A stretch of 64,000 nt of DNA from a virus. Lineage: Duplodnaviria; Caudoviricetes. Within the stretch, counting starts at the first letter, position 1; the number at the start of each line of letters is the position of its first letter. The position numbers and the translations under genes are program-made. The stretch lies in IMG/VR virus record IMGVR_UViG_3300044846_003573; one strand, 5' to 3'. The notes below the pieces were generated by a model, which saw only the letters and a program-made list of their open reading frames with translations, was not told the origin of the DNA and made no database searches. This document shows, piece after piece, positions 1 through 64,000 of the stretch.

Positions 1-126
1 AATTATAGTGGAACATGGAAATTGGTACCTAAAGGAACCAAAGAAACATGTCCGGGTGGTTTTGTAAAATTAAAAAATTGTAATATATTTGACGGTGTTA
101 AATTTTTAACTGATTCTGGAAGATAA
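1..126 (+). CDS. 3' end of a hypothetical protein running in from upstream of the window
   Basis: Frame 1 open from base 1 (NYSGTWKLVPKG...DSGR) to TAA at 124-126. Confidence 0.45.
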   Translation, partial: NYSGTWKLVPKGTKETCPGGFVKLKNCNIFDGVKFLTDSGR

Positions 127-135
127 AAATATCTG

Positions 136-486
136 ATGATGAAATATATCATAGACCAAAAACAATTAGAAAAAACAAAAAATTTAATTCAAGGATTAAT
201 TAATTCTAAATTAGATAGTTTAAGAGAAGAGTCTGAAGAGTGGGGAATGGGTGAGATGGATGAATTACACGAAGTTGAATCTGTTGATAAGATTGAGGTT
301 GTTGATGTTGTAATGTCAGGTAAGATAAAAGTTCTCATTAATATTTACAGAACTCAGTTAAGAGATGATTTTGATAATATCAGGGGGGAAATTCAATATA
401 GGATAGAAGATTTGTTACCCAATATTGAATTATACATAAACGATATTATTGACGAAAGGGAATTTGGACCTAAAATTGATTGGTAA
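136..486 (+). CDS. Hypothetical protein with MKYII-type N-terminal leader
   Basis: 116-aa ORF; N-terminus resembles that of 12425..13045. Confidence 0.7.
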   Translation: MMKYIIDQKQLEKTKNLIQGLINSKLDSLREESEEWGMGEMDELHEVESVDKIEVVDVVMSGKIKVLINIYRTQLRDDFDNIRGEIQYRIEDLLPNIELYINDIIDEREFGPKIDW

Positions 487-512
487 ATGAACCATTAATT
501 GAATTTTTTTAC

Positions 513-520
513 TATATTTG
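513..520 (+). promoter_or_regulatory. Bacteroidota-type -7 promoter element TAnnTTTG
   Basis: TATATTTG 20 nt upstream of ATG 541. Confidence 0.55.
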
Positions 521-540
521 TAATCTAAAATAAAAACAAT

Positions 541-639
541 ATGACATTAAACAATTTACCTGATGAAGACTATTACGACCAAGAAGTTTATGATGATGGA
601 GAATTGTTAGACGAATGTGATGATTATTGTGGAAGTTAA
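541..639 (+). CDS. 32-aa acidic micro-protein (not in ORF track)
   Basis: MTLNNLPDEDYYDQEVYDDGELLDECDDYCGS*, preceded by TATATTTG. Confidence 0.45.
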   Translation: MTLNNLPDEDYYDQEVYDDGELLDECDDYCGS

Positions 640-670
640 CTATATTTATATAGTATAAAAACTTACTATT

Positions 671-826
671 ATGAAATTCAACAACCTTTGGTTAAAATTA
701 CAGGAAATTGACGAAATCAACATTACTGTTAAAGTCTTAGCATTTATAATTCTATCAATTGAATTGGATTGGTCATCAAAAAAAGTTTCTTTCACTGTAT
801 TGAACTTTAATTGGTCAAACAAGTAA
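671..826 (+). CDS. 51-aa small hypothetical protein (not in ORF track)
   Basis: MKFNNLWLKLQEIDEINITVKVLAFIILSIELDWSSKKVSFTVLNFNWSNK*; TATTTAT at 643-649 upstream, hairpin downstream. Confidence 0.5.
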   Translation: MKFNNLWLKLQEIDEINITVKVLAFIILSIELDWSSKKVSFTVLNFNWSNK

Positions 827-830
827 TTTT

Positions 831-860
831 AAACCCCTTATAAAAAGGGGTTTATTTTTT
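831..860 (+). terminator. Intrinsic terminator
   Basis: AAACCCCTT-ATAAA-AAGGGGTTT followed by a T-run. Confidence 0.7.
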
Positions 861-884
861 TAAATTTATTTTTATTTTTATTTT

Positions 885-1073
885 ATGACACAAGAAGAAA
901 AATCACAATTGTATAGTAACTTACTAATGCAACACACCCGTTTGGATAACAAAATTAATGAAATTAAATCTGAGGATTTCGAACTCAACAATGAACAAAT
1001 GGGTAGAATTAGAACACTTCAGATGCAACAGGGACAATTGGTTGCTCAGATGCAACAATTGATGAATGGATAA
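885..1073 (+). CDS. Small Gln-rich coiled-coil hypothetical protein
   Basis: 62-aa ORF with heptad-like pattern. Confidence 0.6.
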   Translation: MTQEEKSQLYSNLLMQHTRLDNKINEIKSEDFELNNEQMGRIRTLQMQQGQLVAQMQQLMNG

Positions 1074-1557
1074 ACCATTCAGGTGTATCTCTATTTTTCC
1101 ATTTAGCAAAATCTTTTTTAGCTCCGTTATAGTAGTTTCTATATGATTCTATAACGTCTTTTACTTTATACTCATCGGGCATTGCTTTTGGAGGTTCTGT
1201 AAAACCTTTATCACAAATGTTTAACTTATTTGTGATACACCACTCAATAACATCTTGAGATTTATGACGTTTTCCGTATCTATAAGTGTATTCTTTACAT
1301 AATTCAACTCCTAAGTCACAAAGATAAAGATAGTTTGATAATGACTCTCTGACCCATATTGAACAGGGGTGGTTTTTATGTGATAACTTATACGGTACTT
1401 GGTCGGTACTTGGTCGGTACTTGGTGGGTACTTGGTGGGTTACATGGTGGGCTCCACATAATAGTTGTGCAGTCTCAAGTATCATCTTAACCACGTGTTT
1501 ATCACAATGGTATTCTGCACATTTTTTTGTATCCCAATCCAAAAAGAAGATATTCAT
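1009..1557 (-). CDS. Pyrimidine-dimer DNA glycosylase (DenV/endonuclease V-like family)
   Basis: MNIFFLD...HCDKHVVKMILETAQLLC...HKNHPCSIW...YTYRYGKRH family motifs; start placed at ATG 1557. Confidence 0.8.
   Translation of the reverse strand: MNIFFLDWDTKKCAEYHCDKHVVKMILETAQLLCGAHHVTHQVPTKYRPSTDQVPYKLSHKNHPCSIWVRESLSNYLYLCDLGVELCKEYTYRYGKRHKSQDVIEWCITNKLNICDKGFTEPPKAMPDEYKVKDVIESYRNYYNGAKKDFAKWKNRDTPEWFIHSSIVASEQPIVPVASEVF
1394..1437. repeat. 4 x 11-bp tandem repeat inside the DenV-like gene
   Basis: GGTACTTGGTC x2 then GGTACTTGGTG x2. Confidence 0.95.
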
Positions 1558-1621
1558 AATGCTAATGTAAACAAAAAATCCCACAAGACGTGGGACATTT
1601 TGAAAAATAAATGAAATTGTA

Positions 1622-2047
1622 TTAGTTTACCGATACAACTTCTAAATCAAAGATAAGTTTCTTACCTGCTAATGGATGGTTCATGTCCAATACAACAGTA
1701 CTTTCTTTAATTTCTGTAACCACAACGTTTACTGGACCAAATTGGTTTTGTCCTTGTAACATATCCCCAGCTTTAACACCTTCAGGGACTTGGTTTAGTA
1801 ACACTTCACTAACAAGTTGAGGATTAATATCTCCGTAAGCGTTTTCTGGCTCAATTTCAATTGTTTTCATTTCGCCAGCGGTCATATCAATTAATCCGTT
1901 TTCAAAACCTGGAATTAATTGTCCTTGACCTAATGTTACTGTAAGAGGTTCTCTACCCTCAGCTAAAGATGTGTCGAATACTGTACCATCTTCTAATTTA
2001 CCTGTATAATGAACAGATACATTATCACCGTTTTTAATTTTACTCAT
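1622..2047 (-). CDS. FKBP-type peptidyl-prolyl cis-trans isomerase (SlyD/SlpA-like with IF domain)
   Basis: VSVHYTGKLEDGTVFDTS, G.GQLIPGFE..L, DMNHPLAGKKL.FDLEVV. Confidence 0.93.
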   Translation of the reverse strand: MSKIKNGDNVSVHYTGKLEDGTVFDTSLAEGREPLTVTLGQGQLIPGFENGLIDMTAGEMKTIEIEPENAYGDINPQLVSEVLLNQVPEGVKAGDMLQGQNQFGPVNVVVTEIKESTVVLDMNHPLAGKKLIFDLEVVSVN

Positions 2048-2131
2048 ATACAATTATATTATTTTTTTTTGATATAAAAAAGTGTAAAAGTTAATTTTCT
2101 TTGTATTTATATAGATAAAAAAGAATTTTTT

Positions 2132-2704
2132 ATGAAAAAAGAAAAAGTTATTAGATTAACAGAAAATGAACTTATTAATTTAATTAAAAAAGTTATAAAA
2201 GAAAACGATGATTTAACTGCAAAAACACCTGACCAATTTCGTAAGGAAGTATCAGGTCTTACAGGTTCTGAAGTTCTTATGTTTAATGCTTATGGTTTAA
2301 ACAAATACACAGGTGAAAGCGGAATTTTTAAGGGTAAAAGAACTTCTGAAAACTATAAAATAAAAGAAGTTGGAATAACAACAATTAATAATTTACCAAC
2401 AGTTGAATTTACAGTTCAAGATATTTCGACAGGTGCGGGAGTTGATGGTTATACAGGTACTTTTTTGAATGTAAAAAGACGTAGTGAACCTATTAAATTC
2501 AGATGGAATTGTAACTCAGCATTTGAAAAAGGATTAGGGGAAATTAATCAACCTTTCCAAAGAAAAGGTGGTATTAAAGAAGATTATCTAAATAACGATT
2601 TAGCAAAAGTAATTACATCAAGACCGTTTTGTACTTATAAAGGAACTCCTGATTATGTAGTACCAATTAAACCGAACACATCATATAGAGGTGCTCCAAG
2701 ATAA
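2132..2704 (+). CDS. Putative virion-internal protein with KVIRLTENEL leader
   Basis: MKKEKVIRLTENELINLIKKVIKE; TATTTAT at 2104. Confidence 0.7.
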   Translation: MKKEKVIRLTENELINLIKKVIKENDDLTAKTPDQFRKEVSGLTGSEVLMFNAYGLNKYTGESGIFKGKRTSENYKIKEVGITTINNLPTVEFTVQDISTGAGVDGYTGTFLNVKRRSEPIKFRWNCNSAFEKGLGEINQPFQRKGGIKEDYLNNDLAKVITSRPFCTYKGTPDYVVPIKPNTSYRGAPR

Positions 2705-2729
2705 AATAAAAAAATAAAAAAATAAAAAA

Positions 2730-3146
2730 ATGAAAAAAGTAGTAAGATTATCAGAATCAGAATTAACTAGATTAATTAAAACAGTAGTTAACGAAACAAA
2801 AAGAAATAAAAGAAACAGAGTTAATGAAGATGTTGAAAACTTCTTTAATCCCGAAGCAATGAGTACTGGTGGGGCAATTGCGACAATGGTTGGAACAACT
2901 ATTGCTCTTTTAGGTATTGCAGGATGGGATTATCTTAAGGAACTTTACGGTCAATTAAGAAATACTGAAGGTAAAGAAGAAGAAGCAATGGAACTTAAGT
3001 CTATTATCCGAGATTACGAAAGTAATAAAATGAATTCAGGTGAAGAAATGGATTCTGATGTTGATAGTATGGATATGGATATGGAAGACGAGGAACCAAG
3101 AGACCCAATGGCTGAGAGTATCAGAAGACACATTAGAAGACGTTAA
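2730..3146 (+). CDS. Leader-bearing protein with one hydrophobic helix and an acidic tail
   Basis: MKKVVRLSESELTRLIKTVVNE; GGAIATMVGTTIALLGIAGW hydrophobic segment. Confidence 0.7.
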   Translation: MKKVVRLSESELTRLIKTVVNETKRNKRNRVNEDVENFFNPEAMSTGGAIATMVGTTIALLGIAGWDYLKELYGQLRNTEGKEEEAMELKSIIRDYESNKMNSGEEMDSDVDSMDMDMEDEEPRDPMAESIRRHIRRR

Positions 3147-3164
3147 TTTTTAAAAAAAAATAAT

Positions 3165-3191
3165 AAAAAACTCCCAATCGGGAGTTTTTTT
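3165..3191 (+). terminator. Intrinsic terminator (bidirectional shape)
   Basis: AAAAAACTCCC-AATC-GGGAGTTTTTTT. Confidence 0.8.
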
Positions 3192-3194
3192 GCT

Positions 3195-3202
3195 TATATT
3201 TG
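3195..3202 (+). promoter_or_regulatory. Bacteroidota-type -7 element
   Basis: TATATTTG upstream of ATG 3228. Confidence 0.6.
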
Positions 3203-3227
3203 TAAAACAATTAACACCAACACTACT

Positions 3228-3392
3228 ATGAAAAACTTAAAACTAAAATTGACTTCAGCAATGTTCGCTCTTGTATTATCAGTTGTATTAATGATTAACT
3301 CACCATCATTGCCTGTATTTGTTTTAAGTGTTGGTCTTATCCTATTACAGACAGTGTTGTGGGGTAAGTTGATGAAAGAGATTAAAGAATAA
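3228..3392 (+). CDS. 54-aa two-helix membrane protein (not in ORF track)
   Basis: MKNLKLKLTSAMFALVLSVVLMINSPSLPVFVLSVGLILLQTVLWGKLMKEIKE*; promoter upstream, hairpin downstream. Confidence 0.7.
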   Translation: MKNLKLKLTSAMFALVLSVVLMINSPSLPVFVLSVGLILLQTVLWGKLMKEIKE

Positions 3393-3394
3393 AA

Positions 3395-3418
3395 AAATCC
3401 CCTCAAATGAGGGGATTT
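3395..3418. terminator. Hairpin terminator
   Basis: AAATCCCCTC-AAAT-GAGGGGATTT. Confidence 0.65.
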
Positions 3419-3455
3419 GTGGTTTATATTAATTTACAAAATACTTATTAAAAAG

Positions 3456-3462
3456 TATTTAT
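3456..3462 (+). promoter_or_regulatory. Putative phage late-promoter motif TATTTAT
   Basis: 4 nt before ATG 3467; the same motif precedes about 25 genes in coding orientation. Confidence 0.6.
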
Positions 3463-3466
3463 TAGT

Positions 3467-5233
3467 ATGAGGAATTTATTAACTGAAGTTAGTAAGATAA
3501 AAAATAATATGGGTTTGACAGAATCTGAAAAACCAAAGTATAGCCCTGAGGTTAAATCTCTTGTTGCGGTTTTAAAAGACAACAAAGTTTATAGTGCTCA
3601 AATCCAAAAATTTATTAATAAAATTGACGGTTTTTCAAAAGAAGGTTTAGTTGATTTTGGATTACTTACAAGAGGTATATTAAAAACTTTGAAATTAAAA
3701 GGTAATAAGGATATTAATGTTTTTGAATTTTTTAAACAACTAACTAAGTCATTAGAAAAAAGAAAAACTAAAAAAGAAGTTGTTAGTCCTGAAGAGGAAC
3801 CATCAATTTTAAATAAAGACATTTACAAGAAAGAAATATTTTTCTTACAGGTTGAACTTTTAAAATTACAAGAATGGTTAAAACAAACAGGTAAAACTGT
3901 TATTATTGTTTTTGAGGGAAGAGACTCGGCGGGTAAAGGTTCAACAATTAAGAAGTTTACTGAAAACTTAAATCCAAGATATTATAAAGTAATTGCTCTC
4001 GGTATTCCAACACCTGACGAAAGAAAGAACTGGTGGGATAGATACAGTAATCAAATTGAAAGAGGTAAGATAAACTTCTTTGATAGAAGTTGGTATAATA
4101 GAGGTTTAGTGGAACCTGTAATGGGTTACGGTTCTTCAGAAGAGTATGAAGACTTTATGGATAATGTTCAGGACTTTGAGGAGTCATTAGTTGTTGACGG
4201 TGATTATCTATTTAAACTTTGGTTCTCAATAGATAAAGAAACTCAAGCCAAGAGATTTGATTTTAGACAAAAGTCCCCATTAAAATATTGGAAGTATTCT
4301 GAGAATGATGAGAAGATGCAAGATGTGTGGGAGAAGTTTACAGAGTATAAACAAAAACTTTTTGATAAGACATCAACAGTTAACCATCCTTGGGTTGTTT
4401 TGGATTCAAATGATAAGAAAATTTCAGGTTTAAATTCAATTAGATATGTTTTACAAAATATTCCTTATACAAATAAAGATGAGGACGTTTTGAATAAAGA
4501 TTTTCCTGAAGCTATGACTGTTTTAAAACCAAATATTAATGAACAGACATCGACTATGGATTTCTATAATAAATATTTTGGTTCTGATGATAAAAAAGAA
4601 GAACCGAATTTTATGGATAAATGGTCTTCTATGGGACAACCAAAAGACCAAATGAAACCAGATTCGGGAGGTGTTGTTAGTGATATAAATAAAACAATTA
4701 AATCTGGACTTGAGACTGCTAAAAAATCTTTAGATAAAAAGTCATCAAATTCAAGCGATAGTTACGCAACAAGATGTTCAACAAGGGCTATTGACTACAT
4801 TAAAAAACAAGAAGGATTTCGTTCTGAACCGTATAAAGACACAAACGGTATTTTGACTATCGGGTATGGTCAAATAAAAATTAATGGTAGACCTGTAAGA
4901 CCTGGCGACACAATAACTGAACCGGAAGCCTCAAAAAAAGTTAATAACTATGTTAAAAATATAGTAGAACCTGAAATTTTATCTTATGGTGGTGGGCATA
5001 ATAAATTGACACAACATCAATTTGATGCCTTGTGTTCATTAAAATATAATTTTGGTGGTTACGCAAAATCAGATTTAAAGAAAGCAATACAAATTAACCC
5101 CAACCCAAACAGAAATCCGGAAATAGAAAAACACTTTACAACTGGATGGAAAGATGGTGAATTAATAAAGAGAAGAAAACATGAGTATAGTTTATATTCA
5201 AAGGGTGATTATACTACATATAACCAAGCATAG
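3467..5233 (+). CDS. ppk2: Polyphosphate kinase 2 fused to a C-terminal GH24 (phage) lysozyme
   Basis: PPK2: FEGRDSAGKG, FFDRSWYNR, KLWFSIDKETQAKRF. Lysozyme: IKKQEGFRSEPYKDTNGILTIGYG with E-X8-D-X5-T intact. Confidence 0.9.
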   Translation: MRNLLTEVSKIKNNMGLTESEKPKYSPEVKSLVAVLKDNKVYSAQIQKFINKIDGFSKEGLVDFGLLTRGILKTLKLKGNKDINVFEFFKQLTKSLEKRKTKKEVVSPEEEPSILNKDIYKKEIFFLQVELLKLQEWLKQTGKTVIIVFEGRDSAGKGSTIKKFTENLNPRYYKVIALGIPTPDERKNWWDRYSNQIERGKINFFDRSWYNRGLVEPVMGYGSSEEYEDFMDNVQDFEESLVVDGDYLFKLWFSIDKETQAKRFDFRQKSPLKYWKYSENDEKMQDVWEKFTEYKQKLFDKTSTVNHPWVVLDSNDKKISGLNSIRYVLQNIPYTNKDEDVLNKDFPEAMTVLKPNINEQTSTMDFYNKYFGSDDKKEEPNFMDKWSSMGQPKDQMKPDSGGVVSDINKTIKSGLETAKKSLDKKSSNSSDSYATRCSTRAIDYIKKQEGFRSEPYKDTNGILTIGYGQIKINGRPVRPGDTITEPEASKKVNNYVKNIVEPEILSYGGGHNKLTQHQFDALCSLKYNFGGYAKSDLKKAIQINPNPNRNPEIEKHFTTGWKDGELIKRRKHEYSLYSKGDYTTYNQA

Positions 5234-5248
5234 ATATATTTATACAAT

Positions 5249-5566
5249 ATGAAAAAGTTTATTATTACAGAAAACCAATTAGAATTTATAGTTAAAAGAT
5301 ACCTTAACGAAGACGCAAGATACGTAATGTCTTTTGATGAGTTCATGAGACATAAGAACAAAGACCAACAATATAAGTGTGGTTTTGAAAATTTATGTTT
5401 TTTGATTCATGATGGAAATCACCAAATAGATTTGGATGAAAAATTCCATGAAAAACACAAAATTCCTAATGGAATTGGTGGAACAATTTACCACGATGGT
5501 AATAATACTTATTTCTGTCCTGACTTTGGTGACGACAGACCACAAAGAACTATTCAGGTTTATTAA
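5249..5566 (+). CDS. Leader-bearing hypothetical protein
   Basis: MKKFIITENQLEFIVKRYLNE; TATTTAT at 5237-5243. Confidence 0.7.
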   Translation: MKKFIITENQLEFIVKRYLNEDARYVMSFDEFMRHKNKDQQYKCGFENLCFLIHDGNHQIDLDEKFHEKHKIPNGIGGTIYHDGNNTYFCPDFGDDRPQRTIQVY

Positions 5567-6258
5567 AACTCAAATTGGTGTTTAAATTCGTAACCTGTTG
5601 AAGATTCTTCAGTATTCATACGAAAATCTAATTCTATAATTTGGTTTTCATTATCAATTATGAACGTTCCCTCAGAACCTTCATTTATTTCCCATCCACC
5701 ATGATTTTTTTCCAAAATATCATATAACTTGGTTTCCCAAACTGCGGATAAATCATGTTTGTCGATACCATCATTGTAATATCCAAAATCGTCAATATAA
5801 CCTGAATCACCACCACCGCTAAAATCAACTGTAATTTTAAGTTTACCTTCTTGTTTCCACTGAACCATATCTTCAAGTAATTCTTTTTCGTCAATTTCAA
5901 ACTCTTGGTAAGATGATTCATAACCCATAGTTTGAATATCTTCTTCAATTGTAAAAGTTTTATCTGTTGTTAAATACTCACATGATACCGTTGCTCTAGA
6001 ATCACCATCACCTTCTAATGAATCTAAAACTTCATCTTTTATAGAATCAAAAAAATTATCTAAAAAATCAAATAATTTATTAGGGATAATATCATAAGCA
6101 CCACCTTTATTAGTCCAAGGTGAAAAGTGATAATCAACATTTCCATCATAATCAACATAAAAGTCATTACTGATACGAGTAACACCATTACTTAATAAGA
6201 TATAATGTAAAAGTTTAAATTTTTTTATAATTTCCGGGTTGTTAAATAATTCTTCCAT
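5563..6258 (-). CDS. Hypothetical protein, DUF6878-like C-terminal domain
   Basis: VDFSGGGDSGYID...GWEINEGSEG motif; start at 6258 lies 4 nt after the late motif. Confidence 0.6.
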   Translation of the reverse strand: MEELFNNPEIIKKFKLLHYILLSNGVTRISNDFYVDYDGNVDYHFSPWTNKGGAYDIIPNKLFDFLDNFFDSIKDEVLDSLEGDGDSRATVSCEYLTTDKTFTIEEDIQTMGYESSYQEFEIDEKELLEDMVQWKQEGKLKITVDFSGGGDSGYIDDFGYYNDGIDKHDLSAVWETKLYDILEKNHGGWEINEGSEGTFIIDNENQIIELDFRMNTEESSTGYEFKHQFEF

Positions 6259-6269
6259 AACAATAAATA

Positions 6270-6623
6270 TCAATCATCAATTTCTAACTTCATGGTTTTA
6301 ATCATCCATAAAGGTCTTTGTTTATTTTCTAATGCTAACACCCATTCTTTTGCCGATGGAATATATCCGTTACAATCTTCCATTACATGTTGTTCACCGA
6401 CATAACGGGTGTATACAGTTTTCCCATCACTATTTTTAAATTCGGCACCAAAACGTTGTTCCATTTCAAATATACCTTCAGAGTGATGTCTCCATATTCT
6501 GTGTAATGAATGTCCATACCATGATTTCGTATTATCAAACCATTCATGAATTTCAATATAATCTTCCCATTTTCCTCCGAATTTTTTTGCTGATGATTTT
6601 GCATGTACGATTGGATGTGGCAT
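6270..6623 (-). CDS. DUF6915-like protein
   Basis: HP..HAKSSAKKFGG...IHEWFD.TK...HH.EGIF...VGEQHV.ED. Confidence 0.7.
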   Translation of the reverse strand: MPHPIVHAKSSAKKFGGKWEDYIEIHEWFDNTKSWYGHSLHRIWRHHSEGIFEMEQRFGAEFKNSDGKTVYTRYVGEQHVMEDCNGYIPSAKEWVLALENKQRPLWMIKTMKLEIDD

Positions 6624-6627
6624 AATT

Positions 6628-7215
6628 TTAAGTTTTTATAATTTTATTAGATTTTATAATATTATCTTTTGCCCATAAAGGTTGTAAGTTAGTATAATGA
6701 CAAAGTTTTAATATATCCTGTTCAGTTTTGGCTGATGATAATGGGATAATATGGTCAATGTGCCATTTTCCGTAATTATCCCAACTCATATTATCGGTAA
6801 ATTTACTTTCTAAAAATTTTCTTAATTCTTCAGGTTTACAGCCAACAATATAAAATGTTTTATTAAACTTTTGAATATTATTTGTTTTTAAAAAAATTTT
6901 AATTCTACTTCTTACACTTTCAACAATTCTAAATGTTGGGTCATTCAACCTCTTCATTCTTCTGTAATTTCGGAGATATTCATTTTTTTTAAGTCTATTT
7001 TTTAATCTATAGTGTTTGTCGTATTCTGATTTTTTATCTTTGTTTTTTTCAGTGTATATTTTTTTATTTAATAAATTTTTTTCTCTATTTAAATTGTAAC
7101 TTATTTTTGCACACATTTTACATTCAGACTGAAATCCGCACTTCATTTTTGAACATTTTCTAAATTCGCAAATTTCTTTATCAATTTTACATTTACTGCA
7201 AACTTTTGTATTCAT
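6628..7215 (-). CDS. HNH endonuclease with N-terminal Cys4 finger (putative free-standing homing endonuclease)
   Basis: CSKC...CKMC; MSWDNYGKWHIDHIIPLS...CHYTNLQPLWAKDNIIKSNK. Confidence 0.8.
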   Translation of the reverse strand: MNTKVCSKCKIDKEICEFRKCSKMKCGFQSECKMCAKISYNLNREKNLLNKKIYTEKNKDKKSEYDKHYRLKNRLKKNEYLRNYRRMKRLNDPTFRIVESVRSRIKIFLKTNNIQKFNKTFYIVGCKPEELRKFLESKFTDNMSWDNYGKWHIDHIIPLSSAKTEQDILKLCHYTNLQPLWAKDNIIKSNKIIKT

Positions 7216-7218
7216 AAT

Positions 7219-7488
7219 TTAGTGTTCTATAGATGTTGTTAATATATAATCCTCAGGAAGTGAAAGACTTTTGATAGTATGTAGGACAAGAATTTCCAGG
7301 CCTTCTGGAAAAAGTTCGATAGCGTATTCATAATTTGATGGGTATAATTTTACTGATAAAATGTTTTTTTTCTGACTAATTGAATGAGAAAATTCCGTAA
7401 CTTTGATTTCAGAATTTTCACCAAACCATTGGTCAATGTCTTGTTTGTTTGTTTTATTTAGGACTTTTTCAAAAAAACTCTTTTTCAT
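7219..7488 (-). CDS. Hypothetical protein
   Basis: 89-aa ORF, tightly packed. Confidence 0.6.
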   Translation of the reverse strand: MKKSFFEKVLNKTNKQDIDQWFGENSEIKVTEFSHSISQKKNILSVKLYPSNYEYAIELFPEGLEILVLHTIKSLSLPEDYILTTSIEH

Positions 7489-7529
7489 AATTATATATAC
7501 AAAAGAAATATAAGATATTTATTGTTAAG

Positions 7530-7913
7530 ATGAAAGTAAATTTATATGATAAATCTAGTGGACTTGGTTCTGAACAGATAAATGTTATTCAGGACTTCTT
7601 GAGATTTTGCCAAAAAAACTCTCCACTTAAGAAAGACGTTGATATCCAACTTCTTGGTGAACGTTTTGGTAAAATGACTACAGGAAGTGAAATACTTGGT
7701 AGAATTAAAGTTCTTGCGGGTGGAAGAATGTTAATTGACATTTTAAGAACTATTGCTCACGAGTGGGTTCACGAGTTTGCTCGTCAAAGAAATATCAAGT
7801 TGCAAGGGTTTAACACCCAATCTCAAGAGAATTATGCGAATACTGAAGCAGGTATCATGATTCGTATGTACGAAAAAAGTAATCCGCAATTAACTGCGTT
7901 ATTGTATAATTAA
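7530..7913 (+). CDS. Small zincin-like metallopeptidase (HExxH)
   Basis: RTIAHEWVHE with downstream ENYAN.EAG; TATTTAT 7 nt upstream. Confidence 0.6.
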   Translation: MKVNLYDKSSGLGSEQINVIQDFLRFCQKNSPLKKDVDIQLLGERFGKMTTGSEILGRIKVLAGGRMLIDILRTIAHEWVHEFARQRNIKLQGFNTQSQENYANTEAGIMIRMYEKSNPQLTALLYN

Positions 7914-7936
7914 AAAAGATTATGTATATTTGTCCT

Positions 7937-8143
7937 ATGGATAGGGACTTTCAATGGATACGTAAGGTAATTGGTTCGATTACCCACTTTGGACAAATTC
8001 AATCTGCCGAAAATCTGATTGATTTTTATGTTAAAAAGTATGAAAATTCTGAAGAATTAACACAATATTCTTTGGACTTTGAATGTAGTATTGTTTCCTT
8101 AAAGAAAAGTTTAATTAGTAAGAAAACAATTCTTGAATTATGA
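7937..8143 (+). CDS. Hypothetical protein
   Basis: TATATTTG at 7925-7932 favours ATG 7937 (MDRDFQW) over 7922. Confidence 0.6.
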   Translation: MDRDFQWIRKVIGSITHFGQIQSAENLIDFYVKKYENSEELTQYSLDFECSIVSLKKSLISKKTILEL

Positions 8144-8736
8144 TTGAAAAAATAAAAGAACTTTATTGGTCTAAAATTGGTTATAAGGTAAGAGGTTTTT
8201 TCACCTCTGTTGGTAATTTGATTAAATGGTTTCCTGTTATTTGGAAAGATAGAGATTGGGACGACCATTACATTTTTGAAGTATTCAAGTTCAAGTTAGA
8301 AAAACAAGCTAAGTACATTAAAGAAAAAGGTTTTCACACTAATTCAGACCTTGACGCTAAAAGAATGATGTTGTGTGTTAAACTGATGGAAAAAGTTCAA
8401 GAAGAGTTTTATGTAATGGAATATATGGACTACGAGGATAAAGATTTTTTCTTTGTTCCGACAGGTGATGATATTGAAGATGTATTGGATGGATATTATA
8501 TGGAGACACGTTTGAAAAAAGAAAACTTAAATGACTTTTTCAAAAAATATCCATTGGTTTATAAGAAAATTGTTACTGATAAAAAATATCATATTTTTAA
8601 AATAGACAACGAGGATTTAACTTCATACGAAGTTAAATCAAGAATTGCCTTGAATATCGGAAGATACAATCACGAAAGGGCAAGAAAGTTACTTTTTAAA
8701 ATCTTGAGTGAGAATATTGAACGTTGGTGGAATTAA
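8140..8736 (+). CDS. Conserved-looking phage hypothetical protein
   Basis: WFPVIWKDRDWDDHYIFE...LLFKILSENIERWW. Confidence 0.7.
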   Translation: MIEKIKELYWSKIGYKVRGFFTSVGNLIKWFPVIWKDRDWDDHYIFEVFKFKLEKQAKYIKEKGFHTNSDLDAKRMMLCVKLMEKVQEEFYVMEYMDYEDKDFFFVPTGDDIEDVLDGYYMETRLKKENLNDFFKKYPLVYKKIVTDKKYHIFKIDNEDLTSYEVKSRIALNIGRYNHERARKLLFKILSENIERWWN

Positions 8737-9047
8737 CCGTTAATTTCTTCTTCAGTAGTTTCTTGTACTTCTTCTACCTTAAGTTCTTCAGAATTATCTT
8801 TTGATTTTCTATAACCTAAAAGACTTGCTCCGATTCCAACAAGGACTACTGATTGTGTTACAACGTCAATATCGTTGTTTAAAAACATTTTATCAACACA
8901 ACCAACAAGGAATGTCAAACCTCCGATAAACACGATGTAAAGACCCGCCGTTCCACTTCCTGATGTCTTTCCTGAACTATTGGAAGTCATCTCGGCAAAT
9001 GAAAACTGTTTAATGTTTCCGATTTGTTTTTTAATGTATTCTTTCAT
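8733..9047 (-). CDS. Two-TM membrane protein (holin-like size)
   Basis: GLYIVFIGGLTFLVGC and SVVLVGIGASLLGYRK hydrophobic segments. Confidence 0.55.
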   Translation of the reverse strand: MKEYIKKQIGNIKQFSFAEMTSNSSGKTSGSGTAGLYIVFIGGLTFLVGCVDKMFLNNDIDVVTQSVVLVGIGASLLGYRKSKDNSEELKVEEVQETTEEEING

Positions 9048-9048
9048 T

Positions 9049-9180
9049 TTATCTTCCTTGACCTTTATAAGGTTTTTTGTAATTCTTACTTGTTTTATTG
9101 GATGTAAATTTCTTTGATGATTTACCTGATTTCTTAACTCCGAATGATAACTTCGTTGAACCTGTTGCTTTAGCTGCCAT
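9049..9180 (-). CDS. 43-aa highly basic micro-protein (not in ORF track)
   Basis: MAAKATGSTKLSFGVKKSGKSSKKFTSNKTSKNYKKPYKGQGR*; its stop is 1 nt upstream of the ATG at 9047. Confidence 0.7.
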   Translation of the reverse strand: MAAKATGSTKLSFGVKKSGKSSKKFTSNKTSKNYKKPYKGQGR

Positions 9181-9252
9181 TATTTCATTTATTTAGCAAT
9201 AAGTATATAATTTTTTTAAAATTTCGTCTATTTATTAATAAAATATTTTATT

Positions 9253-10653
9253 ATGACAAAAATAGTTAAACTAACTGAAAATGATTTAGTTGATATTATA
9301 AAAAAAGTTATTAGTGAACAAACACCTGATAGAAAAAGATTTATAACTAAATCACAGACTAAACTCACCCAAGGTGAGCGCACCCAGGGTCAGAGTAGTT
9401 ATTCAAAACAATATGAAGCATTTAAATCTGAAGGTCAGGCGACTGAAGATAATACAAAGTTCAATGATTTGAGGATTAAGGTTAACTCATTAGTAAATTT
9501 TCAGGAAAGAGATAATGGATATGTAAAAAACATTCTTGTTGGCCAATCACAGATTGATTTATGGGAAAAAATAAAAATAGATGACATGTATTATGCTGCG
9601 GATATTATTAACGCAGTTATATCTAAATCAGGGAGTGATGCATACAAATACTGTAGATTGGGGACAAATAAAACGGCATTTGAACTTACAGACCCATCTA
9701 TGACAACACCACCTGAAGATGATGAAACACCTGGGGAAGTGGATGTTGTTACAATTCCATCGGAAATTGTCCAGCAAGATTTCTTTGATAATAATAGCTC
9801 GGCATTAAAACAACCTGGAATAGATGAATTTATGGCAACTTTTATTGAACCATACAAAACAGCTTTAGCTAAAATTAGACAAACTTATCCTAATGCGGGA
9901 ATATGTATACAACGTATGTATATAGAGTCAAGTGCTAGTAGATTTAGAAATCAAGGGGGAGCAAAAGATATGAGTTTTCTTCAATTATCCGAGGCAAGGG
10001 CTAAGACTGTTGAATATTTGTTAATGAATGCCTACGGAAAATTAGGTGGTAATTGGTGTACAGGTACACGTACTACAACAATAAATGCTAAAGGACAAAA
10101 TGGTGATGGTACATCTGGACCAAATCCACCTGTTGGATATACTTTTTTACCTAAAGGTGTTGATTATAATTTTGATAATTTTGTAGATACACGTAATATG
10201 GCCCCAAAAGATAAGGCAACATACGAAGGTAAAAGAAATCAATTTGGAACTCCTGAACCTGCCGATAAAGGTGGTGCTAAGGCTTATGAAAAATATAGAT
10301 ATGTAAGACCAACAGTTGATGTTGAACTTTATTACGGTGACGAAAAACCTAATGTACCAGATACTTTGGAGGGTGAAAAAATCGCCCCTGACAAAATAGA
10401 AAGTAAAGGTCAAAAATATTGGGCGGTTTTATATAGATGGAAATTTTCAATTATTACAGGACGTAGAAAATTTGATAGAAAAAAGAAAAAAAATCATAAA
10501 AATAAAGAATATCAAAGAGTAAATAAACATCATTCTGTTCAAGAAGACCCTAGTAAAAAATGTCTTAAAAAATCTGCAGACAAAATAAAAAGAGAAATGA
10601 AGAAAGATAAAAGACGTGGAAGAAATTACTCGGATAGATATTTTTCTAAATAA
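9253..10653 (+). CDS. Leader-bearing protein with OmpA C-like motif and basic tail
   Basis: MTKIVKLTENDLVDIIKKVISE; FFDNNSSALK and LQLSEARAKTV resemble OmpA-like F..DS..L and LS..RA..V. Confidence 0.6.
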   Translation: MTKIVKLTENDLVDIIKKVISEQTPDRKRFITKSQTKLTQGERTQGQSSYSKQYEAFKSEGQATEDNTKFNDLRIKVNSLVNFQERDNGYVKNILVGQSQIDLWEKIKIDDMYYAADIINAVISKSGSDAYKYCRLGTNKTAFELTDPSMTTPPEDDETPGEVDVVTIPSEIVQQDFFDNNSSALKQPGIDEFMATFIEPYKTALAKIRQTYPNAGICIQRMYIESSASRFRNQGGAKDMSFLQLSEARAKTVEYLLMNAYGKLGGNWCTGTRTTTINAKGQNGDGTSGPNPPVGYTFLPKGVDYNFDNFVDTRNMAPKDKATYEGKRNQFGTPEPADKGGAKAYEKYRYVRPTVDVELYYGDEKPNVPDTLEGEKIAPDKIESKGQKYWAVLYRWKFSIITGRRKFDRKKKKNHKNKEYQRVNKHHSVQEDPSKKCLKKSADKIKREMKKDKRRGRNYSDRYFSK

Positions 10654-10682
10654 ACAATTGGTATAAAAATATAATTAACAAT

Positions 10683-10709
10683 AAAAAAAGGAGTTTAACT
10701 CCTTTTTTT
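10683..10709. terminator. Bidirectional terminator between convergent genes
   Basis: AAAAAAAGGAG-TTTAA-CTCCTTTTTTT. Confidence 0.8.
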
Positions 10710-10710
10710 A

Positions 10711-11250
10711 TTATTTTAAAGTTTTATTTGAAAGAATACCAACAATATAGACTGAATTGAATTTATTTACCCCAACTTGGAAATTAACTTTTGTTAGTTT
10801 TTTTTCATCCATAATTTTTCTATGTGAGTCTGATTTCATAAAAGCGTTAAATAATCTTCTTGCAAGTTCTTTATTATTTTGTTTGTGTAAAGTTTTTCCT
10901 GTTCCTATTAAAGAAATTACTTCACCCAAATCAGTATTAGAATTTGATTCTTCCGCCATTTTAGGGTAAAAGAAAGTATATCTATCGGTTAATGAATAAA
11001 ATTTAGAACCTACTTCTTGTTTATGTGAAACGTCGTCAAAATCTTTAAGATAATTTAACTGACATTCAGTTAGACAAAGTAAAGAATTATCTTCAGATAT
11101 TTTATGACCCAAACTATCACATCTTTTGTAATAAAGAATCATAAATTCTTTTTGAATTTCTTTCAAATTGATGTGACTTGGTAATTGTGATTGAGAAAAA
11201 CCAAGAACAGACATTGTAATGAAACATACTGAAAGAAATAAGTTTTTCAT
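10711..11250 (-). CDS. Secreted CAP/SCP-domain protein
   Basis: Signal peptide MKNLFLSVCFITMSVLGFS|Q; GEVI...LFNAFMKSDSHRKIM matches the CAP W..S.GH..N motif. Confidence 0.65.
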   Translation of the reverse strand: MKNLFLSVCFITMSVLGFSQSQLPSHINLKEIQKEFMILYYKRCDSLGHKISEDNSLLCLTECQLNYLKDFDDVSHKQEVGSKFYSLTDRYTFFYPKMAEESNSNTDLGEVISLIGTGKTLHKQNNKELARRLFNAFMKSDSHRKIMDEKKLTKVNFQVGVNKFNSVYIVGILSNKTLK

Positions 11251-11276
11251 AGGACTTGATTATTTAATTATTAATA

Positions 11277-11307
11277 CAAATATATACAAAATATTCCTCC
11301 ACACAAA
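11277..11307 (-). promoter_or_regulatory. Bacteroidota sigma-A-like promoter (-33 TTTG, 19 nt, -7 TATATTTG)
   Basis: CAAATATA at 11277-84 and CAAA at 11304-07 on the + strand. Confidence 0.7.
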
Positions 11308-11364
11308 TATATTTATAAATAAAGTGAACCTTGTTCATAAACTTTAAACCCACATTAATGGATA

Positions 11365-11568
11365 ATGACAAAAATGAAACGAATTCTAAAGGAAAATGTT
11401 GCCACCTATTGCCTTATGCTCGCAATGTTTTTCAACCCACTAGGATTCGACATAATGTTCAAAGCAATTTTAGACTACACAAGTTCTTATTGGATTACCA
11501 CAGGAATTTTTTACTGTATTTCAGCATTGTTATTTGGGTTGTATTTCTTATTACGAAGTAAAAAATGA
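11365..11568 (+). CDS. Small two-TM membrane protein
   Basis: YCLMLAMFFNPLGFD and YWITTGIFYCISALLFGLYFLL. Confidence 0.7.
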   Translation: MTKMKRILKENVATYCLMLAMFFNPLGFDIMFKAILDYTSSYWITTGIFYCISALLFGLYFLLRSKK

Positions 11569-12164
11569 ATATCAAAAAACTTATCAAAAAAGTTCTTACA
11601 GAATCAGTGGAGAAACCACTTATTTCAGAACATCTTAATTATCATGTGACAAATGATATACCACTAAACGATAACATCTTCAGATTTGGTTCAGAAGAGT
11701 TCTTTAATGTTATTAATGAAGGTCGTGAGTTATATTTTGAAGGAATGGTAGAATTAAGTGAAGACGATGTTGAACTTGTTGAATCTGACTTTGGAAAACA
11801 AGTAACTTTATCAAGTGGTAGAGTTGTTTTCTTGGATACTCCGATGGAAGAATCATTTATTTCTGAAGCTGAACATAATGGAAAGAAAGTTGAACTTGGT
11901 AAACCAAGAAGAAATAGTGGTGGTGGAAAGAAATATGTTGTTTATGTAAAGAACCCGTCAACAGGTAGAGTTAAGAAGATTTCATTTGGTGATGTTCATG
12001 GTGGTTTAACTGCTAAGGTATCTAACCCTAAAGCTCGTAAATCATTTGCCGCAAGACATCAGTGTTCTAAGAAAAAAGATAGATTAACTGCCGGATATTG
12101 GGCATGTCGTTTAAACCGTTTTGGTTATTTGTGGGGTGGTAAAACTTATACAGGATTTTGGTAA
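11565..12164 (+). CDS. Leader-bearing protein with conserved basic C-terminal domain seen in T4-like phages
   Basis: MNIKKLIKKVLTES...ISEA|EHNGKKVELGKP...ARKSFAARHQC...AGYWAC. Confidence 0.7.
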   Translation: MNIKKLIKKVLTESVEKPLISEHLNYHVTNDIPLNDNIFRFGSEEFFNVINEGRELYFEGMVELSEDDVELVESDFGKQVTLSSGRVVFLDTPMEESFISEAEHNGKKVELGKPRRNSGGGKKYVVYVKNPSTGRVKKISFGDVHGGLTAKVSNPKARKSFAARHQCSKKKDRLTAGYWACRLNRFGYLWGGKTYTGFW

Positions 12165-12165
12165 T

Positions 12166-12432
12166 ATGAAACCGTATAAAGATAGAAAATTAACAGAAAC
12201 TTCAAAAATTAGAGTTTTTAAATCCGATGTTGATAGTGGTGAACTACAATGGCATCGTGATAGAGAAGATAGATTGATTGAAGTTGTTCAGGGTAATGGA
12301 TGGAAATTTCAAATGGATAATCAACTACCTATAGAGTTAACTGAAGGACAAGTATTATTAATTCCTGAAGGAACTTATCACAGAATATTCAGAGGAACGT
12401 CTGATTTGGAATTAAAGATTGATTTTATTTAG
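12166..12432 (+). CDS. Cupin-domain protein
   Basis: ELQWHRDREDR...WKFQMDN...IPEGTYHRI; ATG 12166 follows the stop at 12164. Confidence 0.7.
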   Translation: MKPYKDRKLTETSKIRVFKSDVDSGELQWHRDREDRLIEVVQGNGWKFQMDNQLPIELTEGQVLLIPEGTYHRIFRGTSDLELKIDFI

Positions 12433-13045
12433 TAATCCTATCAACGATTAAATCCATAAGTCGTTTTAAGAAATTACCTGAAATTGTTATTAATCCAAAT
12501 GCTGATAATGATTTAACTAACATTTCAGTATCTTTCATATCCCATATACCCTCAGAAACTGCATCATATATCATTGGTATGATTGGAACCAAGAATGCGT
12601 AACTTAACATATTTGTCACACTGAATGCTGATAAATTCAAACTCTTTAAAAAACCTGCTAAAACAGTTTTAAGTTGATTGGCTTTAATTGCTCCCAATTT
12701 AAATGGACCTTCAAGTCCGTCTTCTTTAATTTTTTCAATAATTGATTTGGTAAAATTTCTTTCTTGAAAGAATATTACTGACGCAATACCGGCTGCAATC
12801 AATGATGAATCTTTTTCTGTTAACTCAGGTACTTGTCCATTTAACCATTGCATGATTGGACCCATAAACCCTCCGATTGCCGCACCCCATGTGAGCATCA
12901 TCTTTAAGTTTATTGAAACATGAGTTTTCGTGTCTTCAACAATCTTTTTAGTTAGTTCAACACCATCTTCTTGAACTTCTTTAATCCTATCATTTATTGC
13001 TTCAAGGATAATTTGCTTTTGAGATTCTTTAATTATATATTTCAT
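12425..13045 (-). CDS. Leader-bearing multi-TM membrane protein
   Basis: MKYIIKESQKQIILE; several hydrophobic segments. Confidence 0.65.
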   Translation of the reverse strand: MKYIIKESQKQIILEAINDRIKEVQEDGVELTKKIVEDTKTHVSINLKMMLTWGAAIGGFMGPIMQWLNGQVPELTEKDSSLIAAGIASVIFFQERNFTKSIIEKIKEDGLEGPFKLGAIKANQLKTVLAGFLKSLNLSAFSVTNMLSYAFLVPIIPMIYDAVSEGIWDMKDTEMLVKSLSAFGLITISGNFLKRLMDLIVDRITK

Positions 13046-13061
13046 TATATTTATAAATATA
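13046..13061. promoter_or_regulatory. Palindromic back-to-back late-promoter element between divergent genes
   Basis: TATATTTATAAATATA perfect 16-bp palindrome; only 15 nt separate the two start codons. Confidence 0.7.
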
Positions 13062-13663
13062 TGAGTAAGAAATTAAATCCTGAACTTAAACCTGATGATA
13101 GAATTGTTATTATTGAACTCTTAGGTGAACCTCAACTATCGTTTGGTGATAGAGGAACTGTTAAAGGAGTACAAAAAGGACCTGGATTTGTTCAGTATGT
13201 TGTTAAATGGGACAATGGGTCAAGTCTTTATTTATTGGATGAAGATAAATGGATGTATGAATCTGAGTTTGATGAAATGAGAGAACGAAAAATGAAAAAA
13301 AATATACAGGAAAATAAATCAACTGATTTAACACAACATGCGATGTTAGTAAAACATTTCAACATGTTGTTTATAAAAAGATATCTAAATAAATTAAGAG
13401 AGGCTAGTGTTGTTAATATGTTTTCGGCGGCTCCATATCTTTATATGGGTAAAGAAAGATTGGCTCATGAACACAAGTATAGTGATACTAACGAAGCCTT
13501 TGATGAATTAGTTGATATGGCCGATAAGGCTCAAGGTGAAATGGTAAACGGAGTAATCAGTATACTTGAAGATGAAAATAAAGAAGTGACAGTTGAAAAC
13601 ATTAATTCTGCTTTAAGAAGATACGCACCAAAAATTATTTCATTTTACGCAAATTACTTCTAA
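13061..13663 (+). CDS. DUF4314-like N-terminal domain plus DUF5049-like C-terminal domain
   Basis: GDRGTV...VKWDNGSSL and LREASVVNMF motifs; start at ATG 13061. Confidence 0.5.
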   Translation: MSKKLNPELKPDDRIVIIELLGEPQLSFGDRGTVKGVQKGPGFVQYVVKWDNGSSLYLLDEDKWMYESEFDEMRERKMKKNIQENKSTDLTQHAMLVKHFNMLFIKRYLNKLREASVVNMFSAAPYLYMGKERLAHEHKYSDTNEAFDELVDMADKAQGEMVNGVISILEDENKEVTVENINSALRRYAPKIISFYANYF

Positions 13664-13896
13664 AGTAAAAACAAAGGATTTCTTTCACCGAAGTGTCCAC
13701 CAACAATGTTGTAGTAGTAATATTCTAAAGCGTCTTCATAAGACATGTCTTTTTGTAATGACTCAAGTATTTTATCACGTGAATAAAGTATTCTTATACC
13801 ATTACCAAACTCTTCAACAACACCTGTAATACATTCATCAAATCCGTCTAATAGAATTGCGCCTTCGGCTAATTCTTCTACTTCTTCTTTTGTCAT
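13660..13896 (-). CDS. Small phage hypothetical protein
   Basis: LLDGFDECITGV...YSRDKIL...EDALEYY.YNI.GGH.GE.NP. Confidence 0.7.
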   Translation of the reverse strand: MTKEEVEELAEGAILLDGFDECITGVVEEFGNGIRILYSRDKILESLQKDMSYEDALEYYYYNIVGGHFGERNPLFLL

Positions 13897-14402
13897 TTGT
13901 TTTTGTAGTCTTCTAATGTGATTCCTTCTGTGTCTTTATCACTAATCCTAATTTTAAAGTTAAATCCTCTCATGTATTTGGTGATAATGTCTTTCACTTC
14001 TTCTATTGTATCCCATTGAATACATCCTTCGTGTTCTTTAGAATAATCATTATCAACCAAGTAGTTAACTATTGTCCCACTTTGAAGTGTTAAAAATCCG
14101 TGAGCGTAACCTTTTGGAACATATACCGATTCACCTGAGGTCAAAACAAATGTTTCAAGTTTACCAAAGTTCTCACTGTCTTTATCCAAGTTAATAACAA
14201 AATCAATAATCTTTCCTTGAATAACGGAAACTAATTTGGTTTGAGCCATTGGTTCATCTTGATAATGTAATCCACGAAATACAAATATATCGTCGTTTAT
14301 ACTAATATTTGATTGAACCCACTTGTCAGAAAGTTTAATTGGGGTGAAAGACCCACGATGGTCTTTAAAAACTGGTTGTAATAGTTGGTAAGGTTTTTCC
14401 AT
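13893..14402 (-). CDS. rmlC: dTDP-4-dehydrorhamnose 3,5-epimerase
   Basis: FKDHRGSF, VFRGLHYQ, QTKLVSVIQG, YVPKGYAHGF.TL, YLVDN.Y. Confidence 0.88.
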   Translation of the reverse strand: MEKPYQLLQPVFKDHRGSFTPIKLSDKWVQSNISINDDIFVFRGLHYQDEPMAQTKLVSVIQGKIIDFVINLDKDSENFGKLETFVLTSGESVYVPKGYAHGFLTLQSGTIVNYLVDNDYSKEHEGCIQWDTIEEVKDIITKYMRGFNFKIRISDKDTEGITLEDYKNK

Positions 14403-14466
14403 GTGTAAAATATAATAAATTAATATTATTCAATCAACCATATATTTATCTAGAAAACAATTATAT

Positions 14467-14928
14467 ATGAGAAACGCATTTTTTTTGAATATTACTAAAG
14501 AAGAAAAAGAATCAATACAAGATAAACACAAAAGTCAATATGATGGATATGTTACTCGTGGATTTAACACACCAAAAGAACAGATACTTAATGTAGAAAA
14601 TTTGGCGTTAGATGAAAAAGGAATTACAGTATCTAATATGGGTGAAGTTAAAGAATATACGAACAAAGAAGTTAATAGAAAACTTAAAAAAGTTTGTGAA
14701 CAATGTAATGGTTTATATGAAGGTGAAATGTGTGAACAGTGTTCATCTATGAAAGAGGGAGAACAATGTGAACAATGTGGTGAAATGAAAGAAGGTGAAA
14801 CATGTGAGTGTGGAACTAAAGGATATTCTATGGAAGAAATTGAGGAAAGTATCAAACTAAAATCAAAAGCTCCGTTAGTTAAAGAAGATATCAGTGAATC
14901 ATTAAATTGGTTTAAGAGACTTTTGTAA
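14467..14928 (+). CDS. Late protein with repeated CEQC motifs
   Basis: CEQC x3 plus CEC, spaced by xEG; TATTTAT at 14443. Confidence 0.65.
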   Translation: MRNAFFLNITKEEKESIQDKHKSQYDGYVTRGFNTPKEQILNVENLALDEKGITVSNMGEVKEYTNKEVNRKLKKVCEQCNGLYEGEMCEQCSSMKEGEQCEQCGEMKEGETCECGTKGYSMEEIEESIKLKSKAPLVKEDISESLNWFKRLL

Positions 14929-14929
14929 A

Positions 14930-15265
14930 ATGAACATCAAAGAAATAGTTGATTATTACTATAATCCAAAATCTGAAATACTACAGGTTAGTTTTAGATT
15001 AGAGGAAGATGGTGATGATGAAATAAGAGAACATGAATTTGAACTGGACTTTATTGAAAAGTCCGGTTTTTTCATTTTGGAAAACTATGATTACGAATCA
15101 AGTGATTTCCCAATTATATATGAAGAAGATACTGACGAACTTATAATTGATGAAGAAGCGTCAGATGAAAAGGAATATGAAATTGATACTGATGAACTGA
15201 CATCATTTATGGAAGAATACTATAGTTCAAATCCAAAGAAAGTACCACCTTCGTTTTTATTCTAA
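14930..15265 (+). CDS. Acidic hypothetical protein
   Basis: 111-aa D/E-rich ORF, 1 nt after the previous stop. Confidence 0.65.
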   Translation: MNIKEIVDYYYNPKSEILQVSFRLEEDGDDEIREHEFELDFIEKSGFFILENYDYESSDFPIIYEEDTDELIIDEEASDEKEYEIDTDELTSFMEEYYSSNPKKVPPSFLF

Positions 15266-15307
15266 TAACTCCACTTTTTTTATTGGTTAACTTATATTTA
15301 TGTAATA

Positions 15308-15568
15308 ATGATACACGACGTTGATTACATAATTTCATTGCTTAAAAAATTAACTACTGATAATGGAAAAAAAGGTAGTAAAGACGAATTAGGTGAGCAA
15401 GACGCAGCAGCTCCTGCTGCTGGAGGTGGAACATCTAACACGAATAAAAGAGGCAGTAATTGGAATGAATTATATGCGACTGTCAGAGGTAAGGCTAATA
15501 TGTTAGGTAAGAAAGGTGAAAAATGGGATTCGGGTGTTAAACGAGGTACCGCAAATCAAATTTGGTAA
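15308..15568 (+). CDS. Small late protein with duplicated W...RG.AN motif
   Basis: WNELYATVRGKANML / WDSGVKRGTANQIW; TATTTAT 6 nt upstream. Confidence 0.65.
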   Translation: MIHDVDYIISLLKKLTTDNGKKGSKDELGEQDAAAPAAGGGTSNTNKRGSNWNELYATVRGKANMLGKKGEKWDSGVKRGTANQIW

Positions 15569-17802
15569 TGAATAGTAATCAAAAAGAAATATTAGAAAGA
15601 GTATTGTTAATGATGAATTACGACTCGTCAAAGACACTGAATGAAAATACTCAGTTAATAACTGAACAATACACTTGGCCGACTATTTTACAACAAGGTT
15701 TAAAATTATCTAAAAATAATACACTTTCAGGACCTGAATGGGAAACTTATTTAAATGGATTAAGGGCGACTACTTTACCTGATTTAATGAAAATTCAAAA
15801 AGGATTTTCAGACGCAGGGTATGGAGCAATAAGCCCTGATTTTGGTTTACAAGGATTCAATAAACCAAATCCTACTCCGGCGTCTATAGTTTTGGAAAAT
15901 GATATTTACGTAAAATCTCTTAAAAATTACGAGAATAGAAAATCTAAAGGATTAAACGCCGGTATTAAACCAACAGGTCCTCAGTCAACATTAATACCCG
16001 CATTCCCTTTTCAAATGCAAAATTTATTTGGAAAAACATCAGGTCAATTGTTAGATGAACTTCAAAAACAAAAAACAGGTGCTCAACAAAATAAAACAGA
16101 ACAAAGGGCAGTTGCTTCGGGATGTATTTTTAAAAATAAAACAGAGGGTGATGCGTTTAGAGAATGGTTTAATAACTCTTACCCAAAATTAGCACAAAAA
16201 AATCAATTAGAAAGAAGTGGGGCGTTTTGTAATTCCTATATTAATAAAGCAGCAAATGCAACTTTTAACGAGGGTATGTTTAAAGGTAAAAAAGTTTATG
16301 ATGTTTACAAAGATTTAACCGCCGATTTAAGTGGATATAACCCTAAGTCAAAAATACCAAAAGTTGATATAACGGCTCAACGAGATAAACCACAATCAGA
16401 TGCTTCTAAGTTTATAAATCAAGAAAAACATAGAAGAGAAATGTCACAAATTCAAGAAAAAGAATACGCTGAAATTTTTGATTTTTCAAAATTCCCAACC
16501 GAATTACCATTAACACAATATAATAAAACAACAGGTGATTATGGGGGTTATGAATTTAATTATTGGACAGAACCTAATACAAAAATAAAAGTTTATATAC
16601 AAGGAAAAACTAAAGATGAGGTTTTTGATGAACTAATTGTTTTATATGAAGAAAAAAATAAAAAAGAAACAATAGATAAAGCATATAGTAATGAATTAAT
16701 TAATAAGTTATTTACTAAAGAAGCAATTGATTACGCTCTTCAAAATTGTGACGAAGAGGCTGTCGTGTCATTCTTCGAAGAAATAATGAATGGAACCAAA
16801 AAAAATAAAAATGGTAGAATTGTTGGGAAATATTATAGAAATTCTAAAGGACAATCTTTTATGGCGAAATGGGATTCAACAAAAATACCTTGTGAAAGCG
16901 CGTTTTGGAATGAATACGGATTATATATACAGTTGGGTGGTATGGTTGCGATTGCAATATTATCAGGTGGTTTAGGTTTAGGACCTTCGGCAACAATATT
17001 TCTTGAGTTAGCGGCCGATACTGCTCTTAATTTATATTCTTTAAAGAAAAGTGTTGATGCTCAAGATAATGATGCAATTAAAATGGACTTGGCGTATGTC
17101 TTTTTACCTTTATTAATGGCATCAGGTCCGGTTAAGGCGGCATTAAAATCTGCAAAATTTGGTGATGAAGTCATCAAATCTGTCGAATCAAAATTAAAAT
17201 CTTTACCTACTAATTCAACCAAAACACAAGTTGATAACTTGTTAAAAAATATGACACCCCAAGAGCAACGAGTTATTAAAGAACTTGGTACTGAAGAATA
17301 TAAAGACGTTGTTCAAAAGGCGAGTAAAGATGTGGTGGATGGTATTAAGAAAACTGCTAAAGCACCAATAGCTAGAAAAATATCTAATCCTTTAATTAAT
17401 ATTTTAGTTTATGGAACACCTGCTGTTACATTTTTGGTTAAAAAAATTAATGATATTTTTAGTCAAAAAATAGGTAAAAATATTAATGAAGAAGAACAAA
17501 AACTTTGGGAGTTAGCCCTTTCGTATTTTGATGAAACAGAACAAAATAAAATTTTACAAACTTTAAGTTCTTTAGATAGTCAAACAATGAATCAAATTAA
17601 AACAAAATTTGAATCAGGTAGTCTTGGTATAGAATGTAAAAAGGCTATTAATGAGGTAATTTCGGGTGGGAAAAAAGGAGTTGACGTTGAAAACGAAATG
17701 AAAAAACTTAATGAAAATTTAAGAAAATTAGATGAAGAATTTTTAAAGAGTTTAAATTTAGAAGACGAAATACAAATTTCTGATGAACCAATTACAAATT
17801 AA
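15568..17802 (+). CDS. Large putative virion-internal/ejection protein with hydrophobic helices
   Basis: TAATG coupling; leader ...TLNE..LITEQ; GGMVAIAILSGGLGLG hydrophobic block. Confidence 0.6.
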   Translation: MNSNQKEILERVLLMMNYDSSKTLNENTQLITEQYTWPTILQQGLKLSKNNTLSGPEWETYLNGLRATTLPDLMKIQKGFSDAGYGAISPDFGLQGFNKPNPTPASIVLENDIYVKSLKNYENRKSKGLNAGIKPTGPQSTLIPAFPFQMQNLFGKTSGQLLDELQKQKTGAQQNKTEQRAVASGCIFKNKTEGDAFREWFNNSYPKLAQKNQLERSGAFCNSYINKAANATFNEGMFKGKKVYDVYKDLTADLSGYNPKSKIPKVDITAQRDKPQSDASKFINQEKHRREMSQIQEKEYAEIFDFSKFPTELPLTQYNKTTGDYGGYEFNYWTEPNTKIKVYIQGKTKDEVFDELIVLYEEKNKKETIDKAYSNELINKLFTKEAIDYALQNCDEEAVVSFFEEIMNGTKKNKNGRIVGKYYRNSKGQSFMAKWDSTKIPCESAFWNEYGLYIQLGGMVAIAILSGGLGLGPSATIFLELAADTALNLYSLKKSVDAQDNDAIKMDLAYVFLPLLMASGPVKAALKSAKFGDEVIKSVESKLKSLPTNSTKTQVDNLLKNMTPQEQRVIKELGTEEYKDVVQKASKDVVDGIKKTAKAPIARKISNPLINILVYGTPAVTFLVKKINDIFSQKIGKNINEEEQKLWELALSYFDETEQNKILQTLSSLDSQTMNQIKTKFESGSLGIECKKAINEVISGGKKGVDVENEMKKLNENLRKLDEEFLKSLNLEDEIQISDEPITN

Positions 17803-17827
17803 CACATATTTATAAAAAAAAGAAAAA

Positions 17828-19213
17828 ATGAAAAAAGAAATTTTATCAGAAATTAATAGATTTAGAGAAATTAGTGGTTTGCCGTTGTTGATTGAAGGTA
17901 AAATACCTTCATCTTTTATTGACGATTTATCTAAACTTTTTAATAAATCATCAGACGAACTTTTTACGTCACTTGAAAAAAAAGAAATACCTTCATTAGA
18001 AAAAACACTCAAAACCGCTTTAGGTGATGATAGCGTAATTTTCGCTAAAAACTTACAAAAATTAAAAGCCGGAACTCTGTCACCAACATTAGAAGATAAA
18101 TTGTTAGCGTCATTAATAAGAAGTAATGATGATAGAATTAAAAATTTGGTAGAAACTACTTTTATAAAATCAAATCCTGATTTAAATCAAATCATTAATA
18201 GATTTACAAAAAGGGCTGATGGTTCATATTCTGAAATTCAACCAGGGTTAACTTATGATAAATATATTAGTAGAATGTCTCCTGAAAAATATACGGAATA
18301 TGTGAAATTACAAAATCAGTTAATTGACGCAACTGATTTAGGAGTACAAATGAAAAAATATCTAAAAGAAAGATTAGCATCTGAATTAACTTCACTTAAA
18401 ACTAAATCAATTACAACTCCTTCGGTTGAAAATATGTATAAATTATACGAACTACAAGCCAAAAAATTAGGTAAAAAACCAATTCCTATGTCCGATTTAA
18501 AACTAATTGAGGATGATATAATTAATGCTGGTGTAACACAAAAAGAAATGGTTAACTATATGATTGAGTTAAGTGGTGATGAAAAATCATTCTTAGAAAG
18601 AATGAAAATTTTTAGACAAGGTAAGAAAGAACTTGAGGGTATGGCCGGTGACTCTGTTGACGAATTAAAGAAAGGTTTATCAGGTTGGAAGAAAGGTGCG
18701 TTAGTAGTATTAGGACTTGCATTATTAGGTGGTGGTGTTTGGTATAACTGGGATAGGCTTAGATATGGTTCAAACAAAGATGTATGGAAAGAAACTTATA
18801 AAGAATCATTTAGTGATTTACCTAAAAATTTACAAAATTTTATTATTGCAAATTATGCCGGTTCTGCAGGTAGTGACCCAAACATTAAAAAAAATATCAA
18901 AAGTTTATTATTTGATAATGATGTTTTAACTATTACATTTATGGATAATACAAAAAATATTATTAAAAAAGTAACACAAGGAGAGAATGAATATTGGTCA
19001 GTAGTTGAAGGTGAACCTAAAAAAACTGAGGAAGATGAAATAATACCAACAACATATCCTAGAGATATTAATACTTCAACCGACACTAAAATTATAGATA
19101 AAATTAAAACTGATTATGGGTATGACATATCCGATTTTACTTCTGTTAAAGTTATTAGTGATAGTAAAGTTCAATTAGTTTTAAATGGTGAAACATATGA
19201 AATGTCATATTGA
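17828..19213 (+). CDS. Putative virion-internal protein with one TM helix
   Basis: MKKEILSEINRFREISGLPLLIEG; GALVVLGLALLGGGVWY. Confidence 0.6.
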   Translation: MKKEILSEINRFREISGLPLLIEGKIPSSFIDDLSKLFNKSSDELFTSLEKKEIPSLEKTLKTALGDDSVIFAKNLQKLKAGTLSPTLEDKLLASLIRSNDDRIKNLVETTFIKSNPDLNQIINRFTKRADGSYSEIQPGLTYDKYISRMSPEKYTEYVKLQNQLIDATDLGVQMKKYLKERLASELTSLKTKSITTPSVENMYKLYELQAKKLGKKPIPMSDLKLIEDDIINAGVTQKEMVNYMIELSGDEKSFLERMKIFRQGKKELEGMAGDSVDELKKGLSGWKKGALVVLGLALLGGGVWYNWDRLRYGSNKDVWKETYKESFSDLPKNLQNFIIANYAGSAGSDPNIKKNIKSLLFDNDVLTITFMDNTKNIIKKVTQGENEYWSVVEGEPKKTEEDEIIPTTYPRDINTSTDTKIIDKIKTDYGYDISDFTSVKVISDSKVQLVLNGETYEMSY

Positions 19214-21105
19214 TGGAATATATGAATAAAAATACTCTTTTAATTGAAAAAGAATTACCTAAAAAAGGTGATGGTACAAAAGAATTACCTAAAAAAGGTG
19301 ATGGTACAAAAGAATTGCCTAAAAAAGGTGATAGTACAAAAGAATTACCTAAAAAAGGTGATAGTACAAAAGAATTACCTAAAAAGGATACTCCTGAAAA
19401 AAGTGGTAAGGTTGATGTAACATTAGACCACCCAAAAGACCAAGCTCAAGGTGATGCTTTTAGAGCTTGGATGTCAGTAAATCGCCCGGATTTTAAATGT
19501 GGTAGTGACAAACTTGAAAATAAAAAAGGTATGTCATTTAAAAATAATTGTATAAAACTGGCTTGGAAGGATAACAAAGGAGATTTTTTAAAATTATCAC
19601 CACAACAACAAACTGAATTATCTAAAAAAGTTGAATTTCCAATTAATACTATTGATAGGTCAAATAAATTCAGAAAATGGTTAAAAAGTTTTCGTGTTGG
19701 TTTTTTCAAACAAAAAAATATTAGAGATATTATTTCAAATATCCAAGACGATGCTGATTCTATTAAAATCGCTTGGGAAGAATATGGTAATGAGTTTATT
19801 CAATTTTTACTTAATTCACCTAACTCAGCTTTACAAGCGTTAGGTAAACAAATTAAAGATGAAAACGAAAATTGGTTAAAAACTGGTGAAGGTCTTGATG
19901 TTGGGTTTGAAAAACAAATTGAATCAGAAAAAAGAAAATGCGAGCCTTGGACTTTAGGTAATTTATTTGAAAAAAAATATAAAAGAGAAGGAGTTGATAA
20001 ATTAAATCAAAAGGCTAAAGAATTTATCGAATGGTCAGGTGAAAAAGGTTGGTATGGTAATTTAGTACCATCTGATTTTTGTGGTTTTGATGCCAATGAT
20101 ATTGACTGGGATAATGATGTTTGGATGGATGAAGATAGTGGAGAACATCAAATTTACCAGCATCCAATTGTTAGATTATTGTCGTTACATAAAGTTTGGA
20201 TGAGAGACGAACTTACTCGTGTTGATAGGAAGAGTGATTTATTTACTAAGTTTTTAAAGGATAGTGGTGAAGAAGTTACACCATATGTTTCAGGTGGTAG
20301 AAGTGAAGAAGGACGAACTAAAAACGTTAGACTTTCAGATACACCTGCGGACTCAAGTGCTGAAGTAATTTTATCGGCAGGTGCTAACAGAAATTTATGT
20401 GTTAATTTAAGAAATGCTTTAAAATCATCTTCAGATAGAAGTGAAACAGTTCAAAGGGCTATTCAAATGTGTAATTCAAAAAATTCAAATTGGTTAAAAA
20501 CGGATTTAGAAAGTAGAGTGAAAACTAAATTAAAAGTATTTCAGGAAGGTAAAATGATTAAAGAAACTATTCAAAACAAATTAAAATCAAAGAAGAATGA
20601 AAAATCTTTGAGTACCCTATCAGAACAGTTTAACAAACAAAATTATAGAAAATTCTTCGATACGTTAACTAAATTTAGAAATAATAATATCAATGAAGCA
20701 ACCAATGCAGAATTTGAAAAATCATTTGACGTTGTTTTTCAAGGAAAAGAATCTGAATTTAAAAACAGAGCAATAGAATATATCTTAGGCAAATTGGAAG
20801 TTTCACCATCGTCTGAACTTGGTAAAAGTATTAAATCAGAATTAGATAAAGTATCTGCTAAAGATATGTTTAGAAATGAATATGATGTCCCTGAGGCAAT
20901 ATCAAAAGCAATTGAAACATCTTCACAAACAAATAATGGTGAACAAACGGGATTAAAAGGTATTGTATCCCAATCAATTAAATTTGACGATAAACAAATC
21001 AAACAAGGTGTTAGACAACATCTTCACGATTATATCGAAGGCGTTAAAGATGATATTAAGTCTTTAGAACAAAAATTAAAAAGTTCAATCATAAAAGACA
21101 TCTAA
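19213..21105 (+). CDS. Large hypothetical protein with KELPKKGD(G/S)T repeats
   Basis: TGATG coupling to the upstream gene; 630-aa ORF. Confidence 0.7.
   Translation: MEYMNKNTLLIEKELPKKGDGTKELPKKGDGTKELPKKGDSTKELPKKGDSTKELPKKDTPEKSGKVDVTLDHPKDQAQGDAFRAWMSVNRPDFKCGSDKLENKKGMSFKNNCIKLAWKDNKGDFLKLSPQQQTELSKKVEFPINTIDRSNKFRKWLKSFRVGFFKQKNIRDIISNIQDDADSIKIAWEEYGNEFIQFLLNSPNSALQALGKQIKDENENWLKTGEGLDVGFEKQIESEKRKCEPWTLGNLFEKKYKREGVDKLNQKAKEFIEWSGEKGWYGNLVPSDFCGFDANDIDWDNDVWMDEDSGEHQIYQHPIVRLLSLHKVWMRDELTRVDRKSDLFTKFLKDSGEEVTPYVSGGRSEEGRTKNVRLSDTPADSSAEVILSAGANRNLCVNLRNALKSSSDRSETVQRAIQMCNSKNSNWLKTDLESRVKTKLKVFQEGKMIKETIQNKLKSKKNEKSLSTLSEQFNKQNYRKFFDTLTKFRNNNINEATNAEFEKSFDVVFQGKESEFKNRAIEYILGKLEVSPSSELGKSIKSELDKVSAKDMFRNEYDVPEAISKAIETSSQTNNGEQTGLKGIVSQSIKFDDKQIKQGVRQHLHDYIEGVKDDIKSLEQKLKSSIIKDI
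19249..19386 (+). repeat. 4.6 x 30-bp in-frame tandem repeat
   Basis: AAAGAATTACCTAAAAAAGGTGAT(G/A)GTACA units. Confidence 0.95.
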
Positions 21106-21590
21106 AAACTTTTTTGAAAATCAATCCAAACTTTTTGTAAAGATTGACCCACAGAATCCGAAAATATAGTAGGTTCTGTGGGTTTTTTCATTAACTTCAT
21201 ATTAGTCTCACTCAATAACTTGTCTCCTTTCTTCGAATTACACGTTATACAACACGTAACTAGGTTATCCCATGTATTACCACCACCTTTTGATTTAGGA
21301 ACGATATGGTCTATTGTGAGGTCTTTTTTACTACCACAATAAACACAAGCGTTGTGGTCACGTTTCATGATTCTGTGACGATTAACACGAATTCGTCTAC
21401 GAGTGATTGAAACGTAGTTTAAAAGTCTAATAATAACGGGTCTAACGAGTTTTACGATACCACATACAACTGGCTCGTCAGATGATTTAACAATCTCTGC
21501 TTTTCCTTTATATACTAAATTAAATCCACGATTAAACGATGTAACATTTAATGGACTGTAATCTGAATTAAGCACCAATATTCCACTCAT
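21102..21590 (-). CDS. HNH endonuclease (McrA/HNH_5-like)
   Basis: LVLNSDYSPL; RD.NACVYCG...TIDHIVPKSKGG.NTWDNLVTCC..CN.KKG; TATATTTG (21596-21603) 5 nt upstream. Confidence 0.9.
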   Translation of the reverse strand: MSGILVLNSDYSPLNVTSFNRGFNLVYKGKAEIVKSSDEPVVCGIVKLVRPVIIRLLNYVSITRRRIRVNRHRIMKRDHNACVYCGSKKDLTIDHIVPKSKGGGNTWDNLVTCCITCNSKKGDKLLSETNMKLMKKPTEPTIFSDSVGQSLQKVWIDFQKSF

Positions 21591-21665
21591 AATGACAAAT
21601 ATATTAATAAAAATTTATTAAGACAAATTGAATTTTGCAATAAGTATTATTATACTTAAATTGTT

Positions 21666-21917
21666 ATGTCGGAAAACAAAATACAAATATCAGAAAAATA
21701 TAGAGATGATGTTAAAGGATTAACACATGATAAACTTATATTAGTTCCTTTGGAGGTATTAGAAAGTTTACATGATTTTTACACATGGAAAGAGTTTATT
21801 TCAAACCCAAACTTTATTGAAGAAAAATCATCTATTATTATTGAAAAATATGATAAAGTAAAATTTTCGTTTGATGACGAATGGGATAATTATAGTGGAA
21901 CACATTTTGGTTATTAA
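21666..21917 (+). CDS. Hypothetical protein
   Basis: 83-aa ORF. Confidence 0.55.
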   Translation: MSENKIQISEKYRDDVKGLTHDKLILVPLEVLESLHDFYTWKEFISNPNFIEEKSSIIIEKYDKVKFSFDDEWDNYSGTHFGY

Positions 21918-21919
21918 TT

Positions 21920-22093
21920 ATGTATTGTATTGTTAAGTATATTAAGGTAGATAAGAAAGAATTACCTGTTATTATTTTAAATTCTCAGGATGAAATTTTA
22001 GAATTTGATGATGAGAATAAAGCTGAAGAATTTAAATCAATTCTTCAATTGAATTCTGACTCAGGTTACAGATACGTTGTCAAGAAAATTTGA
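21920..22093 (+). CDS. 57-aa hypothetical protein (not in ORF track)
   Basis: MYCIVKYIKVDKKELPVIILNSQDEILEFDDENKAEEFKSILQLNSDSGYRYVVKKI*. Confidence 0.6.
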   Translation: MYCIVKYIKVDKKELPVIILNSQDEILEFDDENKAEEFKSILQLNSDSGYRYVVKKI

Positions 22094-22120
22094 TGTTGTC
22101 CCAAATTTTGTCTATATTTG
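22089..22120 (+). promoter_or_regulatory. Bacteroidota-type promoter for the tRNA
   Basis: TTTG (22089-92), 20 nt spacer, TATATTTG (22113-20). Confidence 0.75.
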
Positions 22121-22132
22121 TGACAAATAATT

Positions 22133-22209
22133 GCCTTCGTAGCTCAGTAGGATAGAGCAACAGATTTCTAATCTGTGGGTCAGGGGTTCGAATCCCTTCG
22201 GGGGTACCA
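22133..22209 (+). tRNA. tRNA-Arg (anticodon UCU)
   Basis: Cloverleaf: anticodon arm ACAGA-TTTCTAA-TCTGT, T arm AGGGG-TTCGAAT-CCCTT, encoded CCA. Confidence 0.95.
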
Positions 22210-22213
22210 CATT

Positions 22214-22241
22214 AAAAAAAGGGTTATTTAAACCCTTTTTT
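22214..22241 (+). terminator. Intrinsic terminator after the tRNA
   Basis: AAAAAAAGGGTT-ATTTA-AACCCTTTTTT. Confidence 0.8.
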
Positions 22242-22293
22242 ATTTTTTAAACTATTTATAAATCAGTTAAATAAATTTTTAAAGAAAGAACAG

Positions 22294-22911
22294 GTGAAGG
22301 AACTATTACCAACAATTATTACCTCAGTCACATCAATTGTTATAGCATTAATAACTGCGGGTTTCTTCAATATGATGAAGGAAAAAAGAGCGAAACAAAA
22401 CTCAAGAAACAAACTTTCTCAACAAATTGAAACAGATGAAATTGTTCACTCTACTTTAAGAGAAATCAGAAGAAAATATAACGCAGATAGAATATATGTC
22501 ATTCAGTTTCATAATGGTGGAAATTTTTACACATCATCAGCGATGCAGAAAGCGTCTGTAACATATGAAAGATGTTCTGATGGACTTGAAAGAATAACTG
22601 AAAAAATACAAAATGTGTTTGTAAGTCACTATAATTGGTTGATTAAACAAACTATGGAGGACGGATTATTTATTCACGATTGTGAACTTATCCCTGATAT
22701 TGCAACAAGAGCTTTAATTAAAAAGTTTGGAACACAATCTATGGTTTCATTACCAATTATGGACAGAGAAAACCATTTAATTGCTCTTCTTTGTATGGAT
22801 TGGGTATTCAGTGAACATGTTGAGGTATACTGTGAAAATGAGGAGTTTACAAAGAATTTCAGAGAGGACTTCAAAAAAGACACTCAGTCGGTTAGAAACT
22901 TTTTAATTTAA
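22294..22911 (+). CDS. N-terminal TM plus GAF-like domain protein (holin candidate)
   Basis: TIITSVTSIVIALITAGFF TM; ADRIYVIQFHNG...SMVSLPIMD...IALLCMDW GAF-like pattern; GTG start. Confidence 0.55.
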   Translation: MKELLPTIITSVTSIVIALITAGFFNMMKEKRAKQNSRNKLSQQIETDEIVHSTLREIRRKYNADRIYVIQFHNGGNFYTSSAMQKASVTYERCSDGLERITEKIQNVFVSHYNWLIKQTMEDGLFIHDCELIPDIATRALIKKFGTQSMVSLPIMDRENHLIALLCMDWVFSEHVEVYCENEEFTKNFREDFKKDTQSVRNFLI

Positions 22912-23675
22912 TAATCTAAATCAAAGTTTGGGCTACTAGCCGTATTACCAACCCATCCAGCAGTATCTATTTCATAAAAATATTCGGTATTATATTCTAA
23001 TTCTTCATTTGTCTCAACTTCTATTGCCATCGGTGATGCGTATACTAATATAGTTTCATTTGTATCTTCATAATCTGTGATTGTGTCAGAGTCAATTTTG
23101 TCATATCTGTTAAGTTTACTAATTTCTGATTTTAATTCTTCATTAATACTAAAATAAAAGTCTAATTTTAATTCGTAAGCGTCGCTTTTTTGTTGTTCAC
23201 CTGTACCACCACAGTCATAACAATCTTCAGTACCTCTACCCCCACAGGAATCACATTCACTTTTACCACCACCATCACAATTTGAACATGTTTCACCTTC
23301 GTCGTCTTCACCTTCACCACCACAATCAGAACATTCTACTTCACCTGAACCATCACATTCACTGCAACTAATTTCACCATCACCACCACAGTAATCACAG
23401 CTTTCCTGAACTTCAGTATCAAATACATTAGCAATTGCATAGGTAAATCTTTCATTATCTACTTTCCATAATATTGATTCAAATTCTTTTTCACCATTAT
23501 TAATGGCATTGATTAAAAATACCAATTTAACAAAATCCCATCCTTCTAACACGGACATCATTTGTTTATACGGGCCTTTACGGTCATTTAATTTTCTTGA
23601 TATTTGTGTAACATTTGTATCTTTAATGGATAAAGATAGCTTTTTCGCGATTTGAATTAATTTATTGTTTTCCAT
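22908..23675 (-). CDS. Protein with six DnaJ-type CxxCxGxG zinc-finger motifs, no J domain
   Basis: CDYCGGDG, CSECDGSG, CSDCGGEG, CSNCDGGG, CDSCGGRG, CYDCGGTG; no HPD. Confidence 0.75.
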   Translation of the reverse strand: MENNKLIQIAKKLSLSIKDTNVTQISRKLNDRKGPYKQMMSVLEGWDFVKLVFLINAINNGEKEFESILWKVDNERFTYAIANVFDTEVQESCDYCGGDGEISCSECDGSGEVECSDCGGEGEDDEGETCSNCDGGGKSECDSCGGRGTEDCYDCGGTGEQQKSDAYELKLDFYFSINEELKSEISKLNRYDKIDSDTITDYEDTNETILVYASPMAIEVETNEELEYNTEYFYEIDTAGWVGNTASSPNFDLDY

Positions 23676-23676
23676 A

Positions 23677-23690
23677 ATATTTATAAATAT
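23677..23690. promoter_or_regulatory. Second palindromic divergent late-promoter element
   Basis: ATATTTATAAATAT between divergent starts 23675 and 23703. Confidence 0.65.
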
Positions 23691-23702
23691 ACCATTTTTA
23701 TA

Positions 23703-25391
23703 ATGAATAAAAAACAATTACACGAACAATCATTAAAAGAACTACGTAAGTTAGAATATATATTTGAGGATGCGATTGATAAATCAACTTTTTTTAACGC
23801 TAAAAACGCTAGAGCTCATTTACAAAGTTTAGGGTATAAAGTTAAACCAACATTAGATGAAGTTGGTGATATTACACCTGAGTTTTCTAGTATATTACAA
23901 AAAATAGGTTCAGCGTTTAAAAAAGAAATGCCTGATTTAAACATACAATTTGGTTCGGGTAGGGATAGTTTTCATCGAAGAATATCAGGTACCAGTAGAC
24001 ATAATAAAGGCAACGCTAATGACGTAGTTTTTTGGAAAAATGAACAAGGTGACATCAAAGAAACCGATAATGAAATATTGGATAAAATTTCAACGTTACT
24101 ATGTGCCGCAAGAAAAAGTATTCCAGGATTTACATTTATTGATGAATACAGACACGGAACAAGAAATTCAACAGGTAATCATTTTCACCTATCTTGGTCA
24201 GAGAATGGGAGAGATGAAAGTAGATTTACACCAAAGTTTTGTAATTCAATAAATGTGTCAAGTTTAGATAGTTTTGAATTTCCTGAAGTTCCAAATAATG
24301 AAATTATCGATAAAAAAGAACCGTCTAAACTTGATAAGTTTTTAGATTATGTTGGGTTAGGTGAATTGAGTGACGCGACGGCAGGTAATAAAGAAAGTCA
24401 AAAAGGACTGGTGGATAAGGCAAAAGAACTTTTTTCAGATGATGATGTGAAAGATAATGATGAAGGTTTTGAAATATTTGGATATAAATTAGACGATATA
24501 TTAGATAACGTAAAAAGTATTATACCTCAATTTGAATCTGAACAAAAGAAAAAAAATATTTTAGAAACTCTTCAGATTAGCGATATTTCAGGGATGTCAA
24601 CTTATGGAAGGAAAAATGAAAAACTTAAATCAAGAAATTTTTTTGTTATCCATCATACTGCTGGTAGGGGTGATGCTGAAAAAGTTGTTGGCATTCTTAA
24701 TAGTAGAAAAGGTGGATTAGGTGTTCAATGGGTTATAGAAAGAGATGGGTCTATTGTTCGAACATTACCTGATGGAAGTAGAGGGGCTCATATTTTAAAT
24801 TCAAGTGATTTCCCATCGGCTCCAAAAGGAATTAATAATTCTAACACTGAAGGTGTTGAAGTTGTTGGTATGAATGATGATGACATTTTACCTGTACAGG
24901 CGGTTTCTGCACTTAAATTGGTTAAATCTTTGGGGTATAGTCCTGATAGGATTTACGGCCATGGTGAAATAAATCCGGGACATAAAGCAAAAACTGAAGG
25001 TCAAACAATAAAACAATTTATTTTAAAAAATTGGGGTAATAGTGAATCTGATTATGACTATTCTATGTTTGATAATAGGGGTGGTGATATTGAAACTGAA
25101 AAAAATAATACTAAAGAACCAAATAAACTAGAAAAATTTTTAGACTATGTTGGGTTAGGAACTTTTGTAGACGCTAAACCCGGAGATAAAGAAAGTCAAA
25201 AAGAGTTAGTGTCAAAAATCCAAGATAAAAAAGATGTTAAAGATACTGGTGACGGATTTGAAATTTTTGGATATAGTGTTGATGATATCTTAGATAAAAT
25301 TGGTGATTTATTACCTCAATTTGAATCTGAACAAAAGAAAAAAAATATTTTAGAAGATATTCAAAAAATTAAATCAAAAATGATTAAATAA
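23703..25391 (+). CDS. Two-module peptidoglycan hydrolase: M15-like peptidase plus Amidase_2
   Basis: SRHNKGNANDV...HFHLS (H-x6-D...H); FVIHHTAG...IYGHGEI. Confidence 0.75.
   Translation: MNKKQLHEQSLKELRKLEYIFEDAIDKSTFFNAKNARAHLQSLGYKVKPTLDEVGDITPEFSSILQKIGSAFKKEMPDLNIQFGSGRDSFHRRISGTSRHNKGNANDVVFWKNEQGDIKETDNEILDKISTLLCAARKSIPGFTFIDEYRHGTRNSTGNHFHLSWSENGRDESRFTPKFCNSINVSSLDSFEFPEVPNNEIIDKKEPSKLDKFLDYVGLGELSDATAGNKESQKGLVDKAKELFSDDDVKDNDEGFEIFGYKLDDILDNVKSIIPQFESEQKKKNILETLQISDISGMSTYGRKNEKLKSRNFFVIHHTAGRGDAEKVVGILNSRKGGLGVQWVIERDGSIVRTLPDGSRGAHILNSSDFPSAPKGINNSNTEGVEVVGMNDDDILPVQAVSALKLVKSLGYSPDRIYGHGEINPGHKAKTEGQTIKQFILKNWGNSESDYDYSMFDNRGGDIETEKNNTKEPNKLEKFLDYVGLGTFVDAKPGDKESQKELVSKIQDKKDVKDTGDGFEIFGYSVDDILDKIGDLLPQFESEQKKKNILEDIQKIKSKMIK
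24315..25355 (+). repeat. Dispersed ~82-aa direct repeat (24315-24566 and 25113-25355)
   Basis: KEP.KL.KFLDYVGLG...GFEIFGY..DDILD....PQFESEQKKKNILE; final 44 nt identical (24523-24566 = 25312-25355). Confidence 0.9.
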
Positions 25392-25417
25392 AAAAAGGGA
25401 CTAAAAAGTCCCTTTTT
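25390..25417. terminator. Bidirectional terminator between the amidase gene and tmRNA
   Basis: AAAAAAAGGGACT-AAAA-AGTCCCTTTTT. Confidence 0.8.
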
Positions 25418-25420
25418 AAT

Positions 25421-25815
25421 TGGTGGAGATGCGGGGATTCGAACCCCGGTCCAAATATGTCGACCATAAAACACTACACGTTTAGGTCATTGTTTTTCTA
25501 AACAATCCGAAACTTCACAATTCCCTTATTTTATAGTGGTTCGGTTTACTGAGAACTAATCCTCCACTTTGTTCCTTTTCGGATAGAAACCACACCACGG
25601 TACAAGCTTCTGTTGCAAGGTTATATGCTCACCGACCCCGTTGTATACTAATCTTAGATTAGGCTACAGTTACTTCTTCAGTACGGATTAAACCGAGTGT
25701 AGAAAGTTTTGCAATTGTGTTGCCGTTTGTGTTTTAAACCAGTTTTACAGGGTTAGTTTAGCCCCGACGTGCGTTTTATGACAGATTCATACCTGTCAAA
25801 TCCAAAAACATCCCC
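25421..25815 (-). ncRNA. ssrA: tmRNA
   Basis: 5' GGGGATG...GGATTTGAC; 3' CGGGGTTCGAATCCCCGCATCTCCACCA; G3:U70 acceptor pair; internal tag ORF 25724-25659. Confidence 0.93.
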
Positions 25816-25837
25816 ATATACTCAAAGAACTATGTTA

Positions 25838-25851
25838 CAAAGATATAAATA
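25838..25851 (-). promoter_or_regulatory. Overlapping host-type (TATCTTTG) and late-type (TATTTAT) motifs upstream of the tmRNA
   Basis: + strand CAAAGATATAAATA; TTG lies 20 nt further upstream. Confidence 0.55.
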
Positions 25852-25890
25852 TATTCTTCTTTTACCAAGTATTTATTAAAAAAAAGTTTA

Positions 25891-26970
25891 ATGAGTCAAC
25901 TTTATCAGGCATTAAAAGATTTTACGGAAGATTTAGTTACTGCAAATTTTGTTAGGTACGAAGACGATGAGGATATTTTACGTATTACAAGAATAAATGA
26001 AAAAAATCTTGGTAAGTCTTTGGTTTATTTAACGTTTGATAGTGATGATTATGTTGACCTTTTCACTAGAAATAATGATGAAACTAATAACGGTTATTTA
26101 ATTAGAGTTGCTTTCCAAGGGGGGTATTATGGAGGTAATGTTTTTGTTGATGATTATTCCATGGATTATGATTGGGATGAGGGTTATTTACTACACTATT
26201 TCAATGATGAGAATTTAGATAGGGTTAAACAAATAGTAAAAATATTAAGACCTAGTCTTTCCGTTGAGGATTTAAGAAATCATAACGATAAAGTTATTGA
26301 AATTTGTAAGTGGTTAAAAAATGAATTTTCAAATGAGATAGATAGTATTATTTACGATTATTCAAGTGAATATGATGAAGCCTTGGTTAAAGGATTAAGA
26401 CAATATGTTATATCTAAATTATGTAACGCTTTACTTCCTTTAAATATCTTTGAGAAAAAATGTACTAATCTCTACATGACAACTGTATCAATTCTTTTAA
26501 ATACTTGGGATAAGTCTGGTGAAGACAAAGACGCTAAACTTTCAGATATGTTAAAAACAAGTATTGACCAATTGGGAATACAGTTTGATGAAGATTTATA
26601 TGAAGATTATTATGCTTATTTTGATAGTCAAAATTATGATGATGAAGGTTTTAACAGAAGTGTAACTTGGAATCTTGATAAAATCATGGAAAAAATTGAA
26701 AATAGTGATAATATTGATTCTTATCGTAAAAACTCTGAAACACTTGAAAAACTATCAAAGTTAAAGTATGGTGAATTTAATAGATGGTATGAATTTCCTT
26801 CACAAAAAACATTTGGTGAAAAGACACCAAACAAATTCATAATTCAAGATGTTGATGACGGAAAAATACTCATTACATATAGTAATCATAGTAAAAATGA
26901 ATTTAACCAAACCGTTAAAATTGATTATGATACTTTCTTAAATTTTTTATATCATCCTGAATTGTTTTAA
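25891..26970 (+). CDS. Acidic hypothetical protein
   Basis: 359-aa ORF; TATTTAT at 25870. Confidence 0.7.
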   Translation: MSQLYQALKDFTEDLVTANFVRYEDDEDILRITRINEKNLGKSLVYLTFDSDDYVDLFTRNNDETNNGYLIRVAFQGGYYGGNVFVDDYSMDYDWDEGYLLHYFNDENLDRVKQIVKILRPSLSVEDLRNHNDKVIEICKWLKNEFSNEIDSIIYDYSSEYDEALVKGLRQYVISKLCNALLPLNIFEKKCTNLYMTTVSILLNTWDKSGEDKDAKLSDMLKTSIDQLGIQFDEDLYEDYYAYFDSQNYDDEGFNRSVTWNLDKIMEKIENSDNIDSYRKNSETLEKLSKLKYGEFNRWYEFPSQKTFGEKTPNKFIIQDVDDGKILITYSNHSKNEFNQTVKIDYDTFLNFLYHPELF

Positions 26971-26997
26971 TAAAAAAATAGCTTATCTTTATGAGCT

Positions 26998-27816
26998 ATG
27001 ATAGAAAATGTTGATTTTTTAAAAAAGGTATTGTCAATACCTACAAAATCATTTAAAGAAGATTTAATGATTGAATTTTTGGTTAAATATTTAACCGAAA
27101 AAAAACATAATTTTAAAGTTGATGACTTTGGAAATGTTTATGTCACAAAGGGTGAAATAAACGAGGGTGAATTTTACCCTTGTATTGTTGCACATACTGA
27201 TACGGTTCATAACATTGACACAATCAATATCCATGAAGAACAACTTAAAGACTCAAAAGGTAATCCAAGTTTATCACTTAAAGCATATAACGATTTGGGT
27301 AACCCGACAGGTATTGGTGGTGATGATAAGTGTGGAGTGTTTGCCTGTCTTCAGTTATTGGAAGTCTTTGATGTAATTAAAGTTGCTTTATTTGTATCTG
27401 AAGAAGTTGGTTGTTTGGGTTCAAAAGAAGCTGACAGGGGTTTTTTTAGTAATGTAGGTTACGCAATTCAATTTGACGCTCCTGACGACTACATGGTAAC
27501 AGAATATTGTTATGGTGTTAAAGTATTTGAAACGGATTCTGAATTTGAAACAAAGGCTAAAAAAGTTCTTTCTGAAGGTATGTTATCTGAACCAAAATAT
27601 ATGCAACACCCTTACACAGATGTTTGGCAACTTCGTAAAAAGTTTGACTTCTCTTGTATCAACTTTTCAATCGGATATCACAACTATCACACACCAAACG
27701 AATATGTTGTTGTCCATGAAGTTTTTGCCGGTATGAATACAGGTAAAAAACTAATCGAAGAACTCGGTAAACAGAAATACCAATTCATACACAGTTCACA
27801 AGTTTTTAATTTTTAA
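26998..27816 (+). CDS. M28/M20-family zinc peptidase
   Basis: IVAHTDTVH, GGDDKCG, SEEVGCLGS, IQFD, GYHNYHT metal-ligand pattern. Confidence 0.85.
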   Translation: MIENVDFLKKVLSIPTKSFKEDLMIEFLVKYLTEKKHNFKVDDFGNVYVTKGEINEGEFYPCIVAHTDTVHNIDTINIHEEQLKDSKGNPSLSLKAYNDLGNPTGIGGDDKCGVFACLQLLEVFDVIKVALFVSEEVGCLGSKEADRGFFSNVGYAIQFDAPDDYMVTEYCYGVKVFETDSEFETKAKKVLSEGMLSEPKYMQHPYTDVWQLRKKFDFSCINFSIGYHNYHTPNEYVVVHEVFAGMNTGKKLIEELGKQKYQFIHSSQVFNF

Positions 27817-27820
27817 TTAT

Positions 27821-27849
27821 AAAAAAAAGGGGGTTTATTCCCCCTTTTT
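27821..27849. terminator. Bidirectional terminator
   Basis: A-run GGGGG-TTTATT-CCCCC T-run. Confidence 0.75.
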
Positions 27850-29898
27850 CTTTCTTGGTCTTTTCACTTTTGGTGTTTCATCAGGTTGGGCTTCAACTTC
27901 TGATATTGACACTTCCTCCTCATTGATTTCAATATTGTAGGACTTATACATTACAATTTTTTCACGTAATACTTCATCTGAAATGTAGTCTTCAATCTTT
28001 TCTTGAATCGCTCTTTTCAAAGGACGTGCTCCGTAAACATCATCAAATCCAACTTTTGAAACAAAGTCAATTACTGACTGACCGAAGTTAATGTTATATC
28101 CCAATTTTGACAAACGAGATTTCAATTTGTTAACTTCAACCAAAACAATCTTTTGAATATCGTCATTTTGAAGTGTATTGAATACAATTACCTCATCCAA
28201 ACGATTGATAAATTCAGGTGCGAAGTGGTTCTTCAATTCTTTGTTTAACATTGTTTTTTTAAGTTCTTCATTAGCATAAACATTATTAGTTTTACTAAAC
28301 CCAACACCTGCTCCAAATTCTTGCATCTTTTTCACCCCAAGATTTGAAGTCATAATAATTAAACAGTTCTTGAAATTGATTTTTCTTCCAAAACTATCTG
28401 TCATGTAACCTTCATCCAACAATTGAAGTAATGCCGAGAATATATCTTTGTGAGCCTTCTCAACCTCGTCAAATAATACCACAGAGTATGGTTTGGTTTT
28501 AACTTGTTCTGTAAGTTGACCACCTTCATCATATCCTACATAACCTGGAGGTGAACCAATCAAACGAGATACGGTATGTTTATCTTGATATTCAGACATA
28601 TCAACTCGGATAAGATTTTCATCACTACCAAAGATTTGTCTTGCCAATTCTTTTGCCAATAATGTCTTACCAACACCTGTTGAACCTAAGAATATAAATG
28701 AACCAATTGGTTTATTTGGGTCTTTGATACCTAATCTATTTCTACGAATAGATTTCGCAATCTTTGTAACCGCTTCTTTTTGTCCAATGACTGATTTATT
28801 TAACTCTTCCTCTAAATTAATAAGAGCAATTTTATCATCTAAATTAAGTTTTGTTAAAGGTATTTTTGTCATTGTTGACACTACCTCGTAAACCAATTCT
28901 TCAGAAATTGTTTTTCTATTATCCAAAAGAGTTTGTTCAAACTTTTTCTTTTCAATATCAAGTTGTGATAAAACTTTCTTTTCTTTATCTCTTAAGTTAG
29001 CGGCTTCTTCGTAATTCTGTTTTTTAACAACAAGTAATTTTTGTTGTTTAATCTCTAACGCCTGACGTTTTAATTCATCAATTATTTCAGGATTTTTTAC
29101 ATCCACCTGAGCTCTTGCTCCGACTTCATCTAAGATGTCAAACGCTTTGTCAGGGAACTCTCTGTCCGTGATATATCGCTCCGCTAAGTCAACACAGATT
29201 TGTAGAATATTATCGGTATAATTTACTTTGTGATAATTTTCGTATCTGTCTTTAACATTTTTAAGGATTTGTAATGTTTCTTCTTTTGTTGATGAACTAA
29301 CAATTACTTTTTGAAAACGTCTATCCAACGCTCCGTCCTTTTCAATTTGTTTTTTATACTCATCTAATGTTGTAGCTCCAATACATTGTATTTCACCTCT
29401 TGATAATGCTGGTTTTAAGATATTGGATGCGTCCATGGAACCTGAGGCGTTACCTGCTCCGACAATGGTATGGATTTCATCAATGAATAGAATAACATTT
29501 GGGGTTGCTTGAATTTCTTCCAAGATAACCTTTAATCGTTCCTCAAATTGACCACGATACTTTGTTCCGGCAACAACTGAATTCATCTCTAATGAAAGAA
29601 TACGTTTGTCAACCAAGTTTCTTGGACAATCACCTTCAAAAATCTTCATTGCCAATCCCTCAACAATTGCCGTCTTACCACAACCAGGTTCACCGATGAT
29701 AATTGGGTTGTTTTTCTTTCTTCTTGAAAGGATTTGAGCAATACGTAATATTTCGTCTTCTCTACCGACAACGGGGTCTAACTTACCTTCTTCGGCAAGT
29801 TTAATAAGGTCACGACTAAAATTGTCTAAAACAGGTGTACTTGAGTTAACCTCTGCTTTTTTTGGTAGTTTCCCACCTTCTTCAACTGAATCTGTCAT
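27835..29898 (-). CDS. clpC: ClpC-type AAA+ unfoldase lacking the N-terminal Clp-repeat domain
   Basis: GEPGCGKT and GSTGVGKT Walker A motifs, KYRG and GYVG pore loops, UVR motif [13 protein letters not shown] loop; start at ATG 29898, TACATTTG upstream. Confidence 0.88.
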
Positions 29899-29986
29899 AA
29901 AATAGTTTTTATTAAAATTAAATGAATTTGTTCTTAAATTCAACTACAAATGTAATTCAAAATTATTTATCATTAAAAAAAAAGTT

Positions 29987-30229
29987 ATGGCAATCACAAA
30001 AGAAACAATCAGTGGAACAAATATTATTTGTGAAATTGAATCATCAAACATTACTAAAACAGATTTCAACACAGAGAGTAAAAAACTAATTGTTGATTTT
30101 AAAACCGGCGCTCAGTATGAATATGAGGAGGTACCTCATGAAGTTTATACAAGATTTAGAATGGCAGAATCACAAGGAAGTTTTTTCAATAAAAACATTG
30201 CAAAGGCTTACAAATATAAAAGATTGTAA
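29987..30229 (+). CDS. KTSC-domain protein
   Basis: SSNI...L.VDFK.GA.YEY..VP..VY...AESQGSFFNKNI. Confidence 0.88.
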   Translation: MAITKETISGTNIICEIESSNITKTDFNTESKKLIVDFKTGAQYEYEEVPHEVYTRFRMAESQGSFFNKNIAKAYKYKRL

Positions 30230-30249
30230 TTAGTTGATATTTATTATTT

Positions 30250-31011
30250 GTGAAAGATAATAATATAATTCAAAGTTTTTTTTCTAAAGATGAACTTAAC
30301 TCAAAAATTTGGGATGAGAACATGAAGTTGCGTAAAGAAGTAAGAGAAAAATTACTTTACACTGCAAATGAATTTATTGATTTTATTGGTGTTCCTTTAT
30401 TAATTGAGGATGTTATTTTCACAGGTTCTTTAGCAAACTACAATTGGTCGGAGTATTCTGATATTGATTTACACGTCGTTTGTGATTTCATTCAATTTTC
30501 TGACACTGAGTTATCACTTTACGAAGAATTATTTAAAGTTAAAAAAACTATTTTCAATACCAATCACGATATTAAAATTTTTGGGTATGAAGTTGAACTA
30601 TATGTTCAAAACGCATCTGAAGCACATTTTAGTTCAGGTGTTTATTCAGTTCTATATGATGAATGGGATATGAAACCTGAAAAAGAAGAAGTTAAGATAG
30701 ACACTAAATTATTAAAGTCAAAAATTAATCATTGGAAAACACAGATTGACACTGTGGTTGATAACGCATCAGAGAAAGATATTGATGAAGCAAGAGAATA
30801 TATTAAAAAATTTAAAGAAAAACTTAAAAAATATAGGAGTTCAGGTCTTAAAAAAGATGGTGAATATTCATATGAAAATTTGGTCTTTAAGTACTTAAGA
30901 AGAAGTGATTATTTGGAAAAACTATTTAATTTAGAGAATAAATTGGTCGATAAAGAATTATCACTAATGGAACAAAAGATAGATTTTTTACTTAATCTAA
31001 AAAAATCTTAA
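30250..31011 (+). CDS. Pol-beta-superfamily nucleotidyltransferase
   Basis: FTGSLANYNWSEYSDIDLH (GS...DxD) and downstream EVELY. Confidence 0.75.
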   Translation: MKDNNIIQSFFSKDELNSKIWDENMKLRKEVREKLLYTANEFIDFIGVPLLIEDVIFTGSLANYNWSEYSDIDLHVVCDFIQFSDTELSLYEELFKVKKTIFNTNHDIKIFGYEVELYVQNASEAHFSSGVYSVLYDEWDMKPEKEEVKIDTKLLKSKINHWKTQIDTVVDNASEKDIDEAREYIKKFKEKLKKYRSSGLKKDGEYSYENLVFKYLRRSDYLEKLFNLENKLVDKELSLMEQKIDFLLNLKKS

Positions 31012-31043
31012 ATTTCTGTATATTTATTAAGAAAACTTAAATT

Positions 31044-31232
31044 ATGGCGCAGTATTCTTCTGGAACATATACTTATGTGGTTATTAACAACACTACAGGT
31101 GGAACTAATTGTAATACTTGTACATCAACATTACAACCACACCCAACTTATGGTGGTGGAACAATTTCAGGAGATACTGTAATACAACTAAACGCCGTAA
31201 CAATAGGCGGTTTTAACGGATTAAATAGTTAA
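31044..31232 (+). CDS. Small Thr/Gly-rich late protein with CxxC
   Basis: 62 aa, CNTC; TATTTAT at 31021. Confidence 0.6.
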   Translation: MAQYSSGTYTYVVINNTTGGTNCNTCTSTLQPHPTYGGGTISGDTVIQLNAVTIGGFNGLNS

Positions 31233-31238
31233 AAAATT

Positions 31239-32516
31239 ATGAGCAAACTAAAACCAATTGGTAGTGAGAAACTACAAGGTATGGATAAAATCCAAAGAAT
31301 TATGGAAATAGCTCGTTATAACGAGAATATACCAAATTCAATTAATGAAACATCTTCAGTTGATTACAGAGTAACATTAGCTGATGGTAACACCTATGAA
31401 ATTGTAAAAGAAAGATTGGGTTATATCATTAAAAAACAAATCAATGAATCTACTTCAGATTATATTGACCATATGAAGAATAGAAAACATTTTTCTTCAT
31501 ACTCTGCAGCTATGAGAAAATTAAATTTAATGGCTGGTGAAATTAATAGAGTTAATGGTATTAGTGAAGGAATTTCTTTATTTACTGAAGATAAGAAATA
31601 CATGTTAAAAACACCAAAACCTGAAATGGAAGCCCCAACTGAAGCACCTTCAGATTTACCTCCACCGGCACCTGCTCCTGAGGAAACTCCTGCACCTGCT
31701 GACCCATCTATGGGTTCAGACATGGGTGGTGATTTACCAGTTGCACCTGAAGGTGATGAAATGGGTATGGAAGAACCAACAGGTATGGAAGAACCAACAG
31801 GTATGGAAGATATGGGTGAATTACCATCAGAAGGTGGGGAAGGTGAACCTGTAACATTTAAATCTATCCAAAAGTTAACTGGAAAGTTGGCTCAAAAAAT
31901 TAGAGATTATTCAGGTGAAGATGAGTTATCAAGTAAAGATGTAAAATATGTTATTAATTCAATATTATCTTCTTTAGATTTAAATTCATTGGATGAAGAA
32001 GATAAAGAAGAAATTTTATCTAGATTTGAAGGTGAGGAAGAATCCGATTACGGAATGGAAGATATGGGTTCATCTGAAGATGAAATGTCAAGTGAAGAAC
32101 CTGATATGTCTTCGGAAGAAGAACCAATGCCTGAACCTGAGGGTGAAATGGCTGAAGGATGGATGGACGAAATGGAATTTAAAGAGGAGGATTTTGTTAC
32201 TGCTAGCTTAGATAAAATTTTTGGGGAGTCAACAATTGAAAAAGTTCTTAAAAGTTATGTTGTAATTAATGAAAATGAAAAGAAATTTGTTAAAGAAAAG
32301 AAAAAAGAACAAAAAGTTATTTCAGAATCAAGAAAAATTAAATACAACAAAGAAATTGAAAGATTATCTTTAACTGAAGCTCAAGCTGAAATATCAAAAA
32401 AGATTGTTAACAATTTCCCATTTGTAACTTTTGTAGGTAAAACTAATAAAGGTAATTTAGTATTTGAAAATAAAGACAAGCAACTTAAGGTGTCCCCACA
32501 AGGTAATATCCTATGA
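31239..32516 (+). CDS. Acidic Pro/Glu-rich putative prohead-core protein
   Basis: Low-complexity PAPEE/GMEEPT segments; upstream of the head genes. Confidence 0.6.
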   Translation: MSKLKPIGSEKLQGMDKIQRIMEIARYNENIPNSINETSSVDYRVTLADGNTYEIVKERLGYIIKKQINESTSDYIDHMKNRKHFSSYSAAMRKLNLMAGEINRVNGISEGISLFTEDKKYMLKTPKPEMEAPTEAPSDLPPPAPAPEETPAPADPSMGSDMGGDLPVAPEGDEMGMEEPTGMEEPTGMEDMGELPSEGGEGEPVTFKSIQKLTGKLAQKIRDYSGEDELSSKDVKYVINSILSSLDLNSLDEEDKEEILSRFEGEEESDYGMEDMGSSEDEMSSEEPDMSSEEEPMPEPEGEMAEGWMDEMEFKEEDFVTASLDKIFGESTIEKVLKSYVVINENEKKFVKEKKKEQKVISESRKIKYNKEIERLSLTEAQAEISKKIVNNFPFVTFVGKTNKGNLVFENKDKQLKVSPQGNIL

Positions 32517-32932
32517 GTTATTTAGTTTTTGTTAACGGATTAGGAGCTAATTATAGGGGAAACAAAACTTACGAGTTTATTTTCTCACAAACAACTGAAG
32601 TATTTGGTGATGATTGGGACACAGTTCCAGCTAATGGAAACCCAACACCACCTGATACTGAAGAAATTAAAAAAGTAGGAGTATTGAATAGAGACGGAAT
32701 AGATATGGAGCTCATTCAAAACTCCGATTTTTTTTGTATGAAAGATGCAATAGACAATGTGGTAGCTTTAGCTTGGGAAAACGATAGTGACAAAGATGAA
32801 AGATTAGTTTTTCACTTTGGAATGACTGAACAACAAGTAAAAGATAAATTATATGAAAAGGATATAATCCTTGAATTTTATAAAGAGTTTGAAGAAGATG
32901 GAAATAAAAAGACAAATTCAAAAATTAGTTGA
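32513..32932 (+). CDS. Hypothetical protein in the head-gene region
   Basis: ATGA overlap with the upstream gene. Confidence 0.7.
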   Translation: MSYLVFVNGLGANYRGNKTYEFIFSQTTEVFGDDWDTVPANGNPTPPDTEEIKKVGVLNRDGIDMELIQNSDFFCMKDAIDNVVALAWENDSDKDERLVFHFGMTEQQVKDKLYEKDIILEFYKEFEEDGNKKTNSKIS

Positions 32933-33791
32933 GATAGGTTTTACTAAAGAAAATTTAAGTAAACAATCTCCAAAACAAATTAATACCTTATATGAATCTA
33001 TGGTTAATGCCCATGGATTTGTTGGTTATGGTAAAATGGATAAACCTATTGGAAGAATGTTTTCAGGTGGTAAAAAAACTGAAGCTAAAGAAGCAATTAC
33101 TCAAACTAAAGATGTAACAACAACCACAAATATACCTTTATCGGACATTCAAAATAAAGGAACTGTAATTCCAAAATCAAATGACCCTAATAAACCGTCA
33201 ACAGCTAAAGTGGAAAACGGAGTTTTAAAAATTTCTACCGCTGAAGGTGAAATGACTGAAGGTAAGAAAAAAAGAAAAAAGAAAGTTGAAAAAAATCCTT
33301 GGGCTATCTGTACATCATCATTAGGTTTGGAAGGTAAGAAGAAAGATGATTACACTAAAGGTGAAGATAAGAAATTTGAAAGATGTGTTCTTGATGTCAA
33401 AAAGTCATTAAAAGAAGGTAAAAATCCATATGAAGTAATTTTGGAACGAAAAATGAGAGAAATCATTGAAGAAAATTTAAGACCAACTATGACTAAAAAA
33501 GATTTGATTAAAAGTATTTTGGAATCAAAAACAAAAGAAAAAACTAAAGAAAAGGAAAAAACAACTACTCCTACAAGAAAGAATCCTTTTCAACCGGCAC
33601 CTAACACTGACCCAAAACCAAAAGGTTCGGGAACTAAGGAAAAAGAAAAAACTAAGGAAAAGGAAAGAACAACAACAAACCCTAGAAAAAACCCTTTTCA
33701 ACCAGCTCCTAACACAGACCCAAGACCAAAAGGTAAATTACCTGATTATTTAAGTTTTGGTAAAATGAATATTAAATTAAAAGGTGAGTAA
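32898..33791 (+). CDS. Basic late protein with duplicated TKEKE...RKNPFQPAPNTDP.PKG repeat
   Basis: Two ~32-aa copies near 33531-33734; start at ATG 32898. Confidence 0.7.
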   Translation: MEIKRQIQKLVEIGFTKENLSKQSPKQINTLYESMVNAHGFVGYGKMDKPIGRMFSGGKKTEAKEAITQTKDVTTTTNIPLSDIQNKGTVIPKSNDPNKPSTAKVENGVLKISTAEGEMTEGKKKRKKKVEKNPWAICTSSLGLEGKKKDDYTKGEDKKFERCVLDVKKSLKEGKNPYEVILERKMREIIEENLRPTMTKKDLIKSILESKTKEKTKEKEKTTTPTRKNPFQPAPNTDPKPKGSGTKEKEKTKEKERTTTNPRKNPFQPAPNTDPRPKGKLPDYLSFGKMNIKLKGE

Positions 33792-33792
33792 G

Positions 33793-35106
33793 ATGAAAAA
33801 AGAACAATTAGTAAAAAGATTGGTTAGTCGAATTAATGAGGCACCTATCGGATACGAAGGACCTGAAAGAATGGCTCCTGATATTCAATCTAAATTTGAA
33901 AAAGGTGAAACTCCTCATTCAGGTAGTAAAGCATTTCCTGAAATTACACCTGAAGGACCGGATAAACCATCTAACTTTGAGCAACTTATTGCATCACAGA
34001 GATTTAAAGAGGTTATCAACAGATTAAAAAGATATACTGGCCTTCAAGATGTTACATCACAAAATGCTATGATGCAACTTCAAATGATGGTAATGAATGC
34101 TATGCAAGAGATTGCTCAGATAGAATCTGAAAACAGAGAATACTTGGAAGAACTTGCGATTGAGGTTGTTCAAAAAGAATTTGCAATTCCTGAAGGAGCG
34201 TTACAATATGATGTAAAGTTGGTTCAACCAAATGATATTGACTCAAGTAAGTTATCTCCTAAAGGTGAAGAACCAAGTGAAGAAGAAATTGAAAATATGT
34301 TTGGTTCTGAAGAAGAACAAGAACAACTTGAAGATTTCATGGACTCATTTGAAAAATTTGACTTAGAAAAGGCTAAAAGACGATTTATTAACTCACTTAT
34401 CCAAGGAGCTGCTAAACAATCTTCTTATATGTTTGAATTGTTAAACAGAGAATTAAATGCCATTAACCCAAGGTTATTAAATTTGTATGGTGTGTTTATG
34501 TCATTTGCCGATTCACTTTATTGGTTAATGCCCGACTCAATGGTTCAAGGTATGGCGGGTGGTGGAGAATCAACATATGGTATGTCTGAGTTAGATGCTA
34601 AGACTGACCCACCGACAGTAAAGGCTCGTGGTGTTAACTTACCAATTCTTATTCATGAACTTGCTAAAGGTGTTATGGAAATTGCTGGTACATACGGATT
34701 ACCAAAAGATAAGACAAGACAAGAGGCAGTAATTAACTCACAAGATACTGTTGTTGGTGAAATTTGGGATATGAGATTAGGTCCAGTTATTTGGCAAAAG
34801 TTCCGTGAGTCTTATCCTGATGAGTTATTTGATGACGATAAGAGAAACTTACAACAGTATTTCCTTGTTAAGTTTGCCGAACTTACTCCAAACGAATTTT
34901 TTGCAATGGCTCGTGAAATTTTATCAGGTTCACCAAAAGGAAAGAAAATGGTGAAAGATATGGTTGATGAAATTGTTGAAGAACTAAAAGGATATGAGTA
35001 TGAAGATACTATAAAAAAATATGAGGATGATGACGACGACGACGATGATGATGATGATGATGATGAGGATTTTGATGACTTCTTAAAAGGATTAGGTATC
35101 AACTAA
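33793..35106 (+). CDS. Leader-bearing protein with poly-Asp tail, directly upstream of terminase
   Basis: MKKEQLVKRLVSRINEA; EDDDDDDDDDDDDEDFDDF tail. Confidence 0.75.
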   Translation: MKKEQLVKRLVSRINEAPIGYEGPERMAPDIQSKFEKGETPHSGSKAFPEITPEGPDKPSNFEQLIASQRFKEVINRLKRYTGLQDVTSQNAMMQLQMMVMNAMQEIAQIESENREYLEELAIEVVQKEFAIPEGALQYDVKLVQPNDIDSSKLSPKGEEPSEEEIENMFGSEEEQEQLEDFMDSFEKFDLEKAKRRFINSLIQGAAKQSSYMFELLNRELNAINPRLLNLYGVFMSFADSLYWLMPDSMVQGMAGGGESTYGMSELDAKTDPPTVKARGVNLPILIHELAKGVMEIAGTYGLPKDKTRQEAVINSQDTVVGEIWDMRLGPVIWQKFRESYPDELFDDDKRNLQQYFLVKFAELTPNEFFAMAREILSGSPKGKKMVKDMVDEIVEELKGYEYEDTIKKYEDDDDDDDDDDDDDEDFDDFLKGLGIN

Positions 35107-35113
35107 AAACTTT

Positions 35114-35139
35114 AAAACCCTTCAGAGATGAAGGGTTTT
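35114..35139 (+). terminator. Intrinsic terminator
   Basis: AAAACCCTTCA-GAGA-TGAAGGGTTTT. Confidence 0.75.
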
Positions 35140-35159
35140 CTATTTTAATATAAATTTTA

Positions 35160-35166
35160 TATTTAT
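35160..35166 (+). promoter_or_regulatory. Late motif TATTTAT before terminase
   Basis: 5 nt before ATG 35172. Confidence 0.6.
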
Positions 35167-35171
35167 AGTAT

Positions 35172-36917
35172 ATGAGTTTATCTAAAGAAGCCGTTTTAAT
35201 GGAGTATGCCAAGTGTATGAAATCAACACCATACGCCCTTAAAACTTATTTACAGACATATGACAACACTGTTTCAAAGTATGTCCCGTTAGAGTTATTC
35301 CCTGACCAAGTTAGTTTAGTTGAGGATTACGAAAATTACAATGAAAATATCGCATTAAAGTACAGACAAGCTGGTGTATCTACAGTAACTGCCGCATGGT
35401 CATCAAAAAAACTTGTTTTTGCTAAAAAGAATAGTCCTGAAAAAGTTTTGATTATTGCGAATAAGTTGGATACTGCGGTTGAGGTAGCAAATAAGATTAG
35501 AGGATTTACTGACCAGTGGCCTAGCTGGGTTGGTGTTGGATTTTCATCTGAAAAAAACTCACAAAGACATTTTAAATTAACAAACGGATGTGAAGTTAAA
35601 GCGGTTGCAACATCTAAGGATGCTCTTCGTGGTTACACACCAACAATATTAATATTTGACGAAGCCGCATACATTGAAGCAGATGGTGATTTTTGGGCGG
35701 CTTGTATGGCGTCCTTATCCACAGGTGGTAAGGTAATAGTTGTATCAACACCAAATGGATATGATGCAATTTACTATGAAATTTACGACCAAGCACTAAA
35801 GGGAATGAATGAATTTAAAGTTTCCGAAATGGTTTGGTGGAAAGACCCAAGATACGCTAAAGATTTATCATTAATCAATGTAAAAGATATTATTCATTAT
35901 TATTTAAATCGTAATGACTATCCAAATGTTGAAATTATTGACTATAACAATAAAGAAAAAAACTTTGATGATATAAGACAACTAATTGCTCAGGGATATA
36001 AACCAAGTTCTTCTTGGTATGAGTCAATGGTTAAGAAACTTAAATACGATAAACGTAAGGTTAATCAGGAATTGGAATGTGCGTTTCTTGGTTCGGGTGA
36101 TAACGTATTTGATTCTGATTTATTGGAAAATTTAAGAGTTAATATGGTTAAGGAACCTCCTACAAAAATGATGGGTGGTGGACTTTGGATTTGGAAAGAA
36201 CCTGAGATGGGTAAAAAATATATCATGGGTGTTGACGTATCTCGTGGAGATAGTGAGGATTTCTCAACATTCCAAATTGTGGATTTTGATACGAGAGAGC
36301 AAGTGGCAGAATATGTTGGTAAACTTCCTCCTGACACTTTGGCTGAAATATGTTATAAGTGGGGTAATATGTATAACGCATTTATTGTTATTGATATTAC
36401 AGGCGGTATGGGTGTTACAACATCTTTAAGATTAAGAGAGTTGGGTTATAGAAATATGTATGTTGATGGTGTTGACGTTTCAAATAAATGGAAATATGAC
36501 CCAAAGGCCACAGAAAAAATACCAGGAATTAATTTTAACGCTAAAAGAGTTCAAATTATTGCGACGTTTGAAGAATATTTAAGGCATGGATTTAGAATAA
36601 ATTCAAGTAGGTTATTAAACGAAATGAATACATTCATTTATATGAATGGGAGACCTGACCACCAAAAGGGACAACATGATGACTTGATTATGTCTGTGGC
36701 AATGGCTCTTTATGTCGGTGAATCATCATTTACATCACTTAATAAGGTTACAAATCAGACAAAAGCGATGATTGATTCGTGGACTGTTAATACAAATGAG
36801 TATAACAGAAAACAATTTATGGAACCGGTTATCCCACAACATCAGGAAAACTTTAAACGAGAAGCTACAAAAAGCGACTACGAAAACTATTTATGGTTAT
36901 TCGGAGGAAGAAGATAA
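35172..36917 (+). CDS. Terminase large subunit (T4 gp17-like)
   Basis: LKYRQAGVST, LIFDEAA, STPNG, MGVDVSRG, HDDLIMS. Confidence 0.93.
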   Translation: MSLSKEAVLMEYAKCMKSTPYALKTYLQTYDNTVSKYVPLELFPDQVSLVEDYENYNENIALKYRQAGVSTVTAAWSSKKLVFAKKNSPEKVLIIANKLDTAVEVANKIRGFTDQWPSWVGVGFSSEKNSQRHFKLTNGCEVKAVATSKDALRGYTPTILIFDEAAYIEADGDFWAACMASLSTGGKVIVVSTPNGYDAIYYEIYDQALKGMNEFKVSEMVWWKDPRYAKDLSLINVKDIIHYYLNRNDYPNVEIIDYNNKEKNFDDIRQLIAQGYKPSSSWYESMVKKLKYDKRKVNQELECAFLGSGDNVFDSDLLENLRVNMVKEPPTKMMGGGLWIWKEPEMGKKYIMGVDVSRGDSEDFSTFQIVDFDTREQVAEYVGKLPPDTLAEICYKWGNMYNAFIVIDITGGMGVTTSLRLRELGYRNMYVDGVDVSNKWKYDPKATEKIPGINFNAKRVQIIATFEEYLRHGFRINSSRLLNEMNTFIYMNGRPDHQKGQHDDLIMSVAMALYVGESSFTSLNKVTNQTKAMIDSWTVNTNEYNRKQFMEPVIPQHQENFKREATKSDYENYLWLFGGRR

Positions 36918-36921
36918 AATT

Positions 36922-37095
36922 ATGGGTTTTTTAAAAAGGCAAAAATCTAATACATATAATGCTGGTACAAGAATGATTGTTCCAGGTCTTGGTATTTTAA
37001 CTGCAATCATACAAAATGGTGATAAAATACAAATTAAACCAAATGAAACTACTGGTACTATTTCTTCATCGGAAAATCCTCCGACAACTCCATAA
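36922..37095 (+). CDS. 57-aa hypothetical protein between terminase and portal
   Basis: MGFLKRQKSNTYNAG...; ATG 36922 is 4 nt after the terminase stop. Confidence 0.55.
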   Translation: MGFLKRQKSNTYNAGTRMIVPGLGILTAIIQNGDKIQIKPNETTGTISSSENPPTTP

Positions 37096-37153
37096 CCTAT
37101 GTATCATATTTTGATTAAACTTTAATTTAATTTAAAAGTATTTATATTTTAGT

Positions 37154-39001
37154 ATGAGTGAAAATAAACTAACGGTATGGCAACGGTTATCCCAAACATT
37201 TGGACCCAATTCTCTTTTGGGTCAGGATTATCCTACGTACAAATATGATAAGAGTGAATTATTAAAAACAACCTCTAAGTCTGAGTATGAAAGAGAAAAA
37301 CTTCAGGCACAACAAACATATTATTTAGCAAACCAATGGGGTAGAATTGAAAATAATCTATACACACAAGCGGTTTTTTATGAACCAACCAGATTATCAT
37401 CATTCTATGACTATGAGTCAATGGAATTTACTCCTGAAATTGGTGCTGCTTTAGACATTTATGCTGAAGAATCAACAACCATCAATCAGGATGGTTATAT
37501 GTTACAAATCTATTCTGAATCATCAAGAATTAAATCAATTTTAGGTGATTTGTTTAATAATGCTTTAGATATTAATACTAACTTACCAATGTGGACAAGA
37601 AACACATGTAAGTATGGTGATAATTTTGTTTACATAAAATTAGACCCTGAAAAAGGTGTTGTTGGATGTATGCAACTACCAATTATTGAAATTGAAAGAT
37701 TGGAAGCCAGTATGGGTTCACATTCAACAGATTCAACTACTAATCCCGAAAAAAAACATTTAAAGTTTAAATGGAAACAAAAAGATTTAGAATTTAATAC
37801 TTGGGAAATCGCTCACTTTAGATTATTAGGTGATGATAGAAGATTACCTTATGGTACCGCTATGTTGGAGAAGGCTCGTCGTATTTGGAAACAATTATTG
37901 TTATCTGAAGACGCTATGTTAATTTATAGAACATCAAGAGCACCTGAAAGACGTGTATTCAAAGTATTTGTTGGTAACATGGATGACGCCGATGTTGAAC
38001 CGTATATCCAAAGATTTGCTAATAAGTTTAAGAGAAGTCAAACAGTTGACCAAAAAACGGGTAATGTTGATATGAGATTTAATCAGATGGCAGTTGACCA
38101 AGATTATTTTGTTCCTGTTAGAGATACTACACAAACAATGCCTATTGAGACATTACCAGGAGCTGCGAACTTATCAGAGATTGCCGATATTGAGTATATC
38201 CAAAAGAAATTGTTAACGGCTCTTCGTGTTCCTAAAGCATTTTTAGGTTTTGAAGAAACTGTTGGTGATGGTAAAAACTTATCATTACAAGATATTCGTT
38301 TTGCAAGAACTATTAACAGAATTCAGAAAAATATGATTTCTGAATTAAATAAAATTGCAATCATACATTTATTCATTTTAGGTTTTGAAGATGAAATATC
38401 AAACTTTACATTAAGTTTGACAAACCCATCAACTCAAGCTGATTTAATGAAGATTGATGTATGGAAAGAAAAAGTTTTATTATATAAGGATTTAGTTGCC
38501 GACCCTGGTAGTGGTATTGCACCAGTGTCTATGTCATGGGCTAAGAAACATATTCTTGGATTTTCAGATGAAGAAATTAAACTTGATTTACAACAACAAC
38601 GTATTGAAAGAGCTGTTGGTGAAGAACTTAAGAAAACTGCCGAAGTTATTACTCACACAGGTTTATTTGATAATTTAGATAAATTATATGGTAAAAAAGA
38701 AGGTGAACCAGCGGGTACTCCATCAGAAGGTGGAGGTGCTCCACCTGAATCAGGATTAGGAGGAATGGAAGGATTTGGAGGTGGTTCCGAAAGTCCTGCA
38801 CCACCATCTGAAAGTCCTGCCCCACCATCGGCAGAAGGAGCAGGTACAGTTCCTGAAAATGTAGAAAAACGTAATTCAGGTCTTAATATTTTATTAGAAA
38901 ATAGTGGAATGTTAAATGAAGATGAACTGATTGATTTAGGTAGAGTTCAAGAATCATTGGGTGAAATTGGAAATCAGTTGGATAAACTATTAAAGGATTG
39001 A
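37154..39001 (+). CDS. Portal protein (T4 gp20-like)
   Basis: YESMEFTPEIGAALDIYAEES, YRTSRAPERRVFKVFVGN, DIRFARTINRIQ; TATTTAT 8 nt upstream. Confidence 0.93.
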   Translation: MSENKLTVWQRLSQTFGPNSLLGQDYPTYKYDKSELLKTTSKSEYEREKLQAQQTYYLANQWGRIENNLYTQAVFYEPTRLSSFYDYESMEFTPEIGAALDIYAEESTTINQDGYMLQIYSESSRIKSILGDLFNNALDINTNLPMWTRNTCKYGDNFVYIKLDPEKGVVGCMQLPIIEIERLEASMGSHSTDSTTNPEKKHLKFKWKQKDLEFNTWEIAHFRLLGDDRRLPYGTAMLEKARRIWKQLLLSEDAMLIYRTSRAPERRVFKVFVGNMDDADVEPYIQRFANKFKRSQTVDQKTGNVDMRFNQMAVDQDYFVPVRDTTQTMPIETLPGAANLSEIADIEYIQKKLLTALRVPKAFLGFEETVGDGKNLSLQDIRFARTINRIQKNMISELNKIAIIHLFILGFEDEISNFTLSLTNPSTQADLMKIDVWKEKVLLYKDLVADPGSGIAPVSMSWAKKHILGFSDEEIKLDLQQQRIERAVGEELKKTAEVITHTGLFDNLDKLYGKKEGEPAGTPSEGGGAPPESGLGGMEGFGGGSESPAPPSESPAPPSAEGAGTVPENVEKRNSGLNILLENSGMLNEDELIDLGRVQESLGEIGNQLDKLLKD

Positions 39002-39025
39002 TATTTATAATTAAATTATTATAAA

Positions 39026-39736
39026 ATGAGATTCGGAATAATTAAAACACTAGTAGAAAATAAGTTGGTAGAGTCATTCAAAAATGATGCTCTTAAAACT
39101 GATATGTATCTTTTTAACAAAAAATTATTGAAAAATAAAGATTTTGTTAAAATGATGTCAATTTATGACAACCTAAATGAAAACAAAGGTTTAGATAAAG
39201 AAACTTCCAATTACTTGGTTGAGGATATGGTTTCAGAATTTAAAAATCTAAATCTTTCAGAATCAACAAATAAATTTATTAAAAGTTGGACAAAAGATAT
39301 TGTTTTAGAAAACAAATACGAAACTATTGATGATTTATTGTATGGTGATTTGATAAAACCTGAAAAAAAATCAATTGCCAAAAAGAAAATTGTTGAAAGT
39401 TTAACTAAAACTAAACCAATTGTTGAAAATAAAACACCCAAAGTTCCAATTAGTTCAATGTTAAAAGTTGCTAATAAAACTGCTGAAAAATATTTAGAAA
39501 ATTTAACTGAATCGGAAAGAAATTCAATTAAAGAAATTTTAACTTCAAAAGAAGAAAATTTAAAAAGTAAATTTGACGAATTAAAAGAAAATGCGGTTCA
39601 AAAAATTGACATATTAATTTCAGAATCTGATGAAGAACTTAAAAATGTTTTAGTTGAAACAAAAGAAAGAGTTACAAACTCTAAACCATCTAAAAAAGAA
39701 TATATTAAGTTATTGAGCTTAACTCAAAATTTATAA
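39026..39736 (+). CDS. Hypothetical head-module protein
   Basis: Between portal and protease; TATTTAT at 39002. Confidence 0.7.
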   Translation: MRFGIIKTLVENKLVESFKNDALKTDMYLFNKKLLKNKDFVKMMSIYDNLNENKGLDKETSNYLVEDMVSEFKNLNLSESTNKFIKSWTKDIVLENKYETIDDLLYGDLIKPEKKSIAKKKIVESLTKTKPIVENKTPKVPISSMLKVANKTAEKYLENLTESERNSIKEILTSKEENLKSKFDELKENAVQKIDILISESDEELKNVLVETKERVTNSKPSKKEYIKLLSLTQNL

Positions 39737-39916
39737 TTCAGTATTTTTTAAATTTTTATAAATTGCATTTTTTAAAATCTGACGTTTTGTGTCAGATTTT
39801 TTTTTGTAGTATTTTCCCTCCTGTAATTTTTTTACAAGTTGAGTTTTAACTACTTTTTGTTTAAAAATTTTTAAAGCTTTTTCCACCTCGTTATTTCTGA
39901 CAGGGATAATTAACAT
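39731..39916 (-). CDS. rpsU: Ribosomal protein bS21
   Basis: MLIIPV...EKALKIFKQKV.KT..VK.L...YYKKKS...NAIY aligns with Flavobacteria bS21; start at ATG 39916. Confidence 0.85.
   Translation of the reverse strand: MLIIPVRNNEVEKALKIFKQKVVKTQLVKKLQEGKYYKKKSDTKRQILKNAIYKNLKNTEL
39774..39805 (+). terminator. Terminator for 39026..39736, lying inside the antisense rpsU coding region
   Basis: AAAATCTGAC-GTTTTGT-GTCAGATTTT plus T-run. Confidence 0.65.
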
Positions 39917-39986
39917 TTTTTTGACAACTATATTTTTGTGTGTTATTATTAATGTATAAATAAACGAAGATATGAAAAAATTGTAA

Positions 39987-40451
39987 ATGAAAAAAGGAAA
40001 AAGTTGCGTAATCAAAGGTTACAAACAAATAAAGTGTTCGTATGGAACTGTGGATTCGAAAAACTTAAAATCTATTTACTTAAACATCCAATCTTGGGTT
40101 GAACCAAAAGGTTTAGAGATGGATTGGGTACGACCTGTATCAATACTCAACAAAAATATAAAAACAACTCTCGGTGATATAATTAACAAAGATTTATTTA
40201 ATGATAAATTTATTGTTGATTTAGATTTAAGAACAAGTGGGATATCAATTAAAAAACGGTCTTTCATGAATTTAGAAATGACTCTTTTTGTTAAAACAGA
40301 GATGGGATTTAAATCAACAGAGTTAAAAAATGAATTAAAAAACGTAATATCACAAATAGAAAAATATTGTTTTAAACCTTCAAAATATTTTAAATTTTAT
40401 TTAACCAAAAAGGATAAATTAAATACTACCGATAAATTAGAAAGTATTTAA
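39987..40451 (+). CDS. Hypothetical protein adjacent to rpsU
   Basis: 154-aa ORF. Confidence 0.7.
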   Translation: MKKGKSCVIKGYKQIKCSYGTVDSKNLKSIYLNIQSWVEPKGLEMDWVRPVSILNKNIKTTLGDIINKDLFNDKFIVDLDLRTSGISIKKRSFMNLEMTLFVKTEMGFKSTELKNELKNVISQIEKYCFKPSKYFKFYLTKKDKLNTTDKLESI

Positions 40452-40474
40452 TATTTATCTAATAAAAAGGTAAA

Positions 40475-41194
40475 ATGCAAAATTATAAAATATTAGGTCC
40501 AAGAGAGACAGGAAAGGGTATTTTAATTGAGATGGATGCGGGATATGTTTCCCCAACAGAAAAACATAATCAAACATTCTTACAAGAAAGTAGGGATTTT
40601 AAAGATTATTCAAAACCATTTGAATTTTATGCCGTTCTACAAAAATATAATACACCAAATAGAAATGGTAGAATATATCCCGAAAGAATTCTAAAGAGAG
40701 AATCGGATAACTATATTAAAAATTATATAGGTAAGAAAACATCCTTATCTGAACTTAACCACCCTGAGTCTTCATTGATAGATTTAGATAGAGTATCACA
40801 CATGATTACAGAGATGTGGTGGGATGGTAATGTTCTATTAGGTAAACTATTACTTCTGACTTCACCAGGGTTTCATGAAAGAGGTATTGTATCAACAAAG
40901 GGTGACCAAGCTGCAAACCTATTAAGATTAGGTGTAACGTTAGGTATATCATCAAGAGGGGTAGGTTCATTAAAAAAGGTAGGTGACCAAAATGAAGTTC
41001 AAGATGATTTTGAATTAATTTGTTTTGACTTGGTATCTTCACCATCAACACCTGGAGCTTATTTATTTACTGAACCTGATGGAAGATTTGCGTTTGAAGA
41101 GAACCTACAAGAAGAAAATGAAATGAAAGCCGCAAGAACAGTTAACAAATCGCTTGATTTAATGGGAAGACTTTCCGATTATTTAAAAAAATAA
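40475..41194 (+). CDS. Prohead protease (T4 gp21-like)
   Basis: NRNGRIYP, SELNHPE, GISSRGVGS, DLVSSPSTPGA. Confidence 0.93.
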   Translation: MQNYKILGPRETGKGILIEMDAGYVSPTEKHNQTFLQESRDFKDYSKPFEFYAVLQKYNTPNRNGRIYPERILKRESDNYIKNYIGKKTSLSELNHPESSLIDLDRVSHMITEMWWDGNVLLGKLLLLTSPGFHERGIVSTKGDQAANLLRLGVTLGISSRGVGSLKKVGDQNEVQDDFELICFDLVSSPSTPGAYLFTEPDGRFAFEENLQEENEMKAARTVNKSLDLMGRLSDYLKK

Positions 41195-41200
41195 ATAATT

Positions 41201-41416
41201 ATGGAAATGGACGAAAAATACTTTGTGGCAAAAATTCAATATGATTTGCCAGATGAGAACACAGGAAAAATTAAAAAAGTAAGAGAAGAAAAACTTGTAA
41301 AAGGTTATTCTGTTACTGATGTAGAAGCTAAAGTTACTGAAGCTTACAAATCATTTAGTTATGATTGGAGAATCACTTCAGTAAGTGAAAGTAAAATTGA
41401 CGAAGTGTTTGAGTAA
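41201..41416 (+). CDS. DUF4494-like small protein
   Basis: YFVAKIQY...KKVREEKLV..YS.TDVEAKV...I.SVSESKI.EV. Confidence 0.55.
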   Translation: MEMDEKYFVAKIQYDLPDENTGKIKKVREEKLVKGYSVTDVEAKVTEAYKSFSYDWRITSVSESKIDEVFE

Positions 41417-41438
41417 TTACAAAGTTTAAAAAAAATTT

Positions 41439-41465
41439 AAAAGGGGACGAAAGTCCCCTTTTTTT
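41439..41465 (+). terminator. Intrinsic terminator with GAAA tetraloop
   Basis: AAAAGGGGAC-GAAA-GTCCCCTTTTTTT. Confidence 0.85.
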
Positions 41466-41532
41466 ATTTAAAAACCAAAAAAAAATAATTTTTCTAAACA
41501 TCTACATATTTATTTAATAAAATAACTACGCA

Positions 41533-42885
41533 ATGGCAGAAAAAAACTTAGTTGAAGAAGCATTAATCCAAATACAAAATTTGGAAGAAGCAATCAATGA
41601 AAACGCAAAAGAAATACTTCATTCTACAATGAAAGAAGAAATTAGCGAATTAGTAAAAGAGTCTATGAAAAATGAGGCTGAAGAAGAAGATGAATTTGAA
41701 GTTGAAGACGAATTAGAATTTGAAGATGGTTCTGAGGAAGAAGAAGACGAATTAGAATTTGATGATGAGTCTGATGAAGATGAGTCTGATGAGGAAGATT
41801 TCGAATTTGGAACTGAGGATGACGAAGATTCTGAAGAAGAATTTGACATGCCAGATTTATCTGATATGGGTGGTAACGATGAATTTAATTCTACTGAAGT
41901 AACTGATTTAACTGACAGTTCAATGGAAGATGTTCTTAAAGCGTTCAAACAAATGAGCTCTGATGACAGTTTTGAAATTAAAAAAGAAGGTGATTTTATT
42001 CATTTAAGAGATGAGGAAGATGAATACCTTATTCAAACTGAATCTGAAGAAGAAGAGTATGAAGGTTTTGAATATGAAGAAATGGAAGAAGAATTAGATG
42101 AAATTGTTTATGAAATTGAAATGAGTGAAGAAGCTGAAGAGGAAGAAGAATATGAACTTGAAGAAGACATATTTACTGAATCTACTAAAGCAGTGGTTGG
42201 TAAAGGTGTTAAGTTAGGAAACGCTAAAACAGCATCTACTTACAAAAAAACACAAGGTGGTTTCAACGAAAAGAAAGCTCACGCAAATCCTACAAAAGGA
42301 ACAGGTAAACCTAAATTTGAGTTCAAAGAAGAAGCTTCAATGGACACAGACAAGAGACCTATAAGATTCGGAACAAAAGAGGAAGCTAAAGAAGCTGCTC
42401 GTACTTACGGATTTGGTTCTAAAAAAGGACGTGGTTTAAGAAAGGGTATTACACCTAACAGAAACTTAACGTTTGAAAGTCGTGAAATTATGGAAGAAGT
42501 TGAAATGTTAAGGTCTAAAAATGAAGAATACAGAAAAGCTCTAAATATGTTTAGAGACAAACTTAACGAAGTTGCTGTGTTTAATTCAAATTTGGCATAC
42601 GCTACAAGATTGTTCACAGAACACTCTACGTCAAAGCAAGAAAAAATTAACATTTTAAGAAGATTTGACACCGCAGACACTCTTAAAGAATCTAAAGCTC
42701 TTTATAAGACAATAAAAGACGAGTTAGGTGGTGCAACCACTAAAGCTCCGATGACAGAATCAATCGAAAGAGTGATGGAGAAAGTTCCACAATCAGGTTC
42801 AGCTGTGAATTTGATTGAATCAAAAACTTACGAAAATCCTCAATTCTTGAGAATGAAAGACATTATGTCAAAAATAATAAAATAA
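41533..42885 (+). CDS. Prohead scaffold/core protein (gp22-like)
   Basis: Very acidic, coiled-coil C-terminus (LNEVAVFNSNLAY); between protease and MCP; TATTTAT at 41507. Confidence 0.8.
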   Translation: MAEKNLVEEALIQIQNLEEAINENAKEILHSTMKEEISELVKESMKNEAEEEDEFEVEDELEFEDGSEEEEDELEFDDESDEDESDEEDFEFGTEDDEDSEEEFDMPDLSDMGGNDEFNSTEVTDLTDSSMEDVLKAFKQMSSDDSFEIKKEGDFIHLRDEEDEYLIQTESEEEEYEGFEYEEMEEELDEIVYEIEMSEEAEEEEEYELEEDIFTESTKAVVGKGVKLGNAKTASTYKKTQGGFNEKKAHANPTKGTGKPKFEFKEEASMDTDKRPIRFGTKEEAKEAARTYGFGSKKGRGLRKGITPNRNLTFESREIMEEVEMLRSKNEEYRKALNMFRDKLNEVAVFNSNLAYATRLFTEHSTSKQEKINILRRFDTADTLKESKALYKTIKDELGGATTKAPMTESIERVMEKVPQSGSAVNLIESKTYENPQFLRMKDIMSKIIK

Positions 42886-42916
42886 ACTTAAAAAAATAAA
42901 AAACCTATAAAATAAA

Positions 42917-44767
42917 ATGGGAGCATTATTAGAAAGTGGATTAGTAGGTAACATCGGTCTTAAGCACTTGAAAGTTATCAAAGAAGACACTATAAACAAA
43001 TGGGACAAATTAGGGTTCCTTGAAGGTCTTAGAGGCCACCTAAAAGAAAACGTTGCTCAGTTGTATGAAAACCAAGCATCATTCTTAATTAACGAAGCGG
43101 CTTCAACTGCTGATTCAGGTTCATTCGAAACTGTGGTATTCCCTATCATCAGACGTGTGTTCTCTAAATTATTAGCTAACGAAATCGTATCTGTACAAGC
43201 TATGAACTTACCAATCGGTAAATTGTTCTACTTTGTACCTCAAATTCAAGGTTATTCTGCAGCAACTCCAACACAAGGAGCTTCAGGAGAAGCTGGACAC
43301 AGAGCACCTGTAGGTTCTCCTGGAAACTATCCTGGTGACCCAAATGCTGGTTACACTGATTCAACTGCGTATCCAAAGAACCTTTATGATTTATTCTATG
43401 AAGGAAATGAACCAGGTTTAAACCCATCAGGTCTTTTTGATTATTCAAAAGGTGGTTGGTATTGGGTTACTGGTGCAACTAACCAAGTAGTTTGGTCAAA
43501 CGGTTCATTAGTAGTATCTGGATATGGTTCAGGTGAATACAGAAAATTACTTTTAGTAATGTCTGGTTTCACATCAGTAGGTGACGGTAAGTTAATTGGC
43601 CCTGATGGACAAGAAATGGATACTGAAACATTCCTTTCTGATTTAACTTTATTACCAACTTCCGCATTAGCAGCAAGAATTAACGCATCTGGTGGTAATG
43701 TTACTACTTCTACACCACTTTTATTCCGTGTTGTTACACAAAAATACGGTAAAGGTATTGTTGAATATGGTACTAACAAAACTACAACATGGCCAGGTGG
43801 AGCGACTCCTGGAAATGGAGGTTCGTTCTATGATGTATGTAGTGCTGATGGTGTTATCTACTTAGAAGTTGATTTACAAACACCAGCATGTATCTCTTGT
43901 GGAGCATCTACTCCTGATGGTTACACTGGAACTACTTTCACAACTACTTTAACGGGTGTTACAACTAACACTGCAGTTACTGCATATTGGAAGCGTTACC
44001 AAGAGTTAGAATTTGAAGACAAAATTGGTGAAGTTTCTTTCGACCTTCAATCAGTAACAGTTTCTGTAACTGAAAGAAAGTTAAGAGCACAATGGTCTCC
44101 AGAACTTGCTCAAGACGTTGCAGCGTTCCACAACATCGATGCTGAAGCTGAATTAACAGCTTTATTATCTGAGCAAGTGGCAGCTGAAATTGACCGTGAA
44201 ATTTTACGTGACTTACGTAAAGGTGCAGCTTGGACATTACGTTGGGATTACAACGGATGGAAGCGTCTGAACAACCAATCAACTCCTTACACTCAAAAGG
44301 ACTGGAATCAAACGTTGATTACTGCAATCAACCAAATTTCAGCTCAAATCCATAAGTCTACTTTAAGAGGTGGAGCTAACTGGATTGTTGTATCTTCTGA
44401 AATCAGTGCTATCTTTGATGACTTGGAATACTTCCACGTATCAAACGCGGCTCCTGAGCAGGACCAATTCAACATGGGTATCGAGAGAGTTGGTACATTA
44501 AGTGGTCGTTACCAAGTATACCGTGACCCATACTTCCCACCAAACACTGTGTTGATTGGTCACAAAGGTACTTCGTTATTGGATACTGGATATATCTACG
44601 CTCCATACGTACCATTACAATTAACTCCAACAATGTATAACCCATTCAACTTTACTCCTATCAAGGGTATTATGACACGTTACGCTAAGAAGATGGTTAA
44701 TAACCGTTTCTATGGACGTATCATCGTTGATGGTGTTCGTACATTCGATTTGAATGAATTAAGATAA
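42917..44767 (+). CDS. Major capsid protein (T4 gp23-like)
   Basis: FPIIRRVF...VSVQAMNLP.G.LFY, RKLRAQWSPELAQD..AFH.IDAEAEL, YAPYVPL, GIMTRYA. Confidence 0.96.
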   Translation: MGALLESGLVGNIGLKHLKVIKEDTINKWDKLGFLEGLRGHLKENVAQLYENQASFLINEAASTADSGSFETVVFPIIRRVFSKLLANEIVSVQAMNLPIGKLFYFVPQIQGYSAATPTQGASGEAGHRAPVGSPGNYPGDPNAGYTDSTAYPKNLYDLFYEGNEPGLNPSGLFDYSKGGWYWVTGATNQVVWSNGSLVVSGYGSGEYRKLLLVMSGFTSVGDGKLIGPDGQEMDTETFLSDLTLLPTSALAARINASGGNVTTSTPLLFRVVTQKYGKGIVEYGTNKTTTWPGGATPGNGGSFYDVCSADGVIYLEVDLQTPACISCGASTPDGYTGTTFTTTLTGVTTNTAVTAYWKRYQELEFEDKIGEVSFDLQSVTVSVTERKLRAQWSPELAQDVAAFHNIDAEAELTALLSEQVAAEIDREILRDLRKGAAWTLRWDYNGWKRLNNQSTPYTQKDWNQTLITAINQISAQIHKSTLRGGANWIVVSSEISAIFDDLEYFHVSNAAPEQDQFNMGIERVGTLSGRYQVYRDPYFPPNTVLIGHKGTSLLDTGYIYAPYVPLQLTPTMYNPFNFTPIKGIMTRYAKKMVNNRFYGRIIVDGVRTFDLNELR

Positions 44768-44784
44768 TCTATCTTAATGTAGAT

Positions 44785-44815
44785 AAAAAAAGGTCAGAGA
44801 AATCTGACCTTTTTT
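44785..44815. terminator. Bidirectional terminator after MCP
   Basis: AAAAAAAGGTCAGA-GAAA-TCTGACCTTTTTT. Confidence 0.85.
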
Positions 44816-45068
44816 ATTTTTTAATAATTCTCAAGGATTTTGATATTACTTCAGATTCCAATAAAGTAAATGCACCACGTTTATATGCCGCAACAATTGC
44901 TTGTATAAGACATTGATTGGATTCAATTTCATTTAAATTATTTATAAAGTTATTTAAATCTTTTTCAGAATTAAATTGTATTGTGTCAAAAATACTTTCT
45001 GGTGAAGATAAAGAATTAAACTTATCTATTATTTCTTGATTTAAATTATCTTCTTCTAAATGTTCCAT
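44814..45068 (-). CDS. Hypothetical protein
   Basis: 84-aa ORF. Confidence 0.6.
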   Translation of the reverse strand: MEHLEEDNLNQEIIDKFNSLSSPESIFDTIQFNSEKDLNNFINNLNEIESNQCLIQAIVAAYKRGAFTLLESEVISKSLRIIKK

Positions 45069-45109
45069 AGTATGTTATATTTATATAAAGATAGTAAAAA
45101 AAAATCCAT

Positions 45110-46060
45110 ATGAAAAGTAACGTTATATTAGAAATATTAAAAAAATTCAAAGAGTATAACGAATATATTGTTGAATCTACTTCGACAGGTGATGCGGGTA
45201 GTTATAGAGCCCCATTAAGACCTGGATTAAAGTTGTGGGATAAGAATATTTTAGAGCCCTTTACTGAACAATTAAATGGTTATGATAATGCTGAAGTATA
45301 TGTTGATTCACTTGATGGTAATATTGATACTAAGGGTATTAAAAGAAAAGAAGAAATGTCGGTCGCAATTTCAAAGTCAGACAAAAAACATCCTATTCAG
45401 AATGATGAAGATGGTAGTAATTTGAATGATAACCCTGTTAACACAAAACTACTTAAAAAAGTTTTTGATAATAAAAAAATAAAAGAGGGTACTAATAGTT
45501 CTGTAAGTGCTGGTGAGTATTCAGGTCCTATTGAAATAGGTTTAAAAAAATGGAGAAAACAAGAATTAGGACCATTTACTGATGACAGTAACCATCAAAC
45601 AACAAATAAAGCTAAGAAAAAAAATCTTAAAAATAATATTAAAAAAACTGTCGGTATTTGGGAAAAACATAAAGATAGTGGTTATGAGATTCCAACACAC
45701 GATGTTCATACTATAAAAGAAGATTTAGGAGTTTGGTTTGGTACAAAGAAAAAACCAAAAGGTAGTAAACAACCTAAGGGGCCTTGGGTTAATATCTGTA
45801 GTAAAAAAGATGGAAAACATCCACCATGTGGTAGACCTGAGGGTGATACAAAGGGTTATCCTAAATGTAGAGCGGTAGGAGTTGCTGCTAAAATGTCTGA
45901 TTCACAAAAACAATCGGCTTGTCAACAAAAAAGAAAGGCTGAAAAAAAAGATACTCAAACAGGTAAGGGTCAAAAACCTGTTATGACATCATACAAACCT
46001 AAAAAGAAAAAGACCAACGAATCGGTCTTAATATCTTTAATCAGGAAAGCTTTAGATTAA
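45110..46060 (+). CDS. Modular late protein with repeated E-[ST]T-S-x-AG-Y-P motifs and a basic Cys-containing C-terminal domain
   Basis: IVE-STSTGDAGSYRAP, IKE-GTNSSVSAGEYSGP, IKE-DLGVWF...CGR...PKC. Confidence 0.65.
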   Translation: MKSNVILEILKKFKEYNEYIVESTSTGDAGSYRAPLRPGLKLWDKNILEPFTEQLNGYDNAEVYVDSLDGNIDTKGIKRKEEMSVAISKSDKKHPIQNDEDGSNLNDNPVNTKLLKKVFDNKKIKEGTNSSVSAGEYSGPIEIGLKKWRKQELGPFTDDSNHQTTNKAKKKNLKNNIKKTVGIWEKHKDSGYEIPTHDVHTIKEDLGVWFGTKKKPKGSKQPKGPWVNICSKKDGKHPPCGRPEGDTKGYPKCRAVGVAAKMSDSQKQSACQQKRKAEKKDTQTGKGQKPVMTSYKPKKKKTNESVLISLIRKALD

Positions 46061-46302
46061 TAAATACTTTTGCTAACTCTAATACCTGGTTTAGGTGGCT
46101 CATAAGTTCTTTCAGGTCTTGAGTATTGTCCTGTATTATATTCAGAATTTAATTCTCTTAATGCATTTTTATATTCACCTGTTTCATCAGATAATATTCT
46201 ATCAATAACATCTTGAACTAAACCTCTATCAAGTCTTCCGTATTCTGGTTCTTCTGACATTTCTTTTAATACTTTTTTAATTTGGATATCTAACTTTGAC
46301 AT
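46057..46302 (-). CDS. Small leader-bearing protein
   Basis: MSKLDIQIKKVLKEM. Confidence 0.6.
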   Translation of the reverse strand: MSKLDIQIKKVLKEMSEEPEYGRLDRGLVQDVIDRILSDETGEYKNALRELNSEYNTGQYSRPERTYEPPKPGIRVSKSIY

Positions 46303-46312
46303 GATTCTAATA

Positions 46313-46717
46313 TTAACAATTTATTTTATTATAAATATTATCAAGTGAATGATTAATTTGACTTTCCAATTCTTTTTCAATCTCCATTGCTCTATATTCC
46401 ATTTCTCTACGGAATGAGATAACCAATTTTTCCCATTGAATCTTACTTAATTTAATAAAATAACTGTATGTATGATTGGTTATTGTAACTTGTCCACCAT
46501 CCATTGTAACAAAAATACCTAATTTATCATTACGGATATATTTTTTATCGGATATTGGAGCGATTATAAGTTCAGAATCTTCCGAATGAATGAGTTTACG
46601 GCATATGGTGGAACATTTCCTCACGTTAGACATATAGATGTCAAATTCGGTATCCTTTCGGTCTAATTTACGTAAATACAGACGATACTTAATCCACAGT
46701 TTTTTTATTATAGTCAT
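46313..46717 (-). CDS. Hypothetical protein with host-type promoter
   Basis: TTTG-19 nt-TATATTTG at 46737-46767 on the - strand. Confidence 0.65.
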   Translation of the reverse strand: MTIIKKLWIKYRLYLRKLDRKDTEFDIYMSNVRKCSTICRKLIHSEDSELIIAPISDKKYIRNDKLGIFVTMDGGQVTITNHTYSYFIKLSKIQWEKLVISFRREMEYRAMEIEKELESQINHSLDNIYNKINC

Positions 46718-46775
46718 TTCATTTATGATTTGACTACAAATATACTATGATTTTTTAATAATTCAAAATTTTTAA

Positions 46776-47219
46776 TTAACAATACGCACCTGAACAATGT
46801 TTTTTTCCGTCAAGACCTTTGATTTTGCCCTTACATACTTGAACAGCATGGCCATTCGCATAAGCACTTGGGTACACGTCATATTTTGATTTTGCAGACG
46901 CAACACCACGAGCACATAATTTAGTACCAGCTTTTTTACGACCTTCATACATTACATCAACTGCGTCCTCACTACTAAAATCATCACCTTCAATTTCATT
47001 CATGATAAAATCAAATACTTGGTCCATATTATTTTTAGCTTCAGCGATATGGTCTTGAGCCCAATCGTGTCCATTATCTAAAATAGATTCAATCATTTGT
47101 TTATCTTTACCAAGTAGTATTTCACATTGGCGTTTCATTTGTTCTAAGTTAGAGAAAAACATATATCTTTGATTTTCCTCTTTAAGAACTTTTTTAATTA
47201 TGTTATTTAAATTTTTCAT
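46776..47219 (-). CDS. Leader-bearing protein with C-terminal KLC.RG...K..VYPSAYAN domain
   Basis: MKNLNNIIKKVLKEE; start at ATG 47219. Confidence 0.7.
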   Translation of the reverse strand: MKNLNNIIKKVLKEENQRYMFFSNLEQMKRQCEILLGKDKQMIESILDNGHDWAQDHIAEAKNNMDQVFDFIMNEIEGDDFSSEDAVDVMYEGRKKAGTKLCARGVASAKSKYDVYPSAYANGHAVQVCKGKIKGLDGKKHCSGAYC

Positions 47220-47220
47220 A

Positions 47221-47739
47221 TTACGCAATCATATCATCTTCTTTTAGGTCATTACAGACTACATCTAAAAACACTTCAATATCGTGTTCTAAACCTTCAT
47301 AATCTTCAAATACGTTAGTTCCTTCAGTTGTATTTTCAAACATACAAGTTTGAAAATTACCCTCAGTATCACAATAAATTTCACCATAGTAATCACTATC
47401 ATCAACTGTTAGATATCCTGTATGTATTTTTTCATCTTCAGTATCTTCAGTTGACTCATATCTAAATTTAAATGACGGCATACCTGGGAATTCAAAAGAC
47501 CAAAAACCACCAGCTTTAGTCATAAAATCTTCTTTAGATGACGGTTCATCTTCTATTGAAATACCTTTAGTAAATTTTTCAAGAGTTTCTCTTTCTTCAG
47601 GTGTGATTGATTCCATTCCTGATTGACTAATTTTATCTAAAATCATGTCAATTTTATCTTCACCTGGTGACAAAGCTTCAGATAATACAAATTTTAATAA
47701 TTTAATATATTCGTTTTCTTTTAATACTACTTTTTTCAT
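47221..47739 (-). CDS. Leader-bearing acidic protein
   Basis: MKKVVLKENEYIKLLKFVLSEA; IDMILDKISQSGMESITPEE. Confidence 0.7.
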   Translation of the reverse strand: MKKVVLKENEYIKLLKFVLSEALSPGEDKIDMILDKISQSGMESITPEERETLEKFTKGISIEDEPSSKEDFMTKAGGFWSFEFPGMPSFKFRYESTEDTEDEKIHTGYLTVDDSDYYGEIYCDTEGNFQTCMFENTTEGTNVFEDYEGLEHDIEVFLDVVCNDLKEDDMIA

Positions 47740-49232
47740 TTCTTATTAACTATTTGGAATGTTAGTGTTTTTTTATAAGTATCTACTTCTCCTGATGTTA
47801 GTACTTTAATATCAACATTATATTCATTTGGTATTTTATCTTTTGTATCAAATATAAAATAGTATTCATTAGAAGCTCTATTAATTTGAGTCCAATCTTG
47901 AACTTGTACCTCAGTAGTTCCCTCGTTAACATATATTCTATAATATGCTGTGACAGGGGTTAATACTTGATTTGATGTGTATGCCTTTTTAATAATCACA
48001 CCAACTTTTCTAACATCAGTATTAAGTATTTTTTCATCTTGTTTAATACCGTAAAAATCAAAACCAAATAATTCAGGGTCTCTACTTTGTGTTCCTAATG
48101 TAAAATACCCTTGATAAGGTAATACAGTTAAATCATTAACCACATTAGGTAATGAAATACCGTCATAAACTAAATTAGACCAAGTATCCGTAAACATACA
48201 TGGTGTTGTTACAGTTATTCCACTTGTTGTTATTTGATAAATACCTTGTGTTATTTGACAACCTGTGTATGTCCCAACAACATTACCCTGATTATTCTCA
48301 AGAGTTACAATAGGTAGATTATCTAAACTTGTTGGAACCCCGCCAATATAAGAATATAAATAAAGACGATTATTGTTATGTGAATAAAAAGAATTTCTAT
48401 TATCTAATATTAAATCATTATACGAAGTTTCTAAAAACGGTTCGTAAAATGTTTGAGTATGTCTTGTAAAAAATCCAACAGAATAGTTTTCAGTTAATCC
48501 TGTTAAATTTTCTAATTGAGGTAAATAAGCAATTCCCCATCCTGTAAATCCTGATGTTGAACCTGTTAGATATTGATTAATTTCATTTGTCATGTCAAAT
48601 TCAATATCCTCATTACCAAATTCAAAGTGTTGGGTATCAACGATGATTAAATCTGAATAATCAACATTACCTCCCGTTGTATTATTATATATTCCATTTG
48701 TACTCCATCCACTTAATGTTGTTGTTTGAAACCAATTAGATGGTCTTTGTGAATATGATTTATCTTGAGGTAATGCAATTGGTGATAATAAACCATTCCC
48801 AGAATTTAATGTTCTTTGGACATCGTAATAATCGTAACCAACACCTTCATCCCATAATTGAGCAGTTCCTGTATTACCTGATGTCAGTGGAATTCTAAAT
48901 AAAATTAAATCAAATGAAGTTGCTCTTAATCTTCCTTGACTGGTATATTCATTAGATAACCCTTCTTTATCAAATGACGATGTATTTGTCATTCTTAATG
49001 TATGAGTTATTCCTGAAAATCCAGTACATCCTGTAGATATGACTCCGTCTTGAATTTTTTGGGTAAGACCTGATAAATTTAAATCAAATATAAATCTACT
49101 AAATCCTGGTGACGCAATTACCGTGTCTGATGAACCAAAATAAAGTTGTGTGTACGGAGATTTACCAGTATTAACATAACTGTTTGAAAGTATGGTATTG
49201 TTTTTACTAAAATATGAACGATGGATTGACAT
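47736..49232 (-). CDS. Virion structural protein (beta-rich, Thr/Ser/Gly-rich)
   Basis: Composition, position next to the gp5-like gene, late motif at 49246-49252. Confidence 0.6.
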   Translation of the reverse strand: MSIHRSYFSKNNTILSNSYVNTGKSPYTQLYFGSSDTVIASPGFSRFIFDLNLSGLTQKIQDGVISTGCTGFSGITHTLRMTNTSSFDKEGLSNEYTSQGRLRATSFDLILFRIPLTSGNTGTAQLWDEGVGYDYYDVQRTLNSGNGLLSPIALPQDKSYSQRPSNWFQTTTLSGWSTNGIYNNTTGGNVDYSDLIIVDTQHFEFGNEDIEFDMTNEINQYLTGSTSGFTGWGIAYLPQLENLTGLTENYSVGFFTRHTQTFYEPFLETSYNDLILDNRNSFYSHNNNRLYLYSYIGGVPTSLDNLPIVTLENNQGNVVGTYTGCQITQGIYQITTSGITVTTPCMFTDTWSNLVYDGISLPNVVNDLTVLPYQGYFTLGTQSRDPELFGFDFYGIKQDEKILNTDVRKVGVIIKKAYTSNQVLTPVTAYYRIYVNEGTTEVQVQDWTQINRASNEYYFIFDTKDKIPNEYNVDIKVLTSGEVDTYKKTLTFQIVNKK

Positions 49233-49252
49233 TTACTCTTTTTAGATAAATA

Positions 49253-50836
49253 TCAATTTATACGAATATTTTGATTTAGAACTTTAGTATCAAATAATTT
49301 CCATTCGGCCCTCAATCTTGTTTTAGATACAGGAGAGGTTTCTCTTGTTAATTCAAATGGTTGTTCCCTATGATAGAGGTGTTGATGATTTAATAAAAAC
49401 CTTACAATTAATGATAATAAATCCTTTAATGACTCTCCTCTAACCATAGAATTTGTTGAATTATAATAATTTCCTGACAAAGTCGGTTCATCAATTCCAT
49501 AAACATCTGAATTTTTTAATTGAATTCTTTCAAATCCTGGAATATTTGAATTGTTAGATATTAAAAATATTTTTTCAGACCCCATTACTGCATAACCAAA
49601 ATCACCATTTTGAATTACGTTTGGGGTGTATTTCACTTTTTTTGAAACTTTTTTTAATCCATATACATTTTTACTTGATATTAATCCCGAACTAGAATTT
49701 TTTTGTGATTTAGGAAATGCCACTAATGATTGTAATGTGCTAATATTTTTTTGTTCAAGGTCAGTACCTGTTAATAATTTACGCTGAAAAGATAATGACG
49801 GTCTAAAGAAAAATGGAAATCTAACATCAGTAACATTAACAGTAACTCTCGGAATTAAATAAGTAATGTTAATTAGTCCATCATTTAATCCTGATATCAC
49901 TTTATTAATTATATCGGCGATTTCTTGTAACGTATCAATATTATTAAATGAGTGTGAAAAATACTCATATACCACATCTTCAATAATTGTTTGTTGTGTA
50001 AATTTATCAGTTAAAGTTTTAGTAGATTTTCCTGGTAAATTATATATGTTAATATTACCTGAAAATGGGCCTTCAGTATCTAATCCTAAATATATTTCAT
50101 ACTCAACAAGTTTAACAATCTGTTCAGATACTGTTAAATTTTGAGTAATTGTTTTTTGAGTTCCTACAACAGTTCTACTATCAAAATTAGATAATTGTAA
50201 AAAAGACCTTTTAGGGTTTGTTACGGGATACTCATTTGTTTTTAATATTGGTGTTTTTTTTGACCTTAATAAAACTTCATTATCTTTTAAAATAATATCA
50301 GACCTTCCTTTAGAATAAATTCCATAGTCTTTTGGTTCGGCAAATACCCCTTTAGTGTTTTCAAAAAAGTATCCATTTGAATTTTTTAATGGTAAACCTG
50401 GTTTAACATTAGGTCCTGCAGCCATAATACTTTTTGTCTGATTTGAATTTTCACGAGCCACAGACATTGCAGATGATATCGGACCTTTAATATAAAATTG
50501 GTTTTTCCTTCCTGTATTTTCAGACCAATTATAATAAATTAAATGAACATAATCATTATTTTCAGGGACAATATTTAATTGAACGGGAATTAAAGGAATA
50601 TAAACAAAAGGGTCGATATCTTCGTAAAAAAACTCCTCTAAAATGTCATTACCTTGAGCATTTAAAACTGATTTACCATTTTTTGTAATATCTTTAAGTG
50701 AATCAATTACTTGTTGGTAAATTTCAAAATCAGGTTTAACTCTAATACGTTCTAATGAATATTTGTCTTCATTATGAGTAACGGTACCTCCAAATAATAT
50801 TCTATGTTTTTGTTGGTCATCCCTTCCTTGACTCAT
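49253..50836 (-). CDS. Baseplate hub/spike protein (gp5/gpV-like OB fold)
   Basis: FGGTV..NEDKYSLERIRV resembles the OB-fold D....GRIRV; C-terminal RGESLKDLL...HQH. Confidence 0.55.
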   Translation of the reverse strand: MSQGRDDQQKHRILFGGTVTHNEDKYSLERIRVKPDFEIYQQVIDSLKDITKNGKSVLNAQGNDILEEFFYEDIDPFVYIPLIPVQLNIVPENNDYVHLIYYNWSENTGRKNQFYIKGPISSAMSVARENSNQTKSIMAAGPNVKPGLPLKNSNGYFFENTKGVFAEPKDYGIYSKGRSDIILKDNEVLLRSKKTPILKTNEYPVTNPKRSFLQLSNFDSRTVVGTQKTITQNLTVSEQIVKLVEYEIYLGLDTEGPFSGNINIYNLPGKSTKTLTDKFTQQTIIEDVVYEYFSHSFNNIDTLQEIADIINKVISGLNDGLINITYLIPRVTVNVTDVRFPFFFRPSLSFQRKLLTGTDLEQKNISTLQSLVAFPKSQKNSSSGLISSKNVYGLKKVSKKVKYTPNVIQNGDFGYAVMGSEKIFLISNNSNIPGFERIQLKNSDVYGIDEPTLSGNYYNSTNSMVRGESLKDLLSLIVRFLLNHQHLYHREQPFELTRETSPVSKTRLRAEWKLFDTKVLNQNIRIN

Positions 50837-51011
50837 ATTCTTTTAAAATTTTGTTATACGTTGATTCTATTTTATCAATTTTTTTTGTTAATTCAATAAC
50901 TAAATGTTTTGTATTATCAAATTCTTTTGATAAAAAATCCATTACTAATACTAAATCTTTATTTGATTTAGTTTTATACTCGACTAATATTTCTTTTATT
51001 TTTTCTGACAT
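50817..51011 (-). CDS. Small coiled-coil protein
   Basis: 64 aa, heptad pattern. Confidence 0.6.
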   Translation of the reverse strand: MSEKIKEILVEYKTKSNKDLVLVMDFLSKEFDNTKHLVIELTKKIDKIESTYNKILKEYESRKG

Positions 51012-51012
51012 A

Positions 51013-52935
51013 TTAAAAATATTTACCTGTTACTCTTACATTTCCTGTTGGCTGACCTGTTGGTGAAATTGTTTCAGTAACTATAACACCTTCAATTTTA
51101 CCATTTTTAGTCCTTTCATTAAAAGATGCGGTAAAGACCGCAATTTTCTCAAGAGTACCTAAATCAGGTTCTCCATTAATACCTGGCCCTGTTTGTATAC
51201 CAAGTCTCTGCATTTGTAAAATATATTCTACAACTTCTTTTTGAGGTAAAACTCCCGGTAGATATTCAGTTAAATATAAAAATGGTGTTGGTAAAATATA
51301 TTTTCTAGGAATAGGGGTTAATTTTAATAAATTAAATATTGAATTAATTAATGATTTACAACTTCGATAATCATTAACCAAATTAACCACTCCTCTAATT
51401 ATTGCTTCAGTGTTGTCTAAAATCGCCTTAATAGCGTTTATTTTCATTTCATTTTTTGTATTAGATAAATCTAATATTATTGCTCTAACCAATCTAATAA
51501 TATCTTGTTTTAACTGAAGATATAGTGCTTCAACAAATAATGCACCTATCTTTGAAGTTGCACATATTATCATTTTTTTATTTTGTTTAGCGAATTGCAT
51601 CATTCCTGGGGAATTTGCTTCTATATCATTTACAATATTGTCATCTAAATTTGAAACTGTTGTTGAAAGAGCTTTAGACATAACCACAAAAGGTAAAAGA
51701 ACTTTTGGTGATAAAATAGACATCATTGCACCTTTAACAAAGTTTTTAATTATTCCTTGGTTCCAAGCGTAATCAAGAGAAATTCCTTGTAATTGCCATC
51801 TATCATCATTAGATAAGTTAAAATATATATCTTGAAATATGGAATTAATATTACTTCCGTCCTCATTAACTTCACTTATAGTGTCAAAAACATAATCAAC
51901 CTCACTGATAGGTAGTTGAACATTATTACAATCAATAAATTCAACATAACCTTGTCTTATGATAGAAATTTCGTTTTCAATTTGTGAAATTTCATTTGGT
52001 GTAAATTCAAAAAAGGTATCAGTAACATCATCGTTTTCAGGATATTTTGATATCCCCCCAACGTCTATTTCTTCATTAGAATCAAAACACATTCCTAAAA
52101 TTCTCTCAAGAATCCTTGTAAATTTTAACCAATCATTATATTTTGAAGGCCCTGTATTTGAGTTAAATTTTGTAATGTTTAAAATTAAATCAACTATTTT
52201 ATTTACAGCATTATTAAAATCTAACATTTTAATAGTTTTATAATAATCAATAATAAAATCTGTTACTCTATTTGGAGCATTTATTCTTTGATATAAAACA
52301 ACTTTGAAATAGTTTCCTTGGGTGACTCCGTTAAAAGTTTCAAAAGATATTTTGAATAATTCTTGTCCTGATGAACCGTAATAAACTTGTTGAACTGAAG
52401 GTGTTTGAATTAATTCGTATAAAAACCTATTAGTACTTCTTCTTGAAGATAATTGTTCGTATGGTGTTTTTTCATATATTGAAGCCCCAATAGAACTATT
52501 AGGGTTTAATTTAAGTTGGTTAAATAAATCAATTTCACTTACTTGAATATATAATTCTTGATTTGTTAAAAAAGTTTGTTCATTAGAACAATTTAATGAA
52601 CTAAAAACGCATTCTTGTATAATATTCTCAATTAAAGTTGGTAAATTTTGTAATTGGTCTTGTAATAGACCAATAAAAAAATCACTCGTTGGATTAGTAT
52701 TTGTCTGACTTACTAAATCAATTAATTCCTCAAATGAATTACTTGTTTTTTCTTTAATTTTTCTTGAAATTGTTGCGGAATCTAAATTTATTTGAATTTT
52801 GTCCGCTTTTTTTTGTAATCTATCAGTATTGTTTTGTATAAAACCGTCATAATCTTTTTGTACTTGCGTAAAAGTTTTGAGGGCTTTGGCTCTCTCCTTA
52901 CTTTCTTTAAAACCTTGTCTAATATCTTCGGCCAT
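51013..52935 (-). CDS. Large hypothetical (probably structural) protein
   Basis: 640 aa, translationally coupled in the late operon. Confidence 0.65.
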   Translation of the reverse strand: MAEDIRQGFKESKERAKALKTFTQVQKDYDGFIQNNTDRLQKKADKIQINLDSATISRKIKEKTSNSFEELIDLVSQTNTNPTSDFFIGLLQDQLQNLPTLIENIIQECVFSSLNCSNEQTFLTNQELYIQVSEIDLFNQLKLNPNSSIGASIYEKTPYEQLSSRRSTNRFLYELIQTPSVQQVYYGSSGQELFKISFETFNGVTQGNYFKVVLYQRINAPNRVTDFIIDYYKTIKMLDFNNAVNKIVDLILNITKFNSNTGPSKYNDWLKFTRILERILGMCFDSNEEIDVGGISKYPENDDVTDTFFEFTPNEISQIENEISIIRQGYVEFIDCNNVQLPISEVDYVFDTISEVNEDGSNINSIFQDIYFNLSNDDRWQLQGISLDYAWNQGIIKNFVKGAMMSILSPKVLLPFVVMSKALSTTVSNLDDNIVNDIEANSPGMMQFAKQNKKMIICATSKIGALFVEALYLQLKQDIIRLVRAIILDLSNTKNEMKINAIKAILDNTEAIIRGVVNLVNDYRSCKSLINSIFNLLKLTPIPRKYILPTPFLYLTEYLPGVLPQKEVVEYILQMQRLGIQTGPGINGEPDLGTLEKIAVFTASFNERTKNGKIEGVIVTETISPTGQPTGNVRVTGKYF

Positions 52936-53297
52936 TACAGATTAAATTTTTCAATATCTGAATTTATATCCTTTGAAATTAAACCTTGTAGGACATCATC
53001 ATCCATAGATGAAATATCAAAAGTTTCTTCTGAATTACTTCTTTTTTCCCATATACCTGATTGTAGTTTAGATAACGTAAGTTTTTTCTCAACACAATCG
53101 TTTATGATTTTTTGTTGTTTTTCAATAACGGGGCCTATTACAGTCATGTCTTCAGGCTCTTTCATCATAGAAATCATTTTATTTTGAATTCTAATTGCAG
53201 TAGAGCGTTGCTCGACTAATTCATTATAAATTTCCTGCATCAGAGCTAAAATAGAGTCCTGTGTAAAATTTATTTGTTTTTTTTTTGGTTTTGTCAT
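52935..53297 (-). CDS. Small coiled-coil late protein
   Basis: TATTTAT (53302-53308, - strand) 4 nt upstream. Confidence 0.7.
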   Translation of the reverse strand: MTKPKKKQINFTQDSILALMQEIYNELVEQRSTAIRIQNKMISMMKEPEDMTVIGPVIEKQQKIINDCVEKKLTLSKLQSGIWEKRSNSEETFDISSMDDDVLQGLISKDINSDIEKFNL

Positions 53298-53322
53298 ACT
53301 TATAAATATTTTATGACATTTT

Positions 53323-54060
53323 TTATTCAGGATTAACTTGAAGTAGAGCAGTATATATTTTTTTGAACTTTTTCATTGACGCTCTAATTTCTTTTGTTGA
53401 CATATTTGTCATCTCTCTGAGCGATAATAAAATGATATTTTTGTTAAATTTATTGTTATCAGTTGCTGGAAAAATAGTCTCATAATTTTCCATAATTTCA
53501 ACTAATGAAATACCCAATTTCATTTCACTTTCATTTAAATCATCAATTTCAATAGTTTCTTTAATATAGTCAATTAGTATCGGGATTAAATTAACTTCTT
53601 CAAGTGGCTCAACATCTAAATAATAAACCATTTCAGGAGAATTTTCTAAATCACCTGAAATATCTTCATAGGAAATTTTTCGGTTTTGTTCTTTTTGGTC
53701 TTTTAAAATTTGACCCATTAGATAATTTTTACAAATTGTGCCAAAATATGAATACGCCTTTTTTTCTTTAGAAGGACTAAACTTTTCTATTTTAGTCATT
53801 AAAAAAGAGTGAGTATCGGTATGGATTTCAATAAAATCCATATCTTTTCTGTATAATTTATATCTACGAATAATTGAAGAAATCATTTTATCCAAAGGAT
53901 GTCTCAAGTATTCATTATAAATCTTATTTTTTTCTTCAAAAGTAGAAGCGGTCAGAAACATTCTGACTGCGTTCTCTTCTCTTATATCAAAGTAATTTTC
54001 ACCGCTAGACTTTTTTTTCGTCGTAACGTTAATTTCTATTGAGCTCGCGCTTAATATCAT
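53323..54060 (-). CDS. Phage RNA polymerase sigma factor (T4 gp55-like late sigma)
   Basis: KFSPSKEKKAYSYFGTICKNYL resembles sigma region 2 and gp55 (AYFT.I..N.F); N-terminal NYF motif. Confidence 0.6.
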   Translation of the reverse strand: MILSASSIEINVTTKKKSSGENYFDIREENAVRMFLTASTFEEKNKIYNEYLRHPLDKMISSIIRRYKLYRKDMDFIEIHTDTHSFLMTKIEKFSPSKEKKAYSYFGTICKNYLMGQILKDQKEQNRKISYEDISGDLENSPEMVYYLDVEPLEEVNLIPILIDYIKETIEIDDLNESEMKLGISLVEIMENYETIFPATDNNKFNKNIILLSLREMTNMSTKEIRASMKKFKKIYTALLQVNPE

Positions 54061-54866
54061 TAAACGTTTTCAGTAACAAATTTTATGTTTCTGTCTTCAC
54101 TAAAAAAATATTCTTTTTTAGCTGAAGATACCCAAAACTTAACCTCATCCTCCTCAAGTTTGGTTTCACCATTTTTGTATTCCCAAAAAATAGAACCCTC
54201 TCTTAAATTAGTATGTTTGTAACCAATTTTAGGTATAGTCATAATTTTCGCTGAATTGTACGTTAAACGAAGTAACAATTCATAAACAAATGTTAATTTG
54301 ATGTTTGGTTTAAATCCACCAAAGTCCTCAATTAAAGATTTTTTAAATACCATTCCTGACGTTTGAAAATTTTGATATTGTAATAAAGTTTCATTTGTTA
54401 GATATCCCATTTCTTGTGAGAAATTAGCCGCAAATGTTGCTTCGTTTGTAAAACCTTGAAAAGTTAATTTATTATCTACCTCAACTACGATAGGTAGGAA
54501 TGCGTCAACATCAGAATATGAATCTAAATATTTTTTTACATTTTTAAACCAAATTTTTGAGTATTCGTCATCAACTTCTAAAATACTAACCCATTTAGTT
54601 TCAGCCTTTGTAATTCCAAAATTAACTTGGTTTGAAAAATTTGGTTCACCATCGAATTCAAAAGTCGTGACTGTAAGATTTTGAAAATCGTAATTTTCCA
54701 AATAATTTGATAAATTTTTATCTTTACCGTGAACTATAATTAAGTTTTTTGGTAAGAAATCTTGAGATAGTACAGACTCGATTGATTTTTTAAAAAAGTC
54801 TTCAAAATCTCTCATTACCATATTCTTAATAGGTAATATAACACTTAAATCTAAAATATTTTCCAT
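54060..54866 (-). CDS. Glycosyltransferase family 2
   Basis: LSVILPI, NFSNQVNFG, ILEVDDEY (DxD-like). Confidence 0.8.
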   Translation of the reverse strand: MENILDLSVILPIKNMVMRDFEDFFKKSIESVLSQDFLPKNLIIVHGKDKNLSNYLENYDFQNLTVTTFEFDGEPNFSNQVNFGITKAETKWVSILEVDDEYSKIWFKNVKKYLDSYSDVDAFLPIVVEVDNKLTFQGFTNEATFAANFSQEMGYLTNETLLQYQNFQTSGMVFKKSLIEDFGGFKPNIKLTFVYELLLRLTYNSAKIMTIPKIGYKHTNLREGSIFWEYKNGETKLEEDEVKFWVSSAKKEYFFSEDRNIKFVTENV

Positions 54867-54870
54867 AATA

Positions 54871-55929
54871 TTAATTTTCAATTAATTGTAGTTTATTTAA
54901 TTCAGTTTCAAAATTTTCTTTTATAACCTGAAGGTAACCTTCAAACGTTGATAAAATTGTCTTTTCAAATTTTTCTACGTCACTGTATTTTTCCGCAGTT
55001 TCAACACCATTTTTGTAAAGGTTTTCAGAAACATTATCCTCTAACCAATTTTGAACAAAATCTGCAACATAGTCTACAAGTTTTATTTCATCTTGTATCC
55101 AAATTCCATTTTCTTCACTCAACCAACTTGGGACTAGTTTTGGAACTATACCCATAACCGCGACACCACTTTTCATAGATTCTAATGGGAAGGTACCAAA
55201 AGAACTAATTCTATCATTCCATACTGACAACATAGATTCTCTTAACGAACTTGCAAATTCTTCTTGGGATAGACCTCTTAAATCACGGAAAGTAATCCAT
55301 CTAAACTGTGGATACTTTTGATAGAATGATTTAATAAAATTAATTGAATCTCTTTGTTCTCTAAACACAACCGAAATAATTGGTTTAACAGGTTTTTCAG
55401 AAACAACAAAATTCTCATCAATCACTGGCTCAATAACGTCAATAGCACTCATTCTCATTAATTTTGAGACATAATTTTTTTGTTCTTCTGAAGTTGTGAT
55501 ACACTTTGTAAAGTTAAATTGTTGCCAAGTTTGTCCAGGTTGGAGGGTCTCAAAAACATAATCATACGACTGTGACAATACAATTTTAGTACAAGGTAAG
55601 TTTGTTAATTGACTCATAACATAACCAAAAATTTCAGGAATAATCATAAAATCTTCAGGAGCTATTTGTAAATTTTGTCCTTCTACTGATTGGTGAGGGA
55701 TGGAATCGTATTTATTACCTAACCAACTTTGTACTCCAAAGTAATTAGGTTTTTCATGTAAAATAATAACATTATAATCGGCATTTTTAAGAGTTAATGC
55801 CATATCATAAATGTATTTGATTGACGCTTTAGCATTCCCTAAAGTATCTTGAGCGAAAAAATAAATTCTTGATTTTTTTTCACTTAAATTTTTAATTGAG
55901 TCCTCAATTTTTTTAATTGTTTCTTCCAT
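54871..55929 (-). CDS. GT-B (GT4-like) glycosyltransferase
   Basis: IIPEIF, SFGTFPLESMKSGVAV (E-x7-E-like signature). Confidence 0.7.
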   Translation of the reverse strand: MEETIKKIEDSIKNLSEKKSRIYFFAQDTLGNAKASIKYIYDMALTLKNADYNVIILHEKPNYFGVQSWLGNKYDSIPHQSVEGQNLQIAPEDFMIIPEIFGYVMSQLTNLPCTKIVLSQSYDYVFETLQPGQTWQQFNFTKCITTSEEQKNYVSKLMRMSAIDVIEPVIDENFVVSEKPVKPIISVVFREQRDSINFIKSFYQKYPQFRWITFRDLRGLSQEEFASSLRESMLSVWNDRISSFGTFPLESMKSGVAVMGIVPKLVPSWLSEENGIWIQDEIKLVDYVADFVQNWLEDNVSENLYKNGVETAEKYSDVEKFEKTILSTFEGYLQVIKENFETELNKLQLIEN

Positions 55930-55932
55930 AAT

Positions 55933-56196
55933 TTAGTATTTTTGAATTATTTTATTATTTAATAAGGTATTAAAGGCTAGTTTAAATGGTATTGATGCAG
56001 ATGCTTTTTCACCTAAAGTTTCATCAACTTCTTCTGTCTCGCTTAAAATAACTTCTAACATCATTTTAATAATTTCATATTGAACTACCCCTATTTGTTG
56101 TTCTGTTGAACCAGATGAGTTTGGTGTGTCTATATTAATAATTGATTGGGCTGACTCTAAATCAATGTAATAATGTTCCCCCAGTATTTTTAACAT
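55933..56196 (-). CDS. Hypothetical protein
   Basis: 87-aa ORF within the operon. Confidence 0.65.
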   Translation of the reverse strand: MLKILGEHYYIDLESAQSIINIDTPNSSGSTEQQIGVVQYEIIKMMLEVILSETEEVDETLGEKASASIPFKLAFNTLLNNKIIQKY

Positions 56197-56788
56197 TCTT
56201 TAAATTTGTAATTATTTCGTCTAATTCTTTAATTTTTTCAATTGTTTTAGACGAGTTTATTTTTTCGTTATAAAGGGTTTTATATTTTATAACTTTGTTA
56301 TTGTAATTAATAAGAATATCAGGGTTAGAAGTAACTATTAAATCAAAATCATTCAGAATTTGATTTTTTGTTATTTCATTATAGAAAATTATTCTTTCAA
56401 ATTGACAACTAAACTTTGATAAAAAAAATAATGTAGCTGGTTTTGATTTTGAAATCTCATCGGAAATAATTGTAAATTCAATATCATTTCTATGTTTAAC
56501 ATAAATTTCATTTAAATCCGCAAATGTCATCATTTCACTTGATGGTGAGTGTCCAAAAATTTCCATAGGACAATCCTCAAACATAAAGGAAAACATTTCT
56601 TCTTTTGAAGGAAATAAAAAATGATTAAATAAATCTAAAGTATCGATTGGCTCAACTATTGAATATTCAAATTTGTTTTCATCTTCTTCAATACCATCTG
56701 TTGATTGAATTAAGAATTTATCGTAAACACTTTTAAATTTACTTATGGTATCTCTTAATACACCATTAACCTCAATTCCTATCTTCAT
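56162..56788 (-). CDS. HAD-superfamily 5'(3')-nucleotidase-like protein with degenerate motif I
   Basis: MKIGIEVNGVLRD versus canonical IGIDxDGV. Confidence 0.55.
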   Translation of the reverse strand: MKIGIEVNGVLRDTISKFKSVYDKFLIQSTDGIEEDENKFEYSIVEPIDTLDLFNHFLFPSKEEMFSFMFEDCPMEIFGHSPSSEMMTFADLNEIYVKHRNDIEFTIISDEISKSKPATLFFLSKFSCQFERIIFYNEITKNQILNDFDLIVTSNPDILINYNNKVIKYKTLYNEKINSSKTIEKIKELDEIITNLKNVKNTGGTLLH

Positions 56789-57512
56789 ATCTTTTTAATA
56801 TTTCAGTAATCAATGGATTTCTAACAACATCTTCATCTCCAAACTCATGAACTCCAATCTCGGAAATATTTTTAAATTTTTCAATTGCATCCCACAAACC
56901 TGAATGTTTTTTATCTTTATATCTGTCAGTTTGTTCTAAATCACCTGAGATAAAAAATTTACTGTCAGTACCAATACGAGTTAATAATAATTTCATTTGT
57001 TTTGGAGTGGCATTTTGAGCTTCTTCAAATATTAAAATAGAGTTATCAATATTCATCCCTCTCATGTAGGCTAAAGCAAAAACTTCAATAACCTCCATTT
57101 GTTTTAATTTTTCTCTCGCTTCTTTACCTATAATTTTATTTAAAAGATAATATGATGGGAAAATATATGGGTCTAGTTTTTCTTCAACGTTACCAGGCAA
57201 AGAACCAAGTTTTTCTTCTGCTTCAACTGCGGGTCTAACTATGATAATCTTTTCGTAAGGTGAAGTATGGTCAGCAATTAAATCAACCGCCGCTTTCATT
57301 GCTATAAAACTTTTACCAACACCTGCAGGACCTGAACAAATTGTAATTTGATTTCTAACTAATTTATCGTAATACTCTCGTTGACTTTGAGTTAAGAATT
57401 TATCCTTACTCTTTTTAATCATACCACTAATTTGGTCTTTCTTAGACATTTTTGGTTTAGAGTCAGTAGGAATATATTGACTGTCTTTACTAATTGTTTT
57501 TTTTCTTGTCAT
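56772..57512 (-). CDS. phoH: PhoH-family ATPase
   Basis: GPAGVGKS, RPAVEAEEKLGSLPG, YMRG, EEAQNAT, GDLEQTD, VVRNPL. Confidence 0.95.
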   Translation of the reverse strand: MTRKKTISKDSQYIPTDSKPKMSKKDQISGMIKKSKDKFLTQSQREYYDKLVRNQITICSGPAGVGKSFIAMKAAVDLIADHTSPYEKIIIVRPAVEAEEKLGSLPGNVEEKLDPYIFPSYYLLNKIIGKEAREKLKQMEVIEVFALAYMRGMNIDNSILIFEEAQNATPKQMKLLLTRIGTDSKFFISGDLEQTDRYKDKKHSGLWDAIEKFKNISEIGVHEFGDEDVVRNPLITEILKRYEDRN

Positions 57513-57515
57513 TAT

Positions 57516-58340
57516 TTAATTTGTGTATAACTTTTTTGAGAATAATTGCATTTCACTTATTTGAAATTCCAATTCAGGTATATCGTATTTTATATCAAAG
57601 ATTGTTGATAACGTTCTATCAACAATAGATTCTGAATCAACTGGATTAATTTCAATATTTAAATTGTATGAATTTGATAACATTTTAACTAAATCATATT
57701 TTGACACTTGAGTTGGTGAAATAAAATGTTTAGTTCCTTTCCAAAAATCTTTGTTATCTATAATTTTTTCTACTAATTTAGCCCATTCTAAACAAGTTAT
57801 ACCATTCCAAAAATGATTTAGAAACCCATTAACTTTATTATTTTTTTGACTTTTAACCCACTCAACTAAAGACCTGTGTTGATTAACCTCTTCACCAATA
57901 ATTGAAGTTCTTATTATTGTACAATTATTTGGTTCACCAATAGCTTTTGACATACCATACACATCATCAACATCATATTTATCGTTTTCGTTATATCTAC
58001 CTTTTTTACCTGAGTACACACAATCAGTTGTTGGGTGAATCATGTTCCATTCATTTTTTTCACAAATATTTGATAACATTCTTGGAAATACTGAATTAAC
58101 TAAAATCGCATTTAAATCTCCTAATTGGTCAACTCTAGGTTTAATTGTACCAATACAATTAATTATAACGTCACCTTTATTAACACCACTCTTTATCAAT
58201 ATATCTTCTATTGATTTTTCTGTTTGATGTGAAGCGTCAAGAATATCTCTATTAATTTCACTAACATTAAATTTTTCAGATAAATAACTGTATACATATT
58301 TACCTAACATCCCTTTTGAACCTAAAATATAAATTTTCAT
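57516..58340 (-). CDS. rmlD: dTDP-4-dehydrorhamnose reductase-like SDR
   Basis: LGSKGMLG, INCIG, HPTTDCVYSG, YGMSKAIGE, IRTSIIG. Confidence 0.85.
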   Translation of the reverse strand: MKIYILGSKGMLGKYVYSYLSEKFNVSEINRDILDASHQTEKSIEDILIKSGVNKGDVIINCIGTIKPRVDQLGDLNAILVNSVFPRMLSNICEKNEWNMIHPTTDCVYSGKKGRYNENDKYDVDDVYGMSKAIGEPNNCTIIRTSIIGEEVNQHRSLVEWVKSQKNNKVNGFLNHFWNGITCLEWAKLVEKIIDNKDFWKGTKHFISPTQVSKYDLVKMLSNSYNLNIEINPVDSESIVDRTLSTIFDIKYDIPELEFQISEMQLFSKKLYTN

Positions 58341-58364
58341 AATTTTTTTATTTTTTTTATTTTT

Positions 58365-58784
58365 TTATCTAAAATCTTCTTCCCATATATTCCAATTATC
58401 ATGTGGTAATCTTATATCGTCACCTAAACTTTCTTCTAATGATGTGGTAGAAAAGAAAATAACTGAAGTATTATCTTCTAAATTTTTAAAACCATTATAG
58501 TGATTTGGTGGGATAAATAATACTTTTGGTTGTTTTGAACTTAAAATATATTTTGTAACTTCTTCAGTTTCCATATTAACAATTCCAATAAGCGCAGTAC
58601 CACTAGATACATAAACATATTTTCCTTCTTTTTTATGACCATGCCATGCTCTTATAAATCCTTGTCTATGATTCTCAACTTGGTAAAATCTTTTTACATT
58701 TTCAAAATTGAAATCATTAACAAATCTAACCGAACCTCTATCATCAACAGAGATACCACCATTCATTAATTTTTTTGTGTCCAT
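58365..58784 (-). CDS. RmlC/FdtA-like sugar epimerase/isomerase cupin
   Basis: DDRGS, KRFY, RAWHGH, LFIPPNHYNGF. Confidence 0.8.
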   Translation of the reverse strand: MDTKKLMNGGISVDDRGSVRFVNDFNFENVKRFYQVENHRQGFIRAWHGHKKEGKYVYVSSGTALIGIVNMETEEVTKYILSSKQPKVLFIPPNHYNGFKNLEDNTSVIFFSTTSLEESLGDDIRLPHDNWNIWEEDFR

Positions 58785-59740
58785 AATAATTCTTTTTGAT
58801 TTTTTTTATTTGTTAAAAACGCTCCATTGTGGTAAACTTTATCTTCAGGGTTCTCAATTCTATTTTCTTCAAATAAAGTTACCATTCTTAATACCTCATC
58901 CTCAACGGTTGTAATTGGTTTATATTTAAAAACTTTTAAAGATTTTGAATTATCAACACGATAATTTCTAGCATCTTGAAAAGATATTTCAGTGTACGTT
59001 ACTTTAGTATTAGGTACTATTTTAGCGACACGTTCACCTAGTTCTTTAATTATAACATTTTCTTTTGATAAAACAAAAATTCCTGGGTACTTTTCTTTAC
59101 ACGCCTCTGTAATATATCCTGCTATATCTTTAACGGCAATTATTGGTCTCCATTGTTCACCACCATTAATAGTTATAGTACCTTCTTTTACCGCCTTCAT
59201 AGTTAATACATTAACAACTAAATCCATTCTAATTCTAGAATATGTGTCACCAAGACCAAATACAGTTCCTAATCTAAAAATTGTCCCATTTTTGTCTAAA
59301 ATGTGTTTTTCGGCTTTAAGTTTTGTTGATGCATATGATGATAATGGATTTGTTTCACTTAATTCATCTAATATACCATCTTGAGCTCCGTAAACTGAAC
59401 ACGTAGACATAAAAATTAAATGTTTATCGGGTGAAACAATATCACAAAAATTTTTAATAGAATTATAATTAATTTCTTCAGTTAAAAATGGGTCAACACT
59501 ACAAGCCGGGTCACCAACTAAAGCAGCCATTAAAACTATAATATCAAAATCTTTAGATACTTCATAAAGTTTATCAGTATCTCTAATGTCTCCATAAATA
59601 AAAGAAACATCTTTTAAATACCTATTTTCATATAATAAATTATCGTAAATAGTTATATCAAACCCTTCTCTAATAAGATAATCTGATGTTAATCCTCCGA
59701 TGTAACCGGCACCACCTACTAATAAAACTTTTTCTTTCAT
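58766..59740 (-). CDS. NAD-dependent nucleotide-sugar epimerase/dehydratase
   Basis: GGAGYIG, STCSVYG, YASTK (YxxxK). Confidence 0.88.
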   Translation of the reverse strand: MKEKVLLVGGAGYIGGLTSDYLIREGFDITIYDNLLYENRYLKDVSFIYGDIRDTDKLYEVSKDFDIIVLMAALVGDPACSVDPFLTEEINYNSIKNFCDIVSPDKHLIFMSTCSVYGAQDGILDELSETNPLSSYASTKLKAEKHILDKNGTIFRLGTVFGLGDTYSRIRMDLVVNVLTMKAVKEGTITINGGEQWRPIIAVKDIAGYITEACKEKYPGIFVLSKENVIIKELGERVAKIVPNTKVTYTEISFQDARNYRVDNSKSLKVFKYKPITTVEDEVLRMVTLFEENRIENPEDKVYHNGAFLTNKKNQKELLWTQKN

Positions 59741-60267
59741 TATTTTATAAATTTATTTACTCTTCTTTCATTAGAGCGTCTAATTATTGTTAGCCCCGCT
59801 TCTGATACAGGTAATGTTAAAACATCCATATCAGGATAATTTTCTTTTAACCAGTCAATCATTTTATATGAATCACCACAACGTAATTCGCTTAGATATT
59901 CTTCTGATATTGGGTCAGTATCGTGTAAAATTATCATACCAAATTCATTAAGTAATCTTAATGACAATTCAAAATCTTTTTTAACCGATTCAAAAGAATG
60001 GTCAGCGTCAATAAAAATAACATCGACCTTTTCATTAAAATTATTTAAAAATTCTTGAGTTGTTGATTGATGAAACTCACCAATATTTTTATGTATTCTG
60101 ATATCTTTAATATCTACACCTATAACTCTAGGAACTATTTGGGCAACACTTGCCATAGTCATACCGTCGTAAATACCTAATTCTAAATAAGTCTGACAGT
60201 TAATTGATTTAACTAATTGAATGATTAAATCTGAATGATGGGATTTTCCATATGCGAACATAGACAT
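59740..60267 (-). CDS. Class I SAM-dependent methyltransferase (Methyltransf_24-like)
   Basis: YLELGI..G, VIGVD, IFIDADHSFESV, IILHD. Confidence 0.85.
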   Translation of the reverse strand: MSMFAYGKSHHSDLIIQLVKSINCQTYLELGIYDGMTMASVAQIVPRVIGVDIKDIRIHKNIGEFHQSTTQEFLNNFNEKVDVIFIDADHSFESVKKDFELSLRLLNEFGMIILHDTDPISEEYLSELRCGDSYKMIDWLKENYPDMDVLTLPVSEAGLTIIRRSNERRVNKFIK

Positions 60268-60312
60268 ACTTTTTGTTTTAATTTATTATTGTTTATTTAT
60301 ATTTTTTTATGT

Positions 60313-61137
60313 TTAAAAAACAGGTATTGTTTCGGCTTTACATCCACCAAACCACCAAATACATTCTGAAAATGTACTAAGACGATTACACACCAACATA
60401 TCACATTTTGAAGCTATTAACATACTTGCGGCAGAATATTGCATCTGTGTAATGTTATCTGGTTTAGTATAAGTTATTACATTATAATCTTTTAAGTATT
60501 CCAAATACTCAGGTAAAACACTATCATTATCTGAAGTGAGAAAAATTGTTTTTACTTTTGGTAAGAATTTATCAATTGCGTTTTTATATGTTTCAAAATT
60601 ATAATCTCGAATAACTCCATCACGAATACTTGTACAGTATGGTGGGTCAAATTTATGTGTCCACGTTCTTATTTGAATTGTTAGTAACGGATATTCAAAA
60701 TTTTGCGAAATTCTATCAACCTCAGACAAAACTTCATTTTTCCATTTAATTTTACTAATTCCATTTTGTATCCTGTCATACACTGTATCAGATATAAGTT
60801 TTCTATCAAAAAACCAATCAATTGAGTGTGTTGAAAACAAATAAGAAAGTTTTTTATTTGCAATATTTGGGTGGTCACCTAATGATTTTGCGTCATTAAT
60901 TAAATCTGGTTGTTCACTTTCCTCTGATTTTAAAATAAGGAATCTTGCTGAAACAAATGACTCCCCAAATTCATGTGTACCATGACAAATTAAACTATCA
61001 TCTAAAATTTCATAATAATTAGCGTCAAAGTGAGCATCAAATCTTGGTAAGATATTAGTTTCCGCAATACTTAAAGCCGTGACAAAAGATTTAATAACAT
61101 TACATAAACCTGATTTTATTTCTACTGTGAATTTCAT
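60313..61137 (-). CDS. Putative fucosyltransferase-like GT-B enzyme (GT11/GT23/O-FucT-like)
   Basis: SGLCNVIK, TIQIRTW, IFLTSDN, C...STFSE..WW. Confidence 0.55.
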   Translation of the reverse strand: MKFTVEIKSGLCNVIKSFVTALSIAETNILPRFDAHFDANYYEILDDSLICHGTHEFGESFVSARFLILKSEESEQPDLINDAKSLGDHPNIANKKLSYLFSTHSIDWFFDRKLISDTVYDRIQNGISKIKWKNEVLSEVDRISQNFEYPLLTIQIRTWTHKFDPPYCTSIRDGVIRDYNFETYKNAIDKFLPKVKTIFLTSDNDSVLPEYLEYLKDYNVITYTKPDNITQMQYSAASMLIASKCDMLVCNRLSTFSECIWWFGGCKAETIPVF

Positions 61138-61144
61138 ATTTATT

Positions 61145-62068
61145 TTATTTAACAAATTCAGTAATTAAGTCTGTCCATTTTTCACGACAACGTTCTAAAG
61201 TATATTCTTTTGAATAATACTCTCGTGGTGAAAAAAGTTGTCGATTGCTGGTAACATATCTTATTGTTTCAGGAAAATCTTCATCATTAGAAACTAATCC
61301 CCATGTTTTGTCATCTTGTCTATCTAAATAACACCCCATAGGTCTTGCAACCATCGGTATATCACACGCACCTATCTCAATTCCCGCAAAATGACCTTCT
61401 TCATTTCCTGAGGTACAAATACCACACACTGATGAATTTATTAAAAGTCTAACTGTATTTGTGTCAACTCTGTTAAATATTCTTACTCTATTTCTATTAT
61501 GTTCAGGAATTGCGTCAATAGTTGTATTATCTTTCATTACTAAACAAAAGTTAAAATCTGTCATTGTCTCAATAAGGTTTAAAACTCTATGAAATCCTTT
61601 TTTTTCGTAAGATGAATCACCTATGAATATAATTGAATTAGGTAAAACATCAGGATGTCTTTCAGGGATAGGTTTAAAAAAATTAAAGTCAGATGATTGT
61701 TCAATTACTCTTACATTTTTTGGATTAATTCTTTCTTTATAAAGATTATACGTTTGTTTAGAAGCAAAAACTACACAAGTACATGAATTTATAACTTCAG
61801 TTTGCATTGGATTATCCATAGTATCTTGTATCAGACAAAATGTTGGGACATCGATATTAAGTTTACGAAAATAACTTCCGTTTCTAATTATATAATCGGG
61901 ACGCTCTCTAATAGATTCTATTTTATTTGCTAATATTGCGTAACTTGTATGTCCGTCGCATTTATCTTGAAGACCTGGAAACCATTCTAATAGGTCATGC
62001 CAAAATGTTCTTGTATTTGGGATACACGTAAGTGTATCGTTAACTAACCACCCAATTTTATTATCCAT
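61145..62068 (-). CDS. GT4-like glycosyltransferase
   Basis: FIGD...KKG, EEGHFAGIEIGACDIPMVA. Confidence 0.75.
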   Translation of the reverse strand: MDNKIGWLVNDTLTCIPNTRTFWHDLLEWFPGLQDKCDGHTSYAILANKIESIRERPDYIIRNGSYFRKLNIDVPTFCLIQDTMDNPMQTEVINSCTCVVFASKQTYNLYKERINPKNVRVIEQSSDFNFFKPIPERHPDVLPNSIIFIGDSSYEKKGFHRVLNLIETMTDFNFCLVMKDNTTIDAIPEHNRNRVRIFNRVDTNTVRLLINSSVCGICTSGNEEGHFAGIEIGACDIPMVARPMGCYLDRQDDKTWGLVSNDEDFPETIRYVTSNRQLFSPREYYSKEYTLERCREKWTDLITEFVK

Positions 62069-62076
62069 AATTTATT

Positions 62077-63048
62077 TTATTTTTTATAAATGTTTAACCA
62101 ATAATCAATCATTTCATCCATCATTGTCTCAAAACTATATTCAGGACTCCATCCTAAAGACCTAATTTTACTTGAATCACCTTTAAGGTATGGTAATTCT
62201 TCAGGACGTAAAAACTTATCATTTTGAATGACATAGTCTTTATAATTTAAATTTAATTTACTAAAAACATATTCACACATATCTCTAACTGACCTTGATT
62301 CCCCAGTTGCAACAACTAAATCAACTGGTTTATCCTGTTGTAATATTAAATGCATTGCTTTTACATAATCTTTGGAGTGACCCCAATCCCTGTATGAGTC
62401 CATATTACCAAGTTCTAATTTATCTGATAACCCTAAACTTATCATCACCGCAGCTTTAACTACTTTATTAGTAACAAAATTAGAACCTCTACGAGGAGAT
62501 TCATGATTGAATAAAATACCATTGTTGGCATGTAAATTATATGCGTTTCTATAATTTCGAACAATGTTATACCCAAATACTTTACTACACCCATATGGTG
62601 AAACTGGATTCATGTGAGTTGTTTCTCTTTGGTATCCATCAGGGTCTACCGAACTTCCAAACATTTCCGAACTACTTGCTTGGTAAAATTTCGCATTAGG
62701 ACAAATTCTACGATAAGCATCTAAAATATTTAAAACACCTAAAGAATTAACTTGTGATGTAAATTGTGGAATATCGTAACTAATACGTACATGACTTTGA
62801 GCCGCTAAATTGTATATCTCATCAGGTTGTATTTCATTTAATAATCGTTCAATGTTGGATTGGTCTAACAAGTCACCATAATATATATTTATTTTGTCTC
62901 GTATTTCGTCAAGTCTACTTTGTTGGTGTTCAGGTGTAGAATTTCTTCTTATAATACCATGAACTTCATATCCTAATGATAAAAGATATTCCGCTAGATA
63001 TGACCCATCTTGGCCACCTACACCGGTTATAAATGCACGTTTAATCAT
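62077..63048 (-). CDS. gmd: GDP-mannose 4,6-dehydratase
   Basis: ITGVGGQDGSYLA, YNLAAQSHV, QASSSEMFG, SPYGCSK, LFNHESPRRG.NFVT. Confidence 0.95.
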   Translation of the reverse strand: MIKRAFITGVGGQDGSYLAEYLLSLGYEVHGIIRRNSTPEHQQSRLDEIRDKINIYYGDLLDQSNIERLLNEIQPDEIYNLAAQSHVRISYDIPQFTSQVNSLGVLNILDAYRRICPNAKFYQASSSEMFGSSVDPDGYQRETTHMNPVSPYGCSKVFGYNIVRNYRNAYNLHANNGILFNHESPRRGSNFVTNKVVKAAVMISLGLSDKLELGNMDSYRDWGHSKDYVKAMHLILQQDKPVDLVVATGESRSVRDMCEYVFSKLNLNYKDYVIQNDKFLRPEELPYLKGDSSKIRSLGWSPEYSFETMMDEMIDYWLNIYKK

Positions 63049-63057
63049 ATTTTATTT

Positions 63058-63666
63058 TTAACTTTTAAAAAAATTCATTTTAGTCAAATCTGGCCAATCC
63101 TCATATCTCCATTTTCTAGGATTTGTATTAATAGCATTAGACAATTTATCTAATCCTAATTTGGCGGTCTCAGGAGTCATGTAATAATGGTAACCCATTG
63201 TGTCAATATTTTGTTCTCTCCATGGGATGTTGGGTAATCTACCATCATAACTCATTTTTTTTAACTGAATAGCATCTTGTTCGTTGTCCAAAAGAATCAT
63301 CCCTCCTCTACCTAAACTTAAATGTTTTTGAAATTGAAAACTTAAACACATATATGTGTTTGGTATATAACTGTCTTTTTTCCACAATACCGCTGCGTCA
63401 ATTATTCTTTTTTCTTCGTAATTTAAAGTGTAATAATCTTCCCATTTTTCATCTCTCCAATCTAATCCAATTCCCAATTTTTTAGACAACATGGGTACGG
63501 ACAAATAAGTTCTTAATGGGACATTAATTTTAGTAGCATTTGTTAATCTTAAACATAATTCAATACCATGTGTACAACTATCTACAGCAACTGCGTAAGG
63601 TGCATTGTAAAATTGTGATATCCTTTTTTCAAATTCTGTCACAATATCCATATTTACTTGTTCCAT
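63058..63666 (-). CDS. Short DegT/DnrJ/EryC1/StrS-family PLP aminotransferase
   Basis: YAVAVDSCTHG, IDAA, SFQFQKHL (PLP Lys), GRGG, GYHYYM; only 202 aa. Confidence 0.75.
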   Translation of the reverse strand: MEQVNMDIVTEFEKRISQFYNAPYAVAVDSCTHGIELCLRLTNATKINVPLRTYLSVPMLSKKLGIGLDWRDEKWEDYYTLNYEEKRIIDAAVLWKKDSYIPNTYMCLSFQFQKHLSLGRGGMILLDNEQDAIQLKKMSYDGRLPNIPWREQNIDTMGYHYYMTPETAKLGLDKLSNAINTNPRKWRYEDWPDLTKMNFFKS

Positions 63667-63670
63667 AAGA

Positions 63671-64000
63671 TTAGTAATTATATCCTAATTTTTTTGCGTT
63701 GTAAAGTATTTTTGTACTATCTATTTTTTTAACTAAAACTGCGGGATTTCCTTTATATACCCCCCATTCTTCAGTATCTCCCATTAATAAACTACCTGCG
63801 GATAATAGAACACCACGTCTTAATCTTGAGCCGGGTAATACAATAGAATTTGTTCCGATATTAGAAAATTCTTCAATAAGAACAGGTTTAATTATTTGAG
63901 TACCTTTTAATTCTTCAGGTATCATCGCACCAAATAATCCACTATCATCAAATCTATCTGAACCACATACAATTCTAGCTCCGGCCATTATGTTATTAAA
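63671..64000 (-). CDS. Hexapeptide-repeat (LbH) acyltransferase, 5' end outside the window
   Basis: Frame open to the window edge; PVLIEEFSNIGTNSIVLPG...GSL...VYKGNPA. Confidence 0.8.
   Translation of the reverse strand, partial: FNNIMAGARIVCGSDRFDDSGLFGAMIPEELKGTQIIKPVLIEEFSNIGTNSIVLPGSRLRRGVLLSAGSLLMGDTEEWGVYKGNPAVLVKKIDSTKILYNAKKLGYNY

Follow-up and report, generated by a model that had tools for sequence, protein, structure and literature searches.

The window analyzed here is a 64,000-nt stretch inside the 156-kb record of a giant phage from lake water whose head genes are of T4 type, and at least ten unrelated small proteins of this phage begin with the same predicted helix of 22 residues (class A leader; consensus MKK[IV][IV][RK]LTESDLxxIVKRV[IV]xE). 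Positions follow the numbering of the window, with negative values lying 5' of it in the same record, and the features are collected in Table 1, where a slash marks a peptide junction.

Table 1. Leaders, head-module genes and other N-terminal or internal segments in the window
Feature	Position	Strand	Remarks
3' end of 233-aa class A tagged gene	1..126	+	gene begins 575 nt 5' of the window
Class A leader MKKEKVIRLTENELINLIKKVIKE of 190-aa protein 2132-2704	2132..2203	+	independent HMM E=7e-7; N-terminal
Class A leader MKKVVRLSESELTRLIKTVVNE of 138-aa protein 2730-3146	2730..2795	+	independent HMM E=7e-8
Separate N-terminal segment MRNLLTEVSKIKNNMGLTE of PPK2-lysozyme fusion 3467-5233	3467..3523	+	not the portable tag
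NINEQ at PPK2/lysozyme joint, residues 356-360	4532..4546	+	candidate internal cleavage site
Leader variant MKKFIITENQLEFIVKRYLNE of 105-aa protein 5249-5566	5249..5311	+	HMM E=1e-3
Class A leader MTKIVKLTENDLVDIIKKVISE of 466-aa protein 9253-10653	9253..9318	+	HMM E=2e-12
Short leader MNIKKLIKKVLTE of 199-aa protein 11565-12164	11565..11603	+	orthologue; HMM non-significant
Leader variant MKYIIKESQKQIILE of 206-aa protein 12425-13045	13001..13045	-	orthologue; class A HMM non-significant
Candidate prohead core protein, gp67/68 position, between portal and protease	39026..39736	+	
gp21-type prohead serine protease	40475..41194	+	PF03420 E=4e-26
Scaffold, gp22 position	41533..42885	+	ends conserved, acidic middle hypervariable
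MCP propeptide, 60 aa, ends FLINE/A	42917..43096	+	PF07068
Possible short leader MSKLDIQIKKVLKE of 81-aa protein 46057-46302	46261..46302	-	weak; HMM E about 1
Short leader MKNLNNIIKKVLKE of 147-aa protein 46776-47219	47178..47219	-	HMM E=5e-3
Possible diverged leader MKKVVLKENEYIKLLKFVLSE of 172-aa protein 47221-47739	47677..47739	-	weak; non-significant, independent HMM

Leaders in the window and the record

Five window leaders, that of 47739 among them, were made into an HMM, which was run on the six-frame translation of the 156-kb record and returned ten matches (E 1e-12 to 1.5e-9), all of which were ORF N-termini, the next-best match lying at E about 0.1. Compared with each other by BLASTP, the ten class A bodies showed no similarity at E<0.01, which bears out the near-identical leaders on unrelated bodies described in the initial annotation. 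A second, independent HMM, made from 108 leaders that all came from other IMG/VR contigs, found the class A leader at the start of eight proteins of the record at E<=7e-7, three in the window (2132, 2730 and 9253) and five just 5' of it (-8814, -6725, -6086, -5414 and -575, the last with N-terminus MKKVIRLTESDLINIVKRVINE and HMM E=2e-17). The class A leader is real and far above chance.

About 15 leaders had initially been counted in the window. With the independent HMM three of these are strong and two borderline (5249 and 47219), 11565, 13045, 46302 and 47739 were non-significant, and three to four of the remainder are plausible short forms, while the six supposed variants at 136, 3467, 15568, 17828, 33793 and 45110 were likewise non-significant and are not class A leaders. 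The syntenic orthologue of 5249 in genome G002 carries a canonical leader, MKKQITLTENQLERIVKRLVNE (LTENQLERIVKRLVNE), and the short leader of 47219 covers model positions 12-25, the second half of class A. In L283, the orthologues of 11565 and 13045 begin with MNLDNLIRRILKE and MNFNILISESQRKKLIIE, respectively (the latter at 37% identity over 201 aa), and retain a short leader that closes with L-K-E or I-I-E, in support of a short form or variant at these two loci; a form similar to that of 11565 also begins a lysozyme gene in G002. By eye, the start of 46302 looks like that of 47219.

Two other types of N-terminus were told apart from class A. The 3467-5233 gene, with Pfam matches to PPK2 plus Phage_lysozyme, starts with a segment (MRNLLTEVSKIK..MGL) that differs in sequence from the class A leader and that, in the viral-contig scan, occurred only on the PPK2, PPK2-lysozyme or lysozyme-only genes of relatives; it is family-specific, and the earlier view of PPK2 and lysozyme as bearers of a portable tag does not hold. 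Relatives encode PPK2 and lysozyme as separate genes, or they lack PPK2 and have the N-terminal segment fused straight to PNINEQ. MKYxITESxL, seen at 136 and in part at 13045, lacks the terminal Glu and belongs mostly to one paralogous family of ~110 aa, a single cluster accounting for 91 of 126 bodies.

Distribution, selection and cargo

The tag was found on >118 IMG/VR contigs and matched 7,104 protein-cluster representatives at E<=1e-3, with almost all of the top 150 database matches beginning at residue 1. The larger contigs that were tested all fall within a single clade of T4-like lake phages of 260-320 kb, whose complete genomes each carry 7-18 tags; a gp23-type MCP was present in 6 of 6 complete records and in 27 of 50 contigs overall. 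As the tag is limited to one clade whose members all have the protease, the co-occurrence of the two does not discriminate between explanations. An ATG lay six codons 5' of LTESDL in 106 of the 131 matches of the viral-contig scan and seven codons in another 16. Invariant tag residues use two to five synonymous codons, and leaders within the phage's own genome differ by one to eight synonymous codons; because codons vary in this manner at invariant residues, the tag is under protein-level selection. The leaders at -6725 and -6086 are identical at 61 of 66 bases.

Bodies of 110 tagged proteins fell into 74 unrelated clusters. Tagged proteins are small, with a median length of 126 aa; class A bodies span ~70 to ~600 aa, and some of the proteins carry the tag twice or three times. 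A TM-like segment was present in just 6 of 110, which lends no support to the membrane proteins initially listed as cargo, and known fibre or baseplate domains were not found in the tagged proteins. Recognisable cargo is mostly peptidoglycan-binding, being OmpA-like in the phage's own genome and LysM and PG_binding_1 in relatives, and Cys-rich bodies also occur; for the body of 2730-3146, Pfam and PHROG gave no family. The 9253-10653 body contains an OmpA-C-like domain, and nearly all of the 50 matches listed by Foldseek against the PDB were of OmpA/MotB/Pal type (E about 2e-3, probability up to 0.98), so that fold and motif weakly suggest the OmpA-like cargo that had been proposed. In the AlphaFold2 model of this protein, leader residues 1-31 are unpacked, with pLDDT<50. 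Its orthologues either keep the leader or carry another one ending in hydrophobic-x-E-Q; leaders of this family differ among phages, and nearly all of those shown terminate in hydrophobic-x-E, mostly with Q as the next residue.

Head module and the end of the tag

The genome encodes a T4-type head module in T4 order, i.e., portal (PF07230), core protein, protease (PF03420), scaffold and MCP (PF07068). The protease, correctly named in the initial annotation, is of gp21 type: it shares 34% identity with T4 gp21 (E=8e-27), keeps the catalytic motifs ELNHP and G[IV]SSRG (here ISSRG), which align with T4 His85 and Ser140, and has an ILIE19 that aligns with T4 LIE-9. The core protein has 14 [ILV]xE sites in 236 aa, compared to 1.8 per 100 aa in the proteome, the highest density of the record (binomial P=1e-4). 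In the scaffold, an alignment of 24 clade orthologues showed AINE, KLNE, TLKE and NLIE to be conserved or invariant. A three-way alignment matches the MCP propeptide to that of T4 and puts the MCP junction noted earlier, E60-A61, on E65-A66, where T4 gp23 is cleaved; of 27 clade MCPs, 26 have LINE/[AS] and the most diverged one LLTE/A, and the sequence directly after LINE/[AS] is variable. A C-terminal Glu followed by a basic helix had also been claimed for several proteins. This found support only for 14467, where a distant orthologue retains [IV]xE/SL[ND]WF[KR]R, whereas basic tails across the clade were not significantly enriched on tagged proteins (15 of 110 vs 20 of 252, p=0.12).

The tag itself ends in a similar context. 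A Glu at +16, outside the search pattern, was found in 115 of 117 tags, and the same number end in [ILV]-x-E, with conservation ceasing exactly there: P3 is I/L/V/M, P2 is free, and later residues are varied and polar. P1' is mostly Q/E/N/S, compared to A at the MCP site, and 33 of 117 tags end in INE, as does the MCP propeptide. A second L-T-E lies within the tag. Across all proteins, [ILV]xE is enriched 1.6-fold in residues 6-40 (P=2e-7). Chance alone can place a hydrophobic-x-Glu site in a short amphipathic helix, about 0.4 such sites being expected per 22 residues.

Upstream, TATTTAT lies 4-25 nt 5' of every head gene and most tagged genes (21 nt in the case of 2132), and on other contigs it precedes 70 of 108 tagged genes vs 30% of control ORFs. 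TATTTAT also lies in front of a DnaB-helicase/RNR operon, which weakens a late-promoter reading and with it late co-expression.

A putative capsid-targeting propeptide and its alternatives

We suggest, at somewhat better than even confidence, that the 22-residue helix is a portable capsid-targeting propeptide, comparable to the capsid-targeting sequence (CTS) on T4 internal proteins. What is directly seen are the tag, its N-terminal place, its selection and portability, the T4-type protease and a like-formed MCP junction. Tagged proteins would be produced together with the head proteins, the tag would bind a component of the scaffolding core, and the protein would be enclosed as the gp23-type shell forms. 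The gp21-type protease may then cut at the tag end, on the C-terminal side of the conserved Glu in [ILV]-x-E, and probably also after L-T-E within the tag, so that the mature protein would be freed inside the head and would exit with the DNA at infection. The capsid-cargo tagging originally proposed keeps the backing of the head module, protease, MCP site, tag end, unrelated bodies with fast turnover and shared TATTTAT element; it loses PPK2-lysozyme as cargo and finds no support for membrane proteins. As myovirus head proteins are expected to reach the cytoplasm, peptidoglycan-binding cargo is an awkward fit to capsid loading.

Such cargo would be sensible at the tail tip or in the periplasm if the helix instead remained uncleaved and tethered numerous small accessory proteins to a shared hub (tail, baseplate, capsid exterior or a phage-made complex), similar to the conserved N-terminal anchors of receptor-binding proteins. 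The invariant polar and hydrophobic tag residues, suggestive of one specific partner, and the proteins with two and three tags agree with docking of this kind. We nevertheless consider it rather unlikely, because conservation halts at the Glu in a protease-type context like that of the MCP junction, the small tagged proteins are without known fibre or baseplate domains, and different leader types on orthologous cargo all finish in hydrophobic-x-E.

A non-virion sorting or regulatory signal appears improbable. It could be recognised by the ClpC-like unfoldase that the window encodes (27835-29898; phrog_4871, 790 bits), or it could target cell-wall-binding and Cys-rich proteins to the envelope, given that OmpA-like, LysM, PG_binding_1 and Cys-rich bodies suggest extracytoplasmic action. 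However, no link between ClpC and the tag was found, the tag is without a Sec- or Tat-like hydrophobic core in a set with few TM-like segments, and neither the hydrophobic-x-Glu that ends the tag nor its agreement with the MCP site would be explained. We give very little credence to a shared 5' cassette, encoding an inert peptide, whose promoter, start region and first codons would persist because they drive expression or act as exchange points: TATTTAT(T/A)GTAAT-ATG repeatedly precedes tagged genes and the -6725/-6086 pair is nearly identical, yet invariant residues show free synonymous variation, the upstream motif is absent from many tagged genes, untagged genes have TATTTAT equally, and internal tag copies lie far from any promoter. 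Descent from one old paralogous family with diverged C-terminal parts, which has a parallel in the related MKYxITESxL form, mostly one paralogous family in tandem arrays, is equally far-fetched in view of the size range, unrelated domains and 74 clusters of the class A bodies and the differing leaders on orthologous cargo.

In T4, the CTS is carried by the internal proteins IPI, IPII, IPIII and Alt, of which IPII and IPIII are basic, and is removed by the prohead protease gp21. The proposed capsid-targeting propeptide shares with it a short N-terminal leader that is common to unrelated, fast-evolving proteins and ends in hydrophobic-x-Glu, as well as a gp21-family protease, a gp22-position scaffold, a gp23-family MCP with an aligned propeptide site and the head-gene order. 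It differs in having 22 residues instead of 10, in being without sequence similarity to the T4 CTS (MKTYQEFIAE, confirmed twice in the T4 genome), in occurring on 7-18 genes per genome vs 3-5 and on thousands of cargo clusters, in proteins with two or three tags, and in cargo that includes peptidoglycan-binding domains and is not consistently basic. The 10-residue T4 CTS suffices for packaging, its residues 8 and 10 control cleavage, and T-even internal proteins are diverse outside it (PMC9026906, PMC3012670, PMC5694885).

Long N-terminal propeptides occur on head and ejection proteins of the jumbo phages phiKZ, 201phi2-1 and SPN3US, where a gp21-related protease cuts after Glu, extra internal cut sites exist, N-termini are conserved on diverged paralogues, and the propeptides are inferred to direct prohead entry (PMC5694885). 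Unlike the present tag, they are mostly >100 residues long with the motif A/S/G-x-E, no single portable tag occurs on many unrelated proteins, and these phages are without a recognised gp22-like scaffold. The double-glycine leader of class II bacteriocins (LSxxELxxIxGG) shares only a superficial L-[ST]-x-x-[ED]-L-x-x-I at the N-terminus and was rejected: the tag lacks Gly-Gly, neither a C39 peptidase nor an ABC exporter was seen, and what follows the tag is not a small peptide. In phage P1, the N-terminal region of DarB and others directs incorporation into the head via DarA and Hdf; this Dar system likewise sends cargo (anti-defence in P1) into a myovirus head, but with another head lineage, dedicated adaptor proteins and no single short conserved tag. 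Encapsulin cargo-loading peptides are also short, portable and found on unrelated cargo of an HK97-fold shell, although they usually sit at the C-terminus, bind directly to the shell, stay uncleaved and serve cellular nanocompartments.

Membership and reach of the class A leader

Using an HMM built from five window leaders, we found ten six-frame matches in the record (E 1e-12 to 1.5e-9), all of them ORF N-termini and five of them just upstream of the window. The following match reached only E ~0.1. An HMM scan of this kind had been proposed by the initial annotation. To avoid circularity, a second HMM was built from 108 leaders taken exclusively from other IMG/VR contigs. It recovered eight proteins of the record at E<=7e-7, among which 2132, 2730 and 9253 (named by start position) lie within the window, while 5249 (1e-3) and 47219 (5e-3) were borderline and every other claimed member was without a significant score. 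The syntenic orthologue of 5249 in the related genome G002 carries a canonical leader, and short leaders with L-K-E and I-I-E ends are kept in distant orthologues of 11565 and 13045. Hence, given both HMMs and the N-terminal ORF positions, the core of the shared-leader observation is robust, whereas its count of about 15 proteins was inflated: the six N-termini taken for variants (136, 3467, 15568, 17828, 33793 and 45110) did not score significantly with the second HMM and are not class A leaders.

Upon scanning IMG/VR with a degenerate DNA pattern for LTESDLxxIVKRV, we obtained more than 118 loci. Among the matches listed, ATG lay 6 codons upstream of the pattern in 106/131 and 7 codons upstream in 16/131, Glu stood at +16 in 115 of the 117 unique proteins, P3 of this terminal Glu was I, L, V or M, and 33/117 tags ended in I-N-E, as the major capsid protein (MCP) propeptide does. 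Conservation outside the search pattern thus comprised the Met, Lys-Lys, two I/V, an R/K and the Glu at +16, and it ended at that Glu, past which the sequence turned varied and polar. Invariant residues were encoded by 2-5 synonymous codons, and leaders inside the own genome differed from each other at 1-8 synonymous codons, one pair being near-identical; what is under selection is therefore the peptide and not the DNA or RNA. The bodies behind the tag were diverse, as 110 of them (among the matches listed) fell into 74 BLAST clusters and the ten tagged bodies of the own genome were mutually unrelated. When 1.84 billion cluster representatives were searched with a profile of the tag, 7,104 matched at E<=1e-3. 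Of the best 150, nearly all aligned from residue 1 and about 40 had two or three tag copies, a share that is not a frequency because the ranking favours multi-copy proteins. Examples of a tag-body-tag-body layout were found, some of them Cys-rich. Multi-tag proteins (P0038, P0159) and neighbouring small genes of a 280-kb contig (L287 4830-11008) are very Cys-rich, with CxxC-type runs, and could be cargo that binds metal or is rich in disulfides. In the literature, full-text searching with the motif yielded no paper that describes it.

The window corresponds to bases 76112-140111, minus strand, of a 155,988-bp IMG/VR record of ~30% G+C and 52% completeness (CheckV). Many lake-water metagenomes dated 2019-2025 contain the stretch, and no RNA run does. 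A gp23-type MCP of ~620 aa was present in 27 of the 50 leader-bearing contigs of at least 45 kb and in all six leader-bearing records at least 90% complete (257-321 kb); CheckV scaling of leader-bearing fragments gave a genome of ~300 kb, and five complete genomes held 7-18 tags each. Against GenBank phages, neither tblastn of the leader nor megablast of the head region gave a match, and the leader HMM had none in Flavobacterium phage immuto, the closest phage in culture. Given this distribution among carriers of a gp23-type MCP and its absence from GenBank phages and immuto, the class A tag is a trait of a single, abundant clade of T4-like jumbo phages from lakes. More distant jumbo contigs carry related leader dialects.

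Head module and prohead protease

A T4-type head module is present in the window, with its genes in T4 order. The closest cultured MCPs are those of Microcystis phage Mel-JY01 (43% identity) and immuto (42%).

Genes of the head module, by start position in the window
Feature	Start	Pfam family
TerL	35172	
Portal	37154	PF07230
236-aa protein, gp67/68 position	39026	
Protease	40475	PF03420
Scaffold, acidic, 450 aa	41533	
MCP, 616 aa	42917	PF07068

The protease belongs to the gp21 family (Peptidase S77), scoring 92 bits with its Pfam model at a cut-off of 27 and sharing 34% identity with T4 gp21. Its ELNHP and G[IV]SSRG align on the catalytic His and Ser of T4, which we take to be H85 and S140. 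The propeptide of the MCP can be aligned with its T4 and immuto counterparts through KW..LLEG and ENQ and then a hydrophobic-x-E/A (a slash marking the junction), with window E60/A61 falling on T4 E65/A66; cleavage after Glu at E60/A61 is predicted from this alignment. The junction reads LINE/[AS] in 26 of 27 clade MCPs and LLTE/A in the most diverged one, and the residues just after it vary. Elsewhere in the module, the N-terminal ILIE of the protease aligns with T4 LIE-9 (T4 site: PMC9026906), the scaffold (41533-42885) retains AINE, KLNE, TLKE and NLIE, and the protein at 39026 holds 14 [ILV]xE sites in 236 aa, the top density of the proteome (P=1e-4). Proteome-wide, [ILV]xE was 1.6-fold enriched at residues 6-40 (P=2e-7).

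In the scaffold, both ends (residues 1-50 and 310-450) are conserved and flank a hypervariable, Asp/Glu-rich middle whose length varies by more than 100 residues between relatives, and the last 20 residues of its tail, past NLIE/S, are almost invariant. Compared with T4 gp23, the MCP contains an insertion of ~230 residues (window 43230-43920, residues about 105-335) that is rich in Gly, Thr and Ser, and its Pfam matches are split in two stretches.

Tagged proteins and the role of the tag

The first 10 residues of T4 IPIII, its capsid targeting sequence (CTS), suffice to bring the protein into the head, with positions 4 and 7 serving targeting and 8 and 10 cleavage, and T-even internal proteins are diverse outside the CTS (PMC9026906, PMC3012670); giant phages have longer propeptides, likewise cut after Glu (PMC5694885). 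The window tag resembles the CTS in its place at the extreme N-terminus of otherwise unrelated proteins and in its end at a protease-type site with a hydrophobic P3 and Glu at P1. It differs in being longer (22 residues, slightly above the 10-20 expected of a T4-type leader), in marking many more genes, in being repeated within some proteins, and in having no similarity to MKTYQEFIAE, as confirmed in the T4 record. Judged by sequence, the class A tag would work like a CTS in every testable feature, a likeness that would be functional and not by descent.

We slightly favour the reading that the class A tag is a capsid-targeting propeptide cut by the gp21-type protease. The capsid-tagging proposal of the initial annotation is partly supported: it fits the T4-type protease, the MCP junction and the hydrophobic-x-Glu end of the tag; the profile of the cargo speaks against it. 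In an AlphaFold2 model of 9253, residues 1-31 were unpacked, with pLDDT<50. The main rival is that the leader acts as a docking helix that stays uncleaved.

In Pfam and PHROG scans of tagged proteins, neither the tag nor most of the bodies matched a family, and the family-assigned exceptions were cell-wall binders: LysM in 4/108 and PG_binding_1 in 3/108, the latter also on a 593-aa tagged protein. The body of 9253, a candidate OmpA-C-like peptidoglycan-binding domain, had no Pfam match; nearly all of its 50 Foldseek PDB matches listed were OmpA/MotB/Pal-type domains (E ~2e-3, TM 0.4-0.5 by target), and its family alignment retains SSASRFRN...F.QLS..RA, where OmpA-like domains have an N..LS..RA..V..YL-type motif. 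Proteins from a myovirus head would be expected to end up in the cytoplasm, and cargo that binds the cell wall is therefore the main objection to a simple T4-like model. An alternative that we consider unlikely is that the tag is a phage-specific sorting signal and not a capsid address, by which cell-wall-binding (OmpA-like, LysM, PG_binding_1) and Cys-rich proteins, multi-tag polyproteins among them, are collected and sent to the host envelope via the tail lumen or another route. If so, several interchangeable leader dialects, all with a hydrophobic-x-Glu end, would amount to an addressing code in general use among uncultured jumbo phages. A likeness to bacteriocin double-glycine leaders was rejected because the tag has no Gly-Gly.

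Should the tag be a capsid address, sequence alone would reveal which proteins an entire clade of abundant, uncultured lake jumbo phages injects, a repertoire of thousands of orphan protein families that likely includes anti-defence and envelope-acting effectors. Nature would then be using the T4 CTS principle on a larger scale (7-18 cargo genes in each genome, polyproteins with multiple tags, several leader types), and a second, longer tag could be used to engineer phage capsids that deliver proteins. If it is not a capsid address, the tag would be an undescribed sorting signal in very wide use.

Acidic and basic bodies occur in about equal share, and TM-like segments in 6/110 tagged proteins do not bear out a membrane-protein cargo. 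Basic C-terminal tails fail as a mark of tagged proteins, being found on 4/10 in the own genome and not significant clade-wide. The C-terminus ...[IV]xE/SL[ND]WF[KR]R is kept between 14467-14928 and a distant orthologue (36% identity; relative's contig L283, 9152-9679) and may serve in processing or targeting at that end; in T4, Alt is now known to undergo cleavage at its two termini.

Close orthologues of 9253 carry the class A tag and distant ones other leaders, such as MKKFIVTEQERHQILNLY...IIE/Q, nearly all of those shown ending in hydrophobic-x-E, usually followed by Q; thus a leader of some kind stays on the cargo, its type differing from phage to phage. In the same family (9253-10653), GDGTSGPNPP is invariant after the putative OmpA-like core in 29/29 members, with no known counterpart found. 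Large tagged proteins of relatives were considered as orthologues of 3467, 9253 or 45110, which they are not.

Upstream TATTTAT and other leader types

TATTTAT lies 4-25 nt upstream of the start codon in 53 of the 171 genes of the whole record, often just 4-7 nt before ATG (e.g., window 35160-35171, 37139-37153 and 40452-40474), and 47 of its 82 sense-strand copies are intergenic in a record with 4% intergenic DNA. Genes with the element upstream include TerL, portal, core (39026), protease, scaffold, sheath and most of the tagged ones, and on other contigs it was found before 70/108 tagged genes versus 30% of control ORFs. It also precedes a DnaB-helicase/RNR operon, and is missing before DNA polymerase, a helicase and ClpC. 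Its presence before head and tagged genes therefore suggests that these share regulation; with the element also before that operon, a late-only promoter was not established. So close to ATG, the element would give leaderless or near-leaderless mRNAs. TATTTAT also occurs in the distant 280-kb phage contig L287. The phage-encoded ClpC-like AAA+ ATPase (window 27835-29898, minus strand) matches phrog_4871 at 790 bits.

The N-terminus of 3467 (MRNLLTEVSKIK..MGL) is separate from class A and was confined, in a scan of viral contigs, to the PPK2/lysozyme gene family; a distant 280-kb phage has an N-terminus of similar type on a protein unrelated to that family. The PPK2-lysozyme gene has NINE/Q at the joint of its two domains. 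PPK2 and a T4-type lysozyme are fused in window 3467-5233 and encoded by separate adjacent genes in G002 (L268 1501-3497), and relatives without PPK2 (contigs L053, L272, L276 and L279) have the N-terminal segment joined directly to PNINEQ and the lysozyme part. Together, these arrangements form a natural series in which domains are gained and lost at a single joint.

The MKYxITESxL form is without the terminal Glu and belongs mostly to one paralogous family of ~110-aa proteins encoded in tandem; a single cluster takes in 91 of the 126 bodies. Arrays of up to 7 per locus, with MKY[LI]ITES[QK]L..VIFKYLD starts, are found on relatives' contigs L002 (12756-15621, + strand of L002), L196, L164 and L167, and the first residues of these proteins are common with the portable tag. 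No orthologue of 17828 was found in five complete genomes. Two further leader types in related phages, E..[IF][KRH]..[IM][GS]L..[IL]xE/[QG] and SE.E[KR].RI..LH...hydrophobic-x-E/Q (L287 1974-3194 and 15883-20143), have the hydrophobic-x-Glu end of class A, and window genes 17828 and 15568 may belong to them.

Follow-up and report, generated by a model that had tools for sequence, protein, structure and literature searches.

Organization of the locus

The window (the whole stretch of DNA analysed here, 64,000 nucleotides in length) belongs to a phage of roughly 300 kb with T4-type head genes, the contig being estimated as 52% complete in its IMG/VR record. The habitat of the phage is lake water. 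The locus discussed here consists of a single long gene, in which a polyphosphate kinase 2 (PPK2) and a GH24 lysozyme share one reading frame, and of its immediate surroundings. The features are as follows; class-A leaders are described further below.

2132..3146, plus strand: two upstream genes of 190 and 138 aa with class-A leaders (L-T-E ... I-K-E and L-S-E ... V-N-E, respectively), from the paired-motif search
3165-3190: second terminator-like hairpin, from the same search as the next one
3395..3418, plus strand: terminator-like hairpin ending the upstream unit, with a 10-bp stem, 5 G-C pairs and a T-rich tail
3456..3462, plus strand: promoter-like TATTTAT box, 11 nt 5' of the start codon
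3467..5233, plus strand: PPK2-lysozyme ORF, a stop-free frame of 588 aa and 68.2 kDa (stop counted in the coordinates)
3467..3523, plus strand: leader, residues 1-19, a predicted propeptide cut after E19, with an amphipathic helix at 2-14 and L-T-E at 17-19
3545..3769, plus strand: helical accessory domain, residues 27-101, four helices (pLDDT 82-89), specific to this PPK2 subfamily
3809..4480, plus strand: PPK2 catalytic domain, residues 115-338 (Pfam PPK2, E 2.7e-70)
3917-3940, plus strand: Walker A, GRDSAGKG, residues 151-158
4082-4096, plus strand: Walker B, DRSWY, residues 206-210
4535..4543, plus strand: junction I-N-E, residues 357-359, followed by Q360, a predicted prohead-protease site
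4544..4780, plus strand: variable low-complexity linker, residues 360-438 (pLDDT 30-37), hypervariable among homologues
4802..5185, plus strand: GH24 lysozyme domain, residues 446-573 (Phage_lysozyme, E 6.1e-19)
4811-4813, 4838-4840 and 4856-4858, plus strand: GH24 catalytic residues E449, D458 and T464, the triad E449-X8-D458-X5-T464 being complete
5249..5566, plus strand: downstream gene of 105 aa with a class-A leader (I-T-E ... L-N-E), its synteny kept in relatives

Both enzymes are intact, the PPK2 half being class-I-like and the other half a GH24 muramidase, and one ORF holds both. The match of the PPK2 half to PF03976 (237 bits, against a cut-off of 22.3) spans profile positions 2-227 of 229 and is thus full-length, and its Walker motifs, F-E-G-R-D-S-A-G-K-G-S and F-D-R-S-W-Y-N-R, which are near-invariant across 82 homologues, align with those of the Francisella PPK2 5ll0 (E 8e-65). 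The nearest NCBIfam model, TIGR03707 (PA0141 type), gives 268.3 bits, below the cut-off of 301.8 that defines membership of the equivalog. The chemistry to be expected of such an enzyme would be the formation of an NTP from polyphosphate and an NDP. The GH24 half matches PF00959 with 69 bits (cut-off 22.3) and its motif set aligns with the solved endolysin 7m5i; there is also a weak match to phrog_2083, annotated as an internal virion lysozyme motif (E 2.3e-5). The helical domain at 27-101 had 59 matches among 1.84 billion representatives; all the informative ones were joined to PPK2, and none to any other protein family. Domain profiles and motifs thus confirm what had been read from the letters in the original prediction, i.e. 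one ORF with a leader, a complete PPK2, a junction, a linker and an intact GH24 domain.

Terminator-like sites are more frequent in the region than expected (4 vs 0.8). The TATTTAT box is found in the sense orientation at positions -45 to -1 of 49 out of 167 genes, as opposed to 2.5 expected from the genome density and 14 in the antisense orientation, and it precedes the TerL, portal, protease, scaffold-like and tail sheath genes. A DnaB-like helicase gene has one too, so the box does not fix the timing of expression, and its use as a mark of late genes was dropped. The run search returned no RNA runs containing the stretch.

The fusion is real and recurrent

Since sister phages do have two separate genes with a 1-base overlap, one could argue that a chimeric contig, a lost stop or another error of assembly or gene calling has joined two neighbouring genes in a single record. 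We consider this practically negligible. Unitigs from other lake-water runs that span positions 4079-4754, 3851-4675 and 4421-5300 cross the junction without a single difference or indel, the stretch is present in at least 19 runs from about 20 studies, and the fused architecture is found in about 60 protein clusters from independent metagenomes of four sources (JGI, ENA, Logan and NCBI). Moreover, the fused forms have a junction of their own, V-L-K-P-N-I-N-E-Q, that is missing in the split forms. The artefact reading is refuted by these three lines of evidence, and the concern about a chimera voiced with the original prediction is settled by the unitigs and the clusters.

A search of 50,697 deposited phage genomes retrieved neither a fused homologue nor a DNA match, its best PPK2 hits being uncultured huge phages with 43-51% identity, and an exact look-up of the 588-aa protein found no record. 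The remark in the original prediction that this pairing is not a recognised one therefore holds for cultured phages, but not for public metagenomes, where the pairing is common and annotated simply as polyphosphate kinase 2.

Head genes and the prohead protease

The window encodes a Gp23 major capsid protein (MCP), a Peptidase_S77 protease, a portal and TerL. Three elements outside the locus are needed for the discussion:

40475..41194, plus strand: prohead protease, gp21 / Peptidase_S77 (PF03420, E 4.4e-26; 34% identity to T4 gp21, E 8e-27)
43088..43096, plus strand: I-N-E of the MCP, residues 58-60, aligned with the T4 gp23 maturation site
56772-57512, minus strand: PhoH ORF

The protease is presumed to be the enzyme that processes the PPK2-lysozyme precursor. 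H85 and S140, the catalytic pair of T4 gp21, both have conserved counterparts in the aligned sequence. Its own autocleavage site, L-I-E19|, aligns with L-I-E9| of T4 gp21, and I-N-E60|A of the MCP aligns with L-T-E65|A of T4 gp23; we take the specificity of the protease from these two aligned T4 sites, which are known from experiment in T4, at the 34% identity given above. In T4 the N-terminal 65-residue part of gp23 is removed, gp21 processes the core proteins, and the capsid-targeting sequence is about 10 aa long (PMC9958956).

The density of [LI]-x-E tripeptides proved a weak marker of scaffold proteins: it is enriched in the 236-aa ORF at 39026-39736 (12 vs 5.2 expected), but not in the 450-aa scaffold-like ORF (10 vs 10.6 expected). 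As for PhoH, it does lie in the window as originally noted, but it says little about phosphate-limited hosts, since it is near-ubiquitous in such phages.

The N-terminal leader

The protein has L-T-E at residues 5-7 and at 17-19, and structure prediction places the latter in a disordered stretch (pLDDT below 50 at residues 16-22). The whole protein has 7 [LI]-x-E tripeptides, against 5.9 predicted from composition; the count is at chance level, so the significance of the motif rests on conservation and position. An [LI]-x-E ending at residues 12-40 is present in 102 of the 119 homologues, while shuffled sequences give 52.6 on average and never more than 66. Conservation concerns the motif rather than a fixed sequence: 18 different tripeptides occur, 12 different residues are found in the middle position in a set of 76 distinct leaders, and the E column stays aligned even though the length of the spacer varies. 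The N-terminus thus looks like a T4-type short leader ending in [LI]-x-E, predicted to be accessible and conserved among homologues.

The same type of leader is found on proteins that have nothing to do with PPK2 (window ORF 17828, L003:2792, L011:5937 and others). A related type, the class-A leader (M-K-K-x-V-R-L-T-E-S-D-L ... V-I-x-E), is present on at least 12 further proteins, 18 ORFs have paired N-terminal [LIV]-x-E motifs where 4.4 are expected, and, altogether, at least 15 unrelated proteins on half a genome have leaders of these kinds. The leader-bearing proteins were identified by the looser paired-motif search and by a leader profile; of two stricter regular expressions, one gave 0 matches and the other retrieved the gene itself and chance matches only. 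The leader type is portable across unrelated proteins and would direct them to the capsid, even though leader-like N-termini on so many proteins may have a function other than capsid targeting.

The junction and the exchange of modules

The junction I-N-E is exactly where the original prediction had put it (4535-4543). All extended homologues retain V-L-K-P-x-[IV]-N-E-Q, whichever module comes next; [IV]-x-E at this place is likewise present in all of them, and it is seen in 91% of the occupied alignment rows. Part of this conservation could come from the whole PPK2 module being so highly identical, and a gp21-type enzyme would have to accept V at P3, as in the V-N-E of some homologues, and Q at P1'. 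According to the structure prediction, a disordered segment of 75 residues (357-431) opens at the junction; the only long stretches of disorder in the protein are those that contain the junction and the leader site, and the remaining seven [LIV]-x-E sites of the protein are in folded elements. As the phage has a gp21-family (Peptidase_S77) prohead protease, the cleavage site originally predicted here is of the right type. A complex prediction of protease residues 20-239 with junction residues 335-400, run without controls, gave a score of 0.00, which weighs neither for nor against cleavage.

Variability changes abruptly at this point. Up to the junction the identity is 88-100% across 58 clusters and after it 23-91%, the fall right across the junction being from 88-100% to 23-44%, and the modules behind the junction comprise six GH24 subtypes, Hydrolase_2 (SleB-type), Phage_lysozyme2 (tail-lysozyme-type) and unknown ones. 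Unitigs of co-occurring strains branch at nt 4545 and 4754. By sequence comparison, the hydrolase modules are exchanged like cassettes.

The two enzymes also occur apart. In L003, L004 and L005 the PPK2 ends at V-L-K-P-E-N and is adjoined, with a 1-nt overlap, by a separate 298-aa GH24 gene whose product has its own 13-residue leader ending in I-L-E|Q. All 23 full-length stand-alone relatives of this lysozyme likewise have a leader ending in [LI]-x-E (13-14 residues in 21 cases, class-A-like in two), followed in each case by the S-D-P-x-N module. These leaders are non-hydrophobic and interchangeable with a class-A leader or with the whole leader-PPK2 part. PPK2 and lysozyme thus occur as a fusion or, in sister phages, as two neighbouring genes. 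In the closest PPK2-only forms there is a leader but no lysozyme nearby, which makes the link between PPK2 and a hydrolase lineage-specific.

A proposed head-cargo polyprotein and its alternatives

We propose that this gene of a lake-water T4-type jumbo phage codes for a polyprotein that is carried as head cargo, a reading to which, on sequence evidence, we give a probability of about 0.58. The packaged and split polyprotein of the original prediction is thereby supported in part: the fusion is real and recurrent, a gp21-type protease is present, both sites are conserved and predicted to be disordered, and the lysozyme of the split genes has an [LI]-x-E leader of its own. Packaging, cleavage, injection and the benefit of a delivered PPK2 are what we infer from this. 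The amphipathic N-terminal helix would act like the T4 capsid-targeting sequence and carry the precursor of 68 kDa into the prohead's scaffolding core, where the activated prohead protease would cut after E19 and E359, giving a 2-kDa leader, a PPK2 of about 40 kDa (residues 20-359) and a lysozyme of about 26 kDa that starts at Q360. Both enzymes would remain in the DNA-filled head and exit through the tail at infection; the lysozyme would open the peptidoglycan locally, and PPK2 would enter the cell and make GTP and ATP from host polyphosphate ahead of any phage gene expression. Fusion would allow one leader to load both enzymes in equal numbers, while the sister phages spend a leader on each. 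Against the proposal count the lineage-specific link between PPK2 and a hydrolase and, as regards delivery, that a 40-kDa PPK2, normally oligomeric, would need to unfold, traverse the tail tube and refold. In the literature searched there was no virion proteome of such a phage, and no paper on PPK2 in a virion, on PPK2 together with internal head proteins or on its fusion to an endolysin.

The main competitor, unlikely in our opinion yet deserving attention, is a bifunctional protein that stays in the cytoplasm and is never packaged: PPK2 would be an auxiliary metabolic enzyme making NTPs from polyphosphate, GH24 an endolysin that reaches the wall through holin lesions as part of the uncleaved 68-kDa protein, and the N-terminal 110 residues an accessory or oligomerisation part, which would fit a helical domain that is found with PPK2 only. 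Virus ppk2 genes on freshwater contigs have been reported as auxiliary metabolic genes and, in the accessible parts of those reports, treated as expressed in the infected cell (PMC13188868; PMC9636769). GH24 is also a classic endolysin family, its best solved matches here are endolysins, and the swapping of catalytic domains is typical of endolysins. In addition, there is no second GH24, GH19, SleB, tail-lysozyme, SLT or M23 gene on the contig, the sole other wall hydrolase being a 562-aa Amidase_2 protein; however, the contig is about half of the genome and a canonical endolysin may be elsewhere. That no further wall hydrolase and no hub of the gp5 type turned up on the contig carries no information, the record being about 52% complete and the Gp5_OB control having matched nowhere. 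No holin or spanin is evident among the neighbours of the gene, where lysis genes gave no match, small membrane proteins being hard to recognise and half of the genome being covered. A cytoplasmic protein would leave unexplained why 23 out of 23 full-length stand-alone lysozymes have non-hydrophobic, interchangeable [LI]-x-E leaders, why the same leader types are present on many unrelated proteins, and why both motifs fall in the only long disordered segments.

It is also conceivable, though rather improbable, that the protein is packaged and processed without its PPK2 half serving as a delivered metabolic enzyme. PPK2 could act mainly as a carrier or core component that takes the variable wall hydrolase into the head, or have another role in the assembling or infecting particle, e.g. 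one connected with envelope polyphosphate or with countering a nucleotide-depleting defence. The hydrolase is indeed the variable, host-facing part and PPK2 is nearly invariant, but an inert carrier would not need the intact catalytic motifs that are kept across 119 homologues. The intact Walker A and B motifs suggest that catalysis is retained, and leader-bearing PPK2 exists without any hydrolase, so PPK2 has a role of its own; both observations would suit another role as well, but the sequence gives no pointer to any one of them.

Returning to the head-cargo polyprotein, we also venture a wider, tentative generalisation, which we hold with some doubt: that a widespread lineage of freshwater jumbo phages with T4-type heads uses interchangeable N-terminal [LI]-x-E leaders to load many varied proteins into the capsid. 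One of them would be PPK2, injected with the DNA and converting host polyphosphate to GTP and ATP from the first second of infection; it would be synthesised in one self-splitting polyprotein together with an exchangeable wall hydrolase that clears the entry path. If true, this would be the first case of a virion delivering an energy-metabolism enzyme, and also the first of two enzymes sharing one prohead-protease polyprotein. For phage auxiliary metabolic genes it is assumed that they work only once expressed in the host, and a ready-made kinase would extend the concept to pre-loaded metabolism; a PPK2 arriving with the DNA could account for the way in which large phages begin to infect lake bacteria that are starved and store polyphosphate. 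From the fused and split forms of the gene pair there also follows a clear and testable rule for predicting, by sequence only, which proteins of this abundant, uncultured phage group are capsid cargo: a leader comes first, [LI]-x-E follows, and then the mature protein. Finally, portable leaders and a matching protease are the ingredients for loading foreign proteins into T4 heads, for which a second, more varied natural system would help.

Comparison with known systems

The two halves have different counterparts. The PPK2 half resembles class I enzymes (Francisella 5ll0/4yeg, S. meliloti SMc02148 3czq, P. aeruginosa PA0141) in its single domain and identical Walker A and B motifs, and differs from them in the 110-residue leader and helical domain, the phage origin, the fusion to a hydrolase and the score below the TIGR03707 cut-off. 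With respect to the virus ppk2 surveys (PMC13188868, PMC9636769), the accessible parts of these do not discuss a leader, a wall-hydrolase fusion or a virion location. The lysozyme half is comparable to T7 gp16, T4 gp5 and PHROG 2083, i.e. muramidases or transglycosylases of the particle that are used at entry, as predicted here, and T4 gp5 is also matured by cleavage. However, gp5 belongs to the T4 baseplate and is no substrate of gp21, gp16 of T7 is part of a podovirus core, and neither is fused to a metabolic enzyme.

As for the loading of the head, giant phages of the phiKZ-like/SPN3US type package many proteins that lose propeptides to a gp21-related protease cutting after Glu, and deliver a virion RNA polymerase (PMC5694885). 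Propeptides of head-packaged proteins, enzyme delivery and a Glu-cutting protease are thus shared features, predicted here from genes alone, but those phages are another lineage: the motif is A/S/G-x-E, the propeptides are often longer than 100 residues and there is no PPK2 or lysozyme among the cargo (PMC5694885).

A further parallel is T4, in which the internal head proteins and Alt are described as having a capsid-targeting sequence and being processed by gp21 (Mullaney and Black 1996, as cited in PMC9958956). The protease, major capsid protein and portal are homologous, and the cargo genes are scattered beyond the head module in both. The leaders are short, N-terminal and end in [LI]-x-E, as can be seen from the starts of Alt (M-E-L-I-T-E-L-F-D-E), gp24 (M-A-K-I-N-E-L-L-R-E) and gp22 (M-L-K-E-Q-L-I-A-E) of T4, and an enzyme is delivered with the DNA, Alt in T4 and, as predicted from genes alone, PPK2-lysozyme here. 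In contrast to T4, the present phage has longer leaders, of 13-30 residues, which form two or more sequence classes, and at least 15 leader-bearing genes on half a genome are far above the number in T4. The cargo differs as well: T4 internal proteins lose a small N-terminal peptide only, whereas here a metabolic kinase and a wall hydrolase would be released from one precursor through an internal site.

Domain structure of the PPK2-lysozyme protein

The gene at window 3467-5233 (+) is a single stop-free reading frame of 588 codons. The original prediction had read it as a complete PPK2 followed by a GH24 lysozyme with intact motifs, and had placed I-N-E between them at 4535-4543; the Pfam matches and motif positions confirm all of this.

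Features of the PPK2-lysozyme protein
residues 2-14, helix (AlphaFold2 model)
residues 16-22, disordered stretch holding L-T-E 17-19 (AlphaFold2 model)
residues 27-101, four-helix domain (AlphaFold2 model)
residues 115-338, PPK2 domain (Pfam, E 2.7e-70)
residues 117-353, PPK2 core (AlphaFold2 model)
residues 151-158, PPK2 Walker A G-R-D-S-A-G-K-G
residues 206-210, PPK2 Walker B D-R-S-W-Y
residues 357-359 (nt 4535-4543), junction I-N-E
residues 357-431, disordered segment starting exactly at I-N-E (AlphaFold2 model)
residues 439-579, lysozyme fold (AlphaFold2 model)
residues 446-573, Phage_lysozyme (GH24) domain (Pfam, E 6.1e-19)
E449-X8-D458-X5-T464, lysozyme triad in the GH24 domain

By alignment, the PPK2 motifs match those of the solved Francisella PPK2 5ll0 (E 8e-65) and the GH24 motifs those of the solved endolysin 7m5i (E 2.5e-12). 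The nearest NCBIfam model for the kinase is PA0141-type PPK2 (TIGR03707), at 268 bits, below its equivalog cut-off of 301.8. The protein contains 7 [LI]-x-E motifs vs 5.9 predicted from composition, so a lone motif is unremarkable and any significance must derive from conservation and context. In the AlphaFold2 model (82 homologues as input, mean pLDDT 74) the remaining seven [LIV]-x-E sites all lie within confidently folded helices or strands. The helical accessory domain (residues 27-101), which bears a weak, sub-threshold resemblance to the DpnI_C winged-helix domain, also occurs with PPK2 inside the far longer proteins of clusters P0190 (1430 aa), P0193 (1116 aa) and P0198 (639 aa), whose other 400-1000 residues gave no Pfam match.

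At least 19 metagenome runs of lake water, belonging to about 20 studies, contain the stretch. Unitigs of other lake-water runs, none of them marked as a potential source of this DNA, span 4079-4754, 3851-4675 and 4421-5300 with 0 differences and 0 indels, crossing the junction cleanly and excluding the chimera that had been considered. About 60 of 5.8 billion protein clusters (JGI, ENA, Logan, NCBI) have PPK2 and a wall-hydrolase domain in one frame, with 48-95% identity to the PPK2-lysozyme protein; the unitigs and these clusters together rule out an assembly or gene-calling artefact. The fusion was found in 0 of 50,697 deposited phage genomes. The nearest PPK2-only forms have no hydrolase among their neighbours and a more distant relative has a GH19 gene 1 kb upstream, so the pairing is recurrent, not universal.

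The phage and its prohead protease

The record is a linear contig of 155,988 bp with an estimated completeness of 52%; relatives are found on contigs of 271-298 kb, which puts the probable length of the full genome close to 300 kb. Among the genes of the window are those for a large terminase, a portal, the Gp23-family major capsid protein and a prohead protease of the Peptidase_S77 (gp21) family. The closest cultured capsid proteins are those of Flavobacterium phage vB_FspM_immuto and Microcystis phage Mel-JY01 (~42% identity). This protease and T4 gp21 share 34% identity (E 8e-27), and the positions of gp21 H85 and S140 are both conserved in the alignment. Two experimentally known T4 sites have counterparts here: the gp23 maturation site F-L-T-E65|A-E-I-G-G aligns with F-L-I-N-E60|A-A-S-T-A of the capsid protein, and the gp21 autocleavage site L-L-I-E9| with I-L-I-E19| of the protease. 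T4 gp23 loses its 65 N-terminal residues (PMC9958956). Since both sites align to [LI]-x-E, the T4 rule of cutting after the Glu very probably applies in this phage, and its capsid protein appears to use I-N-E, the very tripeptide of the PPK2-lysozyme junction.

Further features of the window
23703-25391 (+), 562-aa protein, Amidase_2 at residues 312-426, paired [LIV]-x-E at the N-terminus
27835-29943 (-), 702-aa Clp/Lon-type AAA+ 'ATP-dependent protease' (phrog_4871, E 4e-237)
39026-39736 (+), 236-aa ORF between portal and protease genes, second in the genome in [LI]-x-E density (12 vs 5.2 expected)
42917-44767 (+), major capsid protein, 616 aa, Pfam match confined to 337-603, with a ~270-residue Gly/Thr/Ser-rich insertion separating its T4-like N-terminal part from the HK97-fold core
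22133-22209 (+), tRNA-Arg(TCT) (ARAGORN)
25421-25815 (-), tmRNA gene, tag peptide ending T-V-A (ARAGORN)

Such a density in the 236-aa ORF would fit a core protein that the protease breaks down. The Amidase_2 protein may be a second leader-bearing wall hydrolase or the true lysis enzyme, and the AAA+ protease might be an alternative reader of N-terminal tags.

A TATTTAT box precedes the PPK2-lysozyme gene as well as head and tail genes and a helicase gene. Of 167 genes, 49 have the box 11-28 nt ahead of their start codon vs 2.5 expected (e.g. window 3456-3462 and 5237-5243), with the commonest spacings at -12 and -21 to -24. This is probably the phage's principal promoter element, and it is not limited to structural genes.

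Conservation of the leader and the junction

The PPK2 proteins begin with a leader, a short N-terminal stretch ending in [LI]-x-E that is predicted to be removed by the prohead protease. The motif ends at residues 12-40 in 102 of 119 homologues, compared with 52.6 on average, and never more than 66, in shuffles. Across 76 distinct leaders 12 different residues occur at its middle position, with L/I and E constant; in the alignment a spacer of 0 to 8 residues separates helix and motif, the Glu column is fixed, and an acidic/Ser-rich stretch follows.

A search with the PPK2-type leader profile found non-PPK2 proteins carrying it at the extreme N-terminus, followed by [LI]-x-E. A related leader, class A (M-K-K-x-V-R-L-T-E-S-D-L-x-x-I-V-K-R-V-I-x-E), occurs on at least 12 further, unrelated proteins of the contig (C1).

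Examples of leader carriers in the window, the contig and loci of relatives (L003, L011)
17828-19213 (+), PPK2 type, 461 aa, M-K-K-E-I-L-S-E-I-N-R-F-R-E-I-S-G-L-P-L-L-I-E, function unassigned, no PHROG match
L003:2792-3178, PPK2 type, 128 aa
L011:5937-6275, PPK2 type
2132 and 2730, class A, both upstream neighbours
5249, class A, downstream neighbour
9253, 11565, 12425(-), 46776(-) and 47221(-), class A
C1:139986-148926, class A

Paired [LIV]-x-E among the first residues occurs in 18 ORFs vs 4.4 expected from internal frequency, and syntenic genes of relatives bear the same leaders. T4 Alt, gp24, gp22, gp67 and gp68 have N-termini of like type, with one or two [LI]-x-E. A further family, of small proteins starting M-K-Y-L-I-T-E-S-Q-L, is encoded in tandem arrays at C1:152867-155989 and C1:144167-144805.

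Apart from the leader and the folded domains, the junction alone has a conserved [LIV]-x-E column. All homologues extending past the PPK2 domain keep V-L-[KR]-P-x-[IV]-N-E-Q, I-E-E-Q or I-G-E-S...I-N-E-T, irrespective of partner; the predicted cut has Gln at P1' ([IV]-N-E-Q) and, in part of the homologues, Val at P3. PPK2-only homologues terminate 0-5 residues past V-L-K-P. Residues 1-359 are 88-100% identical in 58 clusters, and past them identity is 23-91% or the sequence is unrelated (100% upstream and 40% downstream in cluster P0011).

Partners found behind the junction
GH24, at least 6 subtypes
Hydrolase_2 (SleB type), 11 clusters
Phage_lysozyme2, 6-7 clusters
unassigned module, 3 clusters
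short non-enzymatic tail, 3 clusters

Exchange is also seen in unitigs from strains of one shared lake: some diverge at nt 4545, within the Gln codon after I-N-E, into the linker of clusters P0038/P0044, others at nt 4754 into the lysozyme subtype of P0009.

A sister phage from three lake samples has the same gene order (tRNA-synt_2 (-), PPK2, lysozyme, 105-aa leader gene, DUF6878 (-), DUF6915 (-)) with the two enzymes split. Its 366-aa PPK2 ends V-L-K-P-E-N-stop, and a separate 298-aa GH24 gene, starting M-N-L-V-K-I-L-R-N-I-I-L-E|Q-K-S-D-P-K-N-P, overlaps the stop by one base; this T-A-A-T-G (L003:9101, L004:1672, L005:3224) suggests translational coupling. A search with the 298-aa lysozyme returned 24 clusters, one of which (P0227) is a fragment of a PPK2-GH24 fusion, truncated at its N-terminus. 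In 21 of the 23 others a non-hydrophobic leader of 13-14 residues closes with [LI]-x-E, where x is L, K or N, and S-D-P-x-N comes next; the remaining two have a class-A-like leader before the S-D-P-K-N module (L-T-E ... L-T-E in P0228, L-T-E ... L-N-E in P0231). In the fused P0112 and P0115 a complete leader-PPK2 occupies the leader position. Judged by these alignments, the predicted mature lysozyme is one module that can follow a short leader, a long one or a leader-bearing enzyme, with [LIV]-x-E always at the seam.

Proposed mechanism

We consider a packaged, cleaved and ejected polyprotein the most likely mechanism, with a probability of about 0.58. The leader would carry the 68.2 kDa precursor into the prohead core, where the protease would cut after E19 and E359 into a PPK2 of ~40.1 kDa and a lysozyme of ~25.9 kDa. 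Both would be ejected at infection, the lysozyme to work on the wall at the entry point and PPK2 to regenerate NTPs immediately from host polyphosphate. A constant seam would be expected if processing took place there and the lysozyme had to be led somewhere.

The main alternative, a bifunctional protein that is never packaged and serves as auxiliary metabolic enzyme and endolysin, agrees with the established roles of the PPK2 and GH24 families, and a search of the 155,988-bp contig (completeness ~52%), about half the genome, found no further lysozyme. We regard it as less likely, as one lysozyme module behind such varied leaders, always joined at [LIV]-x-E, fits poorly with an ordinary cytoplasmic endolysin. 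To packaging with the role of PPK2 left open we give only slight weight.

Comparison with known systems

Viral ppk2 genes are already known from surveys (PMC13188868); our literature search found no report of a PPK2 leader, a PPK2-hydrolase fusion or a virion location of PPK2. The proposed system would work like the capsid targeting and gp21 processing of T4 (PMC9958956) and the ejection proteins of phiKZ-type phages (PMC5694885). It differs from both in that the cargo is a metabolic kinase, the polyprotein has an internal site between two enzymes, the hydrolase is swapped as a cassette, and the leaders differ in number and variety.

What the first reader, a model, noticed from the sequence alone, without database searches (positions are those of the whole stretch)
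25421..25851. Phage tmRNA with a long non-canonical tag (A)GNTIAKLSTLGLIRTEEVTVA
Seen: an intact tRNA-like domain, resume codon GGC (25724) after ACAAAC, a 21-codon tag ending GCC TAA with a CTAATC/GATTAG hairpin over the stop, and overlapping host-type and late promoter motifs. Established: Bacteroidota tags are short and end YALAA, and ClpXP reads the terminal LAA. Inference: the VTVA end and extra amphipathic segment may redirect rescued proteins away from host ClpXP, or toward the phage Clp 2 kb away. It may also back up a host tmRNA cleaved by defence nucleases. No smpB is seen in this window.
Basis: partly seen in the sequence, partly recalled or inferred. Interest (0 to 1): 0.75.

Follow-up and report, generated by a model that had tools for sequence, protein, structure and literature searches.

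The report
Jumbo-phage tmRNA with conserved long tag
An uncultured ~300-kb lake phage carries its own working-looking copy of tmRNA, the RNA that frees jammed ribosomes. It writes a conserved 21-residue tail, unlike the 8-10-residue tail of its likely hosts, onto unfinished proteins; phage tmRNAs are already known, so this is a well-supported new member with an unusually informative tag.

Summary
Window 25421-25815 (minus strand) is a full-length one-piece tmRNA (Rfam RF00023, 136 bits, E 3e-53; also found by ARAGORN). It lies in a 156-kb IMG/VR phage record estimated at about half of a ~300-kb genome.

- **Tag.** Reading resumes at GGC (25724) and gives GNTIAKLSTLGLIRTEEVTVA, with the stop codon inside a hairpin that covaries.
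- **Family.** About 100 viral contigs carry the same tag family: 28 peptide variants, 27 of 21 residues, all ending V-A. Synonymous third-position changes mark it as translated.
- **Not found in cells.** A 24-base piece of the tag template is in none of 185,579 species genomes. A degenerate tag-end pattern is in none of 401 Bacteroidota genomes. All but two of the 70 Bacteroidota tags that ARAGORN read are 8-10 residues ending LAA or MAA; the two exceptions look like miscalls.
- **Gene signals.** It has a conserved promoter and an intrinsic terminator, and its sequence occurs in 14 freshwater metatranscriptome runs.
- **Partners.** No SmpB was found in this record or four large relatives, so host SmpB is presumably used.
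- **Neighbours.** An N-domain-less ClpC and an M20-type peptidase lie within about 2-7 kb in every relative with enough flank.

That the tag redirects proteins to the phage ClpC is untested. The "amphipathic" claim failed a simple test. Known phage tmRNAs (Bxz1, phage G, Cellulophaga phages) also carry non-ALAA tags. The scan had flagged this same stretch in other windows of this genome.

The parts
25421..25815 (-). one-piece tmRNA gene (395 nt, CCA encoded)
   Evidence: ARAGORN. Rfam RF00023 at 136.3 bits over the full model. 20 of 87 predicted pairs show compensatory changes among 14 relatives.
25809..25815 (-). 5' strand of the acceptor stem, with G3 that pairs with U (the G3.U70 alanine identity pair)
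   Evidence: Alignment columns 4/394 are G-U in all 14 sequences, and pair 6/392 switches A-U to G-C in three. That G3.U70 is the alanine identity element is my own knowledge.
25421..25452 (-). T arm, 3' acceptor strand and ACCA end of the tRNA-like domain
   Evidence: T-stem pairs 374/388 occur as G-C, C-G and U-A, and 376/386 as G-C or C-G. The T loop is GGUUCGAAU.
25734..25771 (-). pseudoknot 1, ending 10 nt before the resume codon
   Evidence: Rfam alignment. Stem 51-55/65-69 has G-C to A-U changes. The second stem, read from alignment A1, is UAAAC/GUUUA, UAAGC/GCUUA or UGAGU/AUUCA in different relatives.
25659..25724 (-). tag reading frame: resume codon GGC, 21 sense codons (GNTIAKLSTLGLIRTEEVTVA), stop UAA
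   Evidence: Only this frame is open, and 11 of 20 variable sites are third codon positions. Synonymous variants include GGC/GGA, GUU/GUA/GUG, CGU/CGC and GAA/GAG. AAA[C/U] is invariant before GGC, which puts an A four bases upstream.
25648..25662 (-). hairpin holding the stop codon (CUAAUC-UAA-GAUUAG)
   Evidence: Pairs 158/172 (C-G in 8 sequences, U-A in 6) and 163/167 (C-G in 11, U-A in 3) change on both sides.
25838..25868 (-). promoter-like region: TTG (25868-25866), a 20-nt variable spacer, TATCTTTG (25845-25838), overlapped by TATTTAT (25851-25845)
   Evidence: Both blocks are conserved in 23 distinct upstream sequences while the spacer varies. Some relatives have TTTA instead of TTTG, whereas TATTTAT never varies. 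The motif alone is not enriched in the window.
25392..25417 (-). intrinsic terminator directly after CCA; it also closes the convergent amidase gene
   Evidence: 11-pair stem with a 4-nt loop and a T run; 1 site found against 0.3 expected.
27835..29943 (-). neighbour: N-domain-less ClpC-type double AAA+ unfoldase (702 aa)
   Evidence: Pfam AAA_2, AAA_lid_9 and ClpB_D2-small. Best solved relative is S. aureus ClpC 6em9, 730 bits in one stretch, query 29-680 against 153-803. GAGVGF aligns to the ClpC FAGFGG loop. Conserved near the tmRNA in relatives.
26998..27816 (+). neighbour: M20/M28-like metallopeptidase (272 aa)
   Evidence: Weak Pfam and NCBIfam matches to M20-family peptidases. phrog_4191 'peptidase' at 2e-35. 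Always found between the tmRNA and ClpC.
25891..26970 (+). neighbour: fast-evolving 359-aa protein of unknown fold, transcribed divergently from the tmRNA
   Evidence: No Pfam, PHROG, NCBIfam or Atlas hit. AlphaFold model with pLDDT 86.8 has no fold match.

Best explanation
This is a functional tmRNA gene of a freshwater jumbo phage. Shown: the RNA keeps every sequence and structure element of a one-piece tmRNA. It has its own conserved promoter-like region and terminator. Its sequence is present in lake RNA libraries. Its tag frame is under selection as a peptide across about 100 related viral contigs. Inferred: host alanyl-tRNA synthetase charges it (G3.U pair and A discriminator). Host SmpB and EF-Tu bring it to ribosomes stalled on broken or stop-less mRNAs, which should be plentiful once the phage degrades host RNA. 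Translation then resumes at GGC, four bases after the invariant A, and the nascent chain receives (A)GNTIAKLSTLGLIRTEEVTVA before normal termination frees the ribosome. The phage thus keeps ribosomes recycling with its own supply of rescue RNA. The tail, with its invariant hydrophobic V-A end and invariant K6, G11, R14 and acidic 16-17, most likely acts as a degradation signal for an AAA+ protease. Its strict conservation suggests a specific reader beyond the last two residues. Which protease reads it (host ClpXP, another host protease, or the phage ClpC with ClpP) is open.
For: - Identity: (136 bits, full model).
- Phage origin: the window lies in a 155,988-bp IMG/VR virus record, with phage lysis and structural neighbours. 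The same gene order recurs in dozens of viral contigs.
- Structure under selection: 20 of 87 pairs show compensatory changes, and G3.U is kept in all 14 sequences.
- Frame: the region is open only in frame 0, and 11 of 20 variable sites are third positions. ARAGORN calls GN... on relatives. An A four bases before the resume codon is the frame-setting residue in E. coli (PMC2481249), and AAA[C/U]GG is invariant here.
- Tag family: 28 variants, 27 of them 21 residues, with V20 and A21 invariant although the search did not impose them. A search made through ClpC rather than through the tag found GNVLDKMATIGLIRE[ED]AAVVA in tmRNAs that score only 66-68 bits.
- Not cellular: a 24-mer of the tag is in 0 genomes of the species collection, and the degenerate tag end is in 0 of 401 Bacteroidota genomes.
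- Host-type tags are short.
- Expression signals.
- RNA libraries: 14 metatranscriptome runs hold it. Among the pieces laid is a 355-nt contig spanning 25425-25790.
- SmpB not found in the phage records.
Against: - No experiment shows charging, tagging or degradation.
- Presence in RNA libraries comes from assembled contigs of runs chosen because they hold this sequence, so it is only a hint of expression.
- The host is not identified. The Bacteroidota assignment rests on a promoter-like motif and on earlier unchecked notes, and blastn and nhmmer find only the universal 3' tRNA-like part in common with Bacteroidota tmRNAs.
- The phage records are 52-82% complete, so an SmpB gene elsewhere in the genome is not excluded.
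- That the tag is a degron is an analogy with cellular tags.
Confidence: 0.8

Rival explanations
1. Orthogonal phage degradation module. The 21-residue tag is read specifically by the phage's own N-domain-less ClpC, docked on host ClpP (or phage ClpP where present). The resulting peptides are trimmed by the adjacent M20-type peptidase. Truncated proteins are thus recycled into amino acids under phage control, independently of host ClpX and its adaptors.
For: - The order tmRNA, orf25891, M20 peptidase, ClpC is kept in every relative with enough flank, down to ClpC identities of 60-70% and tmRNAs that have diverged strongly.
- The ClpC has both Walker-motif sets, both pore loops (KYRG, GYVG), a short UVR-type middle domain and a VGF loop where ClpC docks ClpP.
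- It lacks the N domain that binds cellular adaptors.
- One relative of 208 kb encodes a true ClpP (184 bits).
- The tag is conserved over far more positions than a minimal C-terminal signal would need.
Against: - These phages are collinear over long distances, so a kept neighbourhood is weak evidence of a functional link.
- tmRNA and clpC have separate promoters, with two genes on the other strand between them.
- No ClpP was found in this record or in three of four large relatives.
- More distant phage ClpC homologues (37-38% identity) have no tmRNA nearby in the two loci scanned.
- No binding or degradation test could be run; the tag is too short for the complex predictor's rules.
Confidence: 0.2
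2. Rescue without destruction. The tail is not a degradation signal. The phage only needs ribosome release, and the long conserved peptide has another role, such as keeping tagged fragments soluble, sequestering them, or marking them for a non-proteolytic partner.
For: - The end is V-A, not the L-A-A of the likely hosts.
- The conserved core K-L-x-x-x-G-L-I-R-T-E-E has no counterpart in the cellular tags read here.
- From my own knowledge, ribosome release rather than proteolysis is the essential function of tmRNA in several bacteria.
Against: - A small hydrophobic C-terminus is the common feature of tmRNA tags (PMC4131195), and it is invariant here.
- None of 218 long ORFs of the phage record ends in -VA or -AA, as might be expected if such ends are harmful to a protein. 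With 218 ORFs this is weak evidence.
- The peptide is not amphipathic beyond chance.
Confidence: 0.1
3. Decoy. The RNA mainly soaks up host SmpB or competes with host tmRNA to disable the host's quality control, and the tag frame is incidental.
For: - A mycobacteriophage (DS6A) carries little more than the tRNA-like domain, and such molecules inhibit tmRNA (PMC4131195).
- No phage SmpB was found.
Against: The tag frame is the best-conserved part of the RNA outside the tRNA-like domain and evolves like a coding sequence. The frame-setting A, pseudoknot 1 and the stop hairpin are all kept.
Confidence: 0.05
4. Not a phage gene. It is a host ssrA picked up by mis-assembly, or a remnant of a prophage attachment site.
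For: From general knowledge, tmRNA genes are frequent integration sites for prophages (also noted in PMC3029335).
Against: - The gene is complete, and phage genes flank it on both sides of a 156-kb viral contig.
- It is found at the same place in about 100 viral contigs from many samples.
- Its tag was not found in cellular genomes.
Confidence: 0.02

Closest known systems
Bacterial one-piece tmRNA (SsrA, Rfam RF00023), for example the Bacteroidota tmRNAs with tag GENNYALAA
   Same: Full architecture: an alanine-type tRNA-like domain with G3.U, pseudoknot 1, an A four bases before the resume codon, a short frame ending in a stop-codon hairpin, further pseudoknots, and an encoded CCA. Several Bacteroidota tags also start G-N or G-N-T (GNTSYALAA, GNTQYAMAA).
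   Different: It is encoded by a virus. The tag has 21 residues instead of 8-10 and ends V-A instead of L-A-A or M-A-A. Outside the 3' tRNA-like part there is no detectable sequence similarity to the 70 Bacteroidota tmRNAs compared. No partner smpB gene was found in the same genome.
Previously recorded phage tmRNAs: mycobacteriophage Bxz1 (cluster C1), Bacillus phage G, Cellulophaga phages phi38:1 and phi14:2, and the two-piece tmRNA of phage Melnitz
   Same: These are phage-borne tmRNA genes, mostly in large phages rich in tRNAs. 402 of 18,146 phage genomes carry one (PMC9004378; list in PMC4131195). Their ARAGORN tags are also unlike host tags: Bxz1 ATDTDATVTDAEIEAFFAEEAAALV, phage G AKLNITNNELQVA, phi38:1 AQIEANMEAVNAILNLEVAVGV, phi14:2 GSSVQKLAMVA.
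   Different: No sequence relationship was found (blastn against 50,697 phage records gave no match). Here the tag frame is verified by comparison of about 100 contigs rather than by one ARAGORN call. The gene sits beside an N-domain-less ClpC and a peptidase. I did not check the tags of the other phages by comparative analysis.
Mycoplasma tmRNA tags (about 27 residues), which are degraded by Lon instead of ClpXP (Gur and Sauer 2008, recalled from memory and not read here)
   Same: A long tag whose internal residues, not only the last three, carry the recognition signal. This is a precedent for a tag that switched to another protease.
   Different: That case is cellular and occurs in a lineage that lost ClpXP. 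There is no sequence similarity. For the phage tag no protease has been tested.
ClpC of Firmicutes (S. aureus ClpC, PDB 6em9; B. subtilis ClpC/MecB, 3j3s), as the relative of the neighbouring gene
   Same: Two AAA+ rings, a short UVR-type middle domain and a ClpP-docking loop. The match is 730 bits in a single stretch.
   Different: It lacks the ~150-residue N domain that binds MecA-type adaptors and phospho-arginine (query 29-680 aligns to 153-803). It is 41-47% identical to ClpC of many phyla, so it does not identify a donor.

Membership tests
tmRNA (SsrA, RF00023), one-piece form | Covariance-model match above the curated threshold over the full model | tested here: met
   136.3 bits against a gathering score of 47, model positions 1-374 of 374. 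ARAGORN agrees.
tmRNA (SsrA, RF00023), one-piece form | tRNA-like domain: 7-bp acceptor stem with G3.U70, T arm, discriminator A and CCA | tested here: met
   G-U at the third pair in 14 of 14 sequences. Acceptor and T stems show compensatory changes. ...CUCCACCA is encoded.
tmRNA (SsrA, RF00023), one-piece form | Pseudoknot 1 followed by a single-stranded A-rich leader with the frame-setting A four bases before the resume codon | tested here: met
   Rfam alignment. Both PK1 stems covary. AAA[C/U] is invariant before GGC. The rule comes from PMC2481249.
tmRNA (SsrA, RF00023), one-piece form | Short open frame without a start codon, conserved as peptide, ending in a hydrophobic residue, with the stop in helix 5 | tested here: met
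   21 codons, a third-position bias, and it is the only open frame. There are 28 peptide variants, all ending V-A. The stop hairpin covaries.
tmRNA (SsrA, RF00023), one-piece form | Pseudoknots 2-4 between the tag and the 3' tRNA-like half | tested here: inconclusive
   Rfam aligns this part with low posterior probability. Several stems there covary (columns 186-222, 283-308, 312-336). Pseudoknot topology was not tested, and one segment exists as two alternative cassettes.
tmRNA (SsrA, RF00023), one-piece form | Works with SmpB | not testable with these tools
   No SmpB gene in this record or in four relatives that are 71-82% complete. Use of host SmpB is inferred.
Canonical ssrA degron read by ClpXP (C-terminal L-A-A) | The last three residues are L-A-A or a close variant (M-A-A) | tested here: not met
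   The ends are [TSAV]-V-A in all 28 variants. Bacteroidota tags end LAA or MAA.
Canonical ssrA degron read by ClpXP (C-terminal L-A-A) | Degraded by ClpXP | not testable with these tools
   This needs a degradation assay. From my own knowledge, engineered -LVA tags remain ClpXP substrates.
ClpC-type Hsp100 unfoldase (neighbouring gene 27835-29943) | Two AAA+ modules with Walker A and B motifs and pore loops | tested here: met
   GEPGCGKT and ILFIDEIH; GSTGVGKT and [10 protein letters not shown]; KYRG and GYVG. Pfam AAA, AAA_2, AAA_lid_9 and D2-small.
ClpC-type Hsp100 unfoldase (neighbouring gene 27835-29943) | Short middle domain (unlike ClpB) and a ClpP-docking loop | tested here: met
   One continuous alignment to ClpC structures but two separate stretches to ClpB. 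GAGVGF aligns to FAGFGG of S. aureus ClpC.
ClpC-type Hsp100 unfoldase (neighbouring gene 27835-29943) | N-terminal Clp_N repeat domain that binds adaptors | tested here: not met
   The alignment starts at residue 153 of ClpC, and only about 28 residues precede it in the phage protein.

The most novel reading that the evidence does not exclude
The 21-residue tail is an orthogonal, phage-specific degradation handle. The phage's own adaptor-independent ClpC (with host or phage ClpP) reads it and feeds the adjacent peptidase. The phage thus owns a complete 'tag, unfold, cut, recycle' line that bypasses host ClpX. More broadly, phage tmRNAs as a class may carry tags deliberately different from those of their hosts: all five phage tmRNA families read here do.
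Probability: 0.2. Interest if true: 0.75.

Novelty: new member of a known kind. Interest (0 to 1): 0.5.

Why it matters
Phage tmRNAs have been listed for twenty years, but their tags have hardly been examined and no function has been shown. This family gives an unusually clean case. It is abundant in lakes, its RNA turns up in metatranscriptomes, and its tag is fixed at 21 residues with about ten near-invariant positions while the rest of the RNA diverges. That points to a specific reader protein. A candidate reader, a ClpC stripped of its adaptor domain, sits next door.

If the tag proves to be an orthogonal degron, three things would follow:
- It would show that viruses run their own protein quality-control channel.
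- It would explain why large phages carry Clp ATPases.
- It would provide a new degradation tag for engineering Bacteroidota.

If the tag is simply degraded by host ClpXP, the finding is an ordinary auxiliary translation gene of a jumbo phage.

Tried and rejected
- **Similar phage records.** blastn of the tmRNA against 50,697 phage records gave no match.
- **Closest cellular tmRNA.** blastn and an nhmmer profile of the phage family against 75 cellular tmRNA loci align only the universal 3' tRNA-like part, at 20-33 bits. This cannot rank host groups.
- **Host from ClpC.** Cellular ClpC homologues are 41-47% identical across Bacteroidales, Saccharibacteria, Christensenellaceae, Acidobacteriota and others, so ClpC does not identify the host.
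- **Promoter motif enrichment.** TAnnTTTG is not enriched in the window (111 found, 114 expected). Only its conservation upstream of the tmRNA counts.
- **Reads on the flanks.** In the four RNA runs laid, the flanking genes (24400-25356 and 25879-27000) had no contig cover.
- **orf25891 as adaptor or SmpB substitute.** It has no family hit. A confident model (pLDDT 86.8) found no fold relative in PDB or AlphaFold clusters, with TM about 0.1. Nothing links it to the tag.
- **Amphipathic helix in the tag.** Not above shuffled controls.
- **Phage proteins with tag-like C-termini, as natural substrates.** None of 218 ORFs ends in -VA or -AA.
- **Complex prediction of tag with ClpC.** Not attempted, because the tag is shorter than the 30 residues the tool asks for.
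- **Formal pseudoknot pair count.** Left out to avoid typing a 400-character structure string. PK1 covariation was read from alignment A1 instead.
- **Patescibacteria as host.** A Patescibacteria host was considered because a Saccharibacteria MAG has a 22-residue tag ending VVA. There is no sequence similarity, and this was not pursued.

Full report
**What is there.** ARAGORN finds a tmRNA at 25421-25815 on the minus strand. Rfam's tmRNA model matches the same coordinates end to end at 136.3 bits against a threshold of 47, E 3.3e-53. The window belongs to a 155,988-bp IMG/VR virus record that CheckV rates at 52% complete, so the genome is about 300 kb. The surrounding genes are phage-like:
- an amidase-type endolysin;
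- a ClpC-like ATPase;
- an M20-type peptidase;
- several ORFs with no known family.

G+C content is about 30% throughout. This is therefore a phage gene, not a host fragment.

**The tag and its frame.** On the RNA strand the sequence after pseudoknot 1 reads ...UUUAAAACACAAAC GGC AAC ACA AUU GCA AAA CUU UCU ACA CUC GGU UUA AUC CGU ACU GAA GAA GUA ACU GUA GCC UAA. Four results favour GGC:
- Rfam aligns GGC to the consensus resume codon, 10 nt after pseudoknot 1.
- In relatives where the GCA codon is replaced by AAC or UCU, ARAGORN itself calls GNVINKLSTIGLIRTEEVSVA.
- AAA[C/U] directly before GGC is invariant, whereas the sequence further upstream varies. This places an A four bases before the resume codon, the residue that sets the frame in E. 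coli (PMC2481249).
- The codons from GGC onward change synonymously: GGC/GGA, GUU/GUA/GUG, AUU/AUC.

Only this frame is open, and 11 of 20 variable sites are third codon positions.

**A large phage family with one tag.** Exact and degenerate DNA patterns from the tag and from pseudoknot 1 retrieved about 100 IMG/VR contigs, some of 240-297 kb. A search that started from the neighbouring ClpC, and so did not presuppose the tag, found tmRNAs in a more distant group of 88-92-kb contigs. These score only 66-68 bits on Rfam yet encode GNVLDKMATIGLIRE[ED]AAVVA.

In all I read 28 distinct tag peptides, 27 of 21 residues and one of 22. The consensus is [GD]-[NE]-[VTI]-[ILF]-x-K-[LM]-x-x-[VILA]-G-[LF]-[ILV]-R-[TE]-[ED]-[EA]-[VA]-x-V-A. 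K6, G11 and R14 were imposed by the pattern used for that count; V20 and A21 were not, and they never vary. In the diverged members, blastn aligns little more than the tag template and the 3' tRNA-like part. The tag is therefore among the slowest-evolving parts of the RNA.

**RNA structure.** On 14 representative sequences, 20 of 87 predicted pairs keep pairing through changes on both sides:
- acceptor stem: A-U to G-C;
- T stem: G-C, C-G and U-A;
- long helix 2;
- first stem of pseudoknot 1;
- the stop-codon hairpin: C-G to U-A at two pairs;
- stems in the pseudoknot 2-4 region.

The second stem of pseudoknot 1 occurs as UAAAC/GUUUA, UAAGC/GCUUA and UGAGU/AUUCA (read). The third acceptor pair is G-U in all sequences. 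From my own knowledge this is the alanine identity element.

**Gene signals and RNA evidence.** Upstream, 23 distinct sequences share TAAATACTTG, a variable 20-nt spacer, then TAT[C/A]TTTG overlapped by an invariant TATTTAT, and a conserved leader TAGTTCTTTGA..TAT before the mature 5' G. This spacing fits the -33/-7 layout described for Bacteroidota promoters (my own knowledge). The motif alone is not enriched in the window, and a few relatives have TTTA in place of TTTG. An 11-pair hairpin plus a T run follows the CCA end immediately. The sequence is held by 14 freshwater or lake metatranscriptome runs from at least ten studies. In four runs laid on 2.6 kb, the pieces lie inside 25425-25804, including a 355-nt contig that spans almost the whole RNA and carries the alternative pseudoknot cassette. 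Because these are contigs from runs picked for this sequence, I count this only as a hint of expression.

**Comparison with cells.** A 24-base piece of the tag template occurs in none of the 185,579 species genomes. The degenerate pattern for R-T-E-E-V-x-V-A-stop occurs in none of 401 Bacteroidota genomes. I read 70 tmRNA tags from that phylum as GTDB defines it. All are 8-10 residues, such as GENNYALAA, ADDYSYAMAA and DNNYSYRLAA, apart from two evident ARAGORN miscalls. Some start G-N-T like the phage tag. One Saccharibacteria MAG has a 22-residue tag ending VVA, so long V-A tags do exist in cells, but it shows no similarity to the phage tag. The host remains unproven. Earlier notes of this scan propose Bacteroidota, and the promoter layout agrees.

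**Partners and neighbours.** No SmpB was found in this record or in four relatives of 208-242 kb that are 71-82% complete. No ClpP was found in this record or in three of those relatives; one relative has a clear ClpP.

The ATPase at 27835-29943 is ClpC-like. Its best solved relative is S. aureus ClpC, 730 bits in one stretch starting at residue 153, so the N domain is missing. It keeps a UVR-type short middle domain, intact Walker motifs and pore loops, and GAGVGF where ClpC carries its ClpP-docking loop.

The order tmRNA, orf25891, M20 peptidase, ClpC holds in every relative with enough flank, including those with ClpC at 60-70% identity. Phage ClpC homologues at 37-38% identity had no tmRNA nearby in the two loci scanned.

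orf25891 folds confidently but matches no known fold or family.

**Interpretation.** The evidence strongly supports a working phage tmRNA that uses host charging and delivery factors and appends a conserved 21-residue tail. By analogy with all studied tmRNAs, and given the invariant small hydrophobic end, the tail is most likely a proteolysis signal. The number of fixed internal positions suggests a dedicated reader. A -VA end does not by itself exclude ClpXP.

**What is known already.** Phage tmRNAs are well documented:
- eight mycobacteriophages, phage G and DS6A in Hudson, Lau and Williams 2014 (PMC4131195);
- tmRNA and SmpB in huge phages (PMC7162821);
- 402 of 18,146 phage genomes in Buchholz et al. 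2022, who proposed either upkeep of the hijacked translation machinery or tagging of host proteins for amino-acid recycling (PMC9004378).

I read four of these with ARAGORN. None has a host-like ALAA end: Bxz1 has 25 residues ending ALV, phage G 13 ending QVA, Cellulophaga phi38:1 22 ending VGV, and phi14:2 11 ending MVA. I found no paper that analyses phage tags as such.

The present case is therefore a new, very well supported member of a known kind. Its added value is the comparative proof of the frame, the breadth and strictness of tag conservation, and the fixed ClpC-peptidase neighbourhood.

Noticed in passing
L028:8399-8629; same insertion in L013, L020, L030, L031, L032, L033: In several relatives the tmRNA gene is split in its T loop by a ~230-nt group I intron (Rfam RF00028, 71.4 bits). 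The 3' exon ...CGACCCCCGGCATCTCCACCA follows it. ARAGORN misses these genes. As I recall, a T-loop intron in tmRNA was reported once, for Clostridium botulinum (Williams 2002).
   Followed up: partly
alignment A1 columns 253-335; L012, L016, L025, L013, L023, L020, L038 versus the window 25480-25565: The pseudoknot 3-4 region exists as two unrelated cassettes. They are distributed independently of the rest of the RNA, in a mosaic or recombinant pattern. One metatranscriptome contig (X2, record 7) carries the alternative cassette.
   Followed up: partly
L290:15372-15779, also L288, L291, L306: In the 88-92-kb contig group a GOLLD RNA (RF02032, 320-327 bits) lies about 500 nt from the tmRNA on the opposite strand. 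The two large structured RNAs are neighbours there.
   Followed up: no
window 25891-26970 (+): This 359-aa protein lies between the tmRNA and the peptidase. It evolves fast (23-97% identity among relatives) but keeps a C-terminal FLNFLYHPELF. The AlphaFold model has pLDDT 86.8, with no match in PDB, AlphaFold clusters, Pfam, PHROGs or the ESM Atlas.
   Followed up: yes
L201 (G004:C1:167371-167898): One 208-kb relative encodes a genuine ClpP (PF00574, 184 bits). This record and three other large relatives show none.
   Followed up: partly
L199:1501-1935 (Bxz1), L200:1501-1809 (phage G), L327:1503-1862 (phi38:1), L328:1501-1970 (phi14:2): By ARAGORN's calls, all four cultured-phage tmRNAs examined carry tags that do not end ALAA; they end ALV, QVA, VGV and MVA. 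With the present family that makes five of five phage tmRNA lineages with non-host-like tags. The frames of the other four were not verified by comparison.
   Followed up: partly
window 22133-22209 (+): A tRNA-Arg(UCU) has TATATTTG (22113-22120) 13 nt upstream. This is the same promoter-like motif and spacing class as upstream of the tmRNA.
   Followed up: no
L124 (G008:C2:37791-38177): A Saccharibacteria MAG has a tmRNA (126 bits) with a 22-residue tag, AKSLKEKVASLFAMPAFSPVVA. Long V-A-ending tags therefore exist in cellular lineages.
   Followed up: no
whole record G000: None of 218 ORFs of 60 residues or more in the phage record ends in -AA or -VA. The commonest C-terminal dipeptide is KK.
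   Followed up: no
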